Numbered from the stretch's first letter, positions 1 to 64,000 are shown. The stretch: DNA of 64,000 nt from Pseudomonadota bacterium (GCA_039800105.1 JBDLRI010000110.1:3970-67969), one strand, 5' to 3'. The notes: generated from the sequence alone by a model not told the origin. Numbers and translations are program-made.

Positions 1-4134
<4,134 letters not shown>

Positions 4135-4191
4135 ACCCCGTGCCCCGGACCCCACGCGGTCAGGGCACGGACCTGCCCGGACACGCGCGCT

Positions 4192-4671
4192 TCATGGAGC
4201 CTCCCCGTCGGAGGAGCCGGGGGATTCGGGGGCGTCGGCCTTGCCGCCCGCGCGTCCGGCCTGGCGCTCCCTGAGGTAGACGAGGACGCGGCGCGTGTCG
4301 TGCACGTCCAGGGTCTCGGCGAAGCCCGGCATGCGCCCACGTCCGTCCTGCACCAGGCGGGTCCACGGCGCCAGGTCCCGGGGCGCCGACGGAAGCGGTG
4401 GCACGCCCCCCACCACGGCGGACGCGGCCGGACCGTCTCCGCGTCCGGTGTCGCCGTGGCAGGAGGCGCAGGAGCGGCCCCACAGCGTGCGTCCCACGTC
4501 GACGTCGGGCGGACGCTTCGTCGGCACGGCGCTGTCTCCGTTGGCCTTGGCCGCGACGGGCGGGGTGCCCGCGCGCGGGGGAGGCGTTGCGGAGGGGGCG
4601 GCGTCAGCCCCCTCCGCCCCAAGCAGCAGAAGGAGCCAGACGGGCAGCAGTTCGACGCGCATGCGGGCCAT
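4192..4671 (-). CDS. Exported monoheme class I cytochrome c
   Basis: Hydrophobic signal (LLPVWLLLLLG), CASCHG heme motif and GRGRMPGF Met ligand. Start is ATG 4671 or 4662. Confidence 0.8.
   Translation of the reverse strand: MARMRVELLPVWLLLLLGAEGADAAPSATPPPRAGTPPVAAKANGDSAVPTKRPPDVDVGRTLWGRSCASCHGDTGRGDGPAASAVVGGVPPLPSAPRDLAPWTRLVQDGRGRMPGFAETLDVHDTRRVLVYLRERQAGRAGGKADAPESPGSSDGEAP
4577..4622 (+). repeat. Palindromic repeat family copy 1 (inside cytochrome c gene)
   Basis: GGAGGCGTT then stem GCGGAGGGGGC (4589-4599) / GCCCCCTCCGC (4607-4617), then CCCA. Confidence 0.8.
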
Positions 4672-4745
4672 GCCGCCTTCGTATCGCGTGGCGGGGGCTG
4701 ACGCGCGGGCCACGATCCTGCTAGGCTGCCTCGACGGAGTTGCCC

Positions 4746-5759
4746 GTGGTCCTGCTCGCCCTGCTCGGCTGCCATCTCTTCACGCCCATCTCCATCACCT
4801 GCGTCGCGGGCATGACCTGCGCACAGGACAGCGGTGACACGGCGACCGCGATCGACACCGGGACCGCGGACACCGCGGGCAGCGACACCGGCGCCGCGGA
4901 CACGGCCGCCGCGGTCGCGACCGTCGGCATGGCGTGGCTCGGCACCGACGCCGCGGGCACCGCCGTGGGACGAACCTTCTCGGCGGACGGGACCCCGCGC
5001 GCGGACACCGTGCCCGCGTCCCCCGTGCCGTCCGGTCCCTTCGACGTCGACCTCGCCGGCGGCACGTGGCTGTTCGCCATGACCTCCGCCTCCGGACCCG
5101 CCACCGCGGTCGCGGCCTACACGGCGAACGGCCTGGGCGCGTGGGTGACCCTCCCGGATGACGACGGCGACGGCACTGTGGAGCCTGCCCTGCAGATCGA
5201 GCTGGTCGACGGCATCGGCTACGTCCTCACCCGCGCGGCGGTCTACCGCTTCGACCCGGCCGACGGCACGGGCGGCCGTGTCACCGTCGGCCCCCTGCTG
5301 AGTCAGGACGTTCCGGTGGGCTTCGCGGTGGACGTGCGCGGACGGGTGCGGGTGGTGACGCGCAACGCGAGCACCGGTGCGCTCGTCGTGTACACCTTCA
5401 GCCCCGCGTCGGGCAACGGCTACACCAACACCGGCTACGTGCCCCAGGCGAACAACGGTGCCGCACGCGCGGTGGCGATCGGCCCCGATGAGGCCCCCTA
5501 CGTCTGCGAGACCGACGGCACTGTCCGGCCCGCGCTGGGCGACGGGAGCGTGCTCTCGACCCCCGTCGTGAGCGGGGTGCGGCTGGAGGGCAACGAGCCC
5601 GTCACCGACGTGACGGCGTGCGCCTGGGACGCGGGCGACGCGAGCTGGCGCCTCTTCAGCCCGACCCACGGCTTCCTTCACGCCATGGGCGGCGCGGCGT
5701 CCGTCCTGGTGGCGCCCGACGCGACGATGGCGTCGCTGTCCGCCGGCGCGTTCGACTAG
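4746..5759 (+). CDS. Hypothetical lipoprotein (DTG low-complexity linker, probable beta-propeller)
   Basis: Lipobox-like LLALLGC, DTG/DTA repeats and a beta-rich body. GGAG lies 6 nt before GTG 4746; alternative start TTG 4740. Confidence 0.65.
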   Translation: MVLLALLGCHLFTPISITCVAGMTCAQDSGDTATAIDTGTADTAGSDTGAADTAAAVATVGMAWLGTDAAGTAVGRTFSADGTPRADTVPASPVPSGPFDVDLAGGTWLFAMTSASGPATAVAAYTANGLGAWVTLPDDDGDGTVEPALQIELVDGIGYVLTRAAVYRFDPADGTGGRVTVGPLLSQDVPVGFAVDVRGRVRVVTRNASTGALVVYTFSPASGNGYTNTGYVPQANNGAARAVAIGPDEAPYVCETDGTVRPALGDGSVLSTPVVSGVRLEGNEPVTDVTACAWDAGDASWRLFSPTHGFLHAMGGAASVLVAPDATMASLSAGAFD

Positions 5760-5770
5760 CGGGACCAGGC

Positions 5771-6685
5771 GTGCGTGTGCTCGTGACCGGGGCGGGCGGG
5801 CGGATCGGCGCGCCGCTCGTGGCCGCCCTGCGGCGAGACGGGCACGAGGTGAGGACCGCGAGCGCCCGGGACCCGGAGGCGCTCGCGGAGGCGTCCCGCG
5901 GCTGCGGGTGGGTGTTCCACCTCGGCGGCGGTGTGCGCGGTCCGGGACGGGACACGGCGGACGTGCTCAACCGCGTGGGTACGGAGCGCCTGGTCGCCGC
6001 GCTCCGACGCGGCGGCGGCGCGCCGCGGGTGGTGCTGGCGTCGAGCGCGGCCGTGTACGGCGACCGCTCGGGCGCCTGGGTGGACGAGGCGGCTCCCCCG
6101 TTGCCGGATACGGACTACGGACGCGCCAAGGTGGCCGCGGAGCAGGCACTGCGGGAGTCCGGACTCCCCGTCGTCGTCGCCCGGATCGGGATGGTGGTGG
6201 GACGCGGGCTGCCCACCGCCCGCGAGGGTGCTCTCGCACGGGGGCGCGCCTGGCTGCCCGGAGAGGGCGTCAACCACGTGCCGATGATCCACCTCGCGGA
6301 TGCCGTGGAGGGCCTGCGGCACCTCGCGGCCCATGCCACGGACGGGGAGATCGTGCACCTCGCGGCCCCGGCGACCCCGACCCTGCGGGCCTACTACGAC
6401 GCCGTGGCGGCCAGGGTCCGGGCACGCGGCGAGGGGGATGGCCGGGTCCGTTTCTGGAGCACCTGGGTACCCGGGGCGCTCCAGTACGCGCTCGCGCGAC
6501 GCGTGGAGTCGCTCGCGACGCAGCTGGGCACGCGCCCCCCGGTCACGCCCGACCTCCTTCGGCTCTGGACGGCCTCGGCGCGGCTCCGCACCGAACGCCT
6601 CGGCGACGGACTCGGATACCGCTGGCGACACCCGGATCCCTGCGCGCCCGACGCGCTTGACGCCGACCTCCCCGGCGGCCTATAG
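5771..6685 (+). CDS. NAD-dependent epimerase/dehydratase (extended SDR)
   Basis: VLVTGAGGRIG Rossmann motif, SSAAVYG, YGRAK (YxxxK). Confidence 0.85.
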   Translation: MRVLVTGAGGRIGAPLVAALRRDGHEVRTASARDPEALAEASRGCGWVFHLGGGVRGPGRDTADVLNRVGTERLVAALRRGGGAPRVVLASSAAVYGDRSGAWVDEAAPPLPDTDYGRAKVAAEQALRESGLPVVVARIGMVVGRGLPTAREGALARGRAWLPGEGVNHVPMIHLADAVEGLRHLAAHATDGEIVHLAAPATPTLRAYYDAVAARVRARGEGDGRVRFWSTWVPGALQYALARRVESLATQLGTRPPVTPDLLRLWTASARLRTERLGDGLGYRWRHPDPCAPDALDADLPGGL

Positions 6686-6706
6686 GACCTGGTCGGAGAC
6701 GCCCGC

Positions 6707-7954
6707 ATGTCCATCCTGCACACCCTCGCCCTGCTGACCGCGTGCAGTCCCATGGACGCCCAGGTCGAGGGTCGGTACGTCGCCTACCTGGCCGACGGCA
6801 GCTCCGAGAACCTCACGCGACTCGAGCGCAACGGGAAGACCGTCTCCGAGCAGGCGCGGGACCTCGGGCTCGTGCCGGTCGACTGCCGCGAGCTCGCGGA
6901 CCTCACGGCGGAGGAGCTGGCCGCGGAGCGCCTCACCTCGTCGCAGGCATACGTGGCGCACTGCCTCGACTCGGCCGGCGCCCCGCTCCCGCTGACCTAC
7001 TTCCCCTGGCTGCGGGAATTCGGGTACTGGAAGTCCGAGGGCGAGTTCGCGCCCGACGCGGCGCTCTCCGCCTGGCGCACCGAGGCCCTGCTCACGAGCG
7101 AGGGCGACCTCCAGCTCACGGCACACATCGAGCTGCCGGGCCTCGGGGACTTCCGCTTCGGCTGGGCCATCGACCCCGACTTCCAGCCCACGTTCTGCGA
7201 CGACGATCCGGAGGCGGGTGCCGTCGAGCGCGTGGTCGACGGGGACTGGCTCGCCCACTGGGCCGACTCCGCCGAGGCCGTCGGCAAGGGCGGAGGTCTG
7301 TGGCCGCTCAACGCCGGCGCGTACCAGGTCAACCCGTCCAACCAGGGACAGTCCTGGTACTTCCCCCCGGAGTGGATGGCAGGCACGGCGTTCTCGCGCC
7401 TCGAGGACGAACAGTTCTTCAGCCATCCGACCGACTACGCCGACCCGGCCGGCGTGCCGCTCTACGCGCCCATGTACCGCGGCGACGAACGCCTCTACCC
7501 GGAGGCCACCGGCTCCCTCGAATCGTGGATCGGCACGATGCGGACGCACCTCGGGTCCGACGGTGCGGGCGCCCCCGCCATCACGGACCTCTCGGGCATC
7601 GGCCTCTCCACGTTCGAGCCCTTCTTCTTCGTGGAGGACAACACCTGGCGTCCCACCGACCCCGAAGGCTCCGAGGGCGCCACGGGGCTCGACGGCTGGC
7701 TGGGCGTGATGCCGGGATGGGTCCGCATCGACAATCCCGAGTCCATCGAGGTCGGCAACGACGAGCCGGTCACCGGCGAGTTCCAGGTGTACCTGGAAGG
7801 CGTCGCCGCCGCGTCGAAGGTCCTCGTGCGGGCGACCTTCTCGATCGACGAGGTCCGCGAGGACCGGTGGGGCTACAACCCCACGATGGAAGAGCGCAAG
7901 CGGGCCGAGAATCGCACGCCGGTCTGCGGCAGCACGGACCCGGTCGAGCCCTGA
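6707..7954 (+). CDS. Hypothetical acidic lipoprotein
   Basis: LALLTAC lipobox, GGAG RBS, strong GC3 codon bias. Confidence 0.7.
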   Translation: MSILHTLALLTACSPMDAQVEGRYVAYLADGSSENLTRLERNGKTVSEQARDLGLVPVDCRELADLTAEELAAERLTSSQAYVAHCLDSAGAPLPLTYFPWLREFGYWKSEGEFAPDAALSAWRTEALLTSEGDLQLTAHIELPGLGDFRFGWAIDPDFQPTFCDDDPEAGAVERVVDGDWLAHWADSAEAVGKGGGLWPLNAGAYQVNPSNQGQSWYFPPEWMAGTAFSRLEDEQFFSHPTDYADPAGVPLYAPMYRGDERLYPEATGSLESWIGTMRTHLGSDGAGAPAITDLSGIGLSTFEPFFFVEDNTWRPTDPEGSEGATGLDGWLGVMPGWVRIDNPESIEVGNDEPVTGEFQVYLEGVAAASKVLVRATFSIDEVREDRWGYNPTMEERKRAENRTPVCGSTDPVEP

Positions 7955-8089
7955 CACGATTGTTCCGCCGGGACGTCCCGGGTTCGTGGTCGCCGCCGAC
8001 GGTGTGGCGAACCGCACCGGGAGGCCCGGCGGACGTCGTGACCCCGACGGTGGAGTGCGGGCCTGCGCGGCCCGCCCTCCCCGTGCGGC

Positions 8090-8440
8090 TCAGTCCTTCT
8101 TCGAGGCGTGGAAGTGGCCGCCGTCGTTCACGGCCTTCAGGAGCGCGTCCACGTTCGTGACGGCCGCGTCGTACGCGACCTCGGCCACGCCGGTGGCGTG
8201 ATCCACGGAGGCACCCTTCACGCCCTTGACGCCACTGAGGGCCGCCTGGACCTTCGTGGAGCAGGCGCCGCAGGACATGCCGGTGATGCTGAGCTTGACG
8301 TGGGTGCCGTCCGCGGGGAGCGGGGCCGCCGCCGCCGCGGGCAGGGCGCAGCCCTCCTTGTCGCACTTCTTGCCGCCACAGGCGAGGGCGGCGGAGGGAA
8401 GGGCGAGGGCGAGCGTTGCGAGGGCGAGGAAGCGCTTCAT
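8090..8440 (-). CDS. Periplasmic heavy-metal-associated (HMA, MerP/CopZ-like) protein
   Basis: Signal peptide, ITGMSCGAC metal-binding motif and HMA-fold pattern. Confidence 0.88.
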   Translation of the reverse strand: MKRFLALATLALALPSAALACGGKKCDKEGCALPAAAAAPLPADGTHVKLSITGMSCGACSTKVQAALSGVKGVKGASVDHATGVAEVAYDAAVTNVDALLKAVNDGGHFHASKKD

Positions 8441-8532
8441 GATGTCTCCAGGTGACGGGGACGTCGTAGCCGGCGGGCACCGCCCGCGCCACCGGGCCCC
8501 ACGCGCGGGAGCGGAGCGATTAGGAGGGCCCC

Positions 8533-9588
8533 ATGTGGCCGACGCTCTATACGCAGTCCACCCCGTTCGGGGAGCTTCCCTACAACACGTGGGGGCTGAT
8601 GATCATGCTGGCCTTCCTGGCCTCGGCCGTGCTGGCGTCCCGGCGCTGCGCGGCCGTCGGAATCGACCCGGACATCATGGGTGGCATGGTCGGGCTCTCG
8701 GCGGCGAGCGGACTGGCAGGCGCACGGCTTCTGCACTTCCTCATGTCAGAGGACCGCGCCGCGTTCTTCGCGAACACCCTCGTGTACTTCAACCTCTCCC
8801 GCGGCGGCTTCGCCTTCTACGGCGGCTTCCTGCTGGCGGCGGGGATGGGGGTGCTCTACGCGAAGCGCCGCGGCGTGGACGTCTGGAAGTTCGCCGATGC
8901 GTGCGCGCCGGCGGTGATGATCGGACTTGCCGTGGGGCGGATGGGCTGCTTCTTCGCGGGATGTTGCCACGGCGCGCAGTTCACGCTCCCCGACGGAGCG
9001 ACGGGCCTGCTGCCGGCGGGCTTCTCCGGGGGACAACTCTACGTGTTCGGCGGGTTTCCCTGGCTCGGCATGGTGACCCACAAGGGCGTCGGCCTCAATG
9101 GCGTGCCCGTGTACCCGACCCAACTTTGGGAGGTGCTCGCGGCGACGGCGATCTGCGGCGTGTGCCTCGCCTCCTTCCGCTGGCGTCGGTTCGACGGGCA
9201 GATCATGGCGACGATGCTGATGCTCTACGCGCTCTGGCGTCCGGTGAACGAATCCATGCGAGGCGACGCGGTGCGCGGCACCATCGGGCTGTCGACCGCA
9301 CAGCTGCTCGGGATCGTGCTGCTGGGTCTCGGGGCCATGGGAGCCCTCGCCGACGTGCGACGCCGCCCGTTCTGGACGGGCGCGCTCCTCGTGGGCATCG
9401 GCCTTGCCGCGGCGTTGCCCGGGGCGGCGGTGATGCTCACGACCTCGCAAATCGTCAGCGTGTTCGTCGGCGTGGCGGGCCTCGGCCTCGCGCTGGCGGG
9501 TGCCGCGCACGGATTCGGGCCCGAGACCCCGTGGGTGCCGCCCTCGATCGAGGCCGAGGAAGACCTCGGCTCCGCACCGAGGCTCTAG
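8533..9588 (+). CDS. lgt: Prolipoprotein diacylglyceryl transferase
   Basis: GARLLH, GGFAFYGG, GRMGCFFAGCCHG, YPTQLWE, ESMRGD motifs; AGGAGG RBS. Confidence 0.9.
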   Translation: MWPTLYTQSTPFGELPYNTWGLMIMLAFLASAVLASRRCAAVGIDPDIMGGMVGLSAASGLAGARLLHFLMSEDRAAFFANTLVYFNLSRGGFAFYGGFLLAAGMGVLYAKRRGVDVWKFADACAPAVMIGLAVGRMGCFFAGCCHGAQFTLPDGATGLLPAGFSGGQLYVFGGFPWLGMVTHKGVGLNGVPVYPTQLWEVLAATAICGVCLASFRWRRFDGQIMATMLMLYALWRPVNESMRGDAVRGTIGLSTAQLLGIVLLGLGAMGALADVRRRPFWTGALLVGIGLAAALPGAAVMLTTSQIVSVFVGVAGLGLALAGAAHGFGPETPWVPPSIEAEEDLGSAPRL

Positions 9589-10697
9589 CAGGCTGCTGAA
9601 TCGCCATCGCAGGCCACGCCCGGCGCCTTCGCCCCGGCGATCGCCTCCGCCACCACGGTCGTCCACGGGCGCACCCACGGGGCATGACGACGTCCGGCCA
9701 GCGACCGGACCGCATCCGGGGCGTCCTCCCAACGGGCGATGAGGAGGTCCTCCGGCCCCAGGAGCTCGCGGGTGTCACCGACGTCGGTGGCCACGACGGG
9801 CGTTCCCTGGGCCCGGTAGTGCAGCAGCTTGAGGGGGCACAGCCAGGGTGGGGCATCCTCCCGCGTGGGCGCCAGGGCGACGTCCATGGCCGCCACCAGG
9901 TCCGCCACCCGCGCCTCCGGCACCACTCCGACGTTCAGCGCGCGCGGGTGCGCCACCGACACCGGCCCTACGACCACCGCCACCGCGTGCGGAAGCGCCT
10001 CCAGGAGGCCATGGACCCGCTCGACTCCGTGCCAACGCCGCCCGCTGCCGACGAACCCGATCACCAGGCGGTCCTCGAGCCCCATCGCGCGACGGGTCCC
10101 GCTCCGATCCCCCGCCCGCGCCACGACACCGTTGGGAACGTACCGCACCTCACGGGCACCGAGGGACTCGCACCATTGCGCGAGCCATCGACTCACTGCG
10201 ACCACCCGCGGCGCGGCCGCAATCACGGCGCGCTCCCACCGTTCGGCCAGCACGGCGTCGACACCCCGGTCCCAGCGCGCGCGCTCCAACGCGGGCGGCG
10301 CGTTGACCTCCAGGATCCACGGCACGTCGTGGGTGGCGTGAACGCGCCAACCCGCGTCGCAGTAGAGGCTGTGACGCTCCCAGACGAGACTCGGCCTCGC
10401 CTCCTCGATGCCACGCCGGAGGCGGCGCCCGGCGGCGATCTCCTCGTGCTCGCGCCATCCCGGAAACCACCGTCGCGGTTCGACGGCTCCTCCGACGTGG
10501 ATCGGCGTGCACGGGCGCTCGGCGACGCCGCGGTGGTCGACGTCGAGGGGCGCGAGGATGCAGGACGCCCCCAGGGCGTCGGCGACGGCCCGCAGGTGCG
10601 CGCTCGCGCCCGACGGCCCCAGCACGGGCACACCCGGCGCGCCGCTCAACACGACCGGACGTGCCCGGAGACGAGCCGGGTCCCATGGGCCCGTCAC
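9585..10697 (-). CDS. Glycosyltransferase family 4 (GT-B)
   Basis: [36 protein letters not shown]. The GTG start overlaps the upstream stop (GTGA). Confidence 0.85.
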
Positions 10698-12361
10698 GCC
10701 TCGATGCCCCAGCGCTGCAGCTTGTAGAGCAAGGAGCTGCGGGGGATCCCGAGCTCGCGCGCGGCGTGCGTACGATTTCCACCGTTCCGACGAAGGGACT
10801 GCTCGATGAGATCGCGCTCTGCGGCGTCGATGGCGTTCCGAACGGGGCCGGTGGGGTCCTCGGGCCGGAACGGCGGACCGTGCCCAGGTCGCGACGGAGC
10901 GGCGTGCATGACGGGATCGCCGTCCTCGAGCGGGCTGAACACGAGATGACGCGCCTCCAGGCGCGACGCGCCGCCGAGCACCCATGCACGGGTGAGGACG
11001 TTGCGGAGCTCGCGTGCGTTTCCTGGCCACGGCCAGCGCTGCAATGCCTGAAGGGCGTCGGGCGCGATCTCGAGCGCCGGGTTCAGGCGGCGCGCGATCG
11101 CCCGCGCGATGAGGGGAATGTCCTCGGTGCGTTCCCGCAGGGGCGGAAGCCGCACCGCGAGCACGGCGAGACGGAAGTACAGGTCGGCACGGAACGTCCC
11201 GGCACGGACCGCCTCCGCCAGGTTCCGATTGGTCGCCGCGACAATCCGGACATCGGGGAACGACGGGCTCGCACCTCCGACGCGCCGCACCTCTCCGGAC
11301 TCCAGGGCCCGGAGGAGCTTGGCCTGCGCCTCCTCGGGAAGCTCTCCGACCTCGTCGAGAAACAGGGTTCCCCCGTTGGCGCGCTGGAACGCACCGTCAC
11401 GCCGCTCGCCCGCGCCGGTGAACGCTCCCTTCTCATGTCCGAAGAGCTCGCTCTCGAAGAGACTGGGCGTGATGGCGCCACAATTGAGGGCCACGAAGGG
11501 TCGTCCGGACCGGGGGCTCGCGTCGTGGATGCCGCGTGCGGCGAGCTCCTTGCCGGTCCCGCTCTCGCCGATGAGCAGGATGGGGGCGTGGTGCGCCGCC
11601 ATGCGACGCAGCATGCCGAACGCCGTGCACAAGGTCTCCGAGATGCCGACGAGCTCGCCGAAGGCGTCGGCTCGGACCTCGGGTCGGCCGGCCACGCGCT
11701 CGGTCCATTCCACGGTGAACTCGGTGTCGCCGGCGCGGAGGTCCTCCCCGGGGTAGAGGGGAACGATGTCGCGGATGCGGGTCGGACCGAGGAACACGGC
11801 GCCCTCACCAGGCTCGACGACCGTGCGCCCGTGCATCAGCCGCAGCCGGCAATGGTCGCGCACGAGCCGTGCGTCCGGAAGCACGACCGCGCTCCCCTCC
11901 CCGCCGACGGCGCAGCGCCCCCCGCGAAGGCGCGTGCGCTGTCCGCGGCCCGGTCCGCGGGTGATGACAAGCCAGGGCTCTCGCAGCGCGATGCCGTGGT
12001 GGGTCTCCAGCAACTCCTCGTCGCGGGCTTCCGGTTGGGCACGCTCGGTGGTCCGGTCATCGGACCCCGCCTCGAGATCCACCCGCACCCGGAACGGCCC
12101 CACCCGAAGCTCGTCCCCATGCACGAGGACGCTCACCTCGGCGAGCGCCTCCCCTCGGAGCCAGGTGCCGTTGCGGGAGAGGTTCGCGACGGTCCAGCCG
12201 CCGTCCGACGCCGACACGACGCAGTGCGTGCGGCTGACACCCTCGTCGGGGAGCACCACGTCGCAGGTGTCGGCGCGACCGATGCGCGTCACGCCGGCAC
12301 GCAGGGGCGTGGCGAACAAAGGAGCGTCGTCGGTGGGGCGATGGAAGATCAGGCGTGCCAT
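10694..12361 (-). CDS. FHA-domain sigma54-dependent enhancer-binding protein
   Basis: FHA (IGR..VSRTH..SRNGT), a second degenerate [34 protein letters not shown] and a C-terminal Fis HTH. Confidence 0.93.
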
Positions 12362-12388
12362 GCGGAGACTCCCGAGGAAGGGGGACGC

Positions 12389-12925
12389 GTGAGGTTCGGA
12401 TGGGCGGCGTGGCTGCTCGGCTGCGGTGTTGCGTGGCGACCGCAGTCTCCCACCGTCTTCGACCTGCGGCCACCGGAGGGCTGGACGGTCACGCGCAACA
12501 CGCGGCTGGGACCGAACCGGTCGCTGGTGCTCGTGGCGCCCGACGGACAGGCCAGCATCGCCGTGAACTGGGTGCGCGACGGCGCGCTCGGGGCGGTTCC
12601 GCTCGACCTCGTGGTCGAGGCCAGGGCGCTCGCCATGCTCCGCCCGTGGGGCGTCGAGAACACCATCGCGCGACTCGACCGCATCGAGGTGGCGGGTCGG
12701 GAGGCCTGGGCCGCCACCGGCACGAGCAGCTGGCACGCGGCGCGCGGCGAGTTCTCCCTCGTGGGCCTGCGGGTGCGTGACCACGTCACCTTCCTGCTCC
12801 TGCAGGCGCCGGCAGGCGGGCTGGAGACCGCCGTTCCGGCGTGGTCCCAGGTCCTCTCGACGCTCGTGTTTCCCCACGACCCGCCCCCCGAACACGCGGT
12901 CCTCTACGCCCCGGAGACGCCGTGA
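12389..12925 (+). CDS. Hypothetical exported protein/lipoprotein (PsbP/DcrB-like pattern)
   Basis: WLLGC and F.LRPPEGW pattern; divergent from the activator gene. Confidence 0.55.
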
Positions 12926-13548
12926 GCGCACCCACCGGGCCAGGGCCCGATCCCCGCACCTCCGTGGACGAGCTGCGGGTGCCGCCGGATCCTTCCTCTG
13001 CCGAGCCGACCCTCGACGACGCGGGCAGCTCCGCCGAGTCGACGGGGTCCGTGCCCTGGTCGCCCACCGGGGCCCAGGCACGCACGGCGCTCCTCGCCCG
13101 CATCGCCGCGCCGGTCGACCCGGAGATCACCCAGGTGCCCCGTCCGGAGGCGATGGTGGAACTGCGGGCCCGGGTGCTGGCCGAAGCGCCGGAGGTGCTG
13201 CCCGCCGCGCGAGGACCGCTGGCGCACGATCGCGCGCGAGGACCGTACGAGGCGCCGTGGTGGAGCCTCTCCGGCGAGGAGTCGACGCACGCCGGCGAGC
13301 GCACCGGCAGCCTCGGCTCGGTGCTCGAGTCCACGGGCGAGCTCCTGACCGATCGCAGCATCACGCACGCATCGTCCCCGGCGTCCCACGTGCGCGGCCG
13401 TCGCCGGCTCGTCCTGATGGCAGCCGCCGTGGTGGGCCTCGTGCTGCTCGCCGGGCTTACGCGGGGGTGCGGGGTACGACGCATGTCCACAACGGATGCA
13501 CGCCCCGTGCCAAGCGCACCGGCCCTCCGAGAGTCGCACGGGGACTGA
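12922..13548 (+). CDS. Hypothetical protein with C-terminal transmembrane helix
   Basis: GTGA coupling to the previous gene, disordered acidic N-terminus, TM segment [17 protein letters not shown]. Confidence 0.5.
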
Positions 13549-13564
13549 ACCGTCGGGGCTCCCT

Positions 13565-13626
13565 GGGTGTCGGCCCGCCGACACCGTGTCGGTGGGCCGA
13601 CACCCGCCGTCGGTCGACCGACGGCG
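13565..13626. promoter_or_regulatory. Three tandem GTCGG-N4-CCGAC palindromic boxes (candidate operator/enhancer array)
   Basis: Boxes at 13569-13582, 13588-13601 and 13609-13622, intergenic, about 55 nt upstream of ATG 13680. Confidence 0.55.
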
Positions 13627-13679
13627 ACGGACTCGCCGCCCGCCCCGCCCGGTCCCACGTTGCGCGGGTGGAGGTCGCG

Positions 13680-14483
13680 ATGGACGAGGTGGTGGTGCTG
13701 GGCGCCGGCGTAGGGGGGCTCGAGGTGGCAGGCAGGCTCGCGGTGGGTGCCCGGCGTGGCGAGTACGGCCTGCTGCTCGTCGACGAGGAGGAGGCCTTCG
13801 CCTGGGAGCAGATCCTCCCGGTCCCGGAGGCGGAGGCGGTCACCCGACGCGTCGGGCGGCCGTCGGTCTCCGCGTGGTGCGCCGCGCGCGGGGTGCGCTT
13901 CCTGCGCGACGTCGTGGTCGCTGCGGGATGGCGGCAGCACGAGCTGCGGACGGTGCAGGACCGTCGCCTTCCATGGTCGCAGCTGGTCTTCGCCCGCGGA
14001 GAGGTGCCCTGCGCGGAGGAGCTCGCCGCGCTCGTCGCCGGACCCGCGGACGCGACGTCCGGCCAGCCGGCGATCCGGGCCCCGCGTGCCCCGGCGTGTC
14101 CGCTGCCGCCGGAGGTCGCGCGTGTTCCCGACATCGACGCCACCCTGTGCCTTCGCGCCGACTCGGATGCGTGGGCGGTGGGCGGTCCCACCACCGACCC
14201 GCGCACCACGGCGGCGATGGGCCGGTGCGTGGCCCGCAACGTGCGGCGCGCCCTCGCGCGTCGGGTGGCCCGGCCGTGGCGACCGCCGGCGGCTCCGGCC
14301 GCCGAACCGCCGGGCTGGTGGGTCACGGCCTGGGTCGCCCGGACCTTCGGGCTCGCAGCCGCCCGCGTCGTGGCGATGGAGCTCGCGTCGCGGCCGCACG
14401 AACGCGGAGGACCCGCCGGTCCCGGACCTCGCGAGGAGGCAGGAACGCGGCGGGTCCGGGTGACCGCGGGCACGGACGGGTGA
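13680..14483 (+). CDS. Shortened/degenerate FAD-dependent oxidoreductase (NDH-2/SQR-like)
   Basis: VVVLGAGVGG FAD-binding start, LLLVD, WSQLVFARG, WAVGG..AAMGRCVARNV. The second Rossmann domain appears missing. Confidence 0.55.
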   Translation: MDEVVVLGAGVGGLEVAGRLAVGARRGEYGLLLVDEEEAFAWEQILPVPEAEAVTRRVGRPSVSAWCAARGVRFLRDVVVAAGWRQHELRTVQDRRLPWSQLVFARGEVPCAEELAALVAGPADATSGQPAIRAPRAPACPLPPEVARVPDIDATLCLRADSDAWAVGGPTTDPRTTAAMGRCVARNVRRALARRVARPWRPPAAPAAEPPGWWVTAWVARTFGLAAARVVAMELASRPHERGGPAGPGPREEAGTRRVRVTAGTDG

Positions 14484-14495
14484 CGCCCGCGCGCG

Positions 14496-15383
14496 TCAGT
14501 TGCAGTCGTTGGCGGCGCCCGGCGTGCCGTGCTGCTTGACCTCGGTCCAGGCGTAGGTGGTGCCGACGTTCGTCCACAGCGCCTGGTTCACGTCGCTGCC
14601 GAACGTTCCGGTCGCGCGGCACCAGCTGCCGACCGAGTCGTTCTGGTCCGCGGCGAGCGTCCTCGCCTGCATGGAGTAGCCCTTCGTGTCCTCGCTGCCG
14701 TCGCTGTCCATGTCGTTGGCGTAGGCCACGCGGTCGATCACGGTGCTGCCGACCTTGAGCACGATCACGTCGCCGTTGGAGCCATTGGCCAGGAACGTCG
14801 CCGTCGCGCTCGACGTGCGCCAGGCCCACGCGACGCTCAGGCCGCCGTTCACGGCGGTGTCGGCGTTCGCGCCGAACACGACGTAGCCGCCGGCCGGCAC
14901 CACGACGCTCGTGTCGACGGTGAACACCATCGGCGTGGCGGCCTCGTCGGCCACGGTGAGACCCTGCAGATCGACGGCGTCGTTGGTGGCGTTGTAGACC
15001 TCGAACCACTCCGCGACCGGGTCGCTGTCATCCGTCGTCGCGCTGGTGCCGGTGGTGCCCGCGGCGCGCACGCCGTGCGGGTTGCGCATGTACTCGGTGA
15101 TGACGAGATCGCCGGCGCCGAGGATGCTCACGTCCTGGCCGCTGCCGCCCCCGGTCCCCGTGCCCGAACCCGTGGACGTGCCGGAGCCCGTGGACGATCC
15201 GGTGGAGGAGCCGGTGCCCGTGCCGGAGCCCGTGGACGATCCGGTGGAGGTGCCCGTGCCGGTGGACGATCCGGTACCCGTCGCGGAGCCCGTGCCGGTC
15301 TCCGTTTCCGTGGCGGTGCCGGTGTCCGTTCCGCTCTTGGTCTCGGGGAAGCAGGCGACGAGGCTGAGGAGAATCGCGATCAT
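14496..15383 (-). CDS. Lipoprotein with Gly/Thr/Ser linker and lamin-tail (LTD) domain
   Basis: LSLVAC lipobox; LVITEYMRNP, EWFEVYN, GTPGAAN motifs. Confidence 0.8.
   Translation of the reverse strand: MIAILLSLVACFPETKSGTDTGTATETETGTGSATGTGSSTGTGTSTGSSTGSGTGTGSSTGSSTGSGTSTGSGTGTGGGSGQDVSILGAGDLVITEYMRNPHGVRAAGTTGTSATTDDSDPVAEWFEVYNATNDAVDLQGLTVADEAATPMVFTVDTSVVVPAGGYVVFGANADTAVNGGLSVAWAWRTSSATATFLANGSNGDVIVLKVGSTVIDRVAYANDMDSDGSEDTKGYSMQARTLAADQNDSVGSWCRATGTFGSDVNQALWTNVGTTYAWTEVKQHGTPGAANDCN
15150..15325. repeat. Coding low-complexity tandem repeat (GTGSST linker)
   Basis: An identical 31-nt unit at 15178-15208 and 15220-15250, plus degenerate copies. Confidence 0.75.
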
Positions 15384-15478
15384 GGTGAACCCCTGGAAGG
15401 CGCGCCGGCGCTATCCCGGGGTCCGCGGGCGGCAAGCGCCCGACGCGGGCCTTGCGGGGCCTTGACAACTCCCTTCCC

Positions 15479-15513
15479 GGGGCGGGGGGCTACCCACCCC
15501 CCGCAACGCCCCC
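15479..15513 (-). repeat. Palindromic repeat family copy 2 (supplies the GNAT stop codon)
   Basis: Minus strand GGGGGCGTTGCGGGGGG-TGGGTAG-CCCCCCGCCCC; the TAG in the loop ends ORF 15490-16164. Confidence 0.8.
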
Positions 15514-16164
15514 GGGCGGGGCGTCCAATCGTACGCAGGCGTCCAGGTCCAGGACACACGTCACCATGGCCTTGCCGTAGAAGGTGAACGCGGCGCGCTC
15601 CTCGAAGCCCCACCGTGCCAGCTGGCGTCGGGCGTCGGCGTTGTCCTGCTCGGTGGTCACCTTCACCGCGCGGTGCCCGCGGTCGCGCAGCGCCTCGAAC
15701 AGCACCTTGTTGATGTGACCGCTCACGCGGGTGCCGCGCAACGCCGGAACGAACGAGCAGAACAGGCTCTCCGCGGGCACGTCCCGCGCACCGCTGCGGT
15801 CGCCGTAGCGCCCGGTCTCGAGCAGCAGCGGCAGCACGTCGGGCGCGCGCACCAGTCCGCGCGCGGCGGCCCGCGCCAACGGCACCGCACGGGCACGGAG
15901 CACGGCGCGCCGCATCGCGTCGGTGTCGGTGCTTCCGGCGATGAATCCGCCGAGGCCGCCCTCGTGGTCGTACACGTACCCGAGGAAGCGCGGATCCCGG
16001 AGAAGGCCGGCGTAGATCGCCTCGAGAAACGGCACGCCCAGGCGCGCCCAGAGGCTTCGCCCCATCGCGGCGTGGTGCTGGGCCGCCACCGCCGGCACGT
16101 CGCGCGCCTCCATCGGGCGGATCCGCGCGTGCACCGCGGGATCGACCGGAAACGCGGCGCTCAC
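15490..16164 (-). CDS. GNAT-family N-acetyltransferase
   Basis: IRPMEARDV, PALRGTRVSG (motif A-like), N..ARRQLARWGF; ATGA coupling to the dpgB-like gene. Confidence 0.75.
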   Translation of the reverse strand: MSAAFPVDPAVHARIRPMEARDVPAVAAQHHAAMGRSLWARLGVPFLEAIYAGLLRDPRFLGYVYDHEGGLGGFIAGSTDTDAMRRAVLRARAVPLARAAARGLVRAPDVLPLLLETGRYGDRSGARDVPAESLFCSFVPALRGTRVSGHINKVLFEALRDRGHRAVKVTTEQDNADARRQLARWGFEERAAFTFYGKAMVTCVLDLDACVRLDAPPGGVAGGG

Positions 16165-16880
16165 GGGTCCGAACGGCGGACGGCGGCGAGCGTGCGCGCA
16201 AAGGCCGGCTGCGCGATGGCCCGGGCCTGGGCGGCCAGGAAGTGACCCACCGCGTCCTCCGCGGGAGTCTCGAAGCTCTCGATCAGGAGTCGTCGCGCAA
16301 GGGTCCCCGCCACGGGTGACGCGTCCCCGAGGAGGGCGTGGCCCGCGGACTCCGCATCCGCGGCATCCGGCGCGACCGCGTCGACGAGACCCAGGGCCTC
16401 GGCGGCCTCGGCATGGAGGGCCGCCCCCGAGAGCACCAGGCGCTTCGCCCGCCCCAGCCCGACGTACCGGGCCAGGCGCCAGGTGGCCATGCCGGGAAGG
16501 TAGCCCTGCTGGACCTCCGGCAGCGAGAGGCGTGCATCGCGTGTCGCGATGCGCACGTCACACGCGAGCAGCAACTGGAACCCCGGCCCATGGCACGGGC
16601 CGTCCGCGACGGCGATCGTGAGCGCCCGCGCACGCTCCAGACGGGTGACGACCTTCTCCCACCGGTGGAAGCCGTGGATGTCCGGCGCGCCGTCGGGATC
16701 GAACCCCGCAAACGACATCCCCTCGCAGCGCAGGACCAGCACGATCCGCGGGATGCCGGCGTCCTCGGCCGCGTCGAGCGCGGCCTCCAGCTCCGTGATG
16801 GCGCCCATGTCCACGCGCGGTGCCGCGAGGGCGATGCGCACGCGGTCCGTCTCCCGGGTGATGCTCAGGCTCTGCGGCAC
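16161..16880 (-). CDS. dpgB: Enoyl-CoA hydratase/isomerase, DpgB-like
   Basis: Crotonase motifs G.CHGPG..LLLACDVRIA, LPEV..GYLPGMATWRL; WEKVVTRLER segment as in DpgB; adjacent to dpgA. Confidence 0.7.
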   Translation of the reverse strand: MPQSLSITRETDRVRIALAAPRVDMGAITELEAALDAAEDAGIPRIVLVLRCEGMSFAGFDPDGAPDIHGFHRWEKVVTRLERARALTIAVADGPCHGPGFQLLLACDVRIATRDARLSLPEVQQGYLPGMATWRLARYVGLGRAKRLVLSGAALHAEAAEALGLVDAVAPDAADAESAGHALLGDASPVAGTLARRLLIESFETPAEDAVGHFLAAQARAIAQPAFARTLAAVRRSDP

Positions 16881-16889
16881 GTCCGTCTC

Positions 16890-17945
16890 CTACCAGCGCA
16901 CCAGCGCCGTCTCGATGGTGGAACCCGGCCCCATGGTCATCAGCACGCCCCAGTCGCCGCGCCGCACGCGCCCTTCGGCGTGCAGGCGCTCCAGCGAGAA
17001 CAGGAACGATCCGCTGGAGAGGTTGCCGAAATCGCGCAGGACGCTGCTCGTGTGACGCACGTCCCACGCGCTCAGGCCGAGGTTGTACTTGATGGCGTCC
17101 ACGACCTTCTTTCCGCCGGAATGGACCACCCAGTGCGCGATGGCACGCTGCGGCAGCCGGTGCGCCGCGAGCAGCTTCCGCACGGGCGTCTCCGCGTGGG
17201 CACCCACCACGTAGGGGACGTCGCGGTCCAGGTAGAAGCTGAACTTCCCCTGCGCCTCGTCCCAGTCGTAGCGCATCGCGTCGATGGCCTGCGGGATGAT
17301 GTGGCTCGCGAACCCGTGCAGGGCCGGCGCGAACGACGCCTCGTCGCGGCCGTCCGCACGGACGAGGATCGCGGCCGCCCCATCGCCGAAGAGCGAGTTC
17401 ACGATGGCCGTGCGCAGCGTGCCGTCGAAGACGTAGGCGGCGGAGCACGCCTCCACGCACAGCATCACGGCGTTGCGACCCGGATGGGCGCGCGCCCACG
17501 CGGCGACCGGCCCCAGCCCGTTGAGGCCCGCGTTGCAGCCCATGCCGACCACGTCGAGCCGGCTGCAGTCCTCGCGCAGTCCGAGCGCACGGATCAGGTG
17601 CGCGCTCAACCCCGGGGCCAGGAACCCTGTGGTCGTGATCACGCAGAGGTGGTCGACGTCTCCGACGCCCAGTCCCGCACGCGCGAGGCACGCCGTCAGG
17701 GCGCGGCCGCCCATGTCCAGCGCGCCCGCGCGGTGGCGCGCCAGCAGCTCCCCCTGGCCCTCGACCGGAGGCCCGTCCGGTCCCGGTGGCGGCAGGTCCA
17801 GGTGCCGCGTGCGGATGTGGCTGGCCGTGAACAGGCTTCGGACCCGTGGATCCTTCACGCCGTAACGGTCCAGGATCTCGGCCTGCGTCCACCGCTGCGG
17901 CGGGTTGGCCGTCGCGAGGGCAAGGATGCGCGGGTGACCGCTCAG
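16890..17945 (-). CDS. dpgA: Type III PKS, 3,5-dihydroxyphenylacetyl-CoA synthase-like
   Basis: SRLDVVGMGCNAGLN (catalytic Cys), CVEACSAAYVFDGT, NSLFGDG, HSGGKKV, GNLSSGSFLFS. The start is uncertain; a CTG overlaps the upstream TGA. Confidence 0.85.
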   Translation of the reverse strand: MSGHPRILALATANPPQRWTQAEILDRYGVKDPRVRSLFTASHIRTRHLDLPPPGPDGPPVEGQGELLARHRAGALDMGGRALTACLARAGLGVGDVDHLCVITTTGFLAPGLSAHLIRALGLREDCSRLDVVGMGCNAGLNGLGPVAAWARAHPGRNAVMLCVEACSAAYVFDGTLRTAIVNSLFGDGAAAILVRADGRDEASFAPALHGFASHIIPQAIDAMRYDWDEAQGKFSFYLDRDVPYVVGAHAETPVRKLLAAHRLPQRAIAHWVVHSGGKKVVDAIKYNLGLSAWDVRHTSSVLRDFGNLSSGSFLFSLERLHAEGRVRRGDWGVLMTMGPGSTIETALVRW

Positions 17946-18808
17946 GGGGTGGCCCCGTCCTTCTTCTTCGCCTTCACCGCGGCCTTGGGCACCCCCTTCA
18001 CCACGGGCTTCGCCGGGGCGGGGGCCGGGGAGGGGGCCGGAGCCGCAGCCGCCGCCGCGGGCGCGCCGGCCGACGCGGCGGGCGCCGGGGCGACCGGGGC
18101 CGCCTTGGCGTTGGCCGGCGCTGCGCCGGCAAGTGGCGCGGCATCGCTCGCCGGGGTGGCCGGAGCCGCGGACGTCGACGAAGGCGACGGCGCCGCCGCG
18201 GACGGAGAGGCAGCCGTCGCACCCTTCGCGAAGTCCCCGCCGATGGCCGCTGCGAGCGTGTCGAGGTCGAACGAGAGCCCGGTCACATCCGACGCGCCGA
18301 TCTCCACCTCGCGGCTCTCGGCGGGCTCGTTCGGCCCGGGACCGTTGCCGTCCTTGTCGACGAAGGCCATCACCGTGACCTTGCCCGTGTTCTTCGGGGC
18401 CTCGATCCGGAACACGCCACCCACCTCCAGGGTGGCGGCGTGAAGGATGTTGGGCGAGCCGTCCGCCTTCTTCGTGAGCACGTCGACGCGGAGCTTCCCG
18501 ACCTTGCCGCTCCAGGCGATCGTGCCGCCCAGGCCGACCCCCTCGCCCGGCGTCACCTTGAACGCCGGCATCTGCACCGGCCCGTCCCCCGGCCCGGGCA
18601 CGGGCGGCCCACCCTGTCCGTCTCCCGCGGGCGGCCCCTCGGGGGGCGCCGGAGCGGTGCCCTGGGCGCCGGAGGCCCCCTCCGACGCCGGCGCCGCCGG
18701 TGCGGCACCGGGCTTGTTGCCGTCGCCGGAAGGGGTTCCCGTCTCGGGCGGCGTGATGCAGGCACCGAGCGTGAGGGACGCGAGGAGCGCGAGGGGACGC
18801 AGGACCAT
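17942..18808 (-). CDS. Hypothetical lipoprotein with Ala/Pro/Lys-rich tail
   Basis: LTLGAC lipobox, DKDGNG Ca-loop-like motif; TATGAT -10 at 18831-18836 and GGAG RBS. Confidence 0.7.
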   Translation of the reverse strand: MVLRPLALLASLTLGACITPPETGTPSGDGNKPGAAPAAPASEGASGAQGTAPAPPEGPPAGDGQGGPPVPGPGDGPVQMPAFKVTPGEGVGLGGTIAWSGKVGKLRVDVLTKKADGSPNILHAATLEVGGVFRIEAPKNTGKVTVMAFVDKDGNGPGPNEPAESREVEIGASDVTGLSFDLDTLAAAIGGDFAKGATAASPSAAAPSPSSTSAAPATPASDAAPLAGAAPANAKAAPVAPAPAASAGAPAAAAAAPAPSPAPAPAKPVVKGVPKAAVKAKKKDGATP

Positions 18809-18887
18809 GGAACGGGCTCTCCGGGGCGCGATCATAGCCCATCGGCGCGCGCGGGTGTAGGTGAGGACGAACGACCAGGAACACCCG

Positions 18888-20051
18888 ATGGCCCCGTCGA
18901 CCCCCTTTCTGCTCCTTCCCCTCCTGCTCGCCGCGTGCGCCGACCCCGGGCCCGTGATCGTGCCGCCGGACGACTCCGATGACACCGGGACCCCCGCCGA
19001 CGACACCTCGCCGGAGGCGTCCGACGATGACACCGACCGCGACGGGTTCTCGGTGGCCGAGGGCGACTGCGACGACGCGGACGTGCGCGTCTCTCCCGCA
19101 CGCGAGGAAGACCCCGACGACGGCGTCGACAACGACTGCGACGCGCGCGTCGACGAGGCCTTCGCGGGGGTCACCGTCGGGCTGGTGACCGCCTGGCCGA
19201 CCCTCACGTCGGGCGGATCCGGTGATCTCCTGCGCATCGACTCGGTCGGCCGGCTCTCGGACTCCATCGCCCTCACGGGCTGCGCGCCGCTCTGGATCGA
19301 CACCCTCGGGGACGGCTGGGTGGTCAACTGCGAGCAGTCCCGCATCCTGCGGGTCGACGCCGACGGATCGACGACGGTGCTTCTGGACGCCGACCTCCAC
19401 TTCGCGGAGCGGCCGTCCTTCGGACTCTGGGGCGCGGCGGCGGATCGCGACGGCAGCGTCTACGTCAGCACCATCGACAGCCTCGTGCGGGTGAGCCCCG
19501 AAGGCATGGTCTCCGTCGTCGCGACGTGGGTCGTGGCCCTGGACGACCCCGACACCCACGAGTTCGCCGCGTCCGCGGTGGCGGTCGACTGGGTCACCGG
19601 GGAGGTCGGCCTCTTCGACTACTTCGGCGGCTTCGCGACCTGGTCGCCCCCGGTGGTCACCGCGCAGGGGGGGGTCGCGCCGATCGCGATCCTGGCGTCC
19701 GGCGACCTCGAGAATCCGGCCCTGCTCACGTTCACGGGCACGCACTCCGACCGCGGCGACTGGGTGACCCCCGCCATCGACGCGGCGACCGGGCGCACCG
19801 GTCTCTACACCTGGGACGACGCGCAGGCGGCGTGGGTATCCATCGCGAGCTGGAGCGCGGAGAACAGCGAATGGGAGCCGGTGGCGCTGGCCATCGACGG
19901 CGGCACGGGCGACGCCTACGTGACCGCCAACGGTGGCTGGTACAGCACCGTGTGGCGCGTCCTCGACGGCGGCACCACCGCGCACGACCTCTACGAGTAC
20001 GGCGGCACGTCCGCGGACACGTCCTTCTGGGGCGTCGTGGTGCAGCAGTGA
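18888..20051 (+). CDS. Lipoprotein with putative metal-binding (DxDxDG..DCDD..DNDCD) motif and beta-propeller
   Basis: LLAAC lipobox; DTDRDGFSVAEGDCDD...DGVDNDCDARVDE motif typical of myxobacterial surface proteins. Confidence 0.75.
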   Translation: MAPSTPFLLLPLLLAACADPGPVIVPPDDSDDTGTPADDTSPEASDDDTDRDGFSVAEGDCDDADVRVSPAREEDPDDGVDNDCDARVDEAFAGVTVGLVTAWPTLTSGGSGDLLRIDSVGRLSDSIALTGCAPLWIDTLGDGWVVNCEQSRILRVDADGSTTVLLDADLHFAERPSFGLWGAAADRDGSVYVSTIDSLVRVSPEGMVSVVATWVVALDDPDTHEFAASAVAVDWVTGEVGLFDYFGGFATWSPPVVTAQGGVAPIAILASGDLENPALLTFTGTHSDRGDWVTPAIDAATGRTGLYTWDDAQAAWVSIASWSAENSEWEPVALAIDGGTGDAYVTANGGWYSTVWRVLDGGTTAHDLYEYGGTSADTSFWGVVVQQ

Positions 20052-20068
20052 CGTGGTATGCTGCGGGT

Positions 20069-20221
20069 GTGGAGGCGTCGCAGGTGCGTCGCGGGATGGT
20101 GATCCTGAGCGTCGGAATCCTCGTGGGCGTGTACGTCGCGGGGCGCGACCTCGCGCGGGTGGCCCGCGTGGGCGACGACGTCGCGCGCGCGGTGGCCGGA
20201 CGACTGGGGATCCCGCTGTGA
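20069..20221 (+). CDS. Small membrane protein heading the Tad locus (possibly pilin-like)
   Basis: RRG followed by a hydrophobic helix; extended -10 TGG-TATGCT 6 nt upstream; stop overlaps the next GTG. Confidence 0.4.
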   Translation: MEASQVRRGMVILSVGILVGVYVAGRDLARVARVGDDVARAVAGRLGIPL

Positions 20222-20448
20222 GGTCCACCTCGTCGTGGTGTCGTGCCCTGCGCCCGCACGGGCCGGGGCGTTGCGGGGGCGGCCCGAGCCCCCGCCCCAT
20301 CGGACGTCGGGGACAGAGCGCCGTCGAGTACATGCTGGCGCTGTCGGTCATCGCCATCGTCATCGCGGGCGCGTTCAGCGCCATGGGCGCCGGCGTGGGC
20401 GGCGCCTTCCACAACGTGCGCGCCGTCGTGGGGCTGCCGTACCCATGA
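20218..20448 (+). CDS. flp: Flp/Fap pilin
   Basis: RRG|QSAVEYMLALSVIAIVI Flp cleavage motif (E+5, Y+6); start uncertain. Confidence 0.75.
   Translation: MRSTSSWCRALRPHGPGRCGGGPSPRPIGRRGQSAVEYMLALSVIAIVIAGAFSAMGAGVGGAFHNVRAVVGLPYP
20265..20299 (+). repeat. Palindromic repeat family copy 3 (in putative pilin leader)
   Basis: GGGGCGTT-GCGGGGGC-GGCCCGA-GCCCCCGC-CCCA. Confidence 0.8.
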
Positions 20449-20930
20449 CCGTCGCGCCCCTGGGGCCCGCGGATGTCGTGCTGGCCGGCGTGCTCGTCGC
20501 GGCGTGCGCCACCGACCTGCGCACGCGCCGGATCCCGAACGTGCTCACCCTGCCCGCCATCGTGCTCGGCATCGTCGACGGGGTGCGCGTCACGACGTGG
20601 TGGCACGGGCTCGCCGGGGTGCTCGTGGCGTTCCTGCTGGCCGCGCCGGCGTGGCGGATGGGCGGCGCCATGCGCGCCGGCGACGTGAAGCTGCTCATGG
20701 CCGCAGGCGCGTTCCTGGGCTGGCAGGGCGCGCTGCGCGGCACCGTGTTCACCTACCTGCTCGCCTTTCCCTTCGGCGTGGCGGTGCTCGCGTGGCGCGG
20801 ACGCCTGTCGAACCTGTGGCGGGTGTGGGCGCACGGGGAGCGCGAGGAGCTCACGCACGTTGCGTTCGCGCCGGTGATCGCCCTCGCCGTCGTGCTGGCG
20901 CGGTGCCAGCCGTGGCCGGAGCTGGGATGA
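20445..20930 (+). CDS. cpaA: Prepilin peptidase A24 (CpaA/TadV)
   Basis: TDLRTRRIPN and AGDVKL catalytic Asp motifs, FAPVIA; ATGA coupling. Confidence 0.9.
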   Translation: MTVAPLGPADVVLAGVLVAACATDLRTRRIPNVLTLPAIVLGIVDGVRVTTWWHGLAGVLVAFLLAAPAWRMGGAMRAGDVKLLMAAGAFLGWQGALRGTVFTYLLAFPFGVAVLAWRGRLSNLWRVWAHGEREELTHVAFAPVIALAVVLARCQPWPELG

Positions 20931-21133
20931 GGACGCGCGCGGGGGACCGGGCCCGCCACGGGCGGCGCGGGCAGGCGACCACGGAGTACCTGCTCCTGTC
21001 GTCCATGCTGGCGATCGCGTTGCTGGCGCTCGCGTGGGCGCTGGTGCCCGCCTACGAGCAGGGCCTGCGGCGCGTGGCGCAGATGGCGAGCGGCACGCTC
21101 GGCGGCGGCACCGCGGTGTCCGGCCGCCGGTAG
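20927..21133 (+). CDS. Second Flp-type pilin / minor pilin
   Basis: RRG|QATTEYLLLSSMLAIALL. Confidence 0.75.
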   Translation: MRTRAGDRARHGRRGQATTEYLLLSSMLAIALLALAWALVPAYEQGLRRVAQMASGTLGGGTAVSGRR

Positions 21134-21199
21134 CCGGCCGCGCGCCCCGAGGGTGCGCATGGTCGGGACCGCGATAGGGTGGCCGGTGGAGAAACCCGA

Positions 21200-22042
21200 G
21201 TGAAGAACCCTCGCGCTTTCATCTTCGCCCTCCTCGTGGCCCTGCTCGCCACCCTGATGCAGTGCCGCTACGTCGCGAGCCGCGAGAAGGACCTGCTCTA
21301 CCGCAGCGAACCGCAGAAGGTCCTCGTGGCGACCCGGGACATCCTCCCGAACGTGCGCATGGACGAGACGATGGTGGAGCTGCGCGAGGTGCCCCGCGAC
21401 TGGGTGCAACCGAAGGCCGTGGCGAGCGTGGACGACGCCGCCGGGCAGATCACCGCGGTGCCGATCTTCAAGGGCGAGCAGGTGCTCTCCACCAAGCTGG
21501 TCGACGCGGACGACGCGGGCCTGGCGTTCTTCGTGCCCAAGGGCATGCGCGCGGTGTCGGTGGCGGTGGACGTCTACAACGCGGTCGGCGGCCACATCAA
21601 GCCGGGCAACCACGTCGACATCCTCGGAACGTTCGACTTCGGCGAGGGTGAGCACTCCGACCTTCGCACCATCACGCTGATGCAGGACGTGTGGGTGCTC
21701 GCGGTGGTGGACGACATCGGCAAGCCGACCACCCGCGACGTCGTGAAGATGCCCCCCGAGGGCGAGGAGGCCGAGAAGCCGCCCGAGGCGCCCCCGGGCC
21801 CCAGCGAGACCGTCGGCTCCGGCGCGACCATCAGCGTGGCGGTCAGCCCCGCCGACGCGCAGAAGCTGGTCATGGCGCAGGAGCTCGGACGCCTGCACGT
21901 GAGCCTGCGCTCCCTCTGGGAGGGCGAGGGTGGCCAGACGCTGGACCACGCGACGGTCGCCAACACGCTGGGCATCGTCCAGCCGGTGCGCTCGAAGACG
22001 CGGCCGGCCTACCGCATGATGTCCGGCGGGGGCGACTACTGA
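21200..22042 (+). CDS. cpaB: Flp pilus assembly protein CpaB/RcpC
   Basis: VLVATRDI (SAF domain), PKGMRAVSV, IKPGNHVDIL, AVSPADAQKL. Confidence 0.92.
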   Translation: MKNPRAFIFALLVALLATLMQCRYVASREKDLLYRSEPQKVLVATRDILPNVRMDETMVELREVPRDWVQPKAVASVDDAAGQITAVPIFKGEQVLSTKLVDADDAGLAFFVPKGMRAVSVAVDVYNAVGGHIKPGNHVDILGTFDFGEGEHSDLRTITLMQDVWVLAVVDDIGKPTTRDVVKMPPEGEEAEKPPEAPPGPSETVGSGATISVAVSPADAQKLVMAQELGRLHVSLRSLWEGEGGQTLDHATVANTLGIVQPVRSKTRPAYRMMSGGGDY

Positions 22043-23523
22043 TGCGCGCCGGCATGTGCGGCCTTCGCGGCGTGGTGGGCGCGCTCCTGCTCGGGCTGGC
22101 CGGGCTCTCCGTGCCCGTGGGTCCGCTCGCGCCCCAGGCGGCCCTGGCGGCGCCGGGTGGCGCCCCGGTCACCATCAAGGACCAGGCGGTGGTGATCAAC
22201 TCGCAGCTCGCCCTCGACATCCCGTTCGCGTTCGGGGACGTGAGCGTGGGCAGCACCGACATCATCAAGGTCATCCCGCTGCGCGACACCAAGCAGATCC
22301 TCGTCGCGGGCCGCCAGGAAGGCACCACCAACATCATCCTCTACGACACCCGCGGTGCCCGGCGGGCGGAGTTCGAGGTCACGGTCATCCCCGCCAACCT
22401 GGCGAAGGTGATGAAGAACGTCCAGGCGCTGCTCGAGGACATCGAGGGCCTCGAGTTCAAGGTGATCAACGACCGCGTCTACATCCAGGGCGAGGTGAGC
22501 CTCGACAACGAACTGGCGCGCGTGAAGGACCTCGACGAGCGCGAGGCCCTCGTGGAGAGCATGGTGACGCTCTCCCCGGTGGCGCAGAAGCTCCTCGCGA
22601 GCCTGATCGAGAAGGAGATCGCCGCGCCCGGGGTGAACGTCCGCCTCGTGGGCAAGAAGATCATGCTCGAAGGAATCGTCCACAGCGCGGTGGCCAGCCA
22701 GCGCGCCGAGGCGATCGCCAAGGCCTACTACCCCGACGCGGGAGGCTCGAGCGTCATCAACGTGCTCGAGGTGAAGGCCACGGAACGCACGCCTGGCCGC
22801 AACCAGACCGTGGTGCTCGTCGTGCACTTCGTGGAGCTGACGAAGAGCCTCATCGACAGCTGGGGCGTGGAGTGGACCCCGTTCACGAGCACGGGCGTGG
22901 AGATGGGCTACGAGAAGCTGTTCAGCGGCGGACAGTCCGCGGCGCCCACGTCCTACGTGACGTCCACGGTCGCCGCGCTGCTTCCCCGGCTCGAGTACGC
23001 CAAGCAGAGCGGCTACGCGCGCGTGCTGGAGAACCCGACGGTGTCGGTCAAGTCGGGCGATCCGGCGCACATCTTCTCCGGCGCGAAGGTGCCGTTCGTC
23101 TTCATCGAGAACGGCACGCAGACCATCGTGTTCGAGGAGGTGGGCATCACGATGGACGTGACGCCCTACGCGCAGGGAACCGACGTCGACATCGCGCTCG
23201 ACATCGGGGTCAGCAGCCTCGGAGAGGTCGCGGCCAACGGCTACCCCACCATCGACAAGAGCCAGATCCGGACCACCCAGTTCTGCCGCGCGGGAGAGAG
23301 CATCGTCGTGGGTGGACTGCAGCGCCTGTCCGACCGCACCGACTACAACCGGGTGCCGCAGGGCAGCGGCGGCGCCGGCATCGTGACGCTCTACAAGTCC
23401 AAGCACTACAAGAAGTCGAAGAGCCAGTTCCTCGTGTTCATCACGCCGCAGATCCACGAGAGCACCACGACCGCGAACCGCGAGATCCAGGAGACGTTCA
23501 ACCTCTCCGAGGTGCGTCAGTAA
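22042..23523 (+). CDS. cpaC: Tad secretin CpaC/RcpA with BON domains
   Basis: Signal peptide, G..EGTTNIIL N-domain, two BON-like repeats, RVLENPTVSVKSG and GESIVVGGL..LVFITP secretin motifs. Confidence 0.88.
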   Translation: MRAGMCGLRGVVGALLLGLAGLSVPVGPLAPQAALAAPGGAPVTIKDQAVVINSQLALDIPFAFGDVSVGSTDIIKVIPLRDTKQILVAGRQEGTTNIILYDTRGARRAEFEVTVIPANLAKVMKNVQALLEDIEGLEFKVINDRVYIQGEVSLDNELARVKDLDEREALVESMVTLSPVAQKLLASLIEKEIAAPGVNVRLVGKKIMLEGIVHSAVASQRAEAIAKAYYPDAGGSSVINVLEVKATERTPGRNQTVVLVVHFVELTKSLIDSWGVEWTPFTSTGVEMGYEKLFSGGQSAAPTSYVTSTVAALLPRLEYAKQSGYARVLENPTVSVKSGDPAHIFSGAKVPFVFIENGTQTIVFEEVGITMDVTPYAQGTDVDIALDIGVSSLGEVAANGYPTIDKSQIRTTQFCRAGESIVVGGLQRLSDRTDYNRVPQGSGGAGIVTLYKSKHYKKSKSQFLVFITPQIHESTTTANREIQETFNLSEVRQ

Positions 23524-25730
23524 TGGTCCCGGGACGCGCCACCATCGTCGCGGTCGCGGGGGCGCGCGACGGCGTCGGGAAGAGCACCTTCGCGGTGAAC
23601 CTGGCGTTCTCGTTCTTCAAGGAGACCCGGGATCGCGTGGTGCTGCTCGAGCTCGACCGCGACGGCGCGGGCGACGCCGCGAGCATGCTCGGCGTCGGCG
23701 AGACCCGGTCGATCGCGGAGCTGGCGCCGTGGCTGGACCAGCTCACGGCCGAGAGCTTCGCGCCGTACGTGGCCGTGCACCCCGCGGGGCTGGGCCTCGT
23801 CCCCGTCGCGCCGGACGCCGACCAGGCCGGCACGGTCACCCGTGCCCACGTCGAGCGCACCCTCGATCTCCTCGCGCCCCTCGCCCGGTTCATCGTGGTG
23901 GACTGCGGCGCCGGCATCGACCCGCTCGCGATGGCCGCCATGGAGCGCAGCAGCGGCATCTTCGTCGTCGGCACGCCGGACTTCGCGATTCTCGGCGCCA
24001 CCGCGCGCCTGCTCGGGCAGCTCCAGGGACTCCAGTTCCCCCAGCAGCTCGTGAAGGTCATCCTCAACCGGCTCGACCCCGCGAGTCCCATCCCCAAGGA
24101 GATGGCCATCGAGCGGATCGGGCGACCGGTGCTCGTCACCCTGCCGAAGGACGACGTGCTGTGCGCGACCGCCGGCGCGCGCGGCACGCCGTTCGTGCTC
24201 GGCGAGCCCCGTGCGGCGCTCTCGCGCACCTACGACGAGCTCGCCCGGCAGCTGATCGAGAAGGGCGTGCTGGAGCAGCTCGGCCAGGTCGCGCGACCGA
24301 CCGGGGTCACCGTGGGCGACACGCGTACGGCCGCGCCGACGGCACGTTCCACGAAGGAGGCCGGCGCACTCAGCCGCGGACGTCCCGGCCGCAAGGCGGA
24401 CGCCGGCGAGATGGACGCGCGCACGGCCCTCAAGCGCCTCGTCCACAAGCGACTCGTCGAGGTGCTCGACCTCAAGCGCCTCGACAAGGAATTGGCCAAC
24501 CACGCCGACAAGGACCGCGTGCTGCGCGAGCGTACCGAGGCCGCCGTGGCGCGGGTGGTCGACGAGGAGGGGCAGGCCATCCCCGACCGGAACGAGCGCG
24601 TGCGGATCGTGAAGGAGATCCTCGACGAGGCGCTCGGGCTCGGGCCACTCGAGGACCTGCTCTCCGACGAGCGCGTCACCGAGGTCATGGTCAACGGACG
24701 GGAGAACATCTTCGTCGAAATGAGCGGCAAGCTCACGAAGACCGACCTCACGTTCACCGACGACGGGCAGCTCCTCTCCGTCATCGAGCGCATCGTGCAA
24801 CCGCTCGGGCGCCGCATCGACGAGAAGTCCCCGATGGTGGACGCGCGTCTCCCCGACGGAAGCCGTGTCAACGCCATCATCCCGCCGCTGGCGATCGACG
24901 GGCCGAGCATCACCATCCGGAAGTTCGCGCGCGATCCGTTCAAGGTCGAGGACCTGATCCGCTTCGGTGCGTTCACGCCGGAGCTGGCGGACCTGCTGCG
25001 CGCCTGCGTCGAGGCGAAGCTCAACATCGTCATCAGCGGCGGCACCGGCTCCGGCAAGACGACGCTCCTCAACCTCATGTCGGGGTTCATTCCGCACGAC
25101 GACCGCATCGTCACGATCGAGGACGCCGCGGAACTGCAGCTCAAGCAGCCGCACGTGGTGCGCCTCGAGAGCCGCCCGGCGAACATCGAGGGTGTCGGCG
25201 AGGTCAAGATCCGCGACCTCGTCCGCAACAGCCTGCGCATGCGTCCGGACCGCATCGTGGTCGGGGAGTGCCGCGGCGCCGAGGCGCTGGACATGCTCCA
25301 GGCCATGAACACCGGCCATGACGGCTCGTTGACCACCGTCCACGCCAACACCCCGCGCGACGCGATCGCGCGCATGGAGACGCTGGTGATGTTCGCGGGC
25401 CTCGACCTGCCGAGCCGGGCGATCCGGGAGCAGATCGCCAGCGCCATCCACATCATCGTGCAGACCACGCGCCTCTCCGACGGCTCGCGCAAGGTCGTCG
25501 CGGTCAGCGAGGTGACCGGCATGGAAGGCCAGGTGCTCACGCTCCAGGACATCTTCCTGTTCCGTCAGACGGGCGTCGACGAGAAGCGCAAGGTCGTCGG
25601 GCAGCACGTCGCCACCGGCTTCGTGCCCAAGTTCGTACCCAAGCTCGAGGCGATGGGGATCCGGCTGCCGCAGGGCATCTTCCGCGCCGAGGGCACCGCC
25701 GCCGCCGCAATCCCGCGGGGTCGCACGTGA
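23523..25730 (+). CDS. cpaF: Fused CpaE/TadZ (MinD-like) - CpaF/TadA pilus ATPase
   Basis: N-terminal GARDGVGKST..IVVDCG..ILNR; C-terminal LGLGPLE, GGTGSGKTT, TIED, RMRPDRIVVGECRG, MNTGHDGS. Confidence 0.92.
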   Translation: MVPGRATIVAVAGARDGVGKSTFAVNLAFSFFKETRDRVVLLELDRDGAGDAASMLGVGETRSIAELAPWLDQLTAESFAPYVAVHPAGLGLVPVAPDADQAGTVTRAHVERTLDLLAPLARFIVVDCGAGIDPLAMAAMERSSGIFVVGTPDFAILGATARLLGQLQGLQFPQQLVKVILNRLDPASPIPKEMAIERIGRPVLVTLPKDDVLCATAGARGTPFVLGEPRAALSRTYDELARQLIEKGVLEQLGQVARPTGVTVGDTRTAAPTARSTKEAGALSRGRPGRKADAGEMDARTALKRLVHKRLVEVLDLKRLDKELANHADKDRVLRERTEAAVARVVDEEGQAIPDRNERVRIVKEILDEALGLGPLEDLLSDERVTEVMVNGRENIFVEMSGKLTKTDLTFTDDGQLLSVIERIVQPLGRRIDEKSPMVDARLPDGSRVNAIIPPLAIDGPSITIRKFARDPFKVEDLIRFGAFTPELADLLRACVEAKLNIVISGGTGSGKTTLLNLMSGFIPHDDRIVTIEDAAELQLKQPHVVRLESRPANIEGVGEVKIRDLVRNSLRMRPDRIVVGECRGAEALDMLQAMNTGHDGSLTTVHANTPRDAIARMETLVMFAGLDLPSRAIREQIASAIHIIVQTTRLSDGSRKVVAVSEVTGMEGQVLTLQDIFLFRQTGVDEKRKVVGQHVATGFVPKFVPKLEAMGIRLPQGIFRAEGTAAAAIPRGRT

Positions 25731-26647
25731 ACGCCCTGCCGCAGATCTGGGACGGCTGGACCCTTCTGCGCCTGATCGTGCTGGTCCTCGGCGCGTTCGC
25801 ATGGTGGAGGGTCGCGGAGACGCTCGCACCGCGCGTGTTCGGCGCCTTCGAGGACGCCACGCGCGGCTACGTCCGCTGGATGCGCGGCCAGTTCGACCGC
25901 ATGTACATGGACGTGCCCGAAAGCTGGTGCAGCGCCTCCATCGTGGCCGCGACGCTCCTCGGCGCCGCGCTCGGCATCGGCATGACGGCGGGGCTGCCCT
26001 GGGAGCCGGCCGGCTACCACATCATCCGCGTCGTGGTCGCCGGCACCCTCGCGGTCATCGGGTACCGCATGCCGCGGGTCGTGGTCGAGCGGCTGTGGGA
26101 GCGGCGCATCGCGCTGTTCGAGAGCCAGCTCCTCGACGGGCTCACCTTCATGAGCAACGGCCTGAAGTCCGGGCTCTCGCTGCTGCAGAGCATGGACATG
26201 GTGCGCGAGGAGCTCGACGATCCCATCAAGCAGGAGTTCGCGCTCCTCCTCAACGAGCAGCGCCTCGGTGTGCCGCTCGAGGACGCGCTCGTGAACCTCG
26301 AGAAGCGGGTGGGCACCGAGGACATCCAGATCGTCGTCACCAGCATCAACATCTTGCGCCAGAGCGGCGGCAACCTCTCCGAGACCTTCGACACGGTCGC
26401 CACGACCATCCGCGAGCGCAAGAAGGTGCAGGGCCGCATCGCGAGCCTCACCGCGCAGGGCGTGGCGCAGGGCGTCATCATCACGGCGATGCCCTTCGTG
26501 CTCGGGTTCATCCTGTGGATGATGGACCCGGTGCTGATCAGCCGCCTGTGGACGACGTGGCTCGGCTGGATCTTCCTGTTCGCGATGCTCGTGCTGCAGG
26601 CCATGGGTGCGTGGATCATGAGCCGCATCATCCGCATCCGCGTGTGA
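25727..26647 (+). CDS. tadB: Tad inner-membrane platform protein TadB (T2SS F family)
   Basis: LKSGLSL..EF..G..LEDAL, GGNLSE..TIRER, C-terminal TM pair. Confidence 0.88.
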   Translation: MNALPQIWDGWTLLRLIVLVLGAFAWWRVAETLAPRVFGAFEDATRGYVRWMRGQFDRMYMDVPESWCSASIVAATLLGAALGIGMTAGLPWEPAGYHIIRVVVAGTLAVIGYRMPRVVVERLWERRIALFESQLLDGLTFMSNGLKSGLSLLQSMDMVREELDDPIKQEFALLLNEQRLGVPLEDALVNLEKRVGTEDIQIVVTSINILRQSGGNLSETFDTVATTIRERKKVQGRIASLTAQGVAQGVIITAMPFVLGFILWMMDPVLISRLWTTWLGWIFLFAMLVLQAMGAWIMSRIIRIRV

Positions 26648-26657
26648 CGGCGTCGAC

Positions 26658-28208
26658 TCACGGGCAGGCGAGCGCCTGCCGGTAGCGGATCTCGACGTGG
26701 TCGCCCTCCCGGGGGACGCTGGCCGGGTCGAACACCACGGCTTGCATGCCGGGACGGTAGCTCCAGCCGGTGTCCAGGCGCGCGCCGTTGCGGCGCACCT
26801 CGATGAGGTCCGCATCCGCGGGATGGGCCAGCGGAAACGTGTCGCGGCGCACCGAGGCGTCGGCGAGCGCGTCGACACTGCCCGCCCACGGCGCGCAGAT
26901 GTCGAGGTAGACGCCGCCCGTGGCCTGCACCGCCTCGTGGTAGCGACGGCCGGGTTCGGCCGAGTTCGTCAGGGTCGTGCAGCCCGTGGGCCACGTGCCG
27001 GACACCGCGCTCATGCGGACCATGCCCGGACGTCCCCGTGCGGCGCGCATGCGCGCGACGTAGTCCTCCCACGGGCCCGGGGAGTGGTCCGGCTCGTCGG
27101 TCACGAACACCACGTGCAGCAGCGCGTCATCCCGCAGGAACCCGCGGTTGCACTCGTCCTCCCCGGTGAGATCCAGCGCGTCCGCCATGAGCCCCAGGCC
27201 CGCCTCCGTCCGCGAGCCGCCGCCGGTCTGCACGGCGGTGCGGAAGACCGAGTCGTAGCCGGGGGTGGTGCGGTCCAGGACGCCGAGCTCCGTGCAGGCG
27301 CTGTCGCTGTTGACCACCATGACGCGCCAGTCCTGCGTCTCCAGGTCGATGCGGGCGATGAATGCGCCGAAATTGTCGGCCAGCGCCACCTGGTCGTCGC
27401 GCATGGACCAGGACTGGTCGACGAAGAACAGGAGATCGACGGCGGGGTGCGCCGAGAGATGGAAGGACTCGGCGTGGTTCGGCGGCACGGTCCCGGTGCC
27501 GCGCTGGAGCGACGTGCGACGGCGAAGCGCCTCGTCGCTGGTCACCGTCAGCGCGCCGGCGTGATCACCGGTGCGCGTGGGTTCGAAGCGGACGCGGAGC
27601 GGGCGGGTGGCTCCCGGGGCCATGGCGAAGCCGTCGTCGAGCCGCTCGACGAGCGTCATCCCTTCGCCCTCGAGGGCTGCGGCGCGCACGTGGAGGGCCC
27701 AGGTGCCGGTGTTCTCCAGCGTCAGCGTGCCCTCGGTGGCGCAGCCGACCTCCACCGCCCCGAAGTCGAGAGGGTCCGGCGTGATCCGGAGCTCCGGCCG
27801 CGGGGCGTTTCCGACCAGCGGCACGGCGACCGTCGGACGTTCCGGGTCGTCCGACTCCAGGACGAGCACCCCCTCGTGAACATCGGGGGCTGCCGGCGCG
27901 AAGAGGACGTCGAGCGCGCGCTCGATCCCGCTCGGGAGTCGGAAGTCCGACGGCGGGTCCACGAAGGTGAAGCCCCCGGCGCCATCCAGCTCCAGGTGCC
28001 GTACCTCGAGGACCGACGTGGCGGGTCCGTCGTTGCGGACGACGACCGTGCGCACCTCCGACGCGCCCTCATCCAGGATCCCGAAGTCGAGCGCCTCGGG
28101 CGTCACCACGATGCGGGGCGGGGCGTCGATGTCGCCCCCGTCGGATGCGGGCGCGAGGCCCCAGTCGCTGCAACCTGCGAATAGCGCCAGCCAGTGCGAT
28201 GCCGACAT
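26658..28208 (-). CDS. Lipoprotein with two ASH/choice-of-anchor-D Ig domains and a vWA domain
   Basis: FAGC lipobox, two P..LDFG repeats, DLLFFVDQSWSM MIDAS, VFVTDE. Confidence 0.8.
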   Translation of the reverse strand: MSASHWLALFAGCSDWGLAPASDGGDIDAPPRIVVTPEALDFGILDEGASEVRTVVVRNDGPATSVLEVRHLELDGAGGFTFVDPPSDFRLPSGIERALDVLFAPAAPDVHEGVLVLESDDPERPTVAVPLVGNAPRPELRITPDPLDFGAVEVGCATEGTLTLENTGTWALHVRAAALEGEGMTLVERLDDGFAMAPGATRPLRVRFEPTRTGDHAGALTVTSDEALRRRTSLQRGTGTVPPNHAESFHLSAHPAVDLLFFVDQSWSMRDDQVALADNFGAFIARIDLETQDWRVMVVNSDSACTELGVLDRTTPGYDSVFRTAVQTGGGSRTEAGLGLMADALDLTGEDECNRGFLRDDALLHVVFVTDEPDHSPGPWEDYVARMRAARGRPGMVRMSAVSGTWPTGCTTLTNSAEPGRRYHEAVQATGGVYLDICAPWAGSVDALADASVRRDTFPLAHPADADLIEVRRNGARLDTGWSYRPGMQAVVFDPASVPREGDHVEIRYRQALACP

Positions 28209-28294
28209 CGGATCTCCCCCGCCGTCGTGGGAACTAGGCACCCGAGGCCGGGACGTCCCTTGTGGGCGGGACGGCGCGGAGGCTAGAGGCTTCC

Positions 28295-30931
28295 ATGCCC
28301 TTCCCGCGAGCGCCATGGCTGTCCCGGATCCTGCTCGTCGCGGCGACGCTGCTCACGGCCGTCGCGATCGTCGGGTACGCGCGCACGGTCGTCGAGGGTG
28401 CGGGCGAAACCCTGTCGGGCAGCTACCACGCGACGTGGCGGTCCCCCGACGGGCGCAGCGGCACCGCGCTCCTGCCCGTGCCCGGCTCCTTCGCGAGCGC
28501 CGGACTGCCCCCCGAGGTGGAGGTCACCTACACCATCCCGGTCACGCTCCGCTCCCGGGAGCCCGGCAGCACCGCCGTGCTGCTCGACCGCATCCGACAC
28601 GCCGCCGAGGTTCGTTGGGACGGCGTCGTGGTGGGCCAGGCCGGCGCCTTCGAAGGCGGGCGGCTGCTCTCCGGACACGACGAATCCGTCCTGGCCACCA
28701 TCCCCGCGTCGCTCACGGCGGAGGGCACCCACCTCCTCACGCTGCGGCTCCAGGGCGCGTGGGACGACGGGGCCGCCATCGGGAACCTGATCGTGGGCAG
28801 CGTCCCTTCGCTTGTCCGCCTGCAGCAGTGGAAGGAACAGGAGCGTCTCTCGCTCGCCATCGTGGCCATGTTCCTCGGGCTGTTGCACCTCTCGGTGTCG
28901 GTGCGACGCCCGAGTCGCACCGACCACCGCTGGTTCGGTTTCTTCCTCACGTGCTTCGCGGTGTACATCTTCGCGGACAGCGATTCCTGGTACGCGGCCT
29001 TCGGCACCGGGGCGGACCTGGAGCTGCGGCTCCGGCTCCGTCGCGGAATCCTGCTGTGGGGCCTGGCCGCATTCGTGAGCGTCGTGGCAGGCTTGACGGA
29101 TCAGCGTCAGTCGCGCGCCCGCGCGGTGATCGCCGGGGGCCTCGTCGCGAGCGGCACGGTCGCCGTGTTCAGCCCGTGGATGGAGGGCAACACCTGGGCC
29201 AACCGCATCGGCGACGTGCTGATCGTCGCGTTCGGCGCATGGTCCCTCGTCGGCGTCTTCCGGACGGTGCGTCGCGGCGCGCCGGGGGCGTACATCCTGC
29301 TGTTCGCGCTGGCGGCCGGGCTGCTCGGCGGCATCCTGGACGTGCTGGTCACGCGAGGGGACGTCGGCTCGTCGTATGTGATGCTTCCCGGCATGCTCGC
29401 GCTGTGGGGCGCCGTCGGCGCAGCCCTCGCCATCCGCGAGCTGGACGCGCAGGATCGATTCGAGGCGCTGTACACCCAGGCCGCGGACGGCGTCCTCCTC
29501 GTGGACGTCGCCGGGGTCGTGGTGGGCGCCAACGAGGCGGCCGACACGCTCGCGGGCGGGCCGCTCGTCGGGCTTCCCTTCCACGAGCGGATGGTCGCCG
29601 GGGACGTCGAGCGCTGCCTCGCGCACCTCGTCCGGGCATCGCGCCGCCCTGATCGCGCGGACCTCGCGCTCGCGGGCGAGCCCCCGCGGTTCGTCGAGAG
29701 CGCGGCGACGCGCCTGCCGGACGGGACGACGCTCGTGCTGCTGCGGGACCTCACGACCCGCCGCACGGTGGAGGAGAGCCTCGTCCGCGCCGCGCGGATG
29801 GAAAGCGTGGGGCAACTGGCGGGTGGTCTCGCGCACGACTTCAACAACGTGCTCGGCGGGGTGCTCGGACAGCTGAGCCTGCTCCGCGCGCGCGTTCGCG
29901 ACGACGCCGAGGCGGACGCGTCCCTGGAGCGGCTCGAGCGTTCCCTCGAGCGTGCGACGGGCCTGTGCCGCCGCCTGATGACCCTCGCCCGCGGAGGCTC
30001 GCCGGTGCGACGACGCCTGGTGCCGCGCCACCTGGTGGAGCAGGCGCTCGACCTCATCCGTGCCGCGGTGGAGCCTGCCGTCCGCGTCGTCGTGGACGTG
30101 CCGGCCGACCTTCCCGAGGTCGCCGGGGTGGCGTCGGAACTCGAGGAGGTGCTGGTGAACCTCGTCATGAACGCGCGCGACGCCAGCCCGCGCGGGGCCA
30201 CGGTGCGCGTGTCGGCGCGGCAGGTGGGAGGCGGCGTCGAGCTGGCGGTGGAGGACGAGGGGCCCGGCGTTCCCATGGGGGAGCGGCCACGAATCTTCGA
30301 GCCTTTCTACACCACCAAGTCCATCGGCACGGGCACCGGACTCGGGCTTGCCGTGGTGGAACGGGTCGTGCGCGATCACGGGGGGATGGTCCGCGTGGAG
30401 GACGCCGTAGGGCCCACGGGACAGGCGCGCGGCGCGCGTTTCGTGGTGGTGCTGCCCGTGGCCGGCCCGCAGGACGCACCGGCCGAGGCCCCCGCCCCGT
30501 CCCAGGCGGCGGACGGTACCGACGGCAGCGCCGGTTCCGCCGCATGCCGCGTGCTCGTCGTGGATGACGAGGCCCTGGTGCGCGACGCCGTGGCGGCGAT
30601 GCTGCGCGCCGACGGTCACGTGGTGCGCGCCGCCGAGAGCGCGGAGGAGGTGCTCGCCGCGCCGGGCTGGCTCGACGCCGCGGATGTCCTCGTCACCGAC
30701 GTGCTCATGCCGGGCATCACGGGGTTGGAGCTGGCCGAGCGTGCGGTGGCCATGCGCCCCGCGCTGCGCGTGGTGCTGATGTCCGGGTTCCTCCCCGAGG
30801 GACCGGCCTGGCCGCAGGTGGCGGACGGGGCTTGGGACGTCCTGGAGAAGCCCTTCCGCGTCGACGATCTGCGCCGCGTCGTGAACCGTGCCCGCCGCCT
30901 CGGGACGGCGGCCGCCGGGTCGGCGGCGTGA
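28295..30931 (+). CDS. Hybrid sensor histidine kinase (extracellular sugar-binding-like + 7TM, PAS, HisKA, HATPase, REC)
   Basis: AHDFNN H-box, NLVMNARDA, FEPFYTTK..GTGLGL, VLVVDDE..TDVLMPG. Confidence 0.92.
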   Translation: MPFPRAPWLSRILLVAATLLTAVAIVGYARTVVEGAGETLSGSYHATWRSPDGRSGTALLPVPGSFASAGLPPEVEVTYTIPVTLRSREPGSTAVLLDRIRHAAEVRWDGVVVGQAGAFEGGRLLSGHDESVLATIPASLTAEGTHLLTLRLQGAWDDGAAIGNLIVGSVPSLVRLQQWKEQERLSLAIVAMFLGLLHLSVSVRRPSRTDHRWFGFFLTCFAVYIFADSDSWYAAFGTGADLELRLRLRRGILLWGLAAFVSVVAGLTDQRQSRARAVIAGGLVASGTVAVFSPWMEGNTWANRIGDVLIVAFGAWSLVGVFRTVRRGAPGAYILLFALAAGLLGGILDVLVTRGDVGSSYVMLPGMLALWGAVGAALAIRELDAQDRFEALYTQAADGVLLVDVAGVVVGANEAADTLAGGPLVGLPFHERMVAGDVERCLAHLVRASRRPDRADLALAGEPPRFVESAATRLPDGTTLVLLRDLTTRRTVEESLVRAARMESVGQLAGGLAHDFNNVLGGVLGQLSLLRARVRDDAEADASLERLERSLERATGLCRRLMTLARGGSPVRRRLVPRHLVEQALDLIRAAVEPAVRVVVDVPADLPEVAGVASELEEVLVNLVMNARDASPRGATVRVSARQVGGGVELAVEDEGPGVPMGERPRIFEPFYTTKSIGTGTGLGLAVVERVVRDHGGMVRVEDAVGPTGQARGARFVVVLPVAGPQDAPAEAPAPSQAADGTDGSAGSAACRVLVVDDEALVRDAVAAMLRADGHVVRAAESAEEVLAAPGWLDAADVLVTDVLMPGITGLELAERAVAMRPALRVVLMSGFLPEGPAWPQVADGAWDVLEKPFRVDDLRRVVNRARRLGTAAAGSAA

Positions 30932-32442
30932 GCCGTTTCGCGCGTGCGGCGCCATGGACGCTGGCCGCGGCGTGGGCCGTGTCAGCTGCGGCCTGGCGGG
31001 CGACCCTGGATCGACCCGTGTTCGCGCTCTCCCACGACGACCTGCTGCGCATCGCCCACGCGGCCGCCGTGCACTGGGACAACCTGCTGCCGAGCGACCT
31101 GTGGCCGCCGCTGGGGTTCTGGGTCGTGCGCCTGGCCTGGATGGTGTTTCCCAGCGTGCAGGCCACGCCGGCCGGCGTGAACCTGGTGGCCTCGACCGTG
31201 GCGCTGGGGCTCGCCGGGGTCCTCACGCGCCGGATCGGCGGCGGGGTCCGCGCCGCCTGTGCCACGGTGGTGGTCCTCGCGGTGCTGCCCTGGTGGACCT
31301 GGTTGGGGTGTTCGGCCCTCGCGGAGCCCCTGTCCACGGCGTTGGTCCTCGCCGGGATCGCCGCCTCGCTCGTCCACCTGGCCCCGGAGACCGAGGCTGC
31401 GGGACGCGACCGCGCGGTGCTGGGCGCCGCGCTGGCATACGCCCTCGCGGGGATGGTGCGGTACGAGGCGTGGGCCGCGGCGGCACTCCACGCGATGACG
31501 TGCCTCGCGCCGGTGCGACGCGCGCTGGGCGCCACGTCCCTTCCGCGGCCGATCGCCCTCGCGGCCCTGGGGATCCCGCTCGTGTTCCCGATCGCGTGGA
31601 TGACCCTCGAGACCGTCTGGAACGGGAACCCGCTGTTCTTCGCCACGATGGCGCGTGAGAACCTGGTCGGCGACCCCGGCGTCGCGGCGACGCCCTGGCA
31701 CGCACCGCTCGATGTGCTGCGCGCCGGAGGGGTCGTCGCGGTGGTGGGCCTCGTCGCCGCCTGGCGCGGGCGCAAGGATGCGTCCCCGGCCGTGCGCGCG
31801 CTGGCGTGGGCGGGGATGCTGGGCCTGGGCCTGCAGATCGTGGCGCAGCTCGGCGCCCTCGCCGGCACCCACAACACGCCGCGCCACCATGTCGGCTGGA
31901 TGCCGATCCTCGCGGTGCTCGCGGTCCGGGCGGCGGCAGCGTCCCTCGCCACGTTGCCCCGGGGCGCGCAGCGCGGCGCCATCGCGCTCTCCGTACCCTT
32001 GCTCCTCGCGCCGTGGCTGGCCGCGACGGACGTCCCGGACGCCGTTCCCCCCGAGGTCGCGCGCATGGCCGCGCGGGTGCGGACGGTCCGTGCCGGAGGC
32101 ACCCTGGGGAACGCGCGCAGGGTGATGCTGGAAGCGGCGCCGTGGGAATGCTTCGCCCTGCAAATCGCGCTCGCCGAGGATCACGCGGACCTCTCCGACA
32201 TCCGGTGGGACCGCGACCCCTTCGTGGCCCTCGGGGCCTCCGAGACCCTTGCGGACCGCATGGAGCACCCGAGCCTGCTCGCGGCGCCGCCGGACGAGGT
32301 CGCCGCGGACCTGCGCGACGACGGCGTGGGCCTGCTCGTCACCGCGACCCCCCGGGGACGGGAGCTGGCAGGACGCGTCGGCATCGCCAGCGGAAGCGCG
32401 GGAGACTGGACGCTCTGGCGCGTCGGCCAGCTCGAACGCTAG
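30928..32442 (+). CDS. Polytopic membrane protein, probable GT-C glycosyltransferase
   Basis: SHDD in the first loop, WPPL, ALAEP, RYEAW; about 11 TM segments; GTGA-coupled. Confidence 0.55.
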   Translation: MSRFARAAPWTLAAAWAVSAAAWRATLDRPVFALSHDDLLRIAHAAAVHWDNLLPSDLWPPLGFWVVRLAWMVFPSVQATPAGVNLVASTVALGLAGVLTRRIGGGVRAACATVVVLAVLPWWTWLGCSALAEPLSTALVLAGIAASLVHLAPETEAAGRDRAVLGAALAYALAGMVRYEAWAAAALHAMTCLAPVRRALGATSLPRPIALAALGIPLVFPIAWMTLETVWNGNPLFFATMARENLVGDPGVAATPWHAPLDVLRAGGVVAVVGLVAAWRGRKDASPAVRALAWAGMLGLGLQIVAQLGALAGTHNTPRHHVGWMPILAVLAVRAAAASLATLPRGAQRGAIALSVPLLLAPWLAATDVPDAVPPEVARMAARVRTVRAGGTLGNARRVMLEAAPWECFALQIALAEDHADLSDIRWDRDPFVALGASETLADRMEHPSLLAAPPDEVAADLRDDGVGLLVTATPRGRELAGRVGIASGSAGDWTLWRVGQLER

Positions 32443-32522
32443 CAGGCGGGCACGTCGGCTGCCGTGGCGCGGGGCGCCGCCGCAACCGGTGATGGTTGTT
32501 CCGCGGCCTGCTAGGCTTGGGC

Positions 32523-34472
32523 ATGCGTCGTCCGTGCGTGTTCCCCATACTGTGTGCCGTCGCCTGCGCAGGGCCGTCCCCGGGTGCGGAGACCGGACGA
32601 CCGGCCGCGGAGGGGCGCGCGTGTCCCGACCCGGGCCCACCACCGGAGATCGGCGCGTCGGGTGTCGCGACGGCGGGCATTCCGGCGGCCGGCCTCGTGG
32701 TCGCGGGCGGCGCGGGCGACATCACCTACGTCGGTTCGCACAGCTCCGGCCTGTGGCGTTCGATGCGCCCCGGCACCCCCTGGGTCGAGCTGCACACGCG
32801 GGTGATGCACGAGTACGGGGACCTCGCCGTCGATCCCGGCGATGGACGACGGATCGTGCACTCCTCGGGCGGAACCCTCGAGCGCAGCACGGACGCCGGC
32901 GAGACGTGGACGACCCTGCCCTTCGGCGGGATCGCCGCCACCCCGCAGCAGGGCACGGGGCTGGTGTTCGCCGTGGCGCGCGCGCCCTACGACCCACGCG
33001 AGCTGTGGGCCGTGACGCACCTCGGCCGCGTCGGAATCTCGACGGACGAGGGCGACACCTGGGTGGAGGAGCCGGGATTGCCGACACCCCCCTCCCAGGA
33101 CGGCTTCGGGGCGATCCGGTGGCGGATCCTTCCGCCCGCCGAACGCGGCGGCGCGGCGCTCATCGCGTACGACCACGGCGTGTGGCGCCGCGATCCCGCC
33201 ACCGGCACATGGGCCGGCGTCCTCGGGGAGCCCGTCGAGGGTGCCTCGATGGTGCGCGATCCGCGCGACCCCGCGCACCTCCTCGCCGGGGCATGGCAGA
33301 GCCGGGACGACGGGCTGACCTGGTCGCGACGCGGCGGACCCGCCTTCACGGCGCGTGCGGTGAACGACGCGGCCAGCCTGTGGGCCGGCGTCGACGACGC
33401 GCGGCTCTGGACCTCCACCGACGGCGTCGGCTTCACGGCGCGGAACGCCGGCGTCGGCCAGCCGCTCGGCGTGGCGTTCGTGGGCGACCGTCTCGTGGCC
33501 ACCGGCACCGCCGGCGTCGCGACGAGCGAGGACGGCGGCGTGACATGGACTGCGGACGACACCGACGTCATCGACGTGGGCATGGCCATCGTGGAGTCCG
33601 ACCCGGTGTGCCCGGGCGTGGTGTGGGCGGCCAGCCGTTGCGGCGGCGGCGTCTTCGTCTCCGAGGACTGGGGACGCTCCTGGACGCACCTGGGGGGCCC
33701 GCACCACTACGTCATGGACCTCGTCCTTCCCGAATCGGCGTCCTCCCCCGCGTGGATCGTGAGCGACGACATGCTCTGGCGCGGCGACGCCGCGACACGC
33801 AGCTTCGCGCCCGTGACGCGCGGCTACCACTACCACGGGTTCGCCGTGGATCCCGCCGACCCCGCGCGGCTGCTGCTCGGTTCCGTCGGGTCGGGTCAGT
33901 ACGCCGACACGAAGGCCACCATCTACCGGACGGAGGACGCCGGCACGACGTGGACCGCCACCACCGGCTACCCCGACACGCCGTCCAGCGCGCACGCGCT
34001 CGCCTGGGTCGCGCCCGACGTCGTGCTCGCGGGGTTCTTCAAGGGCGGCACCATCGCCCACGAGAACGGCCACGGCATCGGGCTGTGGCGCTCGGAGGAC
34101 GGCGGGCGCACCTGGACCGACTCCGGCCTGGCCGCGCGCGACGTGGCCGCGCTCGTCCACCACGAGGGCGTGACCTGGGCCGCCACCGAGCAGGGTCTGC
34201 AGCGCTCCGAGGACCTCGGTCGCAGCTGGACTGTGGCACGCGAGGGCGACACGCTCGCCGTCGCCGTGCGCGGGGACGACGTGCTGGCCCTGGACCGCGC
34301 GGGCGACGCGGTGGTGAGCAACGACGGCGGGAACGGGTGGCGCGTGGTGGCGAGCGGGCCGGGCGGCCCTGCGGCCTCCGACATCTCCCAGGTGGCGATC
34401 GACGCCAGCGGCGAGGTCGGGTGGGTCACGTTCTTCCGCCGCGGCGTGTGGGCGGTGCCGTTGCGACCCTGA
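32523..34472 (+). CDS. BNR/Asp-box repeat (VPS10/YCF48-like) lipoprotein
   Basis: Many S/TxDxGxTW repeats (STDAGETW, STDEGDTW, SEDGGVTW, SEDGGRTW); CAVAC lipobox. Confidence 0.8.
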   Translation: MRRPCVFPILCAVACAGPSPGAETGRPAAEGRACPDPGPPPEIGASGVATAGIPAAGLVVAGGAGDITYVGSHSSGLWRSMRPGTPWVELHTRVMHEYGDLAVDPGDGRRIVHSSGGTLERSTDAGETWTTLPFGGIAATPQQGTGLVFAVARAPYDPRELWAVTHLGRVGISTDEGDTWVEEPGLPTPPSQDGFGAIRWRILPPAERGGAALIAYDHGVWRRDPATGTWAGVLGEPVEGASMVRDPRDPAHLLAGAWQSRDDGLTWSRRGGPAFTARAVNDAASLWAGVDDARLWTSTDGVGFTARNAGVGQPLGVAFVGDRLVATGTAGVATSEDGGVTWTADDTDVIDVGMAIVESDPVCPGVVWAASRCGGGVFVSEDWGRSWTHLGGPHHYVMDLVLPESASSPAWIVSDDMLWRGDAATRSFAPVTRGYHYHGFAVDPADPARLLLGSVGSGQYADTKATIYRTEDAGTTWTATTGYPDTPSSAHALAWVAPDVVLAGFFKGGTIAHENGHGIGLWRSEDGGRTWTDSGLAARDVAALVHHEGVTWAATEQGLQRSEDLGRSWTVAREGDTLAVAVRGDDVLALDRAGDAVVSNDGGNGWRVVASGPGGPAASDISQVAIDASGEVGWVTFFRRGVWAVPLRP

Positions 34473-34525
34473 GCGGGTAGGCTTGCCCGGTCGGTACGCG
34501 AGGGCGCGTCCGCACGGGAGGCTTC

Positions 34526-35338
34526 ATGGCGATGGACGTGGTGGACTACGAGATCAAGGGCGCCGAGATGCAGTTCGTGGAGGTCGAGCTGGACCCCGGC
34601 GAGGCCGCGGTCGGCGAGGCCGGCAGCATGATGTTCATGGATTCTTCCGTCACCATGGACACGGTGTTCGGCGACGGGTCCGGCCAGGAGGGCGGCTTCC
34701 TCGGCAAGCTGCTCGGCGCGGGCAAGCGCCTCATCACCGGGGAGTCGCTCTTCACCACGGTCTACACGAACGGCGGCACCCGCAAGGTGCGGGTGGCGTT
34801 CGCGGCGCCCTACGCCGGCGCGATCCTGCCGATGGATCTGCACGCGCTGGGCGGCACGCTCATCTGCCAGAAGGACGCGTTCCTGTGCGCGGCCCGGGGC
34901 GTGTCGCTCGGACTGCACTTCCAGCAGAAGCTCTCCACCGGCTTCTTCGGCGGCGAGGGCTTCATCATGCAGAAGCTCGAGGGCGACGGCATGGCCTTCC
35001 TGCATGCCGGCGGCACGGTCGTCCAGCGGCAACTCCAGCCCGGTGAGACGCTGCTCGTCGACACCGGCTGCCTCGTGGCCTACCACCCGACGGTGAACTT
35101 CGAGATCCAGTACGTCGGCAAGATCAAGACCGCGCTCTTCGGTGGGGAGGGCCTGTTCTTCGCGAAGCTCACCGGGCCCGGCACCGTGTGGGTGCAGAGC
35201 CTGCCGTTCTCCCGGCTCGCCAGCCGCGTCTTCGCCGCGGCGCCGAAGGGCGGCGGCACGTCCCGCGAGGAGGGCAGCGTGCTCGGTGGCTTCGGCGCCG
35301 GCAGCCTGCTCGGCACCATGCTCGGCGGGGACGAGTAG
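34526..35338 (+). CDS. TIGR00266/AIM24 family protein
   Basis: MQFVEVELDPGEA, GESLF, GFFGGEGFIMQKL, GPGTVWVQSLP. Confidence 0.9.
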   Translation: MAMDVVDYEIKGAEMQFVEVELDPGEAAVGEAGSMMFMDSSVTMDTVFGDGSGQEGGFLGKLLGAGKRLITGESLFTTVYTNGGTRKVRVAFAAPYAGAILPMDLHALGGTLICQKDAFLCAARGVSLGLHFQQKLSTGFFGGEGFIMQKLEGDGMAFLHAGGTVVQRQLQPGETLLVDTGCLVAYHPTVNFEIQYVGKIKTALFGGEGLFFAKLTGPGTVWVQSLPFSRLASRVFAAAPKGGGTSREEGSVLGGFGAGSLLGTMLGGDE

Positions 35339-35350
35339 ACGGACGTGTCC

Positions 35351-35388
35351 TGGGGCGGGGGCCTGGGGCCGGCCCCCGCAACGCCCCC
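35351..35388 (-). repeat. Palindromic repeat family copy 4 (intergenic)
   Basis: Minus strand GGGGGCGTT-GCGGGGGCC-GGCCCCA-GGCCCCCGC-CCCA. Confidence 0.85.
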
Positions 35389-35453
35389 GGCCCGGTGCGC
35401 GCGGGCACCGAACCGTCGGATGTCGGCGGCCGTCGGCGGAGATACCCTTCGGC

Positions 35454-36458
35454 ATGGCGCCGTCCTCACCTCCGCCCGCTCCGCGCGGAACCGTGCTCCT
35501 CTCGGGCGCCACCGGCTTCGTCGGGCGCGCGGTCGCCGTCCCCCTCGAACGCGCCGGCTGGCACGTGCGCCGCGGCACGCGGGACGTGAAGCGCGCACGC
35601 CAGCGCACGCCGCATGCCGACTGGGTCGCGCTCGACGTCGACGAACCGGCCTCCGTGGCCGCCGCGATGCAAGGCTGCGACGCGGCGGTGTACCTGGTGC
35701 ACGGCATGGGCGGGCATGCCGAGGACTTCCGGCGCGCCGAGGTCCGGCAGGCCGAGACCTTCCGCCTCGCCGCGGAGCGCGCCGGCGTGCGCCGCGTCGT
35801 GTACCTGGGCGGGGTGGCCGCGCCGCGGGACGCCTCGGAGCACCTGCGCAGCCGGGAGGACGTGGGGCGCGTCCTGCGCGCGGGAGCGGTGTCGACCGTC
35901 GAGCTGCGTGCCAGCATGATCATCGGGCACGGGAGCCTGAGCTGGCAAATCGTACGCGACCTCGCGGCGCGCCTTCCGGTGATGGTTCTGCCGCGATGGC
36001 TCGAATCCCGCACACAGCCCGTGGCCATCGCGGACATCGTCGACGCGATCGTGGGCGCGCTCGAGCTCGGGCAGGACGGCAGCGCGTGGCACGACGTGCC
36101 GGGCCCCGAGATCCTATCGGGGCGGGAGATCCTCGAGCGCACCGCGGCCGTCATGGGCCTGCGGCCGCCGCTGATGGTCGAGGTGCCGCTCCTCACGCCG
36201 CGCCTGTCCTCGCACTGGGTGCGCCTGGTCACGGCCGCGGACTGGGCCGTGGCCCGGGAGCTCGTGGTGGGGCTCACCACCGACCTGCTCGCCCGCGACG
36301 CCGACTACTGGCGCCGCATCGACCACCCGACCCTGATCCCGTTCGATGACGCCGCGCGCGCCGCGTTGGCGGTCGAGCGGCGCGAGGGCCCCGTGCGCGG
36401 AGCCTGGGGTGCCGTCGAGCGCGTGCTCGTGCGCGCGCCCGGAGCGGTCGGCCGTTGA
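35454..36458 (+). CDS. NAD(P)-binding atypical SDR (YbjT-like)
   Basis: LLSGATGFVG, YLVH, SEHLRSR, LRASMIIG.GS, TQPVAIAD. Confidence 0.85.
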   Translation: MAPSSPPPAPRGTVLLSGATGFVGRAVAVPLERAGWHVRRGTRDVKRARQRTPHADWVALDVDEPASVAAAMQGCDAAVYLVHGMGGHAEDFRRAEVRQAETFRLAAERAGVRRVVYLGGVAAPRDASEHLRSREDVGRVLRAGAVSTVELRASMIIGHGSLSWQIVRDLAARLPVMVLPRWLESRTQPVAIADIVDAIVGALELGQDGSAWHDVPGPEILSGREILERTAAVMGLRPPLMVEVPLLTPRLSSHWVRLVTAADWAVARELVVGLTTDLLARDADYWRRIDHPTLIPFDDAARAALAVERREGPVRGAWGAVERVLVRAPGAVGR

Positions 36459-37093
36459 GCCACGCGACCGCGTCGGCACCGGCGCACCCCCGCCGCACGT
36501 GGGGGTTCGCCGGCGCGCTGGTGCTCGCGTGGGCTGCGGCCGCGGCCGCCGCCCGCGTGGTCGGCGTGTGGATGGCGATCGGGCCCATGGCGGTGCTGCT
36601 GGCAGTCCTCACGCTGCGCGCGGTCGGAGGCTCCCGCACGGGGGCGCCCTGGCTGCGCGGCGCGCTCGCGTGGGGCGTACCGGCCGGCGGGGTCATGGTC
36701 GCCGGGACCTACCTGCTGCACGGACCCGTCACGGCGGCGCTGCCGTGGCTGCGCGAAGACATCGCGGGGCTCTATGCCGCCTTCGACGGGCCGGGCCGCG
36801 CGTTCGCCGCGGTGGCGATGCCGGTCGTGGTCGTCTGCGAGGAGATCGTGTGGCGGGGGGCGGTGTACGCGGCGCTCCCGGCCGGCCTCGGGCACGCGGC
36901 GCGCGTGGGCCTCGTGACGCTGCTCTACGCGGCCGCGCACGCCCCGCTCGGCTCCCCCGGGCTGGCCATGGCGTGCGTGGGGGCGGGCGCGTGCTGGGCC
37001 GCCCTGCGCGCGGTGACCGGGCAACTGGCGCCCGTGGTCGTGGCGCACCTGATCTGGGACGCGGTCGTGCTGCTCTGGTTCCCGCTCGCGTAG
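36455..37093 (+). CDS. CPBP (CAAX/Abi) intramembrane glutamic endopeptidase
   Basis: EEIVWRG, YAAAH, AHLIWD motifs. Confidence 0.85.
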   Translation: MSHATASAPAHPRRTWGFAGALVLAWAAAAAAARVVGVWMAIGPMAVLLAVLTLRAVGGSRTGAPWLRGALAWGVPAGGVMVAGTYLLHGPVTAALPWLREDIAGLYAAFDGPGRAFAAVAMPVVVVCEEIVWRGAVYAALPAGLGHAARVGLVTLLYAAAHAPLGSPGLAMACVGAGACWAALRAVTGQLAPVVVAHLIWDAVVLLWFPLA

Positions 37094-37103
37094 GCGCCCG
37101 GGG

Positions 37104-38153
37104 TCAGAGCATCCAGCTCAGGAGCACGGCGGCCTGGACCGGTTCGCGATTTCCCGCCTGCGGGATGACGCGGCTCTTCGGCCCGTCGAGCACCTCGTCG
37201 GTGACGATGACGTTGCGCCGCACCGGCAGGCAGTGCAGGAACGCGCCGGCGCGCTCCATCCGCGCCGCGTCCACCGTCCAGTGCCCCAGGCCCGCGACGC
37301 GCGCGGCGTGCGTCTCGCGGTCGCCCGCGCTCCAGCCCTTCGCGTAGACCGCCAGCGCGCCGTCGGCCGCGGAGGCCTGATCGCGCGTGACGGTGATGCG
37401 GGCGCCGGTGTCCGCGCAGAAGCTCTCGGCCCGCTCCAGCTCGCCGCGGTGCAGGTCGAAGCCCTCCGGGCACGCGATGTGGAGGTCCGCGCCGCCGAGC
37501 ACGGCCGCGCGCACCACGGACAGCGGCACCGCCTGCGGCAGCGGGCGCGGGTGCGGCGCCCAGGTCAGACACACCTTGCGGCCCTTGAACCCGCCGCCGC
37601 CGAGATCGGAGAGCGTTAGCTGGTCGGCGAGGCCCTGGCACGGATGCGCGAGGGCGCTCTCGAGGTTGATGAGCGGCGCGCTGGCGTAGGCGCCGAACTT
37701 GCGCATGACCTGCTCCTCGTGGTCGAGGTCGGCGCTCTTGGGGAACGCGCGCACCGCGAGCACGTCGGCGTAGGTGCTCAGCACCGGCGCGGCTTCCCGG
37801 ATGTGCTCGGCGGCGGCGCCGTTCATCACCACGCCGTCCTCGTACTCGAGCGCCCAGGTGCCGGAGCCGCCCTGCAGGTACACGAAGTGCGCCCCGAGGC
37901 GGCCGGTGGCGACCTCCATGCTCGTGTGGGTACGCAGGCTCGGGTCGAAGAACAGCCCCGCCACCGCGCGCCCACCGAGCAGGCGCATGCGGCCGATCTC
38001 GAGGCGGTTCGCGCGGTAGAGCCGGGCGAGGTCGAGGAGCGCCGCGGTGCCTTCGTGGCCGGGCTCCAGCCCGTCGAGGAAGCGGATGCCCTTCCAGTGC
38101 TGGCGGACCCGCGCGACGGCGGCGTGGAGGCGGCTCTCGAGGGTGGTCGACAT
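37104..38153 (-). CDS. argF': N-acyl-ornithine carbamoyltransferase (ArgF'; specificity residue suggests N-succinyl)
   Basis: PSLRT, EHIREAA, NLESA..HPCQ, TWAPHPRPLPQAV loop and HCLPVRRN, all characteristic of AOTCase/SOTCase. Confidence 0.88.
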   Translation of the reverse strand: MSTTLESRLHAAVARVRQHWKGIRFLDGLEPGHEGTAALLDLARLYRANRLEIGRMRLLGGRAVAGLFFDPSLRTHTSMEVATGRLGAHFVYLQGGSGTWALEYEDGVVMNGAAAEHIREAAPVLSTYADVLAVRAFPKSADLDHEEQVMRKFGAYASAPLINLESALAHPCQGLADQLTLSDLGGGGFKGRKVCLTWAPHPRPLPQAVPLSVVRAAVLGGADLHIACPEGFDLHRGELERAESFCADTGARITVTRDQASAADGALAVYAKGWSAGDRETHAARVAGLGHWTVDAARMERAGAFLHCLPVRRNVIVTDEVLDGPKSRVIPQAGNREPVQAAVLLSWML

Positions 38154-38162
38154 GGGGGACAC

Positions 38163-39128
38163 CTAGGGAAACGGGGGGATCACGCGGAGGCCGAGGTCGT
38201 AGTCCCAGCCCATCGCGAGGTTGAGGTTCGCCACGGCCTGGCTTCCCGCGCCGCGGCAAAGGTTGTCGATGGCGCAGAACACCACCGCGCGCCCGTCCCG
38301 CTCGACGACGGCGACGTCCGCGCGCGGGGACCCGACCACGCCGAGCAGGTCCGGCGGGGCGTCGAGCACGCGCACGAGCGGGTTGCCGGCGTAGAACGAC
38401 CGCCACGCCGACGTGGTGGCACCGGGGAGCGGCACGCTGACGAGGATGCCGCGGCGCAGCGGGGCGCTCATCGGCACGAAGTCCAGCGCGAAGCCGCCGC
38501 CGAGCGCCTGCACCACCTCGGGGACGTGCTGGTGCGCGAGGACCTTGTACGGGCGCAGGTTCTCGTCGCGCACCGGGTGGTGGGTCGTGTCGGTGGGCTT
38601 GTTGCCGCTGCCGGTCGAGCCGGTCAGTCCGGTGGCGTGCACCACGGCCGGGAGTGCGCCGCGGCCAGGCAGGAGCGCGAGCGCGAGCGCCGTCGCGAAG
38701 CAGCCCGGGTTGGCGATGCGCGTGGCGCCGCGCACCCGTTCGAAGCCCAGCTCCGGCAGGCCGTAGACCCACGCGGCGTGGGGACGCTCGAAGCCGTACC
38801 ACCGCAGGTGCGCCGCGGCGTCCTCCAGCCGATGGTCGCCCGAGAGGTCGATGACCGTGCCGGACCAGTCGGACGCGCGCCGCGCCGCCTCGCCGTGCGG
38901 CAGGCACACGAAGGTCACGTCGGCCGGGACCGGCTCCGCGGTGAGCACCACGTCGGTGTGCCCCGCCAGCTGCGGCCACACCGCGGCGAGCGGCTTTCCC
39001 GCGTGGCTCTGCGCCGTGGCGCCCACGAGCCGCAGGCGCGGGTGGCCCAGCACCCAGCGCAGGGTCTCGGCGCCGGTGTAGCCGGTCGCGCCGACCACGC
39101 AGACGGCCAGGGTCCCGGTCATCGCCAT
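38163..39128 (-). CDS. argC: N-acetyl-gamma-glutamyl-phosphate reductase
   Basis: GATGYTG, CLPHG, DLSGDHRL, ANPGCFAT, DNLCRGAGSQA. Confidence 0.93.
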   Translation of the reverse strand: MAMTGTLAVCVVGATGYTGAETLRWVLGHPRLRLVGATAQSHAGKPLAAVWPQLAGHTDVVLTAEPVPADVTFVCLPHGEAARRASDWSGTVIDLSGDHRLEDAAAHLRWYGFERPHAAWVYGLPELGFERVRGATRIANPGCFATALALALLPGRGALPAVVHATGLTGSTGSGNKPTDTTHHPVRDENLRPYKVLAHQHVPEVVQALGGGFALDFVPMSAPLRRGILVSVPLPGATTSAWRSFYAGNPLVRVLDAPPDLLGVVGSPRADVAVVERDGRAVVFCAIDNLCRGAGSQAVANLNLAMGWDYDLGLRVIPPFP

Positions 39129-39129
39129 C

Positions 39130-40179
39130 TCAGCGGAGCGCGTCGGCGACGGTCTGCGCGAGCGCGTCCCCGGCCGTGCGGGCGTTGACGGCGGGCACGC
39201 CGAGCTTGCGCTCGATGAACGTGCGACCCACGGCGTTGTCGGTGGTCGGACCCGTCACGACGGTGAGTCCGATGCCGAGCGCGTCGCGCAGGAACGTCGC
39301 GGCCCCCCAGGCGCCGACGGGATCGTTCGCGCACATGACGTGCACCTTCGCGGGCGCGACGAGGTCCGGGGTCTGCAGGATCTCGAAGACTCCGTACTCA
39401 CCCATGATCCCGTCGCCGAGCTCGATGACGAGGCAGTCGAGCTTCTCGCCCCGGGCCGGGTCGTTGAGGGCCTGGAGCAGCGCGCGGGCCACCGGCGGGG
39501 CGCTCTCCGGGCGGGTCGACACGATGCCGGCGTCGTTGAAGTTGAAGGCGCGGACGGCGCCGACGTCCTCCATCTTCAGCGTGTCGCGCCGCAGGCTCAC
39601 GCCCGTCAGCTTCGCCGCGCCGACGCGCAGCCCGCGGCGGGTCAGCCCGCGGATGATCTCGCACGCCGCGAAGGTCTTGCCGGCGTTCATGCACGTGCCC
39701 GACACGTAGACGATGGGCACGCTGGACTCCACCCGCTCGCAGGCCGGGAGCGCGTTGGTGCGGATCGTCGCCGGGACGCCGCGGCGCTCGCCGAGGTGCG
39801 GGAAGGCGAGCACCTGGCCCAGCACCTCGACACGGCACGGCGGGCCGACGTCGGGGTTCGCGCTCGTGCACTGCCCGATCACGCCGCCGAGGTTGAGCAG
39901 GTGAAGGGTGTCGCCCGGCTTCACGCTCTCGGGGATGATGCCGCTGTAGCCGTGCAGCGCACGGCGCTCGCCGAGCACGCCGGCGACGATGTCGCCCTCG
40001 TTCACGGTGGCCATGCGGCCGTGGCAGTCCTCCAGCTCGTTGTAGGTGCTCTTCCGCTCGAGCGCCCGCACCGCGAGGATGGAGCCCTCGGCCGCGATGA
40101 TTTGCCCGGTGAGCGTGACCTCGCGGGAGAGGGCCGCGTTGCGCGTGGCCGACGCGATCTTGTCGAGGCGGACCTTCAC
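39130..40179 (-). CDS. Uncharacterised P-loop protein, DUF1611-like, inside the arg operon
   Basis: GTG overlaps the argG stop. GDIVAGVLGERRALHGYSG, GGVIG, SGTCMNAGKT, AAKLTG...D, IELGDG, DPVGAWG motifs. Confidence 0.75.
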   Translation of the reverse strand: MKVRLDKIASATRNAALSREVTLTGQIIAAEGSILAVRALERKSTYNELEDCHGRMATVNEGDIVAGVLGERRALHGYSGIIPESVKPGDTLHLLNLGGVIGQCTSANPDVGPPCRVEVLGQVLAFPHLGERRGVPATIRTNALPACERVESSVPIVYVSGTCMNAGKTFAACEIIRGLTRRGLRVGAAKLTGVSLRRDTLKMEDVGAVRAFNFNDAGIVSTRPESAPPVARALLQALNDPARGEKLDCLVIELGDGIMGEYGVFEILQTPDLVAPAKVHVMCANDPVGAWGAATFLRDALGIGLTVVTGPTTDNAVGRTFIERKLGVPAVNARTAGDALAQTVADALR

Positions 40180-41363
40180 GACGATGCCTTCGCGGCGCGG
40201 ACCTGCGCGCGGGCCGCCAGGACGCCCTGGAGCCCGTAGACGGCGCTGAAGCCGCGCGCATCCTGGGCGCTCCAGAGGCCGTTCTCCTCGCCGTAGCGTC
40301 CCGCCTCGTCGTCCATGAGCGAGTAGGGGCTGCGCACGCCGCGCACCTCCACGCGGCCCTGCTCGAGGTGCACGCGCACCTCGCCGGTCACGACGCGCTG
40401 GCTGCTCGTCAGGAACGCCTCGATGTCCCGCATCACGGGGTCGAAGTAGTGACCCTCGTGCAGGAGCATGCCGTAGAGCGTGCCGAGCTGCTCCTTCTGC
40501 CACAGCTGCATCCGCGTGAGCACGAGCTTCTCCAGCTCGCGGTGCGCGTCGATGAGGATGGCGGCGGCGGGCGCCTCGAAGGCCACGCGGCCCTTGATGC
40601 CGAGGATGGTGTCGCCGAGGTGCATCCCGCGGCCCACGCCGTGCGCGGCGCCCAGCGTGTTGAGCGCCTCGACCTGCGCCAGCCCGCCGTCCACGTCGCC
40701 CTGCTCGAAGCGGACGACCACGTCGGTGCCGCCGGCGGGCGCGGAGGCCGGACTCGTGGTGGTGACCCACGCGTGCTCCGGCAGGTACGCCCAGGCGTCG
40801 TGGGTCTCGCGACCGCCGATGGTGACGCCCCACAACCCTTGGTTGACGCTGTAGTCGCGCTTCTCGGCGGACACCGGGAAGCCCTGCGCGGTGAGGAACG
40901 CCGCGGACTGCGCGCGGGTGATGCGCTCGTCGCGGATGGGCGTGAGGATGCGCGCCCCGGGCAGGAGCGTGCGGATCGCCACGTCGAAGCGGATCTGGTC
41001 GTTGCCGGCGCCCGTGGAGCCGTGGGCCACGGCGTCCGCACCGATCTCGCGCGCCATCTCGGCGACCGCCTGCGCCTGCACGACGCGCTCGGCGCCCACG
41101 CACAGCGGGTAGACGCCGCCGCGGCGCACGTTGGCCTTCACGAGCCACGCCACGTGCTGGCGGTACACGCGCTCGCGCGCGTCCACGAGGCGGAAGTCCG
41201 CTGCGCCCAGCTCGGTGGCGCGCTGCGCGATGGCGGCGCGGGCCGCGTCGTCCAGGCCGCCGGTGTCGACGGTCACGACCGTCACGCGGTGCCCCTCGGC
41301 GACGAATCGCCGGAGGAGGTAGGACGTGTCGAGCCCGCCGGAGAAGGCGAGGAGCAGGTTCAT
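40176..41363 (-). CDS. argG: Argininosuccinate synthase
   Basis: LAFSGGLDTS, AHGSTGAGNDQIRF, GIKGRVAFEAP. Confidence 0.95.
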   Translation of the reverse strand: MNLLLAFSGGLDTSYLLRRFVAEGHRVTVVTVDTGGLDDAARAAIAQRATELGAADFRLVDARERVYRQHVAWLVKANVRRGGVYPLCVGAERVVQAQAVAEMAREIGADAVAHGSTGAGNDQIRFDVAIRTLLPGARILTPIRDERITRAQSAAFLTAQGFPVSAEKRDYSVNQGLWGVTIGGRETHDAWAYLPEHAWVTTTSPASAPAGGTDVVVRFEQGDVDGGLAQVEALNTLGAAHGVGRGMHLGDTILGIKGRVAFEAPAAAILIDAHRELEKLVLTRMQLWQKEQLGTLYGMLLHEGHYFDPVMRDIEAFLTSSQRVVTGEVRVHLEQGRVEVRGVRSPYSLMDDEAGRYGEENGLWSAQDARGFSAVYGLQGVLAARAQVRAAKASS

Positions 41364-41439
41364 CGGAGGGTCCCCCCTGGTTCGGACCCCCGCGTCTATC
41401 GGATGGGTCGGGGTGTGCAACGTTGCGTCGTCAAGTCCC

Positions 41440-41478
41440 TGGGGCGGGGGCGTCAGGCCACGCCCCCGCAACGCCCCC
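41440..41478 (-). repeat. Palindromic repeat family copy 5 (between mntP and argG)
   Basis: Minus strand GGGGGCGTT-GCGGGGGCGT-GGCCTG-ACGCCCCCGC-CCCA. Confidence 0.85.
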
Positions 41479-41498
41479 GGCCCGCGCGCCCTCGTGCG

Positions 41499-42056
41499 TC
41501 ACACGGCGAGGTGCAGCCACAGCACCCGGGCCCCGAGGCCGACCAGCACGGCGCCGCCGAGCTTCTCCAGGTGCCCGCCGGCGGCGGCCGCCACGCGCTG
41601 CGCGAGCAGGAGGGCGCTGCCGCTCAGGACGGCGGTCACCACGCCGATGGTGGCCAGCGACAGCGCGAACGGCGCGTTCATGAGCGGCAGGCTCACGCCG
41701 GCCGCGAGCGCGTCGATGCTGGTCGCGACCGCGAGCGGCAGGAGCGCCGTCCACCCGAGGCGGGAATCCGAGGGTTCCCCGTCGGCTTCGTCCCCGCCGC
41801 GGAGCATGCGCACGCCGAGCCCCGCGAGGAGCACGGCGGCGATCCACGGGCTCCACCGTGCCGCCACGCCTCCCAGCGCCACGCCGCCCCACCAGCCGAG
41901 CGCCGGCATGAGGGCCTGGAACCCGCCGAACAGGACTCCGACGCGCAGGGCCTCGCGGGGGCCGCACCCCGTCGCTGCGAGTCCGCGCGCCGCAGCGACC
42001 GCGACGGCGTCCATGGCGAGCGCGACGGCCAGGGCCACGATGGCGACGAACGACAT
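41499..42056 (-). CDS. mntP: Manganese efflux pump MntP
   Basis: LAMDAVAV, FGGFQALMP, ATSIDALAAG, EKLGG motifs. Confidence 0.9.
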   Translation of the reverse strand: MSFVAIVALAVALAMDAVAVAAARGLAATGCGPREALRVGVLFGGFQALMPALGWWGGVALGGVAARWSPWIAAVLLAGLGVRMLRGGDEADGEPSDSRLGWTALLPLAVATSIDALAAGVSLPLMNAPFALSLATIGVVTAVLSGSALLLAQRVAAAAGGHLEKLGGAVLVGLGARVLWLHLAV

Positions 42057-42065
42057 GGCGCGCGG

Positions 42066-43286
42066 CTAACCGATCCCGGCCAGCCCCAGATCCTCGCGGA
42101 TGGCGGCGCAGGGCGCGTCGATACCGTCGGGCCAGGCGCCGTCGTCCCACAGGGCGATCATGCGCAGGCGCCCACGGAAGGTGGTCCACACGACGCCGGC
42201 GCGCGCGGGCGGAACGAGCCGGGGGAAGTTCACGAAGTCCGTGACGCGCAGGTCGCCGAAGGTATCGAGCGGCACGTGCACGGGCCCCGGGTTCGTGTGG
42301 ACCACGTCCGCCTTCACCACCAGGCGGGTCGTGGCCCGGATGGCCAGTTCCACGGGGATCCAGTCAGCGACGGACTCGTAGAGTCCGAGACGTGCGAGTT
42401 CGGCCCGTGCCACCCCCTCCTTCACGGTCGCGACCTGCGCAGCGACGGTGGCGGCCGCGTCGTGCGCGTGGCCGGCGCCCGGCACGTGCAGGACCCACGG
42501 CACGACCAGCACGTCCGCGCGCGCGCCCACGTCCGCCGTGGCGAGCCCCCGCACGGAGGCGAGGTCGAGCAGCCGGCTCGTGCCGAACGCCCGCGCCGTC
42601 GCGAGGCACAGGCGCACGTGCGGGGTGGTCCCGTCCGCGGCCGCGCGCGCCTTCACGCGCCCCCACGCCGCGGGGCCGAGGTCCAGGACCCGGACGCGCG
42701 AGCGCCCACGCGGCAGGGTCGGGTCGCGTGTCCACGCCGCGGGCGCCGCGAGATCCGACAGGATGCGCCGCAGGGCCGCGACACGCTCCCCGGCGCGGGT
42801 CGGAAGCAGCACCTCCGGCTCCCACGGGGCGTCGTCCGCCCGACGGACCGGCGTCGTGCCCCGCCCGAGCGCGCCATAGGCCTCGGCGAGATCGGCCACG
42901 ACCTGCGCGCCGCTGCGGGCGTCGGTGCGGGCGTGCGGCACCTGGATCGCCAGGCCGTCGCGGTCACGCGCGCGGATCCAGCGGACCTGCGTGGCGTCGG
43001 GATCGCCGTCCTCCCAGGCCCGGGCAGCGCACGCGGACGTATCCCACGGGGCATCGTGCTCCTCGGGGGTCACGCGCAGCGGCGCGTCGGGCGTCGCCCA
43101 GCGCGTGCGGTCCCAGCGGACGTGCAGCAAGGGATGCTGCGCGACGACGTGGTCGAGCGCCGCCTCGAGCCGCGCGCCGTCGAGCCGGCCGTCGAGGGCC
43201 ACGAGCTCGCAGGAGCGCGTGTCGACCTGCGTGGCGAGGCGCTGCCAGGCGCGTGCGGCGGGGCCGGCCGGCAGCCCCTCGGTCAT
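42066..43286 (-). CDS. Stand-alone condensation-domain/PapA-like acyltransferase
   Basis: L..AL..VV..HPLL, HARTDARSG (HxxxDxxS), TNPG; ATGA-coupled to prmC. Confidence 0.65.
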   Translation of the reverse strand: MTEGLPAGPAARAWQRLATQVDTRSCELVALDGRLDGARLEAALDHVVAQHPLLHVRWDRTRWATPDAPLRVTPEEHDAPWDTSACAARAWEDGDPDATQVRWIRARDRDGLAIQVPHARTDARSGAQVVADLAEAYGALGRGTTPVRRADDAPWEPEVLLPTRAGERVAALRRILSDLAAPAAWTRDPTLPRGRSRVRVLDLGPAAWGRVKARAAADGTTPHVRLCLATARAFGTSRLLDLASVRGLATADVGARADVLVVPWVLHVPGAGHAHDAAATVAAQVATVKEGVARAELARLGLYESVADWIPVELAIRATTRLVVKADVVHTNPGPVHVPLDTFGDLRVTDFVNFPRLVPPARAGVVWTTFRGRLRMIALWDDGAWPDGIDAPCAAIREDLGLAGIG

Positions 43287-44182
43287 CGCGCGTCCGGCGG
43301 GGGGCGTTGCGGGGGGCTGTCCCCCCGCCCCAGGAGGCCCGGAACGGTGGCGACCACGACGCGCTCGATCCCGGCGAGATCGGCGTGGAGAGCCGTCTCC
43401 AGCCCGGCGTCGCGGCACATCGCCGCAACCGCCGTCGCCTGGCCCGCGCCGACCTCGAGGAGGACCCCGCACCGCGCGCGGGCAGCCGCCTGCGGGACGA
43501 GCCGCCGGTACACGTCGAGGCCGTCGGGGCCACCGTCGAGCGCGAGGCGCGGCTCGTGGCGCGACACCTCCGGCGCGAGGGCGTCGATCTCGGCGCTCGG
43601 GATGTAGGGAGGGTTGGAGAGCACCCAGTCGACGGGGCGGCCCGCGGGCACGGCGGCGAGCAGATCGCCGCGCAGCACCCCCACGCGCTCGCAGAGGCCG
43701 AGCCGGGCCACGTTCGCCTTCGTCGTGGCGCGGGCCTCGTCGGAGAGATCGATGGCGTAGAGGCGCACGCCGGGCCGTGCCGCCGCCACGGTGAGCCCGA
43801 TGCAGCCGGTCCCGCAGCCCACGTCGGCCACGTAGACCGGGTCGGCGTCGGCGGGGATGCGCGCCAGCGCCTGCTCGACGAGGATCTCCGTGTCCGGCCG
43901 CGGAACGAGCGTGCCGGGCCGGACCTCGAAGGTGTGCGCGTGGAAGTCGCGCGTCCCGAGCACCCACGCGAGCGGCTCCCGGGTGCCGCGGCGCTTCACG
44001 AGCGGCCGCAACACGGCCAGCTCGGACTCCGGGAGGGGCCGGTCGAACTGGAGGTAGACCTGCACGCGGGTCATCCCGAGCACGTGCGCGAGGATCAGCT
44101 CGGCGTCGAGCCGCGCGGACGGGATGCCGGCAGCCTTGAAGAACTCCGTCGTGGCCGCGAGGACCTCGCCGAGCGTCCTCAC
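43283..44182 (-). CDS. prmC: Release factor glutamine methyltransferase
   Basis: LVPRPDTE, DVGCGTG, SNPPY, EPRLALDGGPDGL. Confidence 0.95.
   Translation of the reverse strand: MRTLGEVLAATTEFFKAAGIPSARLDAELILAHVLGMTRVQVYLQFDRPLPESELAVLRPLVKRRGTREPLAWVLGTRDFHAHTFEVRPGTLVPRPDTEILVEQALARIPADADPVYVADVGCGTGCIGLTVAAARPGVRLYAIDLSDEARATTKANVARLGLCERVGVLRGDLLAAVPAGRPVDWVLSNPPYIPSAEIDALAPEVSRHEPRLALDGGPDGLDVYRRLVPQAAARARCGVLLEVGAGQATAVAAMCRDAGLETALHADLAGIERVVVATVPGLLGRGDSPPQRPPPDAR
43299..43332 (+). repeat. Palindromic repeat family copy 6 (in prmC C-terminus)
   Basis: GGGGGGCGTT-GCGGGGGG-CTGT-CCCCCCGC-CCCA. Confidence 0.85.
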
Positions 44183-44201
44183 GCGCGGGTGCCCGGGACC
44201 A

Positions 44202-45281
44202 TCACCGGCGCCCCTCGGCCTGCGCCAGCGCCTCCGCCTGGTAGTGGCTCACGAGGCCGGTCACCATCTCGTCCAGATCGCCCTCGATGACGGCGTCGAG
44301 CTTGTAGAGCGTGAGCCCGATGCGGTGATCGGTGAGGCGGTTCTGCGGGAAGTTGTAGGTGCGGATGCGCTCGGAGCGATCGCCCGTGCCGACCTGCTCG
44401 CGGCGCTGGGCCGCCTCGGCGGCGTGCGCCTCGTCGCGCTGCTTCTCGAGCAGGCGCGCGGCGAGCACCTTCATCGCCTTGGCCTTGTTCTTCGTCTGGG
44501 ACTTCTCGTCCTGGCAGATCACGACGAGGCCGGTGGGCAGGTGCGTGATGCGCACCGCCGAGTCGGTGGTGTTCACCGATTGCCCGCCCGGCCCACCGGC
44601 GCGGAACACGTCGATGCGAAGGTCCTTGTCGGCGATCTTCACCTCGATCTCGTCCGGCTCGGGAAGGATCGCCACGGTCGCGGTGGAGGTGTGGATGCGC
44701 CCCTGGGTCTCGGTGGCCGGAACCCGCTGGACGCGGTGCACGCCGCTCTCGTACTTGAGGTGCGCGTAGGCCGTCTCGCCGGTGATGGCGCACACGACCT
44801 CCTTGAACCCCGAGGCGCTGCCCGCCGTCGAGATCTCGCTGGAGGAGAGGATCTCGATCCTCCAGCCCTGCGTCTCCCCGTAGCGCGCGTACATGCGGAA
44901 CAGGTCGCCCGCGAACAGCGCCGCCTCGTCGCCGCCGGTGCCAGCGCGAATCTCGAGGATCACCGGGCGTCCCTCGTAGGGATCGCGCGGCAGCATGAGC
45001 AGCTTCAGGTCGCGTTCGAGCGCCGGGAGACGGCTTTCGACGCGCTCCCGCTCCGCAAGCGCGAGCTCCCGCATGTCGGGATCCTGCATCAGCTCGGCGA
45101 CGTCCTCGCGGGCCTGCTCCAGCGACCGGATCTCGCGGACGACCTCCGCCATCCGAGCGACCTCGGCGTGCTCGCGCGTGACCTCGCGGAACCGCTCGCG
45201 CTGCCCGGCGAGCGCGGGGTCCATGAGCTGGCGCTCGAGCGTCTCGAGGCGGGCTTCGATCTCGTCGAGGCGGAGGAACAT
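44202..45281 (-). CDS. prfA: Peptide chain release factor 1
   Basis: [16 protein letters not shown] (PxT), [14 protein letters not shown]. Confidence 0.97.
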
Positions 45282-45310
45282 GCGGCCTTTCGGGAATGCG
45301 GACTACGACA

Positions 45311-45334
45311 AGGGCCCGGCAGGTGCCGGGCCCT
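45311..45334 (-). terminator. Hairpin downstream of rpmE (possible intrinsic terminator)
   Basis: AGGGCCCGGCA-GG-TGCCGGGCCCT; only a weak U-tract (TTGTCGT) on the minus strand. Confidence 0.5.
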
Positions 45335-45357
45335 CGGTGCGGGCGGGTGCCCGGGTC

Positions 45358-49729
<4,372 letters not shown>

Positions 49730-49748
49730 CGGCCTCGCCCGGGGGCCC

Positions 49749-50480
49749 CTACCAGCGCCAACCCAGCGCCCCGTCGACACCCCATCCCGCGCCGGCCCAG
49801 GCGCGGCCGACCGCCAGGATCCGCCCGTGGCCCGCGGCAGGCCCCCCGAGCGGATCGGAGGCGAGCGTGGCGCCCATCACCGCCCGCACGGGCACCCGCG
49901 TCGTGACGGGCACGTCGACACGCCCGCCGGCCAGGGACCACCGCTCGCCGAGCGCCACGTCACTCTCCGCGCCCAGCCACGCGCTCGCGCCGTCGTCGAG
50001 GCGTCCCGGTGCCCAGGCGGCGCCCGCGCGGACGACCGTGCCCGCCCGCGCGTCGACTCCGTCGACGTCCTGCGTCCGCAGCGCGCCGCCCCACGCGGCG
50101 AGCGGCACGCCGCCGGCGCGCCCGGCGAGCTGGATGCCGCCGCCCGCCTGCCATCCCTGGCCCTCCCAGGCCGCGGCGCGCACCGTGGTCGTGCTCCGCG
50201 CGCCCTCGAGCCACCCCGCGACGCGAAAGCCCCCGGTGCGGGGGGAGGCGTTGCGGAGGGGGGGCGCCCCCCCTCCGCCCCATGGGCCTCCGAGCTGAAC
50301 CTGCAACGACCCGCCGAGGACGGTCGCGCGCTCGAGCGCCTCGCACGCCTCGGAGCACGAACCGGCGCGGGCGACCCGGAGCATGCGGCCCGCACCCACG
50401 AGGAACTCGACCCCCGCGGGATCGGCGACGCCGATGCGCGGTGGGGTCGCGTGCGCGATGCCGACGAGGAGGAGGAACAC
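49749..50480 (-). CDS. Hypothetical exported, possibly outer-membrane beta-barrel protein
   Basis: Signal-like FLLLVGIAHA, alternating beta pattern, C-terminal GWRW. Confidence 0.5.
   Translation of the reverse strand: MFLLLVGIAHATPPRIGVADPAGVEFLVGAGRMLRVARAGSCSEACEALERATVLGGSLQVQLGGPWGGGGAPPLRNASPRTGGFRVAGWLEGARSTTTVRAAAWEGQGWQAGGGIQLAGRAGGVPLAAWGGALRTQDVDGVDARAGTVVRAGAAWAPGRLDDGASAWLGAESDVALGERWSLAGGRVDVPVTTRVPVRAVMGATLASDPLGGPAAGHGRILAVGRAWAGAGWGVDGALGWRW
50240..50282 (+). repeat. Palindromic repeat family copy 7 (in-frame inside hypothetical ORF)
   Basis: GGAGGCGTT then perfect palindrome 50253-50278 GCGGAGGGGGGGCGCCCCCCCTCCGC, then CCCA. Confidence 0.8.
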
Positions 50481-50550
50481 GTCCCGTCGGTATCGCGGCG
50501 GCGGGAACCCCGCCGATCGGCTAGGAACGTGGCGCTTCCCCGGGGGTCCC

Positions 50551-52791
50551 GTGCACCTGCTCGCACTGCTCGCCTGCTCTGGCTCCACCCCGGGGATCGC
50601 GCCCGACCCGGGGCTACGGCCCGACGTCGTCCTCGTCACCCTCGACACCACGCGGGCGGATCGCCTGGGCGCCTGGGGCTACGCGCAGGCGCGGACGGAC
50701 ACGATCGATCGGCTGGCGCGGGAGGGCATCCGGTTCTCCCAGGCCGTCTCGCCGTTGCCGCTCACGATCCCGGCGCACGCCACGATGTTCACCGGGCTGC
50801 TGCCGTACCGCCACGGCATCCGGAACAACGGGGACGGCGTGCTGAAGCCCGACGTCACGACCCTCGCGGAGCGGTTCAAGGCCGCCGGCTGGGCCACGGC
50901 CGCGAGCACCGCGGCGTTCGTGACGACCCGCCAGTGGGGTTTCGCGCAGGGCTTCGACGCGTACTTCGACGAGCTCCCCGAGCGCGCGGCGAGCGGCGAC
51001 CGCAACTTCTGGCACACGGAGCGCCCGGGCAACGAGGTCGTGGACGACGCGATCCGCTGGATGCAGCTGCAGTCGAGCGACAAGCCGATCTTCCTGTGGG
51101 TGCACCTCTACGACGCCCACCACCCCTACGTCGCGCGGCCCGGTTACCCGGCGAAGGACCCCTACGATTCCGAGCTGGCCTTCGTCGACGACCAGGTGCA
51201 GCGCCTGGTGGACGCCTTCGCGGAGCGCACCGCGGTCTTCGCCCTGATCGGGGACCACGGCGAGAGCCTCGGGGAGCACCTCGAGGGCACCCACGGCCTG
51301 TGGGCGTACCAGGCCACGGCGCACGTGCCGTGGATCCTCCAGGGCGCGGGCATCACGCCCGGGGTCGTCGATCGGCCGGTCAGCGCCGCGGACCTCACGC
51401 CGACGCTCTTGCACGCGGCGGGGCTGCCGGTGCCGGAGGGCCTCGACGGCGAGGTGCAGCCCGGCGGCACGCGGCGTCCCTACGTCGAGAGCTGGCAGGC
51501 GACGGAACGCTTCGGGCTGGCGCCCCACCGCGCGGTGCTCGACGGGACGCTGAAGCTCATCGACACGCCCATGCCGGAGCTCTACGATCTCGCCGCCGAC
51601 CCGGGCGAGCGCACCAACCTGGCGACGGCGCGGCCCGCGGACGTGGAACGCCTGAGGGCCGACCTCGCGGCACGGGACGCGAAGCCGCCCGGCGCCGCCG
51701 AAGGCACCGTGGATGCCGACACGCTCGCGCAGCTCGCGCAGCTCGGGTACGTCGGCAACGGCGTCGGCGCGCTCGCGGACGCCGCCACCTACCCCGACCC
51801 GAAGGAGCGGACGGCGTTCCTGGAGGCCGTGCGCGCGCTGGAGATCGCGACGGAGCGCGATGACGCGGCGGCGATCGCCGCCGAGACGGAGCGCGCCTTC
51901 ACGCTGAACCCCGGCAGCTTCGAGATCCGCATGCGCCGCGCGACGCTCCTCATGCGCGCGGGCGAGACGGACGCGACGCGTGTCCTGCTGGACGAGACGA
52001 CGCGGCTGTTCCCCGACCGCTCCCGCCCGTGGTCCATGCTCGCCGTGCAGGCCAACACGGCGCACCGCTGGGAGGACGCCGTCGACGCGGCCCGTCGGGC
52101 GCTCGCGATCGACGCCCGCGACCCGGCCGCCGCCGAGGCGCTGGTCGAGGCGCTGTTCCGGCTGGAGCGGCCCGACGACGCCGTGCGGGAGGGGCTCGTG
52201 CTCGTCGACGCGCAGCCGCAGGCGTGGAACGTGGCGGCCCTGCTGGGGGATCATTTCTTCCGCACCGGAGATGCCCTGCAGGCCGAGACGAACCTGCGAA
52301 AGGCCATCGCGGCGCCACAGCCCCGACGCGGGGCGCGGACGCAACTGGCGCTGCTGGCACTCGGGGCCGGCTACCCTGACGACGCGCGCAAGCTGGTGGA
52401 CGCCGAGCTGCGGGACTACCCCGGCGCCATCCCCGCGTGGCACGTCCGCGCGCGGCTGCTGGGCCAGGAGCAGCGCTGGCCGGACCAGGCGCGCGCGCTC
52501 GCACGCGTCGCGGCCGCGCGCGGGACGGAGCCCGGGGTCCAGCGGGAGCTGGCGCAGGCACGGTTCAACGCGAAGGACTACGCCGGCGCCCGGACGGCGC
52601 TCGACGCCGCGCTCGCCCTGGCCCCGGACGATCCGGACGTCCTGCTGCTCCACGCCAACCTGCTCGCCAAGGAGGGCCGGCGGGAGGAAGGACTCGCGGC
52701 CCTGGAGCGGGCGAACGAGGCGAACGAGGCGCGCAACCGCGCCCGGGTGGAGCGAAGCACCGCGACAGGGACCCCGTCGTCCACGCCGTAG
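50551..52791 (+). CDS. Sulfatase-like (alkaline phosphatase superfamily) lipoprotein with C-terminal TPRs
   Basis: LLAC lipobox, VTLDTTRAD, TIPAHATMFTG, HLYDAH, GDHGE, ELYDL..DPGE; TPR helices. Confidence 0.88.
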   Translation: MHLLALLACSGSTPGIAPDPGLRPDVVLVTLDTTRADRLGAWGYAQARTDTIDRLAREGIRFSQAVSPLPLTIPAHATMFTGLLPYRHGIRNNGDGVLKPDVTTLAERFKAAGWATAASTAAFVTTRQWGFAQGFDAYFDELPERAASGDRNFWHTERPGNEVVDDAIRWMQLQSSDKPIFLWVHLYDAHHPYVARPGYPAKDPYDSELAFVDDQVQRLVDAFAERTAVFALIGDHGESLGEHLEGTHGLWAYQATAHVPWILQGAGITPGVVDRPVSAADLTPTLLHAAGLPVPEGLDGEVQPGGTRRPYVESWQATERFGLAPHRAVLDGTLKLIDTPMPELYDLAADPGERTNLATARPADVERLRADLAARDAKPPGAAEGTVDADTLAQLAQLGYVGNGVGALADAATYPDPKERTAFLEAVRALEIATERDDAAAIAAETERAFTLNPGSFEIRMRRATLLMRAGETDATRVLLDETTRLFPDRSRPWSMLAVQANTAHRWEDAVDAARRALAIDARDPAAAEALVEALFRLERPDDAVREGLVLVDAQPQAWNVAALLGDHFFRTGDALQAETNLRKAIAAPQPRRGARTQLALLALGAGYPDDARKLVDAELRDYPGAIPAWHVRARLLGQEQRWPDQARALARVAAARGTEPGVQRELAQARFNAKDYAGARTALDAALALAPDDPDVLLLHANLLAKEGRREEGLAALERANEANEARNRARVERSTATGTPSSTP

Positions 52792-52803
52792 GACCCGGGG
52801 CGC
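52782..52803 (+). repeat. 22-bp direct repeat, left copy
   Basis: CACGCCGTAGGACCCGGGGCGC, identical to 55941-55962. Confidence 0.85.
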
Positions 52804-52854
52804 GCCCGTTGCCGAGACGCGGCACCATGGCTACGGCAGCCGCACGGGGGGTGC

Positions 52855-55800
52855 ATGCGCCTGTTTCGCGGGGGAGCCGTCAGTCTGGCGTGGATGGCCG
52901 TCGCGTGCGGACCGGTCGAGGGCGACGGGCGTCCGGCGGAGAACGTCCGGCACGGCGCGGAACGCGTGGCAACGGTGGATACCGCCGCCCCGTCCGGCAG
53001 CGTCGTCATCGCGGAGGGCGCGACGGCCGTCGCCACCACCCGTGTGACCCTGACACTGACGGCCACGGACGACGACACGGTCGACACCATGTGCGTGTCG
53101 TCGACGACGTCCTGCACCACGTGGGTGCCGTACGCGACGAGCTACCCATGGGCCTTCACGGGCGCGGGTACCCGTGCGGTGCACGTCGTGTTCCGCGACC
53201 CCGCCGGAAACGTGAGCGCTCGGGTCTCCGACGACGTGCTCGTCGATCTGGTGCGCCCCGCCAACGGCACGGCCACCGTGACGGGGGCCGACGGCGCCTT
53301 GACGCTCGCGTGGAGCGGCTTCACGGACGCCGGCTCCGGCGTGGCCGGGTACCGGGTGGTGACGGCCGCCGGAACGACCACGGCGCCCTCCGACTGCGAT
53401 CGTGGGACGCTGGTCTACGCGGGGGAGGCGACCCAGATCACGCTCGACGGCCTGACCAACGGGACGAACCACGCCTACCGGGTGTGCGCGGTGGACGAGG
53501 CCGGCAACCTCGGCACCGGTGTCACGGCGACGGGCCGGCCCGCGCCGTCCTACGCGACGCCGAGCGGCTCCATCGTGCTCCACGCCGGCGCGACGTGGAC
53601 CCGCAGCCGCACGGTGGCCATCGCGCTGGACGCGTCCGGCGCGACCGACATCGTGAGCATGTGCATCGGCGAGACGACGGGTTGCACCCGCTGGGAACCG
53701 TACGCGTCGGAGGCGACCGTGTCCCTCGGGCTGGTGCAGGGCACGCACACGGTGCGCGCGTGGTTCCGCGACGCGTGGGGCAACGTGTCGGCGTCGCCCG
53801 CCACGGATGCCATCCAGCTCGACACCGTCGTTCCGACCCGCGGCGCGGCGTCCGCCTCGGGCGGTGACGGGACCGTCTCGCTGTCATGGTCCGGGTTCTC
53901 CGATGCCGGCTCCGGCGTCGCCTCCTACGTCGTCGTGGCGGCGGCCGGAACCGCCACCGCGCCGACGTCGTGCGCCGGCCGGACGCCCCTGTACGCAGGA
54001 ACGGCCACGTCCCTGCAGCATACGGGCCTGACCAACGGCACGACGTACGCCTACAGGGTGTGCGCGGTGGACGTGGCCGGCAACCTCGGCACGGGCGTGA
54101 CGACGACCGGACGCCCGGCCCCCTCCTACGCGGCGCCGAGCGGGTCCATCGTGCTCGCGGCCGGCGCGGCGTGGGTGCGAAGCCCGGACGTCGCGGTCAC
54201 CCTCTCCGCCTCGGGCGCGACGGACATCACGGGCGTGTGCCTCTCGGAGACGACCACCTGCACGCGCTGGCAGGACTACCGGCCGTCCATCACGATGCGC
54301 CTGCGCGCCACGGCGGGCACCCACACCGTGCGCGCGTGGTTCCGCGATGCGTGGGGCAACGTCTCCGCAGCCCCGGCCACCGACGCCATCGGCCTCGATC
54401 GCACGCGCCCGCCCACCCACGGCGGGGTGACGGCCACGGCCGGCCGCGGTCGCGTCGCGCTGTCATGGTCGGGCTTCGCGGACGAGCGGGGCGGATCCGG
54501 CATCGCGTCGTACGTGGTGGTCATGGCCCCCGGAAGTCGCGCCCCGTCCGCGTGCACCATGGGGACGGTGGTGTCGACGGGCGCGTCGGGGACGAGCACG
54601 GTGCATCGCTCGGCCGCACCGGGCACCTACGCCTACCGGATCTGCGCGATCGACGTGGCCGGGAACCTCTCGCGGGGGTCGACCGCGCTCGCCACGGTCA
54701 CGCTGCCGAACCACGCGCCATCGGCACCCACGGTGCGCGTCACCCCCTCGGACGCGGTCGAGGGGGACGCGTTGGCCTGCACCGTGACGACCCCGTCCAC
54801 CGATGCGGACTCCGACACCCTGACGTATGCGTTCGCGTGGACCGTGGACGGGAGCCCCTACACGGGCGCCACGCGGTCGGCGGATGGACTCGCGAGCCAC
54901 GTCCCGGCCGACGTCACCCTGGGCGACGAGACCTGGGCCTGCACGGTCGTGCCGGATGACGGCGCGGACTACGGCGCTGTCGCGACGGCGGACGTCGTGG
55001 TGACCGCATTGCCGGAGTGCCGAGACGATCTGGCGTTCGTGGGGACCACGTTCGTGTCGTCCGAACGCGAGGTCATGGCGACCCTCGTCGAGGACATCGA
55101 CGAGGACGGCTGGATGGACATCCTCTGGGTGAACCAGCTGAGCAACTCGGTGGTGATCTGGTGGGGGGGCGCCTCTGGGCCGCACGCCGCGGAGACGCGC
55201 CTGTCCGCCGGGCGTTCCGGCGCCGGTCCCGGCGTCGGGGACGTCAACGGGGACGGTCACCGTGACCTCGTCGTGTCCAACCAGGACTACGGACGCCTGA
55301 TGATCCTCCTCGGCAACGGCGACCGCACCTTCCAGGCGGCCCAGTCGCTGTCCCAGGGCAACTTCCCGCAGTGGGTCGTCGTCACGGACGCCGATCATGA
55401 CGGGGACGACGACATCGTGGTCGGTCTCGCGTGGGCCAACTGCACGGCGCTGCGGCGCAACGACGGTCACGGCACGTTCGGGTCCGCGAGCTGTTTCACC
55501 TCGGGCACACGGGTCTTCCGGAAGGCGGACCTTGACGCGCACGGGGAGGACGATGCGCTCGTCGAGTCGTGGACCGGCAATGTCTACGCGTGGTCCACCG
55601 CGAGCGACGGGTATGAGCGGGTCGGCACAGTGCCGTTCCCGGGCATCGGGACGGTGGGCCAGATCTCCCCGTACGACGTGAACGACGACGGGTACGACGA
55701 CCTCATCGTGGTGGACGAATCGGACGCCGCGCGTCCCTTCACCACCTTCCTCAACGACGGGGCGCACGGTTTCACCGCCTGCGACTCGGCGCCCTCCTCG

Positions 55801-55950
55801 CCCTTCACCCGCCTCGGGGACGTGGGCGATCTAGACGGCGACGGCGACTACGACATCGCTTCCTCCTACACCTGCAGCTACTGCACCAGCGAGTACCGCG
55901 TGCACCTGCAGGCCCCGCCCACCGCGGGCGCACCGACGTACACGCCGTAG
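52855..55950 (+). CDS. Large surface lipoprotein: 3x (Ig-like + FN3) modules, Ig domain, FG-GAP/VCBS repeats
   Basis: AVAC lipobox; three ~192-aa units (WFRD.WGNVS / WSGF.D.GSG / YAYRVCAVD.AGN); DVNGDGHRDLV-type repeats. Confidence 0.85.
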   Translation: MRLFRGGAVSLAWMAVACGPVEGDGRPAENVRHGAERVATVDTAAPSGSVVIAEGATAVATTRVTLTLTATDDDTVDTMCVSSTTSCTTWVPYATSYPWAFTGAGTRAVHVVFRDPAGNVSARVSDDVLVDLVRPANGTATVTGADGALTLAWSGFTDAGSGVAGYRVVTAAGTTTAPSDCDRGTLVYAGEATQITLDGLTNGTNHAYRVCAVDEAGNLGTGVTATGRPAPSYATPSGSIVLHAGATWTRSRTVAIALDASGATDIVSMCIGETTGCTRWEPYASEATVSLGLVQGTHTVRAWFRDAWGNVSASPATDAIQLDTVVPTRGAASASGGDGTVSLSWSGFSDAGSGVASYVVVAAAGTATAPTSCAGRTPLYAGTATSLQHTGLTNGTTYAYRVCAVDVAGNLGTGVTTTGRPAPSYAAPSGSIVLAAGAAWVRSPDVAVTLSASGATDITGVCLSETTTCTRWQDYRPSITMRLRATAGTHTVRAWFRDAWGNVSAAPATDAIGLDRTRPPTHGGVTATAGRGRVALSWSGFADERGGSGIASYVVVMAPGSRAPSACTMGTVVSTGASGTSTVHRSAAPGTYAYRICAIDVAGNLSRGSTALATVTLPNHAPSAPTVRVTPSDAVEGDALACTVTTPSTDADSDTLTYAFAWTVDGSPYTGATRSADGLASHVPADVTLGDETWACTVVPDDGADYGAVATADVVVTALPECRDDLAFVGTTFVSSEREVMATLVEDIDEDGWMDILWVNQLSNSVVIWWGGASGPHAAETRLSAGRSGAGPGVGDVNGDGHRDLVVSNQDYGRLMILLGNGDRTFQAAQSLSQGNFPQWVVVTDADHDGDDDIVVGLAWANCTALRRNDGHGTFGSASCFTSGTRVFRKADLDAHGEDDALVESWTGNVYAWSTASDGYERVGTVPFPGIGTVGQISPYDVNDDGYDDLIVVDESDAARPFTTFLNDGAHGFTACDSAPSSPFTRLGDVGDLDGDGDYDIASSYTCSYCTSEYRVHLQAPPTAGAPTYTP

Positions 55951-55962
55951 GACCCGGGGCGC
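55941..55962 (+). repeat. 22-bp direct repeat, right copy
   Basis: CACGCCGTAGGACCCGGGGCGC; contains the stop codon of the large gene. Confidence 0.85.
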
Positions 55963-56078
55963 CCCGGCGGCGTGCGCCGCCGTCGGGCCGCTGCGCCCTC
56001 GCGCGGTCGCGCTCGCCCCCGCGTGCCGCGGGGACCGCTGCCGCGGGGCTGCGCGTCCCTGGCGCGCGGACGGGTGCG

Positions 56079-58307
<2,229 letters not shown>

Positions 58308-58333
58308 GGCGGTGACCCCGGCTGGCAGGGGTT

Positions 58334-58711
58334 CTAACCTGCGCGTGGGGCCGGGGCGTCGGGGGGCGGCAGGTCGACGAGCAGCGTGCGCGCGACGATG
58401 AGCAGCGCGTCGCGCCGCGAAGGGGGAAGGGCGTCGTAGGCGTGCAGCAGCTCGGCGCGGTGCACGTCGGACGTGAGCCGCACGCTCGCATCCTCGTCGA
58501 GCAGCGCGGCCACCGGCACGCGCAACGCCGCGGCGAGCCGCTCGACCGTGTCCACGTGGAGGCCGGCACGCCCGCGCTCGATGCGGGAGAGGCTCGCCGG
58601 GTCCAGCGAGGCGCGCTCGGCGAGCTCCTGCTGGGACAGGCCGGTCGCCTCGCGGGCGGCCCGCACCCGCGCCCCGATGCGGGTGCTCAACGCCGACGGT
58701 GAATCAGCCAT
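58334..58711 (-). CDS. XRE-family HTH transcriptional regulator
   Basis: IGARVRAAR..GLSQQELA..LSRIERG..LAAAL.V. Confidence 0.88.
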   Translation of the reverse strand: MADSPSALSTRIGARVRAAREATGLSQQELAERASLDPASLSRIERGRAGLHVDTVERLAAALRVPVAALLDEDASVRLTSDVHRAELLHAYDALPPSRRDALLIVARTLLVDLPPPDAPAPRAG

Positions 58712-58741
58712 GAACGGCAGGATGTCGACACCGGCAGCCGT

Positions 58742-58793
58742 TGGCCACGGCGTAAAGATCAAATCACGATTGATAAAAGAGCGTGGCCACGCT
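58742..58793. promoter_or_regulatory. Divergent AT-rich promoter with palindromic candidate operators
   Basis: ATCAA-N7-TTGAT (58758-58774); perfect 14-bp palindrome AGCGTGGCCACGCT (58780-58793); TGGCCACG at 58742. Confidence 0.5.
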
Positions 58794-58831
58794 AGCGTCG
58801 TGGCGCAACGTCCATACGAGGAGGTGGTTGC

Positions 58832-59272
58832 ATGCTGTCTTCACTGATTCTTTCGTTGGTGCTCGACGCCAACGCCGCGAGTTGCCCGTGGGCCGGTCTG
58901 AACAAGCCGACGGTTTCCACGTCGAAGCACGAGGTGTTCGTGAACGGAACGTCCTACCGGGTGAAGAGCGAAACGGAGATGGAGGCGTTCGAGGACAATC
59001 TGAGCGCATGCAATGTCAACGAGGCAGGTCGATACCTGCGCCGATGGCGCGGACGCCAGTCGACGGCGGGAACGTATGCATGGGCGGGTCCGGTGCAGGT
59101 GGTCGCCGGGCTGGTGTTCCTCGCGGACACCTCAACCGAGACGTTCGGGTGGGTCTTCCTAGGCCTAGGCGCTGTGGAGAGCATCGCCGCGCCCGTCCTG
59201 CGTGGGCAAGGGGTACAGGCGCGCGACACGATGGTCGCCAAGATTGCCGCATCGACCCCACCGACTAAATAG
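58832..59272 (+). CDS. Hypothetical exported protein with two C-terminal TM helices, atypical codon usage
   Basis: GAGGAGG RBS, signal peptide, many A/T-ending codons relative to neighbours. Confidence 0.65.
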   Translation: MLSSLILSLVLDANAASCPWAGLNKPTVSTSKHEVFVNGTSYRVKSETEMEAFEDNLSACNVNEAGRYLRRWRGRQSTAGTYAWAGPVQVVAGLVFLADTSTETFGWVFLGLGAVESIAAPVLRGQGVQARDTMVAKIAASTPPTK

Positions 59273-59291
59273 TCGAGCGGTCGTCCGGTCC

Positions 59292-59416
59292 GGGGGGCGT
59301 TGCGGGCACGCCGCCGCGGTTGGCCCCGGCAGGGGCCTCGAGCGGCGAGCGTGGGGAGGACGCGTCCGCCGCAGGCGGCGCCGAGCCAGGCTCGGCGAGC
59401 GCCGGACCCCGCCCCC
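59292..59416 (+). repeat. Expanded repeat copy 8 with ~100-nt multi-hairpin interior (MITE/structured RNA candidate)
   Basis: Same GGGGGGCGTTGCGGG 5' end and CCCGCCCC 3' end enclosing three hairpins. Confidence 0.6.
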
Positions 59417-59433
59417 GGAGGCCGACGCCCGGC

Positions 59434-59468
59434 GGGGGGCGTTGCGGGGGGTGGAACCCCCCGCCCCA
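59434..59468 (+). repeat. Palindromic repeat family copy 9 (intergenic)
   Basis: GGGGGGCGTT-GCGGGGGGT-GGA-ACCCCCCGC-CCCA. Confidence 0.85.
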
Positions 59469-59530
59469 AGGACAGCCTCCCCGGCACCGGCCGGCTGCGT
59501 GTTACCCTCCACGCTCTCGCAGGAACCCGC

Positions 59531-59926
59531 ATGGCCGTCCCGCACATCCGCGTCGTCGCCGCCGAGATCGAGCGCGACGGCGCGTACCTGGTCACCCAGC
59601 GCCGCCCCGAGGCCGAGCTGCCGCTGCTGTGGGAGTTCCCGGGCGGGCGCGTGCGTGACGGGGAGAGCGATTCGGACGCGCTCCGGCGGGCGCTCAAGGA
59701 CCGGCTCGGCACCGACGTGCAGGTGGGCCACCGGCTCCTGCACGTCACCCACGGCTACGACGGCTACACGCTCGACATGGTGGTGTACCGCTGCTCGGTC
59801 AGCGGCGAGCCGTCGCGGTCGCGCGTGCACGACCTGCGCTGGGTGCGCCCGGAGGACTTCGGCCAGTACCGCTTCCCCGGCGCGGACCAGCAGACCGTGG
59901 ACGCCCTGCTGCGGGATTCGGGCTGA
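59531..59926 (+). CDS. MutT/NudG-like NUDIX protein with degenerate Nudix box
   Basis: VVAA.I, YLVTQR, WEFPGG, GES..DALRRALKDRLG, F..AD. Confidence 0.8.
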   Translation: MAVPHIRVVAAEIERDGAYLVTQRRPEAELPLLWEFPGGRVRDGESDSDALRRALKDRLGTDVQVGHRLLHVTHGYDGYTLDMVVYRCSVSGEPSRSRVHDLRWVRPEDFGQYRFPGADQQTVDALLRDSG

Positions 59927-60120
59927 TGTCGCAGGCCCAGATGCTCGCCGCGGTGTGCGGGGCGATGGCGGTCGCGGACCTGGCCATCGCCGTGGTGGTG
60001 GTGCCGCGGATCAAGCCCGAGGCGCGGCCGGTGGCGGCCGCGGCGCTGGCGGGCGGCGTGCTCACGATGCTGGCCGTGGCCGCCGCGGCGCTCGGCGGGA
60101 TGCTACCGCTCCAGGGCTAG
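59926..60120 (+). CDS. Small two-TM membrane protein
   Basis: TGATG coupling to the NUDIX gene; two hydrophobic helices. Confidence 0.5.
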   Translation: MSQAQMLAAVCGAMAVADLAIAVVVVPRIKPEARPVAAAALAGGVLTMLAVAAAALGGMLPLQG

Positions 60121-60157
60121 GGTCGCCACACCGGGGCGCGAACGGCGTGCCCCCCCG

Positions 60158-61468
60158 CTAGATCCGTCCGGCCGCCCGCAGGAGCGCCAGCGCGGCGAGA
60201 TCGGCCCCCATGCGCTCCGCCATCCGCGCCAGTCGCGCGGCGTCACGCGCGAGGCGTGCGTCATCCAGCTCCAGGAAGGTACTCGCGCCCGCGCCGTGGC
60301 TCGCCTCCGCGAGCCGAAGGTTCTCCTCGGCGAGGGCAAGCTCGCGCGTGGCGGCCTCCTCGGCGCGGCGGGCGCGGTCGTGCTCCTCCCACGCGGTGCG
60401 GATCTCGATCTCCGCGTCTTCCCAGGCCTTTGTCGCGCCCGCGTCGGCCATGCGCGCCTGGCTCGCGGCACGCTGCTGCTCGGCGACACGGAACCCGCCG
60501 TCCCAAAGCGACCAGGACGCGTTCGCCACGGCCATCCAGTTCCACGGCTCCCCGTTGAAGCCCGTGTTCTCCGTCCACATCTGGGTGAAGCGGCCATCCA
60601 CGGTGGGCAGCCACGCGAGGTGGGCCGCCGCCAACGTGGCGCGCGCGGCTCGCTGCGCCTCGGTGGCCGCGGCGAGCTCCGGGCGGTGGGCGCGCGCGTC
60701 CTGGAGGACGTCCTCCACGCGGGACCACGGAAGCACGCGCGTCGCAGGAAGCACGAGCTCCACCTCCGGCGACGTGCCCACCAGCGCGGCGAACGCCGTC
60801 TCCGCCTGCGTGCGGCGCGTCTCGGCGGCAGCATTCTCCCGCTCGGCGCGGGCCACGGCCATCGCGGCCTGCAGGGCGGCCTGCCGCGTGGCGCTCCCGG
60901 CGGCGACGAGCGCCTGCACCTGCGCCTCGTGCCGCAGGGCGACGTCCTGGGCGGCCCGGGCGACCGAGGCGCCGTCCCGCGCGACCACGACGGCCCAGTA
61001 GGCGCGCGCCACGCCCGCGCGGAGGGTGCCGCGCGCGGCGTCCGCTTGCGCGTCACCGGCGCGTGCCATCGCGTTCGCCGCCATCCACCCGGGAAGGGCG
61101 CGCGCCGACACGATCGGCTGCACGACGGTGAGGTTGGCGTCGAAGAAGCTCTTGCGCTGGATGACGCGCGGCGGGCCGAAGTCCGGCGCCGTGCCGGTGA
61201 AGTTCTCGATGAGCTCGATCATCTCGGGCGGGAAGGAGTTGCCGAAGTCGAGCTTCACCTCGCGCTCGTTGACCGTGTAGTTCCCGCCGAGGTTGACCTT
61301 GGGGGAGAACGCGGCGAGCGCCTGCGTCCGCACGATCGACGCCTGGCGCCGCTGCTCCTCGACGAACGTGCCCTCCTGGCCGCGCGTCTCCACGGCCTGC
61401 CAGGCCTCCTCGAGCGTCATGGCGTCCGCGCACGGCACGGCGAGGGCGAGCAGGAGCGGGACCATCAC
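60158..61468 (-). CDS. TolC-family outer membrane efflux protein
   Basis: MTLEEA, VARAYW, RPEL, W.LWDG, A.ENLRLA....G..T.LEL; coupled to the RND gene. Confidence 0.88.
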   Translation of the reverse strand: MMVPLLLALAVPCADAMTLEEAWQAVETRGQEGTFVEEQRRQASIVRTQALAAFSPKVNLGGNYTVNEREVKLDFGNSFPPEMIELIENFTGTAPDFGPPRVIQRKSFFDANLTVVQPIVSARALPGWMAANAMARAGDAQADAARGTLRAGVARAYWAVVVARDGASVARAAQDVALRHEAQVQALVAAGSATRQAALQAAMAVARAERENAAAETRRTQAETAFAALVGTSPEVELVLPATRVLPWSRVEDVLQDARAHRPELAAATEAQRAARATLAAAHLAWLPTVDGRFTQMWTENTGFNGEPWNWMAVANASWSLWDGGFRVAEQQRAASQARMADAGATKAWEDAEIEIRTAWEEHDRARRAEEAATRELALAEENLRLAEASHGAGASTFLELDDARLARDAARLARMAERMGADLAALALLRAAGRI

Positions 61469-64000
61469 GCCTCCTCCGTCGGGGTGGACATCAGGCCGAG
61501 GGCGCGCAGGCGCCCCACGATCCAGAGGGTGGCATCATCGAAGAAGGTGTAGGCGACCGGCGTGGCGAGCAGCGTCAGCAGCAGCGAAAGGCTCTGCCCG
61601 CCGACCACCACGCCCGAGGTGGCGCGGTTGAAGCCGGCCCCCACGCCCGTGCTGACGGCCAACGGAATCATGCCGGCCACGAAGGCGAGCGTCGTCATCA
61701 GGATCGGCCGCAACCGATCGCGGTTGGCCTGCAGGATGGCGGCGGTACGCTCCATGCCCGCCTCGCGAAGCTGGTTGGTGTGGTCGATCTGCAGGATGGC
61801 GTTCTTCTTGACGATGCCGAACAGCACGAAGATACCGAGAACGCTGAACATGTTCAGCGCCTGTCCCGTGAGCACGATGCTCAGCAGCGCAAACGGCAGG
61901 GTGAGCGGCAGCGACAGCAGGATGGTGAGCGGGTGCAGCCAGCTCTCGAACTGCGCGGCGAGGACGAGGTACATGAACACGAACGCCAGGCCGAAGCCGA
62001 CGATGACGCTCATGCCCGTCTCCTTCATGAGCTTCGTCTGGCCTGCGGGCTTGACGAGGTAGTCCGCCGGCAGGCGCATACGGTCGAGGATGCCGACGAG
62101 CGCGTCGCCGACCACGTTGTCGCCGGTCCCCGGTGCCGCGTTGGCGAGCAGGGTCACGACGCGCTGACGCGCCAGTCGGTTGATGACGGATGGCCCGGTG
62201 CCCGGCTCCAGCTCCACGAGGTCGGCCAGCGCCACGCTTCCGCCGCCCGGCGTCGCCACCGGCAACAGTCCGAGCACGGCGGGGTCCCCACGCCACGCCC
62301 GGTCCGCCCGCACGCGCACCTCGTACTGGTCGCCCCGCTCCTCGTAGGTGCTCACCTTGCGACCCGCCACCAGGAGCTGCAGCGTGTTGGCGATGTCCCC
62401 CACGCTGACACCCAGTTGCGCGGCCCGCGTACGGTCCACGCGGACCGCGATCTCCGGCTTGCCGACGACGAGGCTGGAATCCACGTCGACCGCGCCGGGC
62501 ACCTTCTTCAGCTCGGTCGTGGCCTGCGTCGCGACCTGCTCGAGCGTGTCGAGGTCCGGGCCGGACACGTAGTACTGGATGCGCGCGCTGCTGGCGCCTC
62601 CGCCGCTGAAGGCCTGCACGTCGTTGACCGACAGGCGCAGGCTCGCGTCCTGCTTCGGCAGGATGTCCGTGCGCACCTGGTTCTTCATCTCGTCCTGCGT
62701 CGCGGTGCGCGTGCGCGGGTCCGTGAGGCGCACGAACACGCGCCCCACGTTGTCGTCGCCCTGATCGCCGTCGCCGACCGTGACGAGCGTGCCCACCACC
62801 CCGGGCATGCCGCGGATCGCGCGCGCCACGCGCTCGGCGTGCACCTGCGTCGCCAGGAGCCCCATGCCCTCCGGGGCGCGCACGTTCACCTCGAACTGGG
62901 CCTGGTCATCGACCGGGAGGAACCCCTTCTTTGCGACGCTGGCGAGTCGCGGAAGCGCCGCAAGGCTGAGGACGGAGGCGAGCACGACCACCCAGCGCTT
63001 CTGGAGGCAGAACGCCAGCATGCGCAGGTACACCCGCTCGATGGGGCCGTAGAAGCCGTCCACGAGACGCTCGAGCACGGTCTTCCGGGCGCCGTGCACC
63101 GGGGCCTTGAGCCAGCGCGACGCGAGCATCGGCGTGAGGGTGAAGCTCACGAACAACGAGACCAGGATCGCCACCGACATCGTCACGCCGAAGCCCCGCA
63201 GGAACCGCCCCGGGATTCCGGCGAGGAACACGACCGGCATGAACACCGCGACCAGCGAGAAGGTGGTGGCCAGGACCGCGAGGCCGATCTCCCGGGTCCC
63301 CTCGATCGCCGCGCGGGCGGGCGCCATGCCCTTCTCCTCGACGTGGCGGTAGATGTTCTCCAGCACGACGATGGCGTCGTCGATGACGATGCCGACGGAC
63401 AGCGCGAGGGCGAGCAGCGTGATGGTGTTGAGCGTGTACCCGAGCCAGCTCATGACCGCGAAGGTCCCGAGCACGGACGACGGGATGGCGAGCGCGGCGA
63501 TGGCCGTGCTGCGCACGCTTCCGAGGAACAGGAGGACGATGGCCGCCGCGAAGATGGACCCCTCCACGAGGTGGGCCTTGACCCCGTCGGTCCCGGTACG
63601 GATGCTGCCGCTCTCGTCACGGATGATGTCGATGCGGTAGCCGGGCGGGAGATCGCCGGTCAGCTCCTGCACCCGCTCGTGCACCGCGTCGGCGACGGTG
63701 ACCGTGTTCGAGCCGGTCTGCTTGCGGATGGCGAGGACCACGGCCGGCTCGCCGTTCCACAGCGCCATGGTCTCCGCCTCCTCGGTGCCGTCCTCGACCC
63801 GGGCGACATCCGAGACGCGCACGACGCGATCGCCCATGGTGCGCACCGGCAGCGTCGCCACGTCCTCAGACTCCGCCACGCGCCCGATCACGCGCAGCGT
63901 GAGCTGATCGCGGCCCGTGTCCACGCGCCCGCCGGGCACGGAGAGGTTCTGCAGGCCGATGGCGCGCGCGACCTCCGCCGCAGCCACGTTCATGGCACGC
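61465..64000 (-). CDS. RND efflux permease (AcrB/MdtC family), 5' truncated
   Basis: GIVIDDAIVVLENI, AAQFES, GIVKKNAIL, RLRPILMTT. Confidence 0.93.
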   Translation of the reverse strand, partial: RAMNVAAAEVARAIGLQNLSVPGGRVDTGRDQLTLRVIGRVAESEDVATLPVRTMGDRVVRVSDVARVEDGTEEAETMALWNGEPAVVLAIRKQTGSNTVTVADAVHERVQELTGDLPPGYRIDIIRDESGSIRTGTDGVKAHLVEGSIFAAAIVLLFLGSVRSTAIAALAIPSSVLGTFAVMSWLGYTLNTITLLALALSVGIVIDDAIVVLENIYRHVEEKGMAPARAAIEGTREIGLAVLATTFSLVAVFMPVVFLAGIPGRFLRGFGVTMSVAILVSLFVSFTLTPMLASRWLKAPVHGARKTVLERLVDGFYGPIERVYLRMLAFCLQKRWVVVLASVLSLAALPRLASVAKKGFLPVDDQAQFEVNVRAPEGMGLLATQVHAERVARAIRGMPGVVGTLVTVGDGDQGDDNVGRVFVRLTDPRTRTATQDEMKNQVRTDILPKQDASLRLSVNDVQAFSGGGASSARIQYYVSGPDLDTLEQVATQATTELKKVPGAVDVDSSLVVGKPEIAVRVDRTRAAQLGVSVGDIANTLQLLVAGRKVSTYEERGDQYEVRVRADRAWRGDPAVLGLLPVATPGGGSVALADLVELEPGTGPSVINRLARQRVVTLLANAAPGTGDNVVGDALVGILDRMRLPADYLVKPAGQTKLMKETGMSVIVGFGLAFVFMYLVLAAQFESWLHPLTILLSLPLTLPFALLSIVLTGQALNMFSVLGIFVLFGIVKKNAILQIDHTNQLREAGMERTAAILQANRDRLRPILMTTLAFVAGMIPLAVSTGVGAGFNRATSGVVVGGQSLSLLLTLLATPVAYTFFDDATLWIVGRLRALGLMSTPTEEA

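Follow-up and report, generated by a model that had tools for sequence, protein, structure and literature searches.

GTAG REPs and REPINs are mobilised by RAYT, a Y1 HUH transposase (PF01797). Like the family described here, they are short extragenic palindromes that number in the hundreds, are patchily distributed and fall into subfamilies within a single genome. Rickettsia palindromic elements and other intragenic REPs sit in frame and are translated as short inserts, as some of the present copies are. According to the cited sections of Di Nocera et al. (2013, PMC3733652), CGTC-tagged REPs carry a head tetranucleotide followed directly by a ~8-9-bp stem with a short loop, and end in a CCA-like tail that is unpaired; they lie after coding regions, between co-directional and convergent genes, with some copies inside genes, lack a dedicated transposase and favour head-to-head pairs. 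BoxC/PIT/TMECO repeats of E. coli and other Proteobacteria, in the cited sections of Holder et al. (2015, PMC4666352), are short intergenic G/C-rich dispersed repeats of three blocks: short loops connect a purine arm, the Watson-Crick complement of that arm and a mirror image of the purine arm. They have no transposon link, include some close inverted pairs and vary strongly in copy number between close relatives. All these features of the CGTC-tagged and BoxC/PIT/TMECO repeats recur in the present family. The fold of BoxC/PIT is solid in vitro and its role in living bacteria unclear. In the same sections, DMS footprinting in vivo showed no protection of BoxC/TMECO (PMC4666352).

We analysed a window of 64,000 nt from a Pseudomonadota genome of 3.6 Mb (G000). 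The 12-mer GGGGCGTTGCGG, with at most one mismatch, matches nine times in the window (Table 1), while dinucleotide shuffles of the window give a mean of 2.08 matches and reach nine in 1 of 100 cases. The original prediction had placed nine copies, in both orientations, between 4577 and 59434, and all nine anchors are where it put them. Eight of them are anatomically complete: the stem is perfect over 8-11 bp, the loop measures 3-7 nt, the tail reads CCC(A) and the mirror arm is 6-11 nt long. The ninth is not a full copy: the anchor at 59292 has only the family head (a G-run, CG, TT and GCGGG), which opens a long form, continues into ~130 nt of structured G/C-rich insert and closes in the copy at 59434. 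A covariance model built from 22 copies found no further copy in the window, and an Rfam search of the whole window gave no match at gathering score.

Table 1. The repeat copies, their parts and the neighbouring genes in the window (positions from its first nucleotide)
Feature	Position	Strand	GGGGCGTTGCGG match	Mirror arm	TT	5' arm	Loop	3' arm	Tail	Arm, loop (nt)	Mirror	Covariance model (bits)
Full copy, A-subfamily	4576..4624	+	4581	4576-4586	4587-4588	4589-4599	4600-4606	4607-4617	4618-4624	11, 7	11/11	43.5
Full copy	15475..15513	-	15501-15512(-)	15507-15513	15505-15506	15497-15504	15490-15496	15482-15489	15475-15481		7/8	53.4
Full copy	20265..20302	+	20265	20265-20270	after mirror arm	20273-20280	20281-20287	20288-20295	20296-20302		6/8	39.5
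Full copy	35348..35390	-	35376-35387(-)							9, 7	9/9	47.7
Full copy	41437..41479	-	41466-41477(-)							10, 6	8/10	47.4
Full copy	43299..43335	+	43301							8, 4	8/8	
Full copy, A-subfamily	50240..50285	+	50245	50240-50250		50253-50263	50264-50267	50268-50278	50279-50285	11, 4	11/11	46.2
Long-form copy, ~180 nt	59292..59471	+
Head of long form	59292..59306	+	59294									17.6 (weak)
Complete short copy, 3' end of long form	59434..59471	+	59436									60.2 (59426-59479)
ORF with stop codon inside the 15475 copy	15490..16134	-
AIM24-family gene (Pfam)	34526..35338	+
NAD-binding protein gene (Pfam)	35493..36458	+
argG (Pfam)	40176..41363	-
MntP-like gene (Pfam)	41499..42056	-
prmC-like ORF (Pfam)	43283..44182	-

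Across the genome, GCGTTGCGG occurs 697 times, with a perfect hairpin in 506, and a looser pattern recovers 513 copies. The density is one copy per 7.1 kb, which bears out the expectation of a REP-like dispersed family with hundreds of copies. The strict full pattern matches 392 times and its backwards version 0 times, an excess over chance much plainer than that of the 12-mer. The copies (median length 39 nt) have the architecture [mirror arm]-TT-[5' stem arm]-loop-[3' stem arm]-CCCAGGA, with no GTAG head, as had been predicted. Arms measure 7-11 nt in 487 of the 506 copies, the turn from mirror to arm is 2 nt (TT), and 377 copies have a stem loop of 3-6 nt, the others a longer one. Conservation of the tail is 0.98, 0.96 and 0.92 for the three Cs and 0.82 for the A of CCCA, then 0.71, 0.72 and 0.54 for GGA. 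The long form has 22 anchors genome-wide, all opening with the family head, and the three shortened copies examined at their ends close in a hairpin plus CCGCCCCA. This suggests that the ends of the element are what matters. The copies form a lineage-specific family of ~500 non-coding G/C-rich dispersed repeats that is real and abundant; our searches of the literature on REP and PIT/BoxC repeats found no description of it.

The GGCGTT foot had been taken as unpaired, which was a misreading. It forms the 3' end of an arm that mirrors the 5' stem arm and covaries with the stem: the bases upstream of the TT repeat those of the 5' arm in reversed order, without complementing them. The mirror is perfect over the whole length of the arm in 327 of the 506 copies and has one mismatch in 162, whereas re-pairing arms among copies of equal arm length yields on average 202.5 perfect mirrors and never more than 226. 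The compensated A:T pair reported for the first and seventh window copies (GCGGAGG.../...CCTCCGC) is real, and the foot carries the matching A in both. Genome-wide, the arm has no A in 311 copies and an A at position 5, 6 or 7 in 184, 7 and 4. Of 198 stem-arm As, 189 have an A as their mirror partner and 7 a T, and the mirrored position is kept in the position-5 (173), position-6 (6) and position-7 (4) variants. For runs of 4 to 7, plotting the G-run lengths of the three arms against each other places them on the diagonal or beside it. The third arm changes with the 5' stem arm in both base identity and G-run length. This covariation is mostly carried by few subfamilies, so independent events are few. 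At one orthologous site compared across six genomes, mirror and 5' arm have G-runs of equal length in 1/6 and of lengths within one of each other in 5/6; the run lengths there are loosely coupled, and the third arm therefore drifts in place.

The three-block symmetry is the sequence signature of a potential intrastrand triplex of class I/III, as in BoxC/PIT/TMECO. A purine arm, its Watson-Crick complement and a third, mirror arm are all present in the family; the ITxF search criteria for classes I-IV (Hoyne 2000; Holder 2015, PMC4666352), as given in the cited sections, ask for 6-15-nt stems carrying no more than one mismatch and for 1-6-nt loops. An antiparallel third strand requires a mirror arrangement according to the same sections (PMC4666352), and a mirror rather than a direct repeat favours a triplex, because the alternative Watson-Crick hairpin would be better served by a direct repeat. 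We propose that, on the single-stranded G-rich strand, the stem would form and the mirror arm would fold back antiparallel onto the purine arm. The resulting structure would be a class I purine-motif intrastrand triplex (G.G:C, A.A:T, T.A:T), and the complementary strand would adopt a class III pyrimidine-motif arrangement. Both A and T opposite a stem A are permitted purine-motif triplets. The three-armed fold would then be the selected feature, most likely the structure by which an enzyme other than a linked RAYT recognises and propagates the copies; local DNA instability would be a side effect of the fold. Taken whole, a repeat family whose three-armed triplex fold is selected for copy recognition and propagation is probably the best explanation of the data. 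Against a triplex count the fixed C at position 2 of the arm (C.C:G) and the C at some other mirrored positions, which are not canonical triplets, and the shortness of the TT turn. The small number of independent covariation events, the drift of the third arm in place and the missing in vivo protection of BoxC/TMECO also weigh against it. ViennaRNA folding covers Watson-Crick pairs only, and the triplex is read from symmetry alone. The hairpin energy z-scores of the window copies, only -0.65 to -1.87, were left out of the evidence because any G/C-only shuffle folds well.

The family differs from BoxC/PIT/TMECO, as described in the cited sections of Holder et al. (PMC4666352), in several respects. 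TMECO belongs to class II, with the pyrimidine arm first, whereas here the mirror (reverse-Hoogsteen) arm is 5', followed by the purine and pyrimidine arms, as in class I; the BoxC/TMECO class is thus not that of the present repeats, and the TMECO consensus is unrelated to them in sequence. At ~500 copies in 3.6 Mb, the present density is far higher: E. coli MG1655 has 23 copies, and no genome in that paper exceeds 143. TMECO is always intergenic and more often upstream of ORFs, whereas the present copies lie mainly after stop codons and some are inside ORFs. The TMECO triplex has been demonstrated in vitro, and the present one is proposed from sequence symmetry. From the CGTC-tagged families the repeat differs in its 7-11-nt mirror arm upstream of the head, which is absent from the cited sections of their description, and in inverted pairs that are kilobases apart rather than tens of bases (PMC3733652).

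Among related genomes, strict matches number 392 in G000, 0 in a second genome of the same genus (G001), 14-232 in genus g9 and 4-50 in genus g15. A strict match is present in 19 of 154 genomes of the order and in 2 of 121 sampled from the phylum. The copy-rich genomes are G000, G013, G110, G023, G129 and G133. The covariance model scored 150 candidates per genome in G001, G002 and G010 without a match, and a generic triplex finder detected no analogous family in ~30 kb of G001. The genes of G001 are only 74-78% identical to those of G000 and synteny is broken, so the site-by-site comparisons concern copies of other genomes. There, empty-site alleles of the kind proposed as a check do exist. 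At site B, an in-frame 11-codon insert in the copy-rich genome G013 is missing from 2/2 congeners, and in a 20-kb syntenic block three G013 copies are missing from 5/5. A copy between convergent genes is kept in 6/7 congeners, its flanking genes being ~77-90% identical, and at site C the G013 copy adjoins a canonical hairpin-plus-T-run terminator kept in 6/6 genomes. The family is therefore patchy among relatives and has been gained or lost at orthologous sites. In a scan of public collections with an A-variant 20-mer, the 12 matches listed comprise eight from one other MAG and one from a second, all true copies, and three single chance matches without a 3' arm. The 120-nt flanks matched only the repeat itself in G000.

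Copies are mostly extragenic and lie just past stop codons, at a median distance of 12-14 nt. In the window, the 41437 copy lies upstream of argG, with the stop codon of the MntP-like gene ~20 nt before it, and the 35348 copy is flanked by the AIM24-family and NAD-binding protein genes. The AIM24-family protein matches Burkholderiales proteins at 84% identity. Relative to the preceding gene, 202 copies are in the opposite and 123 in the same orientation. Where both flanks were called, 69 copies lie between convergent and 18 between divergent genes, compared with 389 and 415 background intergenic regions (p 2.8e-8); 80 of 506 copies are embedded in ORFs whose sequence is open and coding-like to either side. 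These context counts are rough, being drawn from codon-usage scores of the flanks, with at least one flank uncalled in 206 of 506 copies. Gene calls based on GC3, which put 172 of 506 copies inside genes, were discarded since they merged frames in this 73% GC genome. Nearly every pair of neighbouring copies closer than 3 kb is inverted (113 vs 14), and orientation shows no bias with GC skew or replication strand (219 vs 195, p 0.26). Inverted copies do not enclose a particular gene family: the 40 ORFs between pairs 250-1500 nt apart are unrelated housekeeping genes.

The proposal that a RAYT or other HUH enzyme spreads the copies found no support. The window holds no transposase, as had been noted, and PF01797 (RAYT-type Y1) has no match in G000, which is 88.7% complete. 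The domain is present in 17 of 33 genomes of the taxonomic family, where it does not follow repeat copy number. The expected IS200-like gene flanked by copies did not appear: the Y1 loci of G013, G009, G109, G017, G006 and G012 hold no copy, and the 5.5-kb locus around the Y1 gene of G013 has no element. The analysis turned up no linked RAYT-type gene, other mobilising enzyme, target duplication or exact insertion boundary. In its strongest form, the triplex reading would make the triple helix the functional unit, the structure by which small RAYT-independent mobile elements are recognised and propagated. The third arm would act like a guide, as in IS200/IS605, over 7-11 nt, with three-way covariation and a purge of close direct pairs as its footprints. 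We consider this stronger form unlikely.

An ordinary REP of the CGTC kind would require no triplex. Its G-rich foot would do no more than pair with the CCC tail in a short outer helix or contact a protein, and the mirror would be inherited from a few master copies. The CGTT head, 7-11 bp stem, 3-8 nt loop and CCCA tail resemble those families, and the habit of head-to-head pairing without a dedicated transposase is common to both. Foot GGG pairs with the CCC tail in the Watson-Crick DNA minimum-energy folds (ViennaRNA) of 8/8 full window copies, and this pairing does account for part of the conservation, which reaches 92-98% in the tail CCC. The small number of A-position classes, about four, and the loosely coupled run lengths at the orthologous site also agree with descent from a few masters. 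However, an outer helix of three Gs leaves unexplained the exact mirrored position of the A in three variants and the foot G-run that tracks stem runs from 4 to 7. In addition, the cited description of CGTC-tagged REPs gives heads CGTC, TGTC or CCTC and stems that open with A-T at positions 1 and 2, whereas all copies used here have CGTT and open with G-C then C-G (PMC3733652). On balance we hold this explanation to be rather unlikely, though it deserves to be taken seriously. Much less can be said for a G-quadruplex or other G:G structure in place of the triplex on the G-rich strand. Each such strand offers two long G-runs, four in the A-variants, and G-rich triplex motifs can in principle compete with quadruplexes (cited sections of PMC4666352). 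Most copies have only the two runs, however, with a complementary C-arm in cis that forms a perfect 8-11-bp stem, and for TMECO NMR favoured triplex over quadruplex (PMC4666352), which makes the quadruplex highly improbable.

The position of the copies invites a reading as RNA elements useful to the host, namely terminators or stabilisers of mRNA 3' ends kept by selection on the hairpin. The short distance from stop codons, the excess between convergent genes and the copy kept at a convergent junction in 6/7 congeners all agree with it. Yet neither strand has a T/U run after the hairpin, one continuing with CCCAGGA and the other with AACGCC, and copies follow genes in both orientations. The copy at site C is not needed where a conserved terminator stands beside it in all six genomes; further copies sit within ORFs that are coding-like on both sides, the sister species has none, and the mirror arm is left unexplained. 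A role of this kind is quite improbable as the basis of the family. GTAG REPs differ in their head, which the present repeat lacks; no PF01797 gene was found in the present genome, and the Y1 genes checked are unflanked by copies.

The family comprises hundreds of copies whose three arms all vary naturally, and it has subfamilies where one base change is seen in every arm at once. Copy number ranges from 0 to ~500 among related genomes, and orthologous sites occur in both filled and empty form. Selection acting on a third DNA strand is therefore testable here, through comparative genomics and a few oligonucleotides. The family also joins two separate literatures, those of head/tail-tagged REPs and of triplex motifs.

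Such repeats can also become short protein inserts. The 43299 copy overlaps the 3' end of the prmC-like ORF and contributes its last ~18 codons (C-terminus ...VPGLLGRGDSPPQRPPPDAR, then stop), and the ORF whose stop codon lies inside the 15475 copy ends in ...PPGGVAGGG. Together with the insert at site B in G013, these translated sequences are Gly/Pro/Ala/Arg-rich. Rickettsia palindromic elements are unrelated in sequence and in three-arm anatomy, and most of the present copies are extragenic.

Contigs of four DNA runs break at copies or cross-map from other copies, and no listed joint skips a copy. One DNA run bridges the copies at 41437 and 50240 and may be the source sample.

Members of the repeat family consist of a mirror arm, an invariant TT, a 5' stem arm, a loop, a 3' stem arm and a tail. 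The original prediction was of a nine-copy, REP-like palindromic family, and GGGGCGTTGCGG with at most one mismatch indeed has nine matches in the window, all at the predicted positions. Dinucleotide-shuffled sequences averaged 2.08 matches, and nine were reached in one of 100 shuffles, in keeping with the expected excess over shuffled sequence. Inspection of the flanks, with boundaries set by script, revealed the common anatomy in eight of the nine, with perfect stems of 8–11 bp and loops of 3–7 nt. The anchor at 59292 alone has only a head and lacks the full anatomy; it opens a long form in which a structured, G/C-rich insert of ∼130 nt separates the head from a terminal short copy. The prediction of nine copies of one family therefore holds for eight full copies, the remaining match being a long-form head only. 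Across the source genome (G000), 22 anchors of the long form occur, all with the family head at the start and some with internal deletions; the three shortened forms whose ends were examined finish with a hairpin and CCGCCCCA. The RNA fold z-score of the long form in the window is only −1.40. A covariance model trained on 22 copies of the element recovered the eight full copies and a weak match to the long-form head, with no further copies in the window, and no Rfam family matched anywhere across the window.

Repeat copies in the window (window positions)
Feature	Position	Strand	Mirror arm matched	Remark
Full copy	4576–4624	+	11/11	
Full copy	15475–15513	−	7/8	
Full copy	20265–20302	+	6/8	
Full copy	35348–35390	−	9/9	
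Full copy	41437–41479	−	8/10	Inverted pair with 43299–43335
Full copy	43299–43335	+	8/8	Inverted pair with 41437–41479
Full copy	50240–50285	+	11/11	
Full copy	59434–59471	+	8/9	3' end of the long form
Long form (∼180 nt)	59292–59471			Family head at 59292; short copy 59434–59471 as 3' end

The window corresponds to positions 3970–67969 of contig C110 of G000. In the G000 assembly (3.60 Mb in 160 contigs, 73.3% GC), GCGTTGCGG occurs 697 times and is followed by a perfect hairpin straight after the TT in 506 cases. The density is thus one copy per 7.1 kb, which bears out the expectation of hundreds of copies at about one per 7 kb; the median copy is 39 nt long. The strict full-length pattern has 392 matches and its backwards-read control none, so that the genome-wide count lies above the control; a looser pattern has 513 matches against 30 for the control. 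Past the stem, the 3' tail is conserved as C 0.98, C 0.96, C 0.92, A 0.82, G 0.71, G 0.72 and A 0.54. Upstream of the mirror arm there is no conservation except for a C at −1, present in 63% of copies.

The GGCGTT segment had been described as an unpaired foot. Instead, the sequence before the TT is the 5' stem arm reversed, forming a mirror repeat that is neither direct nor inverted. Among the 506 copies, mirroring of the whole arm is perfect in 327, with one mismatch in 162, two in 15 and three in two; re-pairing arms and mirrors of equal arm length in 1000 trials yielded a mean of 202.5 perfect cases and a maximum of 226. Where the arm carries an A (T in the 3' arm), the mirrored base is A in 189 of 198 copies, T in seven, and C and G in one each. 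In fully mirrored copies the A occupies arm position 5 (n = 173), 6 (n = 6) or 7 (n = 4), and in all three variants it is equidistant from the TT on both sides. The lengths of mirror and 5'-arm G-runs lie on the diagonal (4/4, 26 copies; 5/5, 32; 6/6, 122; 7/7, 22) or one below it (4/5, 17; 5/6, 52; 6/7, 12), and the 5'- and 3'-arm runs agree, as required of stems. The mirror covariation rests on few subfamilies: 311 copies have no A, 184 have it at position 5, seven at position 6 and four at position 7.

A direct repeat of the 5' arm would be an alternative Watson–Crick partner for the 3' arm, and an inverted repeat is what a protein dimer reads. An antiparallel purine-motif third strand (G.G:C, A.A:T, T.A:T) needs a mirror of the purine arm and a short turn, as outlined by Holder et al. 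2015 (PMC4666352). In the class scheme for intrastrand triplexes set out there, the G-rich strand of the element is a potential class I triplex (arm order reverse-Hoogsteen, purine, pyrimidine), and the complementary strand a potential class III triplex. We infer triplex folding solely from this symmetry. C is invariant at arm position 2 and also occurs at some mirrored positions, giving non-canonical triplets, and the turn between the mirror arm and the 5' arm is TT only. Folds restricted to Watson–Crick pairs join three Gs of the foot to the CCC tail in all eight full window copies, and part of the conservation follows from this pairing. As the whole explanation, an outer foot–tail helix falls short: it leaves the A positions and the run lengths unaccounted for.

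The known bacterial triplex-motif repeats BoxC/PIT/TMECO are class II in the same account (PMC4666352), unlike the element described here, which is class I on its G-rich strand. According to that account, the TMECO triplex is stable in vitro (it melts at 70–82 °C and gives 18 imino signals), DMS footprinting in vivo gave no protection, and TMECO has 23 copies in E. coli MG1655 and no more than 143 in any one genome. By its anatomy, the present element is a potential intrastrand triplex element whose class and sequence are unlike BoxC. Its head (CGTT) and tail (CCCA), its position after genes, the absence of a transposase and the presence of some copies inside genes recall the CGTC-tagged REPs described by Di Nocera et al. 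2013 (PMC3733652). However, the head and stem start of the element depart from those that define these REPs, and that account makes no mention of a mirror arm. In the literature searched, no description of this repeat family was found.

Spread by a RAYT/HUH enzyme, as known for REP elements, found no support, and no mobilising enzyme was found: the Y1 transposase family PF01797 has no match in G000 (88.7% complete), and no repeat copies lie at the Y1 loci of six relatives (G013, G009, G109 and three others). Within the family, 17 of 33 genomes carry PF01797, with no relation to repeat copy number; G012 combines seven copies with four Y1 genes, and G110 has 92 copies and no Y1 gene. A mobilising gene flanked by inverted pairs was likewise rejected, the 40 ORFs enclosed by pairs 250–1500 nt apart being unrelated housekeeping genes. 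Among neighbouring copies in G000 spaced closer than 3 kb, inverted pairs number 113 and direct pairs 14, compared with 81 and 90 at 4–12 kb (Fisher p = 1.5e-14), and in G013, a copy-rich genome of genus g9, all six pairs closer than 4 kb are inverted, as judged by eye from the copy listing. Close pairs enclose ordinary genes on either strand. Deletions purging close direct repeats would produce such an inverted excess below 3 kb, and this would fit the genomic instability at TMECO loci described by Holder et al. (PMC4666352), but it leaves unaccounted for the excess of head-to-head pairs, with mirror arms facing, over tail-to-tail pairs (23 versus 4) below 1 kb.

Gene context was derived from codon-usage scores of the flanks and is rough, with at least one flank uncalled for 206 of the 506 copies. 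Between co-directional genes, the G-rich form lies on the non-coding strand in 134 copies and on the coding strand in 65. Convergent gene pairs surround 69 copies and divergent pairs 18, against 389 and 415 among background intergenic regions (Fisher p = 2.8e-8). For 202 copies, a coding-like ORF on the opposite strand terminates in the 300 nt preceding the copy (median gap 12 nt); for 123, an ORF on the same strand does so (median gap 14 nt). Of the 506 copies, 80 lie within ORFs that are open and coding-like on both sides. Two window copies overlap ORF ends (43283–43340 and 15490–15513): the last ∼18 residues of a prmC-like ORF are encoded by the element in the former, and the stop codon of ORF 15490–16134(−) falls in the loop of the latter copy. 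On neither strand is the hairpin followed by a T run, and orientation in G000 has no association with GC skew (219 versus 195, p = 0.26).

The strict pattern, so frequent in G000, has no match in the same-genus genome G001. It recurs in all seven genomes of genus g9 (14 to 232 copies each), all three of g15 (4 to 50), one g61 genome (20 copies) and four of 12 g7 genomes (1 to 7). Within the order, 19 of 154 genomes have at least one match, as do two of 121 sampled across the phylum. The covariance model accepted all 150 scored candidates in G000 and likewise in G013, and none of 150 in each of G001, G002 and G010. Preferred loops and the tail variant differ genome by genome. A 20-mer of the A-variant has at least 12 matches in a public genome collection; among those listed, eight belong to one other MAG and a ninth to a second MAG, all nine being true copies. 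Five of the eight readable copies in the first MAG (L083, L084, L092, L093 and L094) carry T rather than C opposite stem position 3, forming a G.T pair with the mirror arm still G, and look like a subfamily with a stem wobble.

Orthologous sites were compared within genus g9, where coding DNA is ∼74–90% identical. As anticipated, copies are present at some loci and absent from their orthologues. At site A, between convergent genes, a copy in the same orientation is found in six of seven genomes and is absent in G107. Its runs (mirror, 5' arm, 3' arm) are 6,6,6; 7,6,5; 4,5,5; 4,5,4; 6,5,5; and 4,7,5: mirror and 5'-arm runs are equal in only one of six and within one in five of six, a weaker coupling than among paralogues. 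At site B, a copy forms an 11-codon in-frame insert in a hydrolase-like gene of G013, with none in G017 or G009. A 20-kb syntenic block holds three G013 copies that are missing in all five congeners. Two of these lie inside a ∼4-kb G013-specific segment (G013 contig C2, locus L135, 1906–6094), itself missing at the syntenic place in all five; its left edge is within ∼30 nt of one copy, and the second, inverted, is 1.8 kb further in. With sites filled in some g9 genomes and empty in others, gain or loss of copies operates over the time that separates species of one genus, and a few copies persist much longer.

The third block copy adjoins a minus-strand hairpin with a trailing T run (L135 ∼19090–19140 in G013 and the aligned places in L173–L177), conserved in all six g9 genomes compared. 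This looks like a canonical intrinsic terminator, so in addition to the repeat the g9 genomes appear to carry ordinary terminators.

Logan contigs of run X2 stop at copies in the window (35365–35376 and 43307–43318), and X2 depth is several-fold higher in bins with copies, owing to cross-mapping from other copies. The repeat breaks k-mer assemblies and probably contributes to the 160-contig state of G000. An AIM24-family protein encoded at 34526–35338 of the window is 81–84% identical to Burkholderiales proteins (Roseateles, Rubrivivax, Piscinibacter), and the neighbouring argG has matches of only 73–74%, in two unclassified MAGs; horizontal transfer may be the cause.
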